Part shown: one piece after another, positions 1 to 25,827 of the stretch | How the letters are laid out: each line of letters starts with the position of its first letter | How positions within the stretch are numbered: position 1 is the first letter of the stretch | Source of the DNA: Acholeplasma sp. | Lineage (GTDB): Bacteria; Bacillota_I; Bacilli_A; Acholeplasmatales; UBA5453 | NCBI GenBank assembly: GCA_036677365.1 | Contig: JAVBWN010000010.1 | Coordinates: 1 to 25,827, forward strand | Direction of reading: 5' to 3' | Length of the DNA: 25,827 nt | Translations under genes and position numbers: made by a program | The notes under the pieces: generated by a model | The model's database searches: none | The model's input: only the letters and a program-made list of their open reading frames with translations | What the model was told of the DNA's origin: nothing

Positions 1-140
1 TATACATTTTATGACACTATTTAATTATATATAATTTTCACAATACGCGTATTTAATACCAAGTTTATAGTAGAATTATATAAAACTGATTGAAAGAACA
101 TTCGGAAAGCGAACAGTAAAAGATGAACTTTCCTAGTAAA
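1..140 (-). mobile_element. Putative mobile-element end module (box A 111-140, 79-bp spacer, box B 1-31), inverted homolog of 25482-25621; truncated by window edge
   Basis: Reverse complement of 111-140 (tttactaggaaagttcatcttttactgttc) matches 25482-25511 at 28/30. Reverse complement of 1-31 matches 25591-25621 at 26/31. The offset between boxes is 109 bp in both copies. Confidence 0.6.
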
Positions 141-141
141 C

Positions 142-170
142 AAAAAAATCACCTCCAAAAGGAGACGATT
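142..170 (-). terminator. Rho-independent terminator of the response regulator gene
   Basis: Minus strand reads aatcgtctcc-tttt-ggaggtgatt (10-bp stem with two G-U pairs) followed by a U-run, just after the stop at 182. Confidence 0.75.
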
Positions 171-181
171 CGAAGTTGTGA

Positions 182-865
182 TTATTCTTTAAATTGATAA
201 CCAATGCCCCAAATGGTTTGAATGATTTCAGGGTTGGTAGAATCTTTTTCGATTTTGTTACGAATGCGTTTCATGTGCACGTTGATGACATTTTCATCGT
301 CATAGTAGGGCTCATTCCATACCGCCTCATAGAGTTCTTTTTTAGTAACAATCTTGTTTGGATGGTTAAAAAAGAGTTCAAGAATTTTCGCTTCTTTTTT
401 GGTGAGTGGTATCTCTAAACCATGGTTATAAAACATGTAATTATATAAATGAAATTCCAAGTCACCGATGGTTTTAATTTGTTTGTGATCAACATTGGTC
501 ATACGGTAACGTCTGATTGCGGCGTGGATTCTCGCGATGAATTCTAACATTGAAAATGGTTTGGCAAGGTAATCATCCGCACCTAGAGTCAGCATTTCTG
601 CTTTATCGACATCGGTGTTTTTCGCTGAGATGACCAATATGGGCGTATTCGCACTTTTACGAATGGCTTCAATGATGGACTTACCTTCGATATCGGGTAA
701 AATCAGATCCAATACGACCAAATCAACCGATGATTTTTCAAATTGAAACATCGCTTGTGCCCCATCATATGCTGACAAAACTGTGAAATTTTCTTTTTTT
801 AAAGCCTCTAATAAGATTTTGTGGACTGTTTTGTTATCCTCTACCAAAAGAATTTGTGCGCTCAT
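182..865 (-). CDS. OmpR/PhoB-family DNA-binding response regulator (227 aa)
   Basis: Receiver motifs ILLVED, LVVLDLILPD, ISAK and DDYLAKPF; winged-helix C-terminus TIWGIGY. Start moved to ATG 865, which follows an AGGAGGT RBS. Confidence 0.93.
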   Translation of the reverse strand: MSAQILLVEDNKTVHKILLEALKKENFTVLSAYDGAQAMFQFEKSSVDLVVLDLILPDIEGKSIIEAIRKSANTPILVISAKNTDVDKAEMLTLGADDYLAKPFSMLEFIARIHAAIRRYRMTNVDHKQIKTIGDLEFHLYNYMFYNHGLEIPLTKKEAKILELFFNHPNKIVTKKELYEAVWNEPYYDDENVINVHMKRIRNKIEKDSTNPEIIQTIWGIGYQFKE

Positions 866-959
866 AAACGACCTCCTAATTCTTACATTTATAATATCAC
901 AATTAAATCTTAATACGAGCCAGGACATTAAAATGTAATATTTTTATAATATTTGAGGA

Positions 960-3900
960 TCAATCTCGATAGAAATCCACCGACACCAAATGATCATACA
1001 CCGCTTTGAGTTCGATCAATAGCTGATGGACATTTTCTTGAATTAAGTCCGTCAACCCTTGTTTATATAACCTCATGATGTCTTGACAACGTTTCGCTGC
1101 TTTTTCAGCGAAAATATAATTGGTAGAACCTTTGAGATAATGGGCTGTTTTTTCAATCGTAACATAATCATCTTTGATCAGTGCTTGTCTTAACTTATCG
1201 GCTTGTTCCTGATAATCTTCTGCAAATGTTTTTAAGATTTCATAAATCAAAGCTGCATCCCCATCATAAGCGTCAAACAGCGTTTTTTTATTGATTTCAC
1301 ATAAATCCGTTTTTTGTTCATTTTTCTTAAGGTGATCTTCAAACACAGATTTCATCATCTCAAGCAACAATTCCGGCTTGAATGGTTTGGTGATTGACCG
1401 ATTCATACCATAAGCCAGTGCTTTTTCATTGGCTGCTTCTGTGGCGTTCGCCGTGACCGCGATGATCGGAATATCATGGAATGTTCCACCGAGGGATCTA
1501 ATTTTTAAGGCAGCTTCATAACCATCCATTTCAGGCATTTGGATATCCATTAAAATGATGTCGAGACTCATCAGTTTGGCCCTTTCAATGGCTTCCATAC
1601 CAGAGGAGGCAAGTATCACATCTAAGCCTGCTTTCGACAAGATGACTTGCATCGCTTGGCGGTTGACTTTATTATCATCCACCACAAGTGCCTTTTTATG
1701 TTTTAATATAGATTGGTCCATGTGGACTTTAATTGGGGGTTTTTGTTCTTTGGCGTGAAGCAAATGTCGAACACGTTCCCTGGTGGTTGGCATCGTTAAG
1801 ACATAATCAACCGACTTTTCTACTAAGTCGTGTTTACTGTGAGTGGCCGCATCTATAGAACATAAAACGATTTTTGTATGGCGGTCGCCGAGTTTTTTAA
1901 TCCACTCGAAAACCTCATCTGCTTCAAGTTCTTCCATATTTCTTTGAATGATGATGAAATCATACTTACGACTACTGTCTTGGTTTGTTGCATATATATC
2001 CACATGGGGTGACATCGATTCAAAAAAGCGTTTCGCCATTTGAGCCTGTTCGATGTTTGAATTGACAATGACAAATCGCTTGTCTTGTAACGCGTGATTT
2101 TGGTTAGGCTTATGACGAACGCCCAAGGTAAATGTCATGGTGAAACCAAAGGTAGACCCTTTACCCAGTTCAGAATCAATCTCGAGTTCACTGTGAAAAA
2201 GGTCTAATAGGCTTTTAACAATCGATAAGCCCAACCCTGTACCAGGGTATTTTTTGGTTAAGGATGAATCCACTTGGAAAAATTGGTCTGTAATTTTTGA
2301 AATCACTTTTCTTGGAATACCAATCCCCGTATCGACCACTTCGATTTTAATGGTCATGGTATGGTCATCTTGTTGAATTTTCTTGGTTCGGAGGATGACT
2401 GTACCTTTTTCTGTGTATTTAATCGCATTCGAGACCAAATTCAGCATGATTTGTCGAAAACGGGTCCGGTCGGTGATGATCTCATCAACAATGTCATAAT
2501 CAAACTCGAATAGAATGCGCAATCCTTTTTCAATTGCGACATATTCTTGCATCTTAATGATTTGATAGAGTTCATTCTCCAAATCAAACGAACTCATCTC
2601 TAGTTCAAGTTTACCTGCTTCAATTTTGGCTAAATCCAAAATATTATTGACGATACGGCTTAAACTTTCCACCGAGGCTTTCGCGATTTCTAAATAATCG
2701 GATTGTTCAGGCGTCAGTTCTGTATTTTTTAATAAATACATCGCATTCGTGATGCCTGAGAGTGGGGTTCTAATTTCATGGCTCATGTTGGCTAAAAATT
2801 CACCTTTTGCTTCCGATGCACGTAATGCATTTTGCTTTTCTTGAACCAACATATTTTGTTGTGTTTGCTTGACTTTAAGGTTGACAATCAATTCTGCCAA
2901 GACCTTCAGAAGTTTTTGTTCATCGACTGTCCATTTTGCATAGTCTTTGACCGCGTCAAATCCGACAAAACCATAGATTTTTTCATCGTCATATAGTGGG
3001 ATTGTTAATAAAGATTTGATGTCTTGCATCTTCAAGACACGGTAAAGTTCGGAGTCGTGATTCATTTGTTCGATGTCGGGAATATAGACGGATTCTCGTT
3101 TTAGGTGGTTATCCATCCAAAATGCATCGATCATTTCAATCGGTTGATTTTGCAACAAATCAATGACTGGGTCAATCCCTTCATTACAATATTCATGGGT
3201 ATTGTTGGTGATTCCACGTTCAAAATCATAGTCAAATACATACACACGGTCCGCATGGATGTGTTTACCTACCATCCCTAAACCTTTAGATATCGCTTCA
3301 TTGGCTTGTTCCACGGGTACGTTAATGAATACGGAAGCGATTTGAATGAGAATGTCTTGGAAATCATAACTGCGTTTCAATTCATTTTCGATTTTTTTGA
3401 TATCGGTAATGTTTTTATTGATGGTGATGATGCCTTCGATTTGGTCACCATCAGATACAGGGATACGTGTACTTTCAACGGTTAAAAACCCTTGTTCTGA
3501 TAATATTTCAATGACAGAGGTTTGAGGGGTTTGTAACTCGTAAACTTTGTTATCCATTTCGGTTATTCGTTTAACTTCTGTACTTGGGTAGACTTCGCTG
3601 ACGTGTTTATGGATCAATGTGTCTAAGTGTGGCCAACGTTCAATGGCTTTTTTATTGGCGTAACGATAGACTTGCTTTTTATCTTTGTATGCAATCATAT
3701 CGGGTGAATGGTCGAGGATCAACGTCAAAAACTTGACATATTGTCGATAACTGACCGTCTTCCAAGTGGTTTCAAGCAAATATCGATCAATATTGGTTAA
3801 ATGCGGCAGTGGTCCATCAACGATCAAATAACTGTCATTCGATAGTTCAATGATATGGTAAGGGGCAACATAGGTTTGATGCGTATGGATGGCTTGAAAT

Positions 3901-4079
3901 ATGCCGGTCACATCAGACACATTTTCAGGGTAACAAAACGGTTTATTGTAGCGAATACCGTAAAAGTGTAACGCATGACATTGAAAGAAAGACCTCAACT
4001 GTTCGACATAGGTATAGGAATCTGCCTTGGTCGAAATCAATGTTTTCAATAATTTTAGTAACGCATCTGTGGCTTGCAT
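960..4079 (-). CDS. Cytoplasmic hybrid sensor histidine kinase (PAS-GAF-HisKA-HATPase-degenerate REC-REC-HPt), about 1039 aa
   Basis: H-box FLANMSHEIRTPL; N/G boxes NLVSNAIKYT, DTGIGI and GTGLGL; receiver LVVDDN..ILMDIQMPEMDG..KP; HPt-like AHYLKGS. PAS-like and GAF-like segments lie N-terminal. Start placed at the ATG after an AGGTGA RBS. Confidence 0.92.
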   Translation of the reverse strand: MQATDALLKLLKTLISTKADSYTYVEQLRSFFQCHALHFYGIRYNKPFCYPENVSDVTGIFQAIHTHQTYVAPYHIIELSNDSYLIVDGPLPHLTNIDRYLLETTWKTVSYRQYVKFLTLILDHSPDMIAYKDKKQVYRYANKKAIERWPHLDTLIHKHVSEVYPSTEVKRITEMDNKVYELQTPQTSVIEILSEQGFLTVESTRIPVSDGDQIEGIITINKNITDIKKIENELKRSYDFQDILIQIASVFINVPVEQANEAISKGLGMVGKHIHADRVYVFDYDFERGITNNTHEYCNEGIDPVIDLLQNQPIEMIDAFWMDNHLKRESVYIPDIEQMNHDSELYRVLKMQDIKSLLTIPLYDDEKIYGFVGFDAVKDYAKWTVDEQKLLKVLAELIVNLKVKQTQQNMLVQEKQNALRASEAKGEFLANMSHEIRTPLSGITNAMYLLKNTELTPEQSDYLEIAKASVESLSRIVNNILDLAKIEAGKLELEMSSFDLENELYQIIKMQEYVAIEKGLRILFEFDYDIVDEIITDRTRFRQIMLNLVSNAIKYTEKGTVILRTKKIQQDDHTMTIKIEVVDTGIGIPRKVISKITDQFFQVDSSLTKKYPGTGLGLSIVKSLLDLFHSELEIDSELGKGSTFGFTMTFTLGVRHKPNQNHALQDKRFVIVNSNIEQAQMAKRFFESMSPHVDIYATNQDSSRKYDFIIIQRNMEELEADEVFEWIKKLGDRHTKIVLCSIDAATHSKHDLVEKSVDYVLTMPTTRERVRHLLHAKEQKPPIKVHMDQSILKHKKALVVDDNKVNRQAMQVILSKAGLDVILASSGMEAIERAKLMSLDIILMDIQMPEMDGYEAALKIRSLGGTFHDIPIIAVTANATEAANEKALAYGMNRSITKPFKPELLLEMMKSVFEDHLKKNEQKTDLCEINKKTLFDAYDGDAALIYEILKTFAEDYQEQADKLRQALIKDDYVTIEKTAHYLKGSTNYIFAEKAAKRCQDIMRLYKQGLTDLIQENVHQLLIELKAVYDHLVSVDFYRD

Positions 4080-4171
4080 TGGAATCACCTGCTTAGGTCT
4101 ATTTTATCAAACGATGCGCCTAAATCTAACAATTATATTAATAATCATGTTGAAATTAATTCTAATTTAAG

Positions 4172-4203
4172 AAAAAGCAGGCCTCACGCGGAGATGCCTG
4201 CTT
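4172..4203 (-). terminator. Terminator overlapping the plsC 3' end
   Basis: aagcaggc...gcctgctt inverted repeat followed by ttttt on the minus strand. Confidence 0.65.
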
Positions 4204-5020
4204 GTTTTTGTCCGTTCTTTACGGGTGTTTTTTCTTTGATGGTTTGGTTAACCAACTTCATGACATGGTCAGCCAAATCGGTGGTACTCATGGCTTCATA
4301 GGTTTCTTTATATATCGGTTCATGGATGATCACTTTAATCTTCGTCGTGCGCCAAGGGGCACGGTATTTTACATCTGTGGTTCCAATCAGGGTAATCGGA
4401 ACAATCGGTGCTTCGGCTTTGGTAGCTAATTTATAAGCCCCAGCACGCATCGCGACCATTTGCTCATCGTTACGGTCTTTGATTCCACCTTCAGGGAAAA
4501 TCGCCATAATCATCCCATTTTTGATTTGTTCGATGCCTTTTAGAATGGATTTTGCGGCTTCACGGTTGTTTTCACGATCGATTTGAATACAACCAAACCA
4601 AGGCATGTAATTGCGGATGACAGGCAGTTTATAGATGCCTTTTTTTGCAGCCATGCCCGCTGGACGGTCTAACAATTGATATAAGATAAATGGGTCAGCA
4701 TACGATTTATGGTTGGCATACATCACAAAACTACCTGAGGTAGGTAGTAATTCTTTACCCTCTACGGTCAATTGAAGACGCAAAGCAAAAATCGAAACAA
4801 ATTTCGCAATACTTCTGATGTAGTAGTGTTTGAATCGATTATCTACTTTCGTGAATTTCATATAAGGCATCATCGCTACCAAGAGTAAGACCATCGATAG
4901 CCAAGCCAAGCCATACCCAACAATCAACCAAATTGGAATCATCCAAAGTTCTGAGGAAGTCAATCCGAAAAAGAAGCCAGCACTCAAAAACCAAATGATG
5001 ATAAATAACGTTGTAATCAT
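4184..5020 (-). CDS. plsC: 1-acyl-sn-glycerol-3-phosphate acyltransferase (PlsC family)
   Basis: NHKSYADP (HX4D) and FPEGG motifs, with two N-terminal hydrophobic helices. Confidence 0.85.
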   Translation of the reverse strand: MITTLFIIIWFLSAGFFFGLTSSELWMIPIWLIVGYGLAWLSMVLLLVAMMPYMKFTKVDNRFKHYYIRSIAKFVSIFALRLQLTVEGKELLPTSGSFVMYANHKSYADPFILYQLLDRPAGMAAKKGIYKLPVIRNYMPWFGCIQIDRENNREAAKSILKGIEQIKNGMIMAIFPEGGIKDRNDEQMVAMRAGAYKLATKAEAPIVPITLIGTTDVKYRAPWRTTKIKVIIHEPIYKETYEAMSTTDLADHVMKLVNQTIKEKTPVKNGQKQAGISA

Positions 5021-5490
5021 ACAATCACCTTTTCATAAACACAAAACCGTAGCACATCTTCTTTATCTTCTTGGATTAAGCGGTATTGTGATAAATCAAA
5101 CTGCGGGAAATAGACATTGCCTTCATGGGACTTGTCAATAAATGTGATGTAGAGTTGGTCAGCGTATGGCAAGCTTAAACGGTATATGGTTTTGCCACCA
5201 ATCACAAACAACTCATCAGAATAATTTTTTAGAAATGCATCGATGTCGGTGACTTTAATGGCGTCCTCAAAGACACGGTCTGAGATGGATGCGATGTACA
5301 ATTGACCAAAAGGAAGCGGTTTGTCTTTGTAATAGGATTTCAATGAATCGTAGGTCATGTCGCCCATCAAGACAGGTTTTCCTTTGGTTTTTTCTTTAAA
5401 GTAAGCCAAATCTTTTTTGTAATGCCATGGCAATTGGTTGTCTTTTCCAATCAACCAATTTTGATCCATCGCCCAAATGAGTTTAATCAT
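5017..5490 (-). CDS. folA: Dihydrofolate reductase
   Basis: [18 protein letters not shown] and YFP DHFR motifs; overlaps the thyA stop. Confidence 0.93.
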
Positions 5491-6353
5491 ACAGCCACAA
5501 CCCCTTTGATGGCAGGGTATGGGTTATAGTCTACAAGTTCGAAATCTTCAAATTTGAAATCCGTTATGTTTTTCACATTGGGGTTGATTTTCATTTTTGG
5601 CAAAGCACGTGGTGTGCGTGTCAATTGTAAGTTGATTTGGTCAAAATGATTGGAATAAATGTGGGCATCCCCAATGGTATGGACAAATGTACTTGGTTTC
5701 AAGCCAGTGACTTGCGCAACCATCATTAAAAATAAACTGTACGAAGCAATGTTGAATGGAATCCCTAAAAAGATATCCCCACTACGTTGATACAGTTGTA
5801 GCGACAGCTCACCCTGATTGACATAGAATTGCATAAACGTATGACACGGTGGTAAAGCCATCTCTGGTAAATCTTTCGGATTCCATGCTGAAAGGATGAT
5901 TCGTCTAGAGTCAGGGTTATGCTTGATTTGACGAATCACTTCCATCAACTGGTCTACCCCGTTAAAATTGCGCCATTGTGCCCCATAAACAGGACCGAGG
6001 TTGCCATGTTTTTGTGCAAAAGCATCGTCAGTCTTGATTTTTTGGACAAACTCATCCATGGTTTCATTTTGATATTCCGATGATTTTTTAAACTTTTCAT
6101 AAGGCCATTCATTCCAAATGCGTACATCATTGTCGACCAAGTATTTGATGTTGGTATCGCCCGCGATGAACCACAACAATTCATGGATGATGGCGCGTAA
6201 ATACACTTTTTTAGTGGTTAATAAAGGGAAACCTTCGGATAGATCAAAGCGCATTTGATAACCAAATACACTTTTGGTGCCTGTGTTTGTGCGGTCAGCT
6301 TTTTCGGTGCCATGCGTCATCACATGACGACATAGATCGAGGTATTGTTTCAT
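5487..6353 (-). CDS. thyA: Thymidylate synthase
   Basis: [15 protein letters not shown], catalytic [20 protein letters not shown] and DAHIY. Confidence 0.97.
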
Positions 6354-7729
6354 TATTTTGCCAATTGGTACAAGGCATCGGCGTAAATCGCGATGCTCAT
6401 GAAGAAATCATCCAAAATGATGTATTCATCCTTTTGGTGAATGTAGCTAGGCTTGTTAGGGAAGTGCGGACCGAACGCAACAGAGTTTTTCATGGTTCTT
6501 GCGAATGTACCACCACCGGTAGTCAGTGGCTTCGCTTCGTGATCGTTAGAATACTTCTTATAGGCAGTCATGAGGGTTTGAATCATTTCAGATTTAGGGT
6601 CAACATACAACAATCTTTGGTGTTTCCCCAATACAACTTTCAATCCAAGGGATTCAAATGCGGTTTCGAATCGTTTGATGAATCTTTCTGGATCAACACC
6701 GTTTGGATAACGTGGGTTCAAAGTAATTTCAAAGAGATTGTTTTCAAGTTTAAATACCCCAGCATTGACGGTGACTGGACCCATTTCTTTATCGAGATAG
6801 TCCACACCAATCTTCACGCCTTTGGTATCATCGAGTAAATACGTATTGATGGCATCCACAAACGCATTATTGATGCCTACTTCATTGAAGAAATGAACCA
6901 TCAAATAGGCAGCGTTCACACCTTCATCCGGTGTCGAACCGTGGGCACTCTTACCATCGACTTCCAGCACCAAGCCTTGTTCCGATAAGCTTGCTTTACC
7001 GACTAATTTTTTATGTTTAAGAAAGTCTTCAAACTTGGATTTTAATGATACATCAGAAACCACTGCCAATGCGTGGTCTGGCACCATATTATCACGTAAA
7101 CCCGCATCAAAACGAATCAATTTGGATGGCTCGATTTTGCCTTTAACAACGACTTTTAGGATCCCTTTTTCACCGTAAGTGAGTGGGAATTCGGAATCTG
7201 GGATGAAACCTGCCACGGGTTGTTCAGGGTATTGTTTGAAATAATATTGCACACAACGCCATGCGGTTTCTTCATCGGTGCCAAGGATCAATTTGATGCG
7301 TTTGGATAGAGGCATGCCCAGGTCTTTCAATATTTTCATGGCATAATAGGCTGCCAACGTAGGGCCTTTGTCATCTTCTGTACCGCGACCATACATCTTG
7401 CCATCGGCAATCACTGCACCGTAAGGTGGGTAAGACCAGCCTGAACCCGCTGGTACGACGTCTAAATGTCCAACCATACCGACATAGGCATCTTGATTGC
7501 CATATTCGATGTGGCCTGCATAATGGTCCGCATTGAGGGTGTTAAATCCATCGCGTTTGCCTAAGTTTAACATGAATGTGAGGGCAGCATCGATGCCTTC
7601 ACCAAACGGTGCATGTTTACGATTTGGGTCAAATGTGGTTAATTCAGAATTAATTTGAATGAGCTCTGTGAGGTCTTTCAAAATAGCCGCTTTGCGCTTT
7701 GTCACTTCTTCAACAAAATTAATGTTCAT
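6353..7729 (-). CDS. pepV: M20 family dipeptidase PepV (458 aa)
   Basis: [22 protein letters not shown] and GGGTFAR. Start moved to ATG 7729 after an AAGGAG RBS. Confidence 0.88.
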
Positions 7730-7748
7730 AATATCAACTCCTTTTTTA

Positions 7749-7777
7749 ATTATACCAACAAACCCCCACTTACACAA
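7749..7777 (-). promoter_or_regulatory. Sigma70/A promoter for pepV-thyA-folA-plsC
   Basis: TTGTGT-17 bp-TATAAT, with an extended -10 (TGgTATAAT) on the minus strand. Confidence 0.55.
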
Positions 7778-7804
7778 TCGATTTAAAATGGAAAAAGACC
7801 CTTT

Positions 7805-8161
7805 TCAGGCGTCTTCTTCAGGACATGATGGGCTTGATTTAAATGTACTGGAAAGGTGTATTACCCTTTCACCGACGAGTTCAATGACTGAAATGACTTT
7901 ATTGTTGGCCAGTTCGAGTTTTTTGGTTTGAAGCCTGCCGCGGATTGCAACCATAGACCCTTTCTTACAATAATTTTCAATGATTTCAGCTGAACCTTGC
8001 CATAGACTACAACCGATGAAATCTGTTTCGTATAAACCTTCCATATTCTTAAATGCGCGTTGAACCGCAATTTGAATATCCGATACTTTTTTGCCATCTT
8101 CGGTGGTTTTGACGATTGGGTCATGGGTGAGTCTTCCGATCAAAGTAACTTGATTGAGCAT
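7805..8161 (-). CDS. ssb: Single-stranded DNA-binding protein, short form (118 aa)
   Basis: MLNQVTLIGRLTHDP, ETDFI and KGSMVAIRGRLQT OB-fold motifs; AGGAGG RBS. Confidence 0.9.
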   Translation of the reverse strand: MLNQVTLIGRLTHDPIVKTTEDGKKVSDIQIAVQRAFKNMEGLYETDFIGCSLWQGSAEIIENYCKKGSMVAIRGRLQTKKLELANNKVISVIELVGERVIHLSSTFKSSPSCPEEDA

Positions 8162-8256
8162 TGTTTACCTCCTTGTCTTTGATTATACTTAAAATGTTTA
8201 GTTTACCTAATCGCAGAATTGATACACATAATACGATATTGAGCCTAATTATATAC

Positions 8257-8284
8257 AAAAAAAGGAAATCCAATTTGGATTTCC
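8257..8284 (-). terminator. Rho-independent terminator after ymfH
   Basis: ggaaatcca-N3-tggatttcc hairpin followed by a 7-U run on the minus strand. Confidence 0.8.
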
Positions 8285-8313
8285 ATTTAATCGTGTTTTA
8301 ATTTATATTTTTA

Positions 8314-9612
8314 TCAAACCGAGGCTTTTTGGGATTTCGCAGGCATAACAACAAAACTTGCAATACGCTTAGGATGAATATCTTTTGCAATCGCTTGGAT
8401 ATCTTCGATGGTCACAGATTCGATGATTTCAGGGACTTCAAACATCGATACACCATTTGCCAAATAATTGGTAAAACCCATGGATATGGATTCTAAACTA
8501 TTCAAACTCATGATGAATGACCCTAATGTGCTCTTCTTTTGACGTTCGAATACCACGGGGTCATGTTTTTGTCGTTTTAATGCCAAAATCATTTTGGTCA
8601 GACGTGACTTTAATAAAGTTGGGTCGACGGTATCACCAAAGAATGCCATGGTAAACGCTTGTTCTTCTTCGATGCTGGTGTATTCAAAAGACTCATTGAT
8701 CAATCTTGAATTCAACAATTGTTGATAATTCTTGGTTGAATTCGAAAAATACATGTCCATTAAAATGGCTAAAGCGATGTCCTTCTTTAAAGCATCTTTT
8801 CCAGAAGCTGGGGTCAATTTGACACCTAAAGCCAGTTTAGGCATCACCACAGGCATTTCAATTTCAGCGTGTGCCGTGCGAATGGCTTTGGGTTCTTTCG
8901 GCATGAAGCGTTTGATGGGCTCTTGGTATTGATAGCCCTTGTTTGCTTGATTGTCTTCAATCAGTTTTAACATAGCATCCGGGTCAAAATTGCCGACCAA
9001 TACCACTTCCATATTGGAAGGGTGGTAAAAGGTTTCATAGGCATCATACAGCTTTTTCGCTGTGATCTTATGAATCGATTCCACGGTACCACCAATTTCT
9101 ACATGCATTGGATGCTTTTGGTATAAGTTTTGAAGTAACCCGTAAAATAGTCTTTGGTTTGGGTAATCGGCATACATTCTCAATTCTTCCGCAATAATCC
9201 CTTGTTCCTTTTTGACCGATTTCACGGTAAAGTATGGCGTTTGAACAAAATCAAGTAGATAATTTAATGCACCTTCAATGTTTTTAGTACCTGAAAACAA
9301 ATAACTGGTACGATCAAAATTGGTATAAGCATTCGCATTCACACCGAATTTTGATAATGTTTCAAACGCATCGGTTTTGTCTGGCATCGAAAACATCTTA
9401 TGTTCTAAGAAGTGGGCGATGCCTTCAGGTTGATTGACCTTCTTTCCTGTTTTTGGAGAGATAAAACTTTGGTCAAATGACCCATAGTGGGTGGTAAATG
9501 TGGCGAAGACTTTATGAAAGTCATTCTTTGGAATCATGTATACTCTTAAACCATTTTGCAGGGTATGTTGATATACAGATTCATTCAAGTGATTATAATA
9601 AACTTTTTCCAT
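8314..9612 (-). CDS. ymfH: M16 family zinc peptidase, active subunit (YmfH-like)
   Basis: Inverted zincin motif GIAHFLEHKMF, plus NAYT, KEQGIIAEE and FYHPSNM. Confidence 0.85.
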   Translation of the reverse strand: MEKVYYNHLNESVYQHTLQNGLRVYMIPKNDFHKVFATFTTHYGSFDQSFISPKTGKKVNQPEGIAHFLEHKMFSMPDKTDAFETLSKFGVNANAYTNFDRTSYLFSGTKNIEGALNYLLDFVQTPYFTVKSVKKEQGIIAEELRMYADYPNQRLFYGLLQNLYQKHPMHVEIGGTVESIHKITAKKLYDAYETFYHPSNMEVVLVGNFDPDAMLKLIEDNQANKGYQYQEPIKRFMPKEPKAIRTAHAEIEMPVVMPKLALGVKLTPASGKDALKKDIALAILMDMYFSNSTKNYQQLLNSRLINESFEYTSIEEEQAFTMAFFGDTVDPTLLKSRLTKMILALKRQKHDPVVFERQKKSTLGSFIMSLNSLESISMGFTNYLANGVSMFEVPEIIESVTIEDIQAIAKDIHPKRIASFVVMPAKSQKASV

Positions 9613-9614
9613 GA

Positions 9615-10826
9615 TTATCGCTCCACATCTAGTAAGTAAACGGTGTCTTTGACAAGCAGCTTACCGACTTCCAATAAATCCTCTGGGGTGACTTGTTCAA
9701 TCTTTTCAATACGTTCAGCGAGTGTTGGGGTTTTACCCAATAACGTTTGAATGTAAATCAAGTTTTGTCTTGCCCCTTGAGAATCTTCGGATTCCTTCAA
9801 ATCATTGATGAGGGCTTGTTTGGATAGTGCGAGTTCTTTTTCACTGATGCGTTCTGTACACATACGTTTAACTTCTTCATCAATGACTTTCTTTGCTAAA
9901 TCCAAACGTTTCGCATCCACCCCTGAATAGATGAACAAGATACCTTTATAGGCATCATATACTGAGGATACATAATAACATAAGGAATGTTTTTCACGTA
10001 CATTTAAAAACAAACGTGAGTGCACATAACCGCCCAATGCTGCGTTGAATAGCACAGCAGCGACGTGTTTTGAATCGCCTTGACGGATTGGAAAACGATA
10101 GCCAATGTTGAGTTTGGTTTGGCTAATCTTGTCGTGTTCTACCACTTCAGTGACCGCTTGGACGGATTTAGTCTCATAGTCCAAGAAATCCATCGGTGAG
10201 AAGGATGCATTTGGGAAAATTGTTTGGGTTAAAGACACATCTTTTTTGTCGACATCCCCAGACAAAATGATTTGTAACTCGTCATTTTCGACAAAGTCTT
10301 TGTACATTTTTTTGAATTGCTTGAAAGTCAATGCCTCAAGTTGTGCCTTGGTTCCAGAGACCCTTGCCCCATACAGTTCACCTTGACACATTTCTTCAAA
10401 TAATCGCGTCAGAGCGAAGCGTGTTTTATCATTTTCTTTAGAAACCACTTCTTCGATCAATAAACTCTTTTCAAGTTCAAAATCTTTTTCATTGAAAGTA
10501 TCATGGCCATAAATGTATTCTTTTAAGAAGTTTAAGCCTTCACTGAATAACTTATGATCTAGAGCAAGACTTGGATTAACCAGTTTCAATTGGACATGAA
10601 TGATGCTTAAAATGCCTGTTTTGTTCGTGTTTGAAGTCAAACTCGCACCATACATGCTTTCTAATTTTTCATTGAATTGTTGACGATTTTTATATTGGTT
10701 TGTTTTCGTTCTCAATACACTTGGCAATAGGGTTCTGAAAGCAAACTCATCCACTTTAGCTACTCTTTTGAATTTTAAGGTGATTAGTACCGTTTTAAAT
10801 TTTTTCGTTTGGTCAACTAAAATCAT
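9615..10826 (-). CDS. ymfF: M16 family peptidase, inactive partner subunit (YmfF-like)
   Basis: TKKFKT, QTKLNIG and SRLFLNVREKHSLCYY; no HXXEH motif; tandem with ymfH. Confidence 0.8.
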   Translation of the reverse strand: MILVDQTKKFKTVLITLKFKRVAKVDEFAFRTLLPSVLRTKTNQYKNRQQFNEKLESMYGASLTSNTNKTGILSIIHVQLKLVNPSLALDHKLFSEGLNFLKEYIYGHDTFNEKDFELEKSLLIEEVVSKENDKTRFALTRLFEEMCQGELYGARVSGTKAQLEALTFKQFKKMYKDFVENDELQIILSGDVDKKDVSLTQTIFPNASFSPMDFLDYETKSVQAVTEVVEHDKISQTKLNIGYRFPIRQGDSKHVAAVLFNAALGGYVHSRLFLNVREKHSLCYYVSSVYDAYKGILFIYSGVDAKRLDLAKKVIDEEVKRMCTERISEKELALSKQALINDLKESEDSQGARQNLIYIQTLLGKTPTLAERIEKIEQVTPEDLLEVGKLLVKDTVYLLDVER

Positions 10827-11542
10827 GATTTAATGGCCACTTCTAACGCAATTTCCATCATTTTAGTGAAGGATTTTTGTCTTTCTTCTGCGGTAGTAGC
10901 TGCGTGGGTAACTAAAGAGTCCGAAACGGTGAGCAAGCAAGTTGCTTTCTTGTTCAATGCTTTCGCATTCGCAAATAAAGCAAATGATTCCATTTCAACG
11001 GCGATGCAGCCTTGTTCATTGAATCTTGCTTCATGGACGGAACCTTTTAGGTTATAAAACACATCTGAAGAGTGGATTCTTCCGACGGTGAGTGGGATAT
11101 TTAATTTTTGAGCGGCTTTGATGGCACGGTTGTTTAATACTTTGTTGGCTTTCAAAATCTTTGAACCCGTTAAACCCATGGTTTTTGCAAATGAGGATTC
11201 ACTGTAAGCTTCATCGACCAAGATGACATCGTACAAGTTTAGGTCTTTGGTGTAGGCACCACATGACCCAACGCGGATGATGTTTTCAACGCCATAGAAA
11301 TTGAAAAGTTCAAAAGAATAAATCCCAATCGATGGCATCCCCATCCCTGAACCAAATACAGTGACTGGTTTGCCTTTGTATTTACCGGTGTAACCAAACA
11401 TATTTCTGACTGCGTTGATTTGAACGACATCGGTTAAGAATGTTTCTGCAATCATTTTTGCACGTAGTGGGTCGCCTGGCATCAAGACCGTTTTCGCAAT
11501 TAAGTTTTTATCTGTAAGACTAATATGAGGTGTTGGAATCAT
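10823..11542 (-). CDS. deoD: Purine nucleoside phosphorylase DeoD-type (239 aa)
   Basis: [30 protein letters not shown] and VEMES. Start moved to ATG 11542 after AAGGAG. Confidence 0.95.
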
Positions 11543-12200
11543 GTGTTTTTTCTCCTTGTTCGTGTGTAACAATTTTTATACCAGAAGACGCACCAATACG
11601 GGTCGCTCCAGCTTTAATCATAACCATGGCATCTTCGTAACTTCTAACACCACCGGAAGCTTTTACACCATAATTTGGTCCAACCGTTTTACGCATCAAT
11701 GCGATGTCTGCCGCGGTAGCGCCACCGGTAGAAAATCCGGTAGATGTTTTGACGAAGTCTGCCTTCGCTTGTACTGAAAGTTCACAGCCTTTCACCTTTT
11801 CCTCATCGGTAAGTAGGCAAGTTTCTAAAATGACTTTAACCAGTTTACCTGAGGCAGCCTGAACAACAGCTTGAATGTCTTTTAGTACCAAATCATATTT
11901 TTTGTCTTTGAGGTTACCCACAGAAATAACCATATCGATTTCATCCGCGCCATCTAAGACCGCTTGTTTGGTTTCAAAGGCTTTCGCTTCAGTCGAATGT
12001 GCCCCGGAGGGGAAACCAACGACTGTACAAACCAAAACATTGGTATCTTTTAACAATGATTTGGCTAATTTGACATAATTGGGATTGACACAAACACTCA
12101 TGAAGTCATAGGTCTTTGCCTCTTCACAAAGTTTTACAATGTCCGCTTCCACCACACTTGGACCCAATTTTGTGTGGTCAATGAATTTGTTCAGTAACAT
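11520..12200 (-). CDS. deoC: Deoxyribose-phosphate aldolase
   Basis: [26 protein letters not shown] and VKASGGVR. Confidence 0.96.
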
Positions 12201-12201
12201 A

Positions 12202-12438
12202 CTAAACCTCCGTTCCGCCTTTACGACTTAATTTGACAATATGTACGAGTGTAAGCCCTACGTTGAGCAGGGTTACCGATAGTGAACTGATCATCACACC
12301 ATAAACAATGAAAATCAAACTACCAATGATATTGATGTAGCGGATATTTCTTTCACCCTTCATTAAAAACGAGATTAAGACGAGTGCGCCGGCAGTGACG
12401 CCGAATATTTCGACGATGGTCGGGTCAATATTAAACAA
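12202..12438 (-). CDS. Small three-helix membrane protein, YgjV/PQ-loop-like (TTG start)
   Basis: 78 aa with three hydrophobic segments and an ISFLMK..IRYIN..GS..FIVYG..LLN pattern; GGAGG RBS. Confidence 0.6.
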
Positions 12439-12463
12439 AGTATATACCTCCTTATTTGGTATT

Positions 12464-12484
12464 AAAAGGGTCTAACTGACCCTT
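12464..12484 (-). terminator. Weak terminator-like hairpin at the end of the 288-aa gene
   Basis: aagggtc-N5-gaccctt with a short U-run. Confidence 0.35.
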
Positions 12485-13349
12485 AAATGTCGATGACTTG
12501 ATCCAATTCAATGTGAACCAATGAACCATTGATTGGGGTGAATTTGGTTTTTTTAATGATCTTCATGACCTTTTTCAAATGCTTAGGTTCAACCACTTTG
12601 GTATTTTGTAAGAAACCTGGGACACCGGTAGTCATTTTGTCGATTTTGGCCATAATCTCATGATAGGGGATGATTCTTTGTTCTAACCCCATTCGGAAAT
12701 ACACATAATCGATGTGTGGTGGAAATAACGTTACGGTATTTTCACGCCATTCAATCGAAAAATGAACCTTTTGGTCTTCGTCTAAAACAACGAAATAATT
12801 AGGGACATAGATATCGAGTTCTTTATAGTAACGATGTAAATCGTATTGCTCATCGACATACTTCAAGCAATCATTGAGTTTTTGATCATTAAAGGTATGG
12901 TAGTTTTTAAGTTGATAACCATATTTGTCTTTGTAGGCTTTGCGAACGATATCGAACACCTTTTCAACCACTTCCATTTTGAAATGTAAGACATCTTCAA
13001 ACATGTCATGGTAAATGGCAAAATTGAATTCTTTGCACAAGCGTTCAACAATATTGAATACTTTTTTCGCGCCATAAAAAGGCGTCATTAAAGGCATTTC
13101 TAGCCTAAAATTGACGTCTAAATATTGGGGGTCAAGCTTGTAAATATCGGTAACCGTAGATTTACGAGAAATGACAAAATCGGCCTTGGTTTTTAAGATG
13201 GGGTGACGATACTCCATGCGAACTTCGTTGGATGTTTCTGATACTTCACCGAGCGTTGCTTCCTGGACATCATCGAAAAAAGACAATATGCGTTCATAAT
13301 CAAAAGCTCGACTTTTTTCCTTAAAAAAATGAAGCACAAACACGTTCAT
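12483..13349 (-). CDS. Hypothetical soluble protein (288 aa)
   Basis: Long ORF tightly packed in the operon after surE, with an AAGGA RBS; no motif recognised. Confidence 0.8.
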   Translation of the reverse strand: MNVFVLHFFKEKSRAFDYERILSFFDDVQEATLGEVSETSNEVRMEYRHPILKTKADFVISRKSTVTDIYKLDPQYLDVNFRLEMPLMTPFYGAKKVFNIVERLCKEFNFAIYHDMFEDVLHFKMEVVEKVFDIVRKAYKDKYGYQLKNYHTFNDQKLNDCLKYVDEQYDLHRYYKELDIYVPNYFVVLDEDQKVHFSIEWRENTVTLFPPHIDYVYFRMGLEQRIIPYHEIMAKIDKMTTGVPGFLQNTKVVEPKHLKKVMKIIKKTKFTPINGSLVHIELDQVIDI

Positions 13350-13361
13350 ATAAACACATCC

Positions 13362-14132
13362 TTACTCAATTATATTATCATAAATTGAGGTGACATTCAA
13401 TTGCTTTTGGTTTTCTAAGATTTGAAGTAAATCGTTGTGGGTTCTATTTTCAAATAACGGTGTGATGGACAAATAGCCATTTCTGAATGCGGTGACATCA
13501 CTATGTTCATCTTCATTGGTGTCTAGTAATTCATAGACCGTTTCATACAAATCATCCCCCACACGGTTGAATTTTGCCGCGTGGTGGTGTCTACCTTGAG
13601 TCGTCCATTTCACACCGATAAACATATCGTATTTTGAACTTGGGTAGTTGATGTTTAAAATATATTCTTTACCCAACGCTTGATTTTCCAACAAGTATTT
13701 GACCAATTTATAGATCGATTTTTCAGCCATATGTAAGCTTTTCTTGGGTCCGGATACTGCGATGGCAGGGATCCCTAAAATGAGGGCTTCTGTGGCTGCT
13801 GCAACCGTACCAGAATATAAGACATCTGAACCGACATTTAAACCACTGTTGACGCCACTGACACATAAATCAAATGTGACACCCAAAATCCCGACTGCAA
13901 TTCGTGTGCAGTCGGCGGGTTTGCCTAAAACGGATAATGCTTTTTTAGCCCCATACAGTGTGCCATAATCTTTCACTTTTAAGGGTTCATTGATGGTGAT
14001 ACCGTGGCCTTGTCCACTTTGGTGGGTTTCTGGTGCAACCACATAAATATCGCCCAGTGGGGCGAGTTGTTTTGCTAAAACCTCAATACCAGGTTCTAAA
14101 ATGCCATCGTCATTGACAATGAGAATGTTCAT
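13362..14132 (-). CDS. surE: 5'/3'-nucleotidase SurE (256 aa)
   Basis: NILIVNDDG, VVAP..QSG, GKPADC and SGVN.G.N.G..VLYSGTVAAA. Start placed at ATG 14132. Confidence 0.94.
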   Translation of the reverse strand: MNILIVNDDGILEPGIEVLAKQLAPLGDIYVVAPETHQSGQGHGITINEPLKVKDYGTLYGAKKALSVLGKPADCTRIAVGILGVTFDLCVSGVNSGLNVGSDVLYSGTVAAATEALILGIPAIAVSGPKKSLHMAEKSIYKLVKYLLENQALGKEYILNINYPSSKYDMFIGVKWTTQGRHHHAAKFNRVGDDLYETVYELLDTNEDEHSDVTAFRNGYLSITPLFENRTHNDLLQILENQKQLNVTSIYDNIIE

Positions 14133-14133
14133 A

Positions 14134-16827
14134 TTACTCACCTTTTAATACCAGAGCACAGCGAGGACAAACGTGGTCATCGTTGATGGTTGGAACAATA
14201 TTCCAGCAACGTTCACACTTGTGTCCCTCAGCGACGAGCGTATGAACTACCAAAGATTCACCGATGCTTAGAGATACATCCGATACCATCCAAACTTGGG
14301 TTAAGGATACATTTAATAGATCGAGTGAGGCTTTCATCGATGCGGGTAGTTGGACTACCGCTTTCGCTTCTAAGGATTTACCAATAACTTTATTCTTGCG
14401 CATGTCTTCAAGTTGTTTTAGAAGTTCGTCTCTTACCACCATGAAATCGTCAAAGGCTTTGTCTAGATGACGGTCTGGGTAGTTTTCTAGTCGAGGCATA
14501 CGTTCAAGATATACATCGTCTAAGTGTTCAAATGGTAAAGCCCAATAGGCTTCAGATGTGGTATGTGGTAGTATTGGATTCAATAATTTGAGCAAGGTCA
14601 TCAATTGTTCATATAGTACCGTTTGTACACTTCTTCTAAGCAGTCCTTTTTGAGCTTCCACATACAAAATATCCTTGGTGTAGTCTAAATAGAATGCGGA
14701 TAAATCGTTGATCATGTAGTTGTTGACTTGACGATAGACCACATCGAATTTGTAGCCATCAAATGCGTCATAAACGCTTTGTTTTAAATCTTCGAGCTTA
14801 TGTAACATCACTTTATCGAGTGATCCTAAATCCTTGTAAGCCACTTGATCGAAAGCTGGGTTAAAATCGAATAAATTGGATAAGAGAAATTTAAATGTAT
14901 TGCGGATTTTACGGTAGGATTCAGAGACCTGTTTCATCAATTGATCACCAATTCGAACGTCGGATGAATACTCAACGGATGAAACCCATAATCTTAAGAT
15001 GTCGGCACCCATTTCTGAAGTGATTTTTAGTGGGTCTGTGGTATTACCTAAGGATTTACTCATGGCTCTACCATCTTTATCTAAGACGAACCCATGCGAC
15101 ACGACTGCTTTGTATGGCGCTTTACCATATAAAGCAACCCCGGTGATCAAGGAGGAGTTGAACCAACCACGGTATTGGTCAGACCCTTCAAGATATAAAT
15201 CTGCAGGGTAAGCTAAACCGCGTCTTTGTAAGAGTTTATGGGATGACCCTGAGTCAAACCAAACGTCCATGATGTCGGTTTCTTTTCTAAATAGACCATT
15301 TGGTGAACCTGGGTGTGTGAACCCTTTCGGTAACAATTCAACGGGGTCTTTATCCAACCATGCGTTGGTGCCTTCTTGTTCCACGATCGCGGCGACATGG
15401 TTAATGACTTTTTGGTCAAGAATGGCTTCTCCGTTTTCTGCATAAAACACGGGGATTGGTACACCCCAAGCACGTTGACGAGAAATACACCAGTCCGTGC
15501 GGTCTTTAATCATATTATGGATGCGTAACTCGCCCCATTTTTGGACCCAGTTGGTATTCTTGATTTCATCGAGTAATGGTTTTTTCAATAAATCGATCGA
15601 TGCGAACCATTGCGGGGTCGCTCTAAAAATGATTGGCTTTTTGGTACGCCAGTCATGTGGATAGCTGTGTTTAAAATAGCTTACATGCAATAAATTGCCT
15701 AGGTTTTGGAGTTTTTCAATGATGAGTGGATTGGCTTTTTCATAATAAATGCCTTCAAACTCAAGCGCTTCTTTGGTGAATACACCCTTGTCATCCACAG
15801 GTACTAAAATGTCTAAATTGTATTTTTTCCCCACATTATAGTCATCTTCACCATGCCCTGGTGCGGTATGAACCAAACCTGTACCATCGGTATCGGTGAC
15901 ATGTTCACCTAGAATCACAGGGCATACTTTGCCATTCAATGGGTGCACATATTGGATAAATTCTAAATCGGTGCCAGGGAAAGTTTCCTCAACAACATAA
16001 TTTTCAAACTTTAAAACGGAAGCCACTTTTTCAACCAAGGACTTCACGACGATGTATTGAACGCCTTGAACATTTATGACAACATACGTGAGGGTTGGGT
16101 TGGCTGAGATGGCCAGATTAGCAGGCAATGTCCATGGCGTTGTGGTCCAAATAATGAGTTTTTGACCATGACGTTTTTCGGATACAACATCAAATGCCAC
16201 ATAAATCGATGGGCTGGTGACATCTTCATACTCAATTTCTGCTTCTGCCAAAGCAGATTCCGAACTTGGTGACCAATAGACTGGTTTTAAGCCTTTGTAA
16301 ATGAGCCCTTTTTCAGCCATAGCACCAAATACACGGAGTTGATCGGCTTCAAATGCAGGGTTTAAGGTGATGTAAGGATGATCCCATTCACCCAAAATAC
16401 CCAAGCGTTTGAATTGGACTTTTTGCATCTTCACTTGTTCTAAGGCATAGTCATGACATAGTTTTCTGAAATCAGAAACCGTCATTTCTTTGCGATTGAC
16501 GCCTTTTTTGGTCAACGCTTGTTCAATCGGTAAACCATGTGTATCCCAACCAGGGATATATGGCGCATAAAAACCTTGCATCGTTTTATAACGAATGACA
16601 AAGTCTTTAAGAATTTTGTTGAGTGAATGGCCAATATGAATCGCGCCATTGGCATATGGCGGGCCGTCGTGCAATACGAATGGCGTGTTGCCTTCGTTTT
16701 GTTTCAATACGCGGTTGTATAAGTCCATTGCTTCCCATTTGGCTTGGAAATCAACTTCTCTTACACCTAGATTCCCACGCATTTCAAAACTGGTTTGTGG
16801 TAATAATAATGTGTCTTTTAATTCCAT
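14134..16827 (-). CDS. ileS: Isoleucine--tRNA ligase, type 1
   Basis: LHDGPPYANGAIHIGH, WTTTPWT, DWCISRQR, AMSKS and a C-terminal zinc finger CERC..CPRC. Confidence 0.98.
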   Translation of the reverse strand: MELKDTLLLPQTSFEMRGNLGVREVDFQAKWEAMDLYNRVLKQNEGNTPFVLHDGPPYANGAIHIGHSLNKILKDFVIRYKTMQGFYAPYIPGWDTHGLPIEQALTKKGVNRKEMTVSDFRKLCHDYALEQVKMQKVQFKRLGILGEWDHPYITLNPAFEADQLRVFGAMAEKGLIYKGLKPVYWSPSSESALAEAEIEYEDVTSPSIYVAFDVVSEKRHGQKLIIWTTTPWTLPANLAISANPTLTYVVINVQGVQYIVVKSLVEKVASVLKFENYVVEETFPGTDLEFIQYVHPLNGKVCPVILGEHVTDTDGTGLVHTAPGHGEDDYNVGKKYNLDILVPVDDKGVFTKEALEFEGIYYEKANPLIIEKLQNLGNLLHVSYFKHSYPHDWRTKKPIIFRATPQWFASIDLLKKPLLDEIKNTNWVQKWGELRIHNMIKDRTDWCISRQRAWGVPIPVFYAENGEAILDQKVINHVAAIVEQEGTNAWLDKDPVELLPKGFTHPGSPNGLFRKETDIMDVWFDSGSSHKLLQRRGLAYPADLYLEGSDQYRGWFNSSLITGVALYGKAPYKAVVSHGFVLDKDGRAMSKSLGNTTDPLKITSEMGADILRLWVSSVEYSSDVRIGDQLMKQVSESYRKIRNTFKFLLSNLFDFNPAFDQVAYKDLGSLDKVMLHKLEDLKQSVYDAFDGYKFDVVYRQVNNYMINDLSAFYLDYTKDILYVEAQKGLLRRSVQTVLYEQLMTLLKLLNPILPHTTSEAYWALPFEHLDDVYLERMPRLENYPDRHLDKAFDDFMVVRDELLKQLEDMRKNKVIGKSLEAKAVVQLPASMKASLDLLNVSLTQVWMVSDVSLSIGESLVVHTLVAEGHKCERCWNIVPTINDDHVCPRCALVLKGE

Positions 16828-16850
16828 GGTTTTTTCCTCCTAATAAAAAT

Positions 16851-16881
16851 AAAAAACGTCCCTAGATTACATCTAAGGACG
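16851..16881 (-). terminator. T-box leader terminator
   Basis: Minus strand cgtccttagat-gta-atctagggacg followed by a U-run, immediately after the T-box motif. Confidence 0.85.
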
Positions 16882-17050
16882 ACAATGTCGCGGTACCACC
16901 TTAGTTCTAACGTCATAAAAAACCGTTAGCCCTCTTACACTTTAACGCAGTGTTTACAGTTGCTCCTTGGTGATAATATAGAATGATTTGCTTAGGCTTT
17001 CACCATGCCCTAAGTCGCTTTGTGCTACCTTTTTCTATACCGTGTCCATT
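16851..17050 (-). promoter_or_regulatory. T-box riboswitch (Ile) upstream of ileS
   Basis: T-box AAGGTGGTACCGCG (16889-16902); stem I with AGCGA bulge and GGTGAAA apical loop; candidate specifier AUC (Ile) at 16972-16974; downstream terminator. Confidence 0.92.
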
Positions 17051-17051
17051 G

Positions 17052-17759
17052 TCATCGCAACAATTCACATTTGATTCTGATTTTTTGACTTTTAGATGTA
17101 CCCACATCATCGGTCAAGACGATTCTTCCAAATCCTCTGACTGATATTATATCATAAGGTTTCACTAAAATTGTATACTTTTGTATCGGAAAGTAGTTGA
17201 TTTTGACTTTTTCTTGGTCAATCAGTACTTTCACATCATCGCGTTGGATATTGAAGGCTTTACTGATAAGTGCATCAACCCGCAAACTGTCCAAAAACAT
17301 AGTGATGGTTTCACTTTTTTCTTTCATTGTGGTTGGGAGTTCGTCGATGACTTCAAAATAGATGAAATCGGATTTTATTTGATGTAAATCTTTAAAAACT
17401 TGTTTCAGTTCAGCAACCACTTCGATGTAGATATGGGTATCTGTGATATAAATATCACCAAAGGTATCTCGCTCAATCCCTAAATGCATGAGTGCGCCTA
17501 AAACATCTCTGTGTGACAATGTTTCATCTTGATAAGTACTTCTCAATGTCACCGTTTTAAAATCAGGCTGGATGGGTTCATCCGATACCACCACACGTGC
17601 GTACTCCGCTTTTGGGTTGGACTCAAAAATATGAAAACCTTTAAACATCGATTTGACCAAATCCCGTTCAGGCGGATTCAAAAATCGATATAAAAGGTCT
17701 TTTTGAAAAGCATCTCTTTGGTTTTTAAGGCGTCTATAAAAATCAGTCTTTGTATTCAT
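17052..17759 (-). CDS. ylmH: YlmH/Sll1252-family S4-domain RNA-binding protein
   Basis: LSHRDVLGALMHLGIERDTFGDI, SLRVDALIS and DIISVRGFGR. Confidence 0.9.
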   Translation of the reverse strand: MNTKTDFYRRLKNQRDAFQKDLLYRFLNPPERDLVKSMFKGFHIFESNPKAEYARVVVSDEPIQPDFKTVTLRSTYQDETLSHRDVLGALMHLGIERDTFGDIYITDTHIYIEVVAELKQVFKDLHQIKSDFIYFEVIDELPTTMKEKSETITMFLDSLRVDALISKAFNIQRDDVKVLIDQEKVKINYFPIQKYTILVKPYDIISVRGFGRIVLTDDVGTSKSQKIRIKCELLR

Positions 17760-18090
17760 CGATGAATTGTTTCAACGTGCCATCTTTAAACTCTTGTTGA
17801 CGCGCAAATAGAAATACTTTCTTATTGATTTGGATGATTTCACCTTCGATGGCGAATACCACACCAGACAAAAAGGCCATGATTTTGTTGGCTGGGTCTG
17901 GTTGTAACTCTTCAAAATTAAGTACCAATGGGTTGCCATCGATGAGTTCGGTAGCCAGTGAAGTGATGTATACATCATCATCGGTGGATAACGATTCAAA
18001 AATGATTCGATCGAATGCCGATGAGAGTGTTTCACCTTGATAATTAGGTAAGACATTTTCTGTTTTTTTGGTTTTACTAAATATTGCCAT
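17743..18090 (-). CDS. sepF: Cell division protein SepF
   Basis: GNPLVLNFE..ANKIMAFLSGVVFAIEGEIIQI..KVFLF; located between yggS and ylmH. Confidence 0.85.
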   Translation of the reverse strand: MAIFSKTKKTENVLPNYQGETLSSAFDRIIFESLSTDDDVYITSLATELIDGNPLVLNFEELQPDPANKIMAFLSGVVFAIEGEIIQINKKVFLFARQQEFKDGTLKQFIDEYKD

Positions 18091-18098
18091 AGATTACC

Positions 18099-18722
18099 TC
18101 ACAGGATGAATTTTCGACCGATTCGAACAAAATCGGTGCCGATGGATAAGGCCAATTCATAATCGTTGGTCATCCCCATTGAAACAAAAGGCAGATGGTA
18201 ATGGATTTTTAAAGCTTTCAGCGTTTGGAATACGGCTTTGGTAGCCTCGATGTCTTGATCGACACCCATCCCCATCAAACCAACTATCTTTATTTTATCA
18301 TAATTTGTCAGTTCTTTTAAGAAATCGTCTAAATCTTCGCGCTTGAGTCCCGTTTTATTGGGTTCGTTGGCTAAATTCAATTCGATGAAACAAGGCAATG
18401 GTTTGTTTCGATACTTTTGGATTTCTTTAGCCAATTTGATTGAATCTAAACTGTGTAAATAGTCGATTTCATTGATGAGTTTTTTCACTTTGTTGGTTTG
18501 GAGGTGGCCAATGAAGTGCCATAGGATATCTAAATCGGTCAGTGCTGCTTTTTTATCTAACAATACTTGCGCATGATTTTCACCGAAGTGACGGATACCT
18601 GCGTGATAAATTTCTTTCATCTCGAGCGCATTTACATATTTAGATGCACAAATCACTTGGACATTCGGATGTTGTTGAACCGATGCCAAAATGGTCTGCG
18701 TATTGTCCGTTAAATTAGACAT
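18099..18722 (-). CDS. yggS: YggS family PLP homeostasis protein (207 aa)
   Basis: FGEN, WHFIGHLQTNKVK, GLM, SMGMTNDY and VRIG. Likely start ATG 18722, overlapping the ychF end. Confidence 0.92.
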   Translation of the reverse strand: MSNLTDNTQTILASVQQHPNVQVICASKYVNALEMKEIYHAGIRHFGENHAQVLLDKKAALTDLDILWHFIGHLQTNKVKKLINEIDYLHSLDSIKLAKEIQKYRNKPLPCFIELNLANEPNKTGLKREDLDDFLKELTNYDKIKIVGLMGMGVDQDIEATKAVFQTLKALKIHYHLPFVSMGMTNDYELALSIGTDFVRIGRKFIL

Positions 18723-19815
18723 TGAATTTAAACAACATGACATCCCCGTCTTTGACAAGATAATCTTTACCTTCTTGTCTCACACGGCCAGCTTCTTTCG
18801 CAGCTAAATAAGATCCATGCTTGATTAAATCGTCATAGGCCACGGTTTCAGCTCGAATAAAACCGCGTTCGAAATCGCTGTGGATGATACCGGCACATTG
18901 GGGTGCAGTCATACCTCTTTTGAAAGTCCATGCTCTGGCTTCCATTGGACCCGCGGTGAAATAGGTTTCTAAGCCTAAGCGGTGGTATGTGGTACGAATC
19001 AATTGATCCAACCCTGCTTCATGTAAGCCGAGTTCAGCCATGAACATGGCTTTTTCTTCATCGTCGAGTTGGGCGAGTTCAGATTCAATTTGTGCCGATA
19101 TGTGAACCACATCGGCGGATTCATTTTTGCCTTTTTCAACCAATCTCAAATAGACTGGGTTATTTTCAATCGTTTTGATTTCAGATTCAGACACATTCGC
19201 GATGTAAATCATCGCTTTGGCAGAAAGGAAATTATAGCTCTTGATGATGGCTTTTTCACTGTCGGTTAAATCCATCAAGCGGATGGGCATATTGTCTTCT
19301 AATGCTTGTTTGATTTTGCTTAAGACTTCAAATTCTTCTTTTTCCTCAGGGTTTCCTGCGGTTTTCGCTTTCTTTTCAATCTTTGGAATGCGTTTCATGA
19401 CGGTATCATAATCGGCAATATTCAATTCAAGTTGAATGATATCGATGTCACGAAGTGGATCGACAGAACCTTCGACGTGAATGATGTTGTCATCTTTAAA
19501 GAGACGTACCACTTGACAAATGGTGTCTACATCTCGGATGTGGCTTAAAAATTGGTTCCCAAGACCTTCGCCTTTGGACGCCCCTTTGACCAATCCTGCG
19601 ATGTCGATGAACTCGACTGTGGTTGGGACAATTCTGCCAGATTTGTACATGGTTGCCAGTACATCTAAACGTTTATCCTTTAAGGTAACCACACCCACGT
19701 TGGGGTCGATGGTTGCGAAAGGATAGTTGGCTGCGAGTGCAGCACTTTTGGTGATTGCATTGAATAATGTGGATTTACCAACATTGGGTAATCCCACGAT
19801 ACCTGCTCTTAACAT
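18715..19815 (-). CDS. ychF: Redox-regulated ribosome-binding ATPase YchF
   Basis: GIVGLPNVGKSTLFNA, NYPFATIDPN, DIAGLVKGASKGEGLGNQFL and IHSDFERGFIRAE. Confidence 0.97.
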   Translation of the reverse strand: MLRAGIVGLPNVGKSTLFNAITKSAALAANYPFATIDPNVGVVTLKDKRLDVLATMYKSGRIVPTTVEFIDIAGLVKGASKGEGLGNQFLSHIRDVDTICQVVRLFKDDNIIHVEGSVDPLRDIDIIQLELNIADYDTVMKRIPKIEKKAKTAGNPEEKEEFEVLSKIKQALEDNMPIRLMDLTDSEKAIIKSYNFLSAKAMIYIANVSESEIKTIENNPVYLRLVEKGKNESADVVHISAQIESELAQLDDEEKAMFMAELGLHEAGLDQLIRTTYHRLGLETYFTAGPMEARAWTFKRGMTAPQCAGIIHSDFERGFIRAETVAYDDLIKHGSYLAAKEAGRVRQEGKDYLVKDGDVMLFKFNV

Positions 19816-19834
19816 AATAAATACTCCTTCATCA

Positions 19835-19859
19835 AAAAAGGCGCCATGGCCCCTTTTTC
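19835..19859 (-). terminator. Possible weak terminator between ftsZ and ychF
   Basis: aaaaagggcc-at-ggcgcctttttt imperfect hairpin with a U-run. Confidence 0.4.
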
Positions 19860-19860
19860 G

Positions 19861-20988
19861 TTATTTTTTACTTTGTAGCCATGATGGCAATTTATTGGAT
19901 TTTTTCTCTTCTTTTGGTGCTTCTACCACTGGGGCTTGTTTTTCAAATCCCGATGGGGTGAGTTTGACTTGGTCATTGGTGGTCTTTTTAAAGATTTGGG
20001 TTGCAAAATCATCAATCGTAGACTCTTTGGCTTTGAGTTCATAGCCGGTAGCAATCACAGTGACAATCATTTCATCTTTCAAATCTTCATTCAAGGCTGT
20101 ACCGTAAATGACGTTGAGTTCAAAATCTGTGGCATTTCTAATCTCATCTAAAGCTTGTGAAACTTCAAATAGGGTAATGTTGGTGCCTGAGGTGATGTTG
20201 ACAATCGCATCGGTAGCACCGTCAATCGACACTTCTAATAATTTCGAGTGGATCGCTTTACGTGCTGCTTCAATGGCTCTATTTTCACCGGCAGCAATCC
20301 CAATACCCATGAGTGCCGTCCCTTTGTTTTCCATGACTGTTCGGACGTCAGCGAAGTCCACGTTGATTAGACCAGGTACTGCGATGATTTCAGCAATCCC
20401 TTGGACCCCTTGTCTTAAAACGTTGTCTGCTTCTCTAAATGCATCGAGCATTTGGGTATTCGGTTCGATGATTGATAACAAACGTTCATTTGGAATCACG
20501 ATGAGTGTGTCCACGAATTGCTTTAATTCTTCTAACCCTGCAATGGCTGCTTGGGTTCGTGCTGGACCTTCAAAGGCGAATGGTTTGGTAACAATACCAA
20601 TCGTCAAGCAGCCCATTTCTTTTGCCAATCGGGCAATGATTGGCGCTGCACCGGTTCCAGTACCGCCACCCATGCCGGCAGTAATAAACACCATATCGGC
20701 ATCGCTCAATACGGCTCTTATTTCATCCTCGGATTCCAACGCGGCACGTTTGCCTACTTCAGGCTTTGCACCAGCACCCAACCCTCTGGTTAAATGTTTT
20801 CCAATTTGTAGTCTTTTCTCAGCGCGAGATACTCTCAACACTTGGGCATCGGTATTCACTGCTACGAATTCTACACCTTTTACATCGTTCTCAATCATGC
20901 GATTGACGGCGTTCCCGCCACCACCACCAACACCGATAACTTTAATGACCGGCTTTTGGTTGAAGTTGTCATTTTCGCCAAATACCAT
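19861..20988 (-). CDS. ftsZ: Cell division protein FtsZ
   Basis: [17 protein letters not shown], tubulin signature GGGTGTG and INVDFADV. Confidence 0.98.
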
Positions 20989-21082
20989 AATACCCCTCCT
21001 AAAAATTTGTTGTAAACAACCTAAGTTAATTTTACACTAATTGGCTTATAATTAAAAGATATATAAGCGATTTTAACACAAG

Positions 21083-22192
21083 TCACTTCAAATAGCCATA
21101 ACGCGTAAAAAATTCTTTTTTAAAGTCTAATAAGCGGTCTTCTAATATCGCTTGTCGAATCTCTTTCATCAAATGTTTTAAAAACGCCAGGTTTTGATAG
21201 GTCATGATGCGCATCCCTAAAATTTCTTCTGCTTTGAATAAATGACGAATATAGCTTTTTGTATACTTCGAGAATGGGGTTTGCAGATTGGGGTCTAATG
21301 GGGTCATATCCATCTCAAACTGCTTATTTCGGATTTGGATTTTTCCCATGGTCGTAAAAGCGGTACCGTGTCTGGCGTTACGTGTTGGTAGGACGCAATC
21401 GAACATATCCACCCCACGAATCACACCCTCAACCAAATCGTCTGGTGACCCAACACCCATCAAATAACGGGGTTTATCCTTTGGCATGACTGGGTTTAAT
21501 AAATCCAGAATGCGATACATTTCCGATTTCGATTCCCCAACCGATAATCCCCCAATGGAATACCCTGGGAAATCCATTTCAATCAATCTTTTCGCGCTTT
21601 CTAAACGCAAGTCATCATATAAGCCACCTTGAACAATACCAAACAGTGCTTGGTCTGTTTTGAGTGCTTTTTTGCCGCGTTCAGCCCATCTTAAGGTGCG
21701 CTCAAGGGAGTCTTTGGTATACGCATAACTGGCGTCATGTGGTGGACACTCATCAAAACTCATGATGATGTCAGCCCCTAGTTTTTCTTGTATTTCGATG
21801 GCTTTTTCAGGTGATAAGAAGAGCGATTCTCCACTCTTGTGGTGTTTAAAATACACCCCTTCTTCTTTGATTTTTCGCATATCGGTGAGTGAAAATACTT
21901 GAAATCCACCACTGTCGGTTAATAAAGCGCCATCCCAGTGCATGAACCCGCGGATCCCACCATGGGCTTTCACGATATCTTCCCCTGGTTGTAACCACAA
22001 ATGATAGGTATTGCCTAAAATCAATCCATCCGAGGCGGCCTTGATTTCTTCAGGTGTCAATGTTTTGACGGTCGCTAGGGTGCCTACCGGCATAAAAATG
22101 GGCGTTTCAAACGTCCCATGGGGTGTATGGAGTAATCCGTATCTTGCGCCGGATTGTTTACATGTATGTAATAGTTCAAATCTAATTGCCAT
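21083..22192 (-). CDS. tgt: tRNA-guanine(34) transglycosylase (369 aa)
   Basis: [38 protein letters not shown] and [10 protein letters not shown]. Start moved to ATG 22192 after AGAGGA. Confidence 0.97.
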
Positions 22193-22209
22193 ATTGATTC
22201 CTCTTTCCA

Positions 22210-22238
22210 TTGAAATTATACCACAGAAGTGTTATATT
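22210..22238 (+). promoter_or_regulatory. Sigma70/A promoter for riboswitch-queT
   Basis: TTGAAA (22210-22215), 17 bp, TATATT (22233-22238) with a TG extension. Confidence 0.6.
22215..22223 (-). promoter_or_regulatory. Extended -10 promoter for tgt
   Basis: TGgTATAAT on the minus strand, about 20 bp upstream of the start codon. Confidence 0.55.
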
Positions 22239-22255
22239 TGTTATTGGCTTATGCC

Positions 22256-22291
22256 CGCAGTACTAGTTACCTGCGAAACCAAAACAAGGAG
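22256..22291 (+). ncRNA. preQ1 class I riboswitch (translational type)
   Basis: CGCAG-UACUAGUUAC-CUGCG-AAACCAAAACAAG-GAG: 5-bp P1, 10-nt loop ending in the ligand-pairing C, and an A-rich tail running into the AAGGAG RBS of queT. The register matches the 33-nt T. tengcongensis aptamer as I recall it. Confidence 0.9.
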
Positions 22292-22302
22292 AATAACTGA
22301 AT

Positions 22303-22788
22303 ATGCTTCATTTTACCTTAAAAGATTGGATTCGACAATCTTTGATTGCAGCCCTTTACGTCGTATTGGTGCTTCTATTTTTACCCATCAGCTTCGGCGA
22401 AATTCAATTTCGCGTGGCTGAATTATTATTGATTGTTGTCTTTTTTGACAAGAAAGCCATCGTTGGATTGACCGTTGGTACATTTGTTGCAAACATGTAC
22501 AGTCCAGGTCCACAATTGCCATTTGACTTAACCCTAGGGGTTTTGGCCACCTTCTTGAGCGTGGTATCGATGGTGTGGATTAAAAACAAATATGTAGCAT
22601 TACTCGCACCCACCCTATTCAATGGCATCATTGTTGGATTCATCTTGAATGTCGTGTGGGGCTTACCTTTATGGTTAACCATGGGGTATGTCGCGATTGG
22701 TGAATTTGGTGTGACTTATATTGTCGGATTACCGATGTATAAAATACTCAATCGAAACCCAGGATTTAAATCACTTTTCGAAGAATAA
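22303..22788 (+). CDS. queT: QueT family queuosine-precursor transporter
   Basis: IAALYVVL..PISFGEIQFRVAELL, multiple TM helices, preQ1 riboswitch upstream, divergent from tgt. Confidence 0.9.
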   Translation: MLHFTLKDWIRQSLIAALYVVLVLLFLPISFGEIQFRVAELLLIVVFFDKKAIVGLTVGTFVANMYSPGPQLPFDLTLGVLATFLSVVSMVWIKNKYVALLAPTLFNGIIVGFILNVVWGLPLWLTMGYVAIGEFGVTYIVGLPMYKILNRNPGFKSLFEE

Positions 22789-22810
22789 AGGCGCAGATTT
22801 TGCGCCTTTT
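22787..22810. terminator. Bidirectional terminator between convergent genes
   Basis: aaaggcgca-gattt-tgcgcctttt perfect stem. Confidence 0.8.
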
Positions 22811-22811
22811 C

Positions 22812-23153
22812 TTATCTAAAACCAAGGTTTCTCAATGTTTTTTCAACCAAACCTACAAAGTTGTTTTCAGCACCCCAGTTGAACTTAATGAGTACGCCTG
22901 TTGACCCACCCGTACTCACAGCATCCACGGTGATTCGATCATCGATTTGTGAAATCATGACCGATAAACTCGCACGGTTGCCTGCGCGATAATAATATTT
23001 TTCGAACACCATCATGCGAGACTGGCCATTTTCAAAGGTTGCTTTCACATCCAAACGACATTCACCTGTGATTGAACCATTGACCACTTCATTGTAAATT
23101 GCGCCACTTACTTGATCGATGGTACCGGTACCTACCATTCTTAAGCTAGACAT
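22812..23153 (-). CDS. Small conserved hypothetical protein, probably DUF6054 family
   Basis: VFEKYYYRAGNRASLSV..STGGS....NWGAENNF pattern (family call from recall); AAGGAG RBS; overlaps the mutY stop. Confidence 0.6.
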   Translation of the reverse strand: MSSLRMVGTGTIDQVSGAIYNEVVNGSITGECRLDVKATFENGQSRMMVFEKYYYRAGNRASLSVMISQIDDRITVDAVSTGGSTGVLIKFNWGAENNFVGLVEKTLRNLGFR

Positions 23154-24165
23154 TTATTTTCTCCTTTAAAATTATTTGTTTATGTGCTGTTGCCATAGCG
23201 ATATCCTCAAATGATTGCACTAAAGTATGTGCTTTAGCGGCTTGAATTTTGCCATAATAGACATCCATGTGCCAGATGAGATGGGTAAAGACATGTTTAT
23301 AATGACCCAGTGGTCGGGTGTAAAATACCTCCAACCCATCCGCAGACAATGCCTCAAGGGCATAAGCCAAATCCTCTGCTTCTACTTGAGGTAACAAATA
23401 GAGTCCTTTTAATAAGTTATCGGTGACTTTTTCAACGACAAATTTACCCGAGGTATCCACCAAAATAAACGTGATAAAATGATATTCTTTTTTGGTTTTT
23501 GCTTTGGCTTTAATCGGCAGTAAATATTGCAAGTCTTTGGCTTTTGCCAAGCAATGCGTAGAAACGGGACAAATGTCACATTTCGGTTGGTGTTTGGTAC
23601 AGAGGGTAGCCCCCAATTCGATGATGGCTTGTGTGTAAAGATGCGGTTTTTCATCATCCAGTAATGTATGATTTAATGCTGTGATCTCTTTTTTAGTTGC
23701 ATCGAGTGCGATGTCTGATTCTACTGCGAAATAACGCGACAGTACACGTAAAACATTGCCATCCACGGCACTTCTTTTTTGATGAAAAGCAATCGACAAA
23801 ATCGCCCCAGCTGTGTATTCGCCAATCCCTTTTAATTGAATCAGTTCTTCATAGGTATTGGGAAAAATACCTTGATGCTTCGACATAATCACTTTGGCTG
23901 TTGTTTGCATATTTCTCACACGAGAATAATAACCCAGTCCTTCCCAAAGTTTCATCAATAAGGCTTCATCACATGCCGCCAAATCCTGAATGGTGGGTAA
24001 TGTTTGTATGAATCTTTGATAATAGGGGATGACCGTTGCAGCTTGGGTTTGCTGTAACATGATTTCAGATACCCAGATATAATACGGGTCTTCGGTATGT
24101 CGCCATGGTAAATCACGAGCGCTTTTTTCATACCAAGCGATGAGTTTACTTGAAAAATGACTCAT
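23146..24165 (-). CDS. mutY: A/G-specific adenine glycosylase MutY (about 339 aa)
   Basis: RDLPWR, WVSEIMLQQT, WEGLGYYSR, HhH LKGIGEYTAGAI, VDGNV, 4Fe-4S motif C-X6-C-X2-C-X5-C and HVFTH. Confidence 0.95.
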   Translation of the reverse strand: MSHFSSKLIAWYEKSARDLPWRHTEDPYYIWVSEIMLQQTQAATVIPYYQRFIQTLPTIQDLAACDEALLMKLWEGLGYYSRVRNMQTTAKVIMSKHQGIFPNTYEELIQLKGIGEYTAGAILSIAFHQKRSAVDGNVLRVLSRYFAVESDIALDATKKEITALNHTLLDDEKPHLYTQAIIELGATLCTKHQPKCDICPVSTHCLAKAKDLQYLLPIKAKAKTKKEYHFITFILVDTSGKFVVEKVTDNLLKGLYLLPQVEAEDLAYALEALSADGLEVFYTRPLGHYKHVFTHLIWHMDVYYGKIQAAKAHTLVQSFEDIAMATAHKQIILKEKINV

Positions 24166-24685
24166 CGATGTCTCGGATTCTGATGCCACAATGTGGAATC
24201 ATGTCATCGATATTGGTAAATGTGCCCATGACAATGCCATGGCATACAACGATGACTTTTTTATATTTTAAATAAGGTTTGATGGCATTGTGCGTACGTT
24301 TCGATAACACCTCAAACGATTCCCAAGGAAACTCAGTTTGATCGCTTCTTATACCCCTTTGAGCCATAAATTCTGGGTAGGCTAAATCCAAGTCTTTACG
24401 GTCACCAAACGTGGTATCTGGCATCCATTCGTGCAAATCGTTTTCGACAGTTAACGGAATTTGTGTGATACGTGAAATGATGGCTGCGGTTTGTAAAGCC
24501 CGTGTATAAGGCGATGCCACAATCAATTCAGCATCTTGTAAAATGGCTTCTTTAGCAACCATTTCTGCTTGTGATACGCCACGATCTGTCAGTTTGCCTA
24601 AATCATAACCTTGATTCTTGTAACCACGTGCGATCACTTCATCGTAACGCGGTTCCCCATGTCTAATAAAAATAAATGTTGTCAT
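24146..24685 (-). CDS. Histidine phosphatase family protein (179 aa)
   Basis: FIRHGE, LT..G..QA, SPYTRALQTA and VVCHG. Start at the ATG after AGGTGA. Confidence 0.9.
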   Translation of the reverse strand: MTTFIFIRHGEPRYDEVIARGYKNQGYDLGKLTDRGVSQAEMVAKEAILQDAELIVASPYTRALQTAAIISRITQIPLTVENDLHEWMPDTTFGDRKDLDLAYPEFMAQRGIRSDQTEFPWESFEVLSKRTHNAIKPYLKYKKVIVVCHGIVMGTFTNIDDMIPHCGIRIRDIDESFFK

Positions 24686-24702
24686 TTTAATCACCTATCC
24701 CA

Positions 24703-24711
24703 AGTATAACA
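24703..24711 (-). promoter_or_regulatory. Extended -10 promoter for the phosphatase-mutY operon
   Basis: TGtTATACT on the minus strand upstream of the RBS. Confidence 0.45.
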
Positions 24712-24772
24712 TAATTTCATGTGTCGATAAATAAACATTTTAGGTCATATTTATCGGATGTATAGCATCGTA

Positions 24773-24781
24773 TGTTATAAT
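24773..24781 (+). promoter_or_regulatory. Extended -10 promoter for the nitroreductase
   Basis: TGtTATAAT, 9 bp before a GAGGAAG RBS. Confidence 0.55.
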
Positions 24782-24804
24782 TGGACTGTGAGGAAGTGAG
24801 GCTG

Positions 24805-25422
24805 ATGAACCCTATGAATAACCAATTTGATGATATAATACTCAATCGAAGATCCATTCGTAAATACCAACCCTTCGACTTATCCAAAGAAACGATTGAA
24901 GCGATTCTTACCATGGCTTTGCGTGCACCGTCATCCAGAAACTTTCAACCATGGACGATTCGTGTGATCCATTCGTTGGAGGCTAAGGCAAAGTATTCTC
25001 ATTTATTCGTTTCGAATCGAAATCAATACGAGACGGCTTCAGCGATGATCATCCTGTTTGCCGATACCCGTTATGCCAGTCGAGCAAAGGAAATATATGA
25101 ACGCGCCATCGAACAAGGTCTCATGACCCCTGAAGCCAAAGAAAAACAGTTGTTGAATATCCAAAATCAACAGACCAATCCTGTTGATGTCATCAAAACT
25201 GCCCATTTAAATACCGGACTTTTAGCGATGGGTATTATGCTGTCTGCAAGACATTTCGGCTTGGATACTTGCCCCATTGCCGGTTTCGATAAAACAAATG
25301 CCCCTGCAGCATTCAATTTAGAGCACCATGAAGCGATTCTAGCAATATCGATTGGTAAAGCGCTTGATCCTGGTTATGCTTCTGTAAGACTGCCTTTAAA
25401 AGATGTCTTAAGTATTGAATAA
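24805..25422 (+). CDS. Nitroreductase family protein (about 205 aa)
   Basis: RRSIRKY, APSSRNFQPW, GLDTCPIAGFD, ISIGK and terminal RLP. Start is 24805 or 24814. Confidence 0.92.
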   Translation: MNPMNNQFDDIILNRRSIRKYQPFDLSKETIEAILTMALRAPSSRNFQPWTIRVIHSLEAKAKYSHLFVSNRNQYETASAMIILFADTRYASRAKEIYERAIEQGLMTPEAKEKQLLNIQNQQTNPVDVIKTAHLNTGLLAMGIMLSARHFGLDTCPIAGFDKTNAPAAFNLEHHEAILAISIGKALDPGYASVRLPLKDVLSIE

Positions 25423-25437
25423 ATCGAATTTTATATT

Positions 25438-25480
25438 AAAAAGATGCTCGTGGTTTTTAACCAACGAACATCTTTTTTTT
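25438..25480 (+). terminator. Rho-independent terminator of the nitroreductase
   Basis: aaaaagatg-c-tcgt-ggtt...aacc-a-acga-a-catcttttt hairpin with an 8-T run. Confidence 0.8.
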
Positions 25481-25637
25481 ATTTACTAGGAAAGTTCGTC
25501 TTTTATTGTTCAATCATCTAACAATCATTTAAGCTTTTTGATAGAAATATCCATAAAACACCCATTAATATGCCTTCTTTTATGACTTTCTATATAATTA
25601 AATATTCATATAAAATATATATTTTATGAGTTATTTA

Positions 25638-25663
25638 TGGTATAATTTAGGTAAGAAAGGAGG
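25638..25663 (+). promoter_or_regulatory. Extended -10 promoter and strong RBS of the tnpB-like gene
   Basis: TGgTATAAT at 25638-25646 and AAAGGAGG at 25656-25663. Confidence 0.7.
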
Positions 25664-25672
25664 AATCGTTTT

Positions 25673-25827
25673 ATGCCTTATAAAGCCCTGAAAACAAGAC
25701 TCTACTTGAATTCAAATCAACACCAGTTTCTAATATCATTAATGCGTGCTTCAAGAAGTCTCTATAATCAAGCCCTTTATAATGTAAGACAACATTTTAT
25801 AAAAACCAATGGCTACTTATCCTATAA
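25673..25827 (+). CDS. tnpB: TnpB/InsQ-family RNA-guided endonuclease, N-terminal fragment (runs off window)
   Basis: Manual translation gives MPYKALKTRLYLNSNQHQFLISLMRASRSLYNQALYNVRQHFIKTNGYLSY. The K.RLY..Q and LYN.ALY..RQ.F....YLSY pattern is typical of TnpB N-termini. The RuvC domain is not visible. Confidence 0.78.
   Translation, partial: MPYKALKTRLYLNSNQHQFLISLMRASRSLYNQALYNVRQHFIKTNGYLSY

Follow-up and report, generated by a model that had tools for sequence, protein, structure and literature searches.

The DNA analysed here (the window, 25,827 nt) carries the same two-part non-coding module, inverted, at both ends of a 25-kb gene block, and the question that it raises is what joins the module to the block. 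An earlier note had proposed three options: (a) the outward-facing left ends of two diverged IS1341-like elements, (b) the long terminal inverted repeats (TIRs) of a single element, and (c) inversion sites or the scaffold of a variable cassette. The analysis favours the first. The two modules are read as the left ends of two separate copies of a tnpB-only insertion sequence, inside which the assembly was broken; we put the probability of this reading at roughly 0.93.

Repeat structure and assembly layout

Match counts were made on the gap-free mapping of position x to 25622-x, and recounting returned the figures of the note for each part: 26/31 for box B, 36/79 for the middle segment (V) and 28/30 for box A (coordinates in Table 1). 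The value for V is above chance, as composition predicts 24.3 matches and only 0.2% of 20,000 shuffles reach 36. A repeat finder returned the same similarity as arm I1 (63-148/25474-25559, 71% identity) and arm I3 (1-34/25588-25621, 82% identity). The match runs on across positions 141-148 (7/8), which are the T-run of two host terminators and lie outside the element. On the right, a tnpB ATG at 25673 follows the module end at 25621 by 52 nt, in agreement with the earlier reading.

The window is the entire contig C10, and positions 1 and 25827 are its ends. The source genome, of a host in the Acholeplasmataceae, is a draft in 37 contigs with 74 contig ends. It contains 12 left-end (LE) and 14 right-end (RE) copies of the element, all 26 of them at most about 1.1 kb from a contig end, and 26 of the 74 contig ends consist of this one tnpB-only element. 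Because the element has about 12-14 copies, the assembler stopped inside the two copies on C10; since the copies all lie near contig ends, the presence of the module at both ends of the block is a consequence of assembly, and the apparent tie between module and block comes from contigs that end within repeats. Contig C15 has the same outward LE/LE layout, and contig C27 an RE/RE layout. In reads (X1), word depth summed over positions 1-150 was 535-1450, compared with 36.2 in the flank, a sum that is not a copy number.

Table 1 Features of the window
Feature	Position	Strand	Evidence or remark
Left copy, first 140 nt of LE, cut by contig end	1..140	-	96% identity to C29 and 95% to C15 over 147 nt
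Left copy, subdivisions	box A 111-140, V 32-110, box B 1-31	-	
Host intrinsic terminator of response-regulator gene	141..171	-	11 pairs, -8.1 kcal/mol
OmpR-type response regulator, upstream of left copy, co-oriented	182..928	-	Pfam Response_reg and Trans_reg_C
Nitroreductase-family protein, upstream of right copy, co-oriented	24781..25422	+	Pfam Nitroreductase, 83.7 bits
Host terminator-like hairpin (to 25472), T8 (25473-25480) and A (25481), target of right copy	25441..25481	+	Inverted repeat I19, -10.4 kcal/mol
Box A, first 30 nt of element, left terminus	25482..25511	+	Mean pairwise identity 0.92
V, 79-nt fast-diverging LE segment	25512..25590	+	Mean pairwise identity 0.58
Box B, A+T-rich conserved block	25591..25621	+	Mean pairwise identity 0.87
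Extended -10 (TG 25638-25639, TATAAT 25641-25646) and RBS AAAGGAGG (25656-25663) of tnpB	25638..25663	+	Read from sequence
tnpB, 5' part, 51 codons, cut by contig end	25673..25827	+	Same N-terminus on C15: Pfam HTH_OrfB_IS605, OrfB_IS605

Architecture of the element

The module is the approximately 190-nt LE of a tnpB-only insertion sequence with the architecture of the IS200/IS605 family, IS1341 type. No copy in the source genome is assembled end to end; the element's length of approximately 1.55 kb comes from a relative with two complete copies, which measure 1537 and 1539 nt between TAGG and the end of the RE. Two TnpB fragments from the source genome match Pfam OrfB_IS605, HTH_OrfB_IS605 and Cas12f1-like_TNB. 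The full-length TnpB of the relative (423 aa) scores 134.9 bits with NCBIfam guided_TnpB (cut-off 100) and lies far below the cut-off of NF038281 IS200_TnpB (27.3 versus 425). Inspection of this protein by eye revealed the RuvC-type motifs GIDFG, NEAYTSK and NADQNA, which by analogy with ISDra2 TnpB may contain the catalytic residues, and no cysteines in the TNB region. A sequence search of TnpB against solved structures in the PDB gave no match at E <= 0.01, and an Rfam search gave no family match for the element.

The RE comprises a conserved hairpin with compensatory stem changes among nine relatives, followed by a terminal TTTGTTC. For these nine, consensus folding of the terminal 150 nt predicts stems within the 3' end of tnpB in addition to the terminal hairpin.

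The LE was compared in 27 copies from seven genomes. The copies on C29 and C15, 96% and 95% identical to window positions 1-147, run on to the tnpB ATG, which they reach 52-53 nt beyond the point corresponding to position 1. The expectation of a minus-strand tnpB about 52 bp past the left edge is borne out in these homologues; the tnpB of the left copy itself is outside view because the contig ends 52 nt short of the expected ATG. Of 10 genomes in the genus, eight contain matches to a box A pattern, 43 in all (among them 111-135 on the minus strand, in the left copy); a reversed control pattern gave none, and neither did the box A pattern in 12 genomes from three other genera in the family. 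Its core motif, TARGAAAKT, is kept in 11 distant relatives, and box A is presumed to be a cis site for transposition.

V is the variable part of the LE, with a minimum pairwise identity of 0.40 and gaps in only 3 of its 79 columns over the 27 copies. It has no conserved ORF: no frame is consistently open, and 1-nt indels occur. Consensus folding of the 27 LEs, on both strands and with RNA and DNA parameters, detected no conserved hairpin (0 to -0.7 kcal/mol), and duplex energies of V with tnpB mRNA or the RE in two full copies were no better than those of shuffles (z from -0.5 to +1.2). The length of V is conserved within the genus only. The selection on geometry that the earlier note had suggested agrees with the genus, where TAGG and the ATG are 184-187 nt apart in 27/27 copies, but does not extend to the 11 distant relatives, where the distance from LE to ATG is 92-412 nt. 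The copy on C19 is a recombinant, in which V matches that of the right C10 copy (76/78) and box B and the promoter match C29 (31/32 and 48/51); V thus appears, from these alignments, to have been recombined between co-resident copies.

Box B lies at about -62 to -32 from the putative transcription start and probably forms the UP-element/-35 zone of the tnpB promoter; the distant relatives do not conserve it. Most of the 27 genus copies retain TGGTATAAT, as do several distant relatives. The tnpB promoter was absent from the sites listed by a consensus promoter scan, owing to its weak -35.

A possible 4-bp mini-stem in the LE, seen by eye only, reads AAAG..CTTT, as opposed to AAAT..ATTT in distant relatives. 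It was rejected as a shortened homologue of the RE hairpin, as the RE stems covary among relatives and the LE motif is constant. Pairing of box A with the V/box B border (pair I13) was likewise set aside, being present only in some LE types.

Empty sites and alternative readings of the block

Both C10 sites are empty in the same-genus genome G004, and the left site is also empty in X8, a near-identical strain in which an 86,341-nt contig crosses it with four differences over 139-1500. The boxes are missing from these empty alleles, which the note had proposed to look for together with the genome-wide copies counted above. The X8 contig leaves the window at position 139; its 30 unaligned letters equal the reverse complement of the sequence that comes after the RE on C27. 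On C22, the DNA beyond the RE is homologous to that behind the right terminator in G004. When window positions from 141 onward and the C27 flank are compared with X8, the left copy shows no target duplication beyond a shared 2-nt TT ambiguity. For the right copy, the junction at its right end departs from the empty site of G004 by approximately 5 nt, in a stretch with a local identity of only 78%. The two copies are simple insertions that arose independently.

These sites also weigh on the other readings. The paired modules might be recombination sites that invert the 25-kb block, or the scaffold of a programmable variable cassette that has its own function. Two inverted copies of about 1.5 kb could in principle recombine, their visible tnpB parts being 89-96% identical over up to approximately 350 nt, and V is highly variable yet constant in length. 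However, the order C27-C10-C22 is that of the relatives' empty sites: the outer flanks are the same as in G004 and X8, and no inversion is recorded. The LE/LE and RE/RE layouts of C15 and C27 are what randomly oriented copies predict, V shows no conserved fold, ORF or complementarity to the element, and spacer length is free in distant relatives. We regard this reading as very unlikely.

A single element or composite transposon of about 25 kb, carrying the housekeeping block and tnpB between long imperfect TIRs, would account for the inverted orientation and the gap-free register at the two window ends. It is extremely improbable, as each end belongs to a separate insertion of approximately 1.55 kb with its own RE and flank (C27 on the left, C22 on the right), and the block stays in place where the sites are empty. 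The block contains core genes (among them IleRS, FtsZ, SepF, Tgt, ThyA, DHFR and SSB), and in both G009 and G006 a single contig carries its two flank genes, approximately 25 kb apart. Of 96 inverted pairs in a complete copy of the element, none of the 25 longest forms a TIR. The idea that the boxes are host regulatory sites beside terminators, outside any mobile element, fits their intergenic position directly after terminators and has a negligible probability given their absence from orthologous empty sites, the tnpB at a fixed distance after them in all 27 copies with sequence, and a copy number ranging from 0 to 12 across genomes of the genus.

Insertion target

With the modules read as ends of separate insertions, the sequence that precedes each of them is the target. 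At the left site, the stem-loop extends from 171 to 146 and shares positions with a T7 run and G (148 to 141), with the element directly 3'; G004 and X8 have this hairpin and T-run at their empty sites. The right hairpin and T-run are present in G004, where unrelated DNA follows; a simple terminator scan did not list this terminator, which was read from the sequence and its fold energy instead.

Across the genus, 37 of 43 copies parse as a T-run (at least four T), then A, G or CA, then the element. By eye, the six others comprise two with an interrupted T-run, three with a duplicated LE start after the T-run and one without a T-run. The distant copies follow the same parse in 11/11 cases, directly after a terminator hairpin and T-run. 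Hairpins of -5 kcal/mol or lower precede 78% of the 37 copies, compared with 27% of 908 background T5-9-R-TT sites and 46% of the 218 intergenic ones, a comparison in which copies from related genomes are not independent, some of them being orthologous. The choice of T-runs together with selection explains part of the preference for terminators, but probably not all of it. No description of terminator-adjacent insertion by tnpB-only elements was found in the literature, though one may already be in print.

Search for a transposase

No Y1 or serine transposase was detected within 1.5 kb upstream of tnpB at 20 loci, in a scan of 29 of the 67 stop-to-stop frames of at least 70 aa, the longer ones being picked by eye. 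The 190-nt LE fills the interval from host terminator to tnpB in 27/27 measured copies. The genome has a single Y1 tnpA, in a second IS family whose ends are unrelated and which shows no preference for T-runs. Mobilization in trans by this co-resident IS605-type family is not supported, as ends and flanks are unrelated. In G009 and G007, which are 99% complete and hold six and four copies of the element, no Y1_Tnp match exceeded the cut-off. With regard to an IS607-type serine transposase, resolvase matches fall mostly in frames of 440-590 aa. No cognate transposase for the tnpB-only family was found.

Comparison with known systems

Members of the IS200/IS605 family insert 3' of a particular tetra- or pentanucleotide, and a Y1 (HUH) TnpA binds subterminal hairpins at their two ends. 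The architecture and mobility of IS1341-type elements are described in PMC10691335. The present element resembles them in carrying one gene, a tnpB of the RNA-guided TnpB family, without tnpA, in the absence of TIRs and of any target duplication beyond the 2-nt ambiguity, in insertion 3' of a short specific sequence and in its many copies per genome. It differs in its target, a T-run and purine directly after a terminator hairpin, and in the absence of a Y1 transposase with matching ends. PMC7290912 describes the ends of IS200/IS605 elements as requiring a hairpin; in the present element, no conserved LE hairpin was found on either strand.

The IS605-type elements IS608 and ISDra2, which carry tnpA and tnpB, are the paradigms for peel-and-paste transposition and TnpB homing. 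In a TnpB-omega RNA (OMEGA) system, the scaffold of the guide RNA spans the tnpB 3' end and the RE, and the flank supplies the guide. In common with IS608 and ISDra2, the left side of the element abuts a short target motif (a candidate transposon-adjacent motif of TnpB), predicted RNA structure extends over the tnpB 3' end into the RE, and TnpB has RuvC-type motifs by eye. The element differs from them in its lack of tnpA, in a 190-nt LE in which no hairpin was found and in a TNB region in which no cysteines were seen.

Two other systems are tied to terminators. Bacterial group IIC introns settle at intrinsic terminators and, like the present element, occupy a fixed place relative to the hairpin and T/A-run, with unrelated enzymes and ends. 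The left end of IS200 carries a terminator hairpin that belongs to the element, and in both cases a terminator separates outside transcription from the element's own gene. The present hairpin, in contrast, varies among copies and remains where the element is absent, and therefore belongs to the host.

Proposed mechanism and implications

In the proposed explanation, two copies with different LE variants flank C10, both pointing outward. Each would have inserted without target duplication, directly 3' of the T-run (with A or G) that ends the intrinsic terminator of a co-oriented gene. Box A would be the left terminus, retained since transposition requires it, and box B, the extended -10 and the RBS would drive expression of tnpB. 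The 79 nt between the boxes would be under little sequence constraint and be shuffled among co-resident copies by recombination. A transposase would act in trans, and TnpB with a guide RNA derived from the RE would cleave donor sites again once they are emptied, with the T-run serving as its adjacent motif.

A bolder extension is that a tnpB-only clade of the Acholeplasmatales and Izemoplasmatales actively recognizes intrinsic terminators (hairpin and T-tract), with the T-tract doubling as the TnpB adjacent motif, the 79-nt segment serving as a spacing element and mobilization depending on machinery other than a resident Y1 or IS607-type transposase. The last part is entertained because no LE hairpin was found and the family has spread in genomes in which no such enzyme was detected. 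The extension as a whole seems to us speculative and on balance unlikely.

The main value of the finding is the correction of how the contig ends are read: where a window is an entire contig and an inverted module stands at each of its ends, the first suspicion should be a repeat that breaks the assembly. For the element itself, the family supplies many natural pairs of filled and empty sites for a tnpB-only element. With its T-rich terminator target, a compact TnpB of 423 aa that lacks a zinc finger, and no transposase found so far, it represents a reasonable system for the study of IS1341-type mobility and TnpB recognition.

Left ends of a tnpB-only element at both window edges

The inverted module at the two edges of the window represents two outward-facing copies of the left end (LE) of a tnpB-only element of approximately 1.55 kb. 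Each copy comprises box B, a variable middle segment (V) and box A. Recounting of the gap-free mapping of position x to 25622-x reproduced the hand counts of the earlier note for both boxes and V, and the tnpB ATG lies 52 nt past position 25621, as had been claimed. The same inverted arms were returned by a repeat finder, and the likeness of the two V segments is weak but real (24.3 matches expected from composition; 36 reached in 0.2% of 20,000 shuffles).

Location of features, matches between the two window copies and mean pairwise identity of left-end segments across 27 genus copies; right-copy positions follow from x to 25622-x
Feature	Location	Length	Matches, left versus right copy	Mean pairwise identity
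Box A	window 111-140	30 nt	28/30	0.92
V	window 32-110	79 nt	36/79	0.58 (minimum 0.40)
Box B	window 1-31	32 nt in alignment	26/31	0.87
Promoter/RBS		51 nt		0.78
First part of tnpB		60 nt		0.88
Extended -10, TG-n-TATAAT (right copy)	window 25638-25646			
Divergence of run X4 contig	window 149-159			
Outward-facing LEs, contig C15	109 (-), 78768 (+)			
Right ends, contig C27	110 (+), 92110 (-)			
Second IS family	C7:26973-28092; ends of C3, C5, C6, C8, C9, C12, C14, C16, C20, C23, C24, C28, C33, C34, C36			
Tandem target motif	L011:1280-1312			
TnpB of 423 aa	L009:1501-2769			
Decayed tnpB	L034:1501-1647			
Long left end	L019:1083-1494	412 nt		

BLAST with both window ends as query located the module 12 times in the genome (G000), and the right-end (RE) counterpart occurs 14 times. 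None of the 26 element ends is more than about 1.1 kb away from where a contig terminates, and together they make up 26 of the 74 contig ends of this 37-contig, 1.97-Mb draft, in which the window spans all of contig C10. Like the window, contig C15 has an outward-facing LE of this element at each extremity, and contig C27 has an RE at each. The assembler stopped in the repeat, the 25-kb block is the DNA between two copies, and the tie of the module to that block is an assembly effect. Among the explanations offered earlier, left ends of two tnpB-only elements is the correct one, as the copies on contigs C29 and C15 (sharing 96% and 95% identity with window positions 1-147) both continue into a tnpB ATG. 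The proposal that the arms are terminal inverted repeats of one large element is unsupported. Among the 25 longest of 96 inverted pairs in a full copy, none links the two termini.

The element and its TnpB

Two protein fragments from G000 match the Pfam families OrfB_IS605, HTH_OrfB_IS605 and Cas12f1-like_TNB. In a same-genus relative, the distance between TAGG and the RE end of full copies is 1537 and 1539 nt; these copies encode a protein of 423 aa, which scores 134.9 bits with the NCBIfam model guided_TnpB, above its cut-off of 100. The nearest loci in named records belong to Paracholeplasma vituli (protein identity about 90%), followed by other Acholeplasmataceae and Izemoplasmatales. No solved structure was matched by sequence to the 423-aa TnpB of locus L009; its TNB (zinc-finger) region contains zero cysteines, although Cas12f1-like_TNB still matches a G000 fragment. 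The Tenericutes bacterium MO-XQ genome holds one decayed copy (L034), in which the tnpB frame ends after 48 codons, and one intact copy of 422 aa (L017).

The RE terminus is a hairpin followed by TTTGTTC, with compensatory stem changes across nine relatives, and additional stems are present inside the tnpB 3' end of these nine. Together these would fit an omega-RNA scaffold; Rfam returned no match.

No transposase gene was detected upstream of tnpB at 20 loci (29 of 67 frames scanned), where the genes are assorted host genes. The sole Y1 tnpA in G000 belongs to a second, unrelated repeat family of IS605 type with different ends, 12 left and 12 right, mostly at contig ends. In this family tnpA (141 bits) is kept only in the C7 copy, next to a different tnpB, and the left end forms a clear hairpin. 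Genomes G009 (6 copies) and G007 (4 copies), both 99% complete, gave no Y1_Tnp match above the cut-off, and G008 possesses six tnpA genes and zero box A copies. Resolvase-domain matches fall mostly in frames of 440-590 aa.

Filled and empty insertion sites

Comparison of filled and empty sites indicates that both window copies are insertions. Neither orthologous site is filled in G004, a genome of the same genus, where the terminator hairpin and T-run give way to unrelated DNA. A much closer comparison is available for the left site, where a contig of 86,341 nt from sequencing run X8 shows 4 differences over 139-1500 and parts from the window sequence at position 139. Read on the opposite strand, the 30 unaligned letters of that contig give the sequence that comes after the RE at the C27 start, so that the left flank and the C27 flank sum to the empty site. 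This insertion involved no duplication and no loss, a shared TT alone being unassignable. Contigs of runs X1 and X5 cross from the flank into the element up to about position 91-94, and the left site is therefore occupied there. For the right copy, the C22-start flank after the RE is homologous to post-terminator DNA in G004, with a junction difference of ~5 nt.

The far flanks are thus the C27 start for the left copy and the C22 start for the right copy. The order C27-C10-C22 is the ancestral order, hence no inversion is recorded, and the earlier suggestion of inversion sites or a cassette scaffold finds no support. Separately, a 16.8-kb contig from run X4 agrees with the window from position 159 to the right, and to the left it continues as unrelated sequence; the X4 strain therefore has another junction beside the response-regulator terminator, either another insertion or a rearrangement.

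Target

All 12 G000 copies are preceded by 5-8 T and then A, G or CA, usually straight after a hairpin. Among the 37 parsable of 43 genus copies, which include orthologous, non-independent ones, a hairpin of -5 kcal/mol or lower is present in 78% and of -7 kcal/mol or lower in 65%. The corresponding values are 27% and 15% for all T5-9-R-TT sites in G000 (n=908), and 46% and 32% for the intergenic ones (n=218). In distant relatives, a hairpin (-4.6 to -16.9 kcal/mol), a T-run and A precede 11 of 11 copies, whereas the second IS family in G000 has no T-run or terminator flanks. Taken together, these data lend good support to a target of T-run plus purine. The element may recognise the hairpin itself, or terminators may simply be places that tolerate such T-runs. 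The L011 copy, from a record of Acholeplasmataceae UBA6190, has a tandem pair of TTTTTCA target motifs immediately in front of its left terminus.

Anatomy of the left end

The LE alignment comprises 27 copies from seven genomes of the genus, all with a locatable ATG; outside it are 15 copies whose contig ended before the ATG and one with 300 nt available in which the ATG pattern was unmatched. V has gaps in just 3 of 79 columns, falls into about six sequence types recurring across species, and is constant in length within the genus despite ~50% divergence. No conserved fold, conserved ORF or complementarity to the remainder of the element was found in V.

The contrast between boxes and middle, which in the earlier note suggested selection on geometry, is mosaicism: two old LE lineages adjoin tnpB parts that are 92-96% alike. 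On sequence comparison the C19 copy is a recombinant, its V equalling that of the right window copy at 76/78 positions and its box B (31/32) and promoter (48/51) equalling those of C29. The length claim holds within the genus, where TAGG-to-ATG spacing is 184-187 nt in 27/27 copies, and fails beyond it. Eleven distant relatives keep the terminal motif TTWAH-TARGAAAKT with 92, 93, 123-128, 193, 203, 291 or 412 nt from LE to ATG, so length is no family-wide constraint.

Besides its extended -10, the right copy carries AAAGGAGG 9 nt ahead of the ATG. Counted from the start that this -10 predicts, box B spans roughly -62 to -32 and would act as the UP/-35 region of the promoter of tnpB; this promoter was absent from the calls of a consensus promoter scan.

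Two left-end variants were observed. In L062 (G009:C1), L092 and L091 (G005:C16 and C5), about 14 additional A/T-rich nt separate the initial ~10 nt (TTTACTAGGA) from the usual TAGGAAAG. This arrangement, which recurs in two genomes, has the look of a terminus that was partly duplicated. In L019, a distant copy (Candidatus Izemoplasma sp. B36), the stretch between left terminus and tnpB contains an ORF of 82 aa that is preceded by a separate TGGTATAAT-like promoter and gave no match in Pfam; it may be a passenger gene within the left end.

Relation to known elements

The architecture is that of the tnpB-only IS1341 type of IS200/IS605, as outlined in PMC10691335, and the element belongs to this known kind. 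Of the IS200/IS605 traits given in PMC7290912, the element shows the lack of inverted repeats and of duplications as well as insertion 3' of a short motif; of the hairpins described for the two ends, it has one at the RE, and none was found in the LE. Terminator-adjacent insertion of tnpB-only elements was not encountered in the literature searched and may still be published. Two side questions follow: terminators as landing sites of an element for which no transposase was found, and a left-end segment of variable sequence and fixed length.
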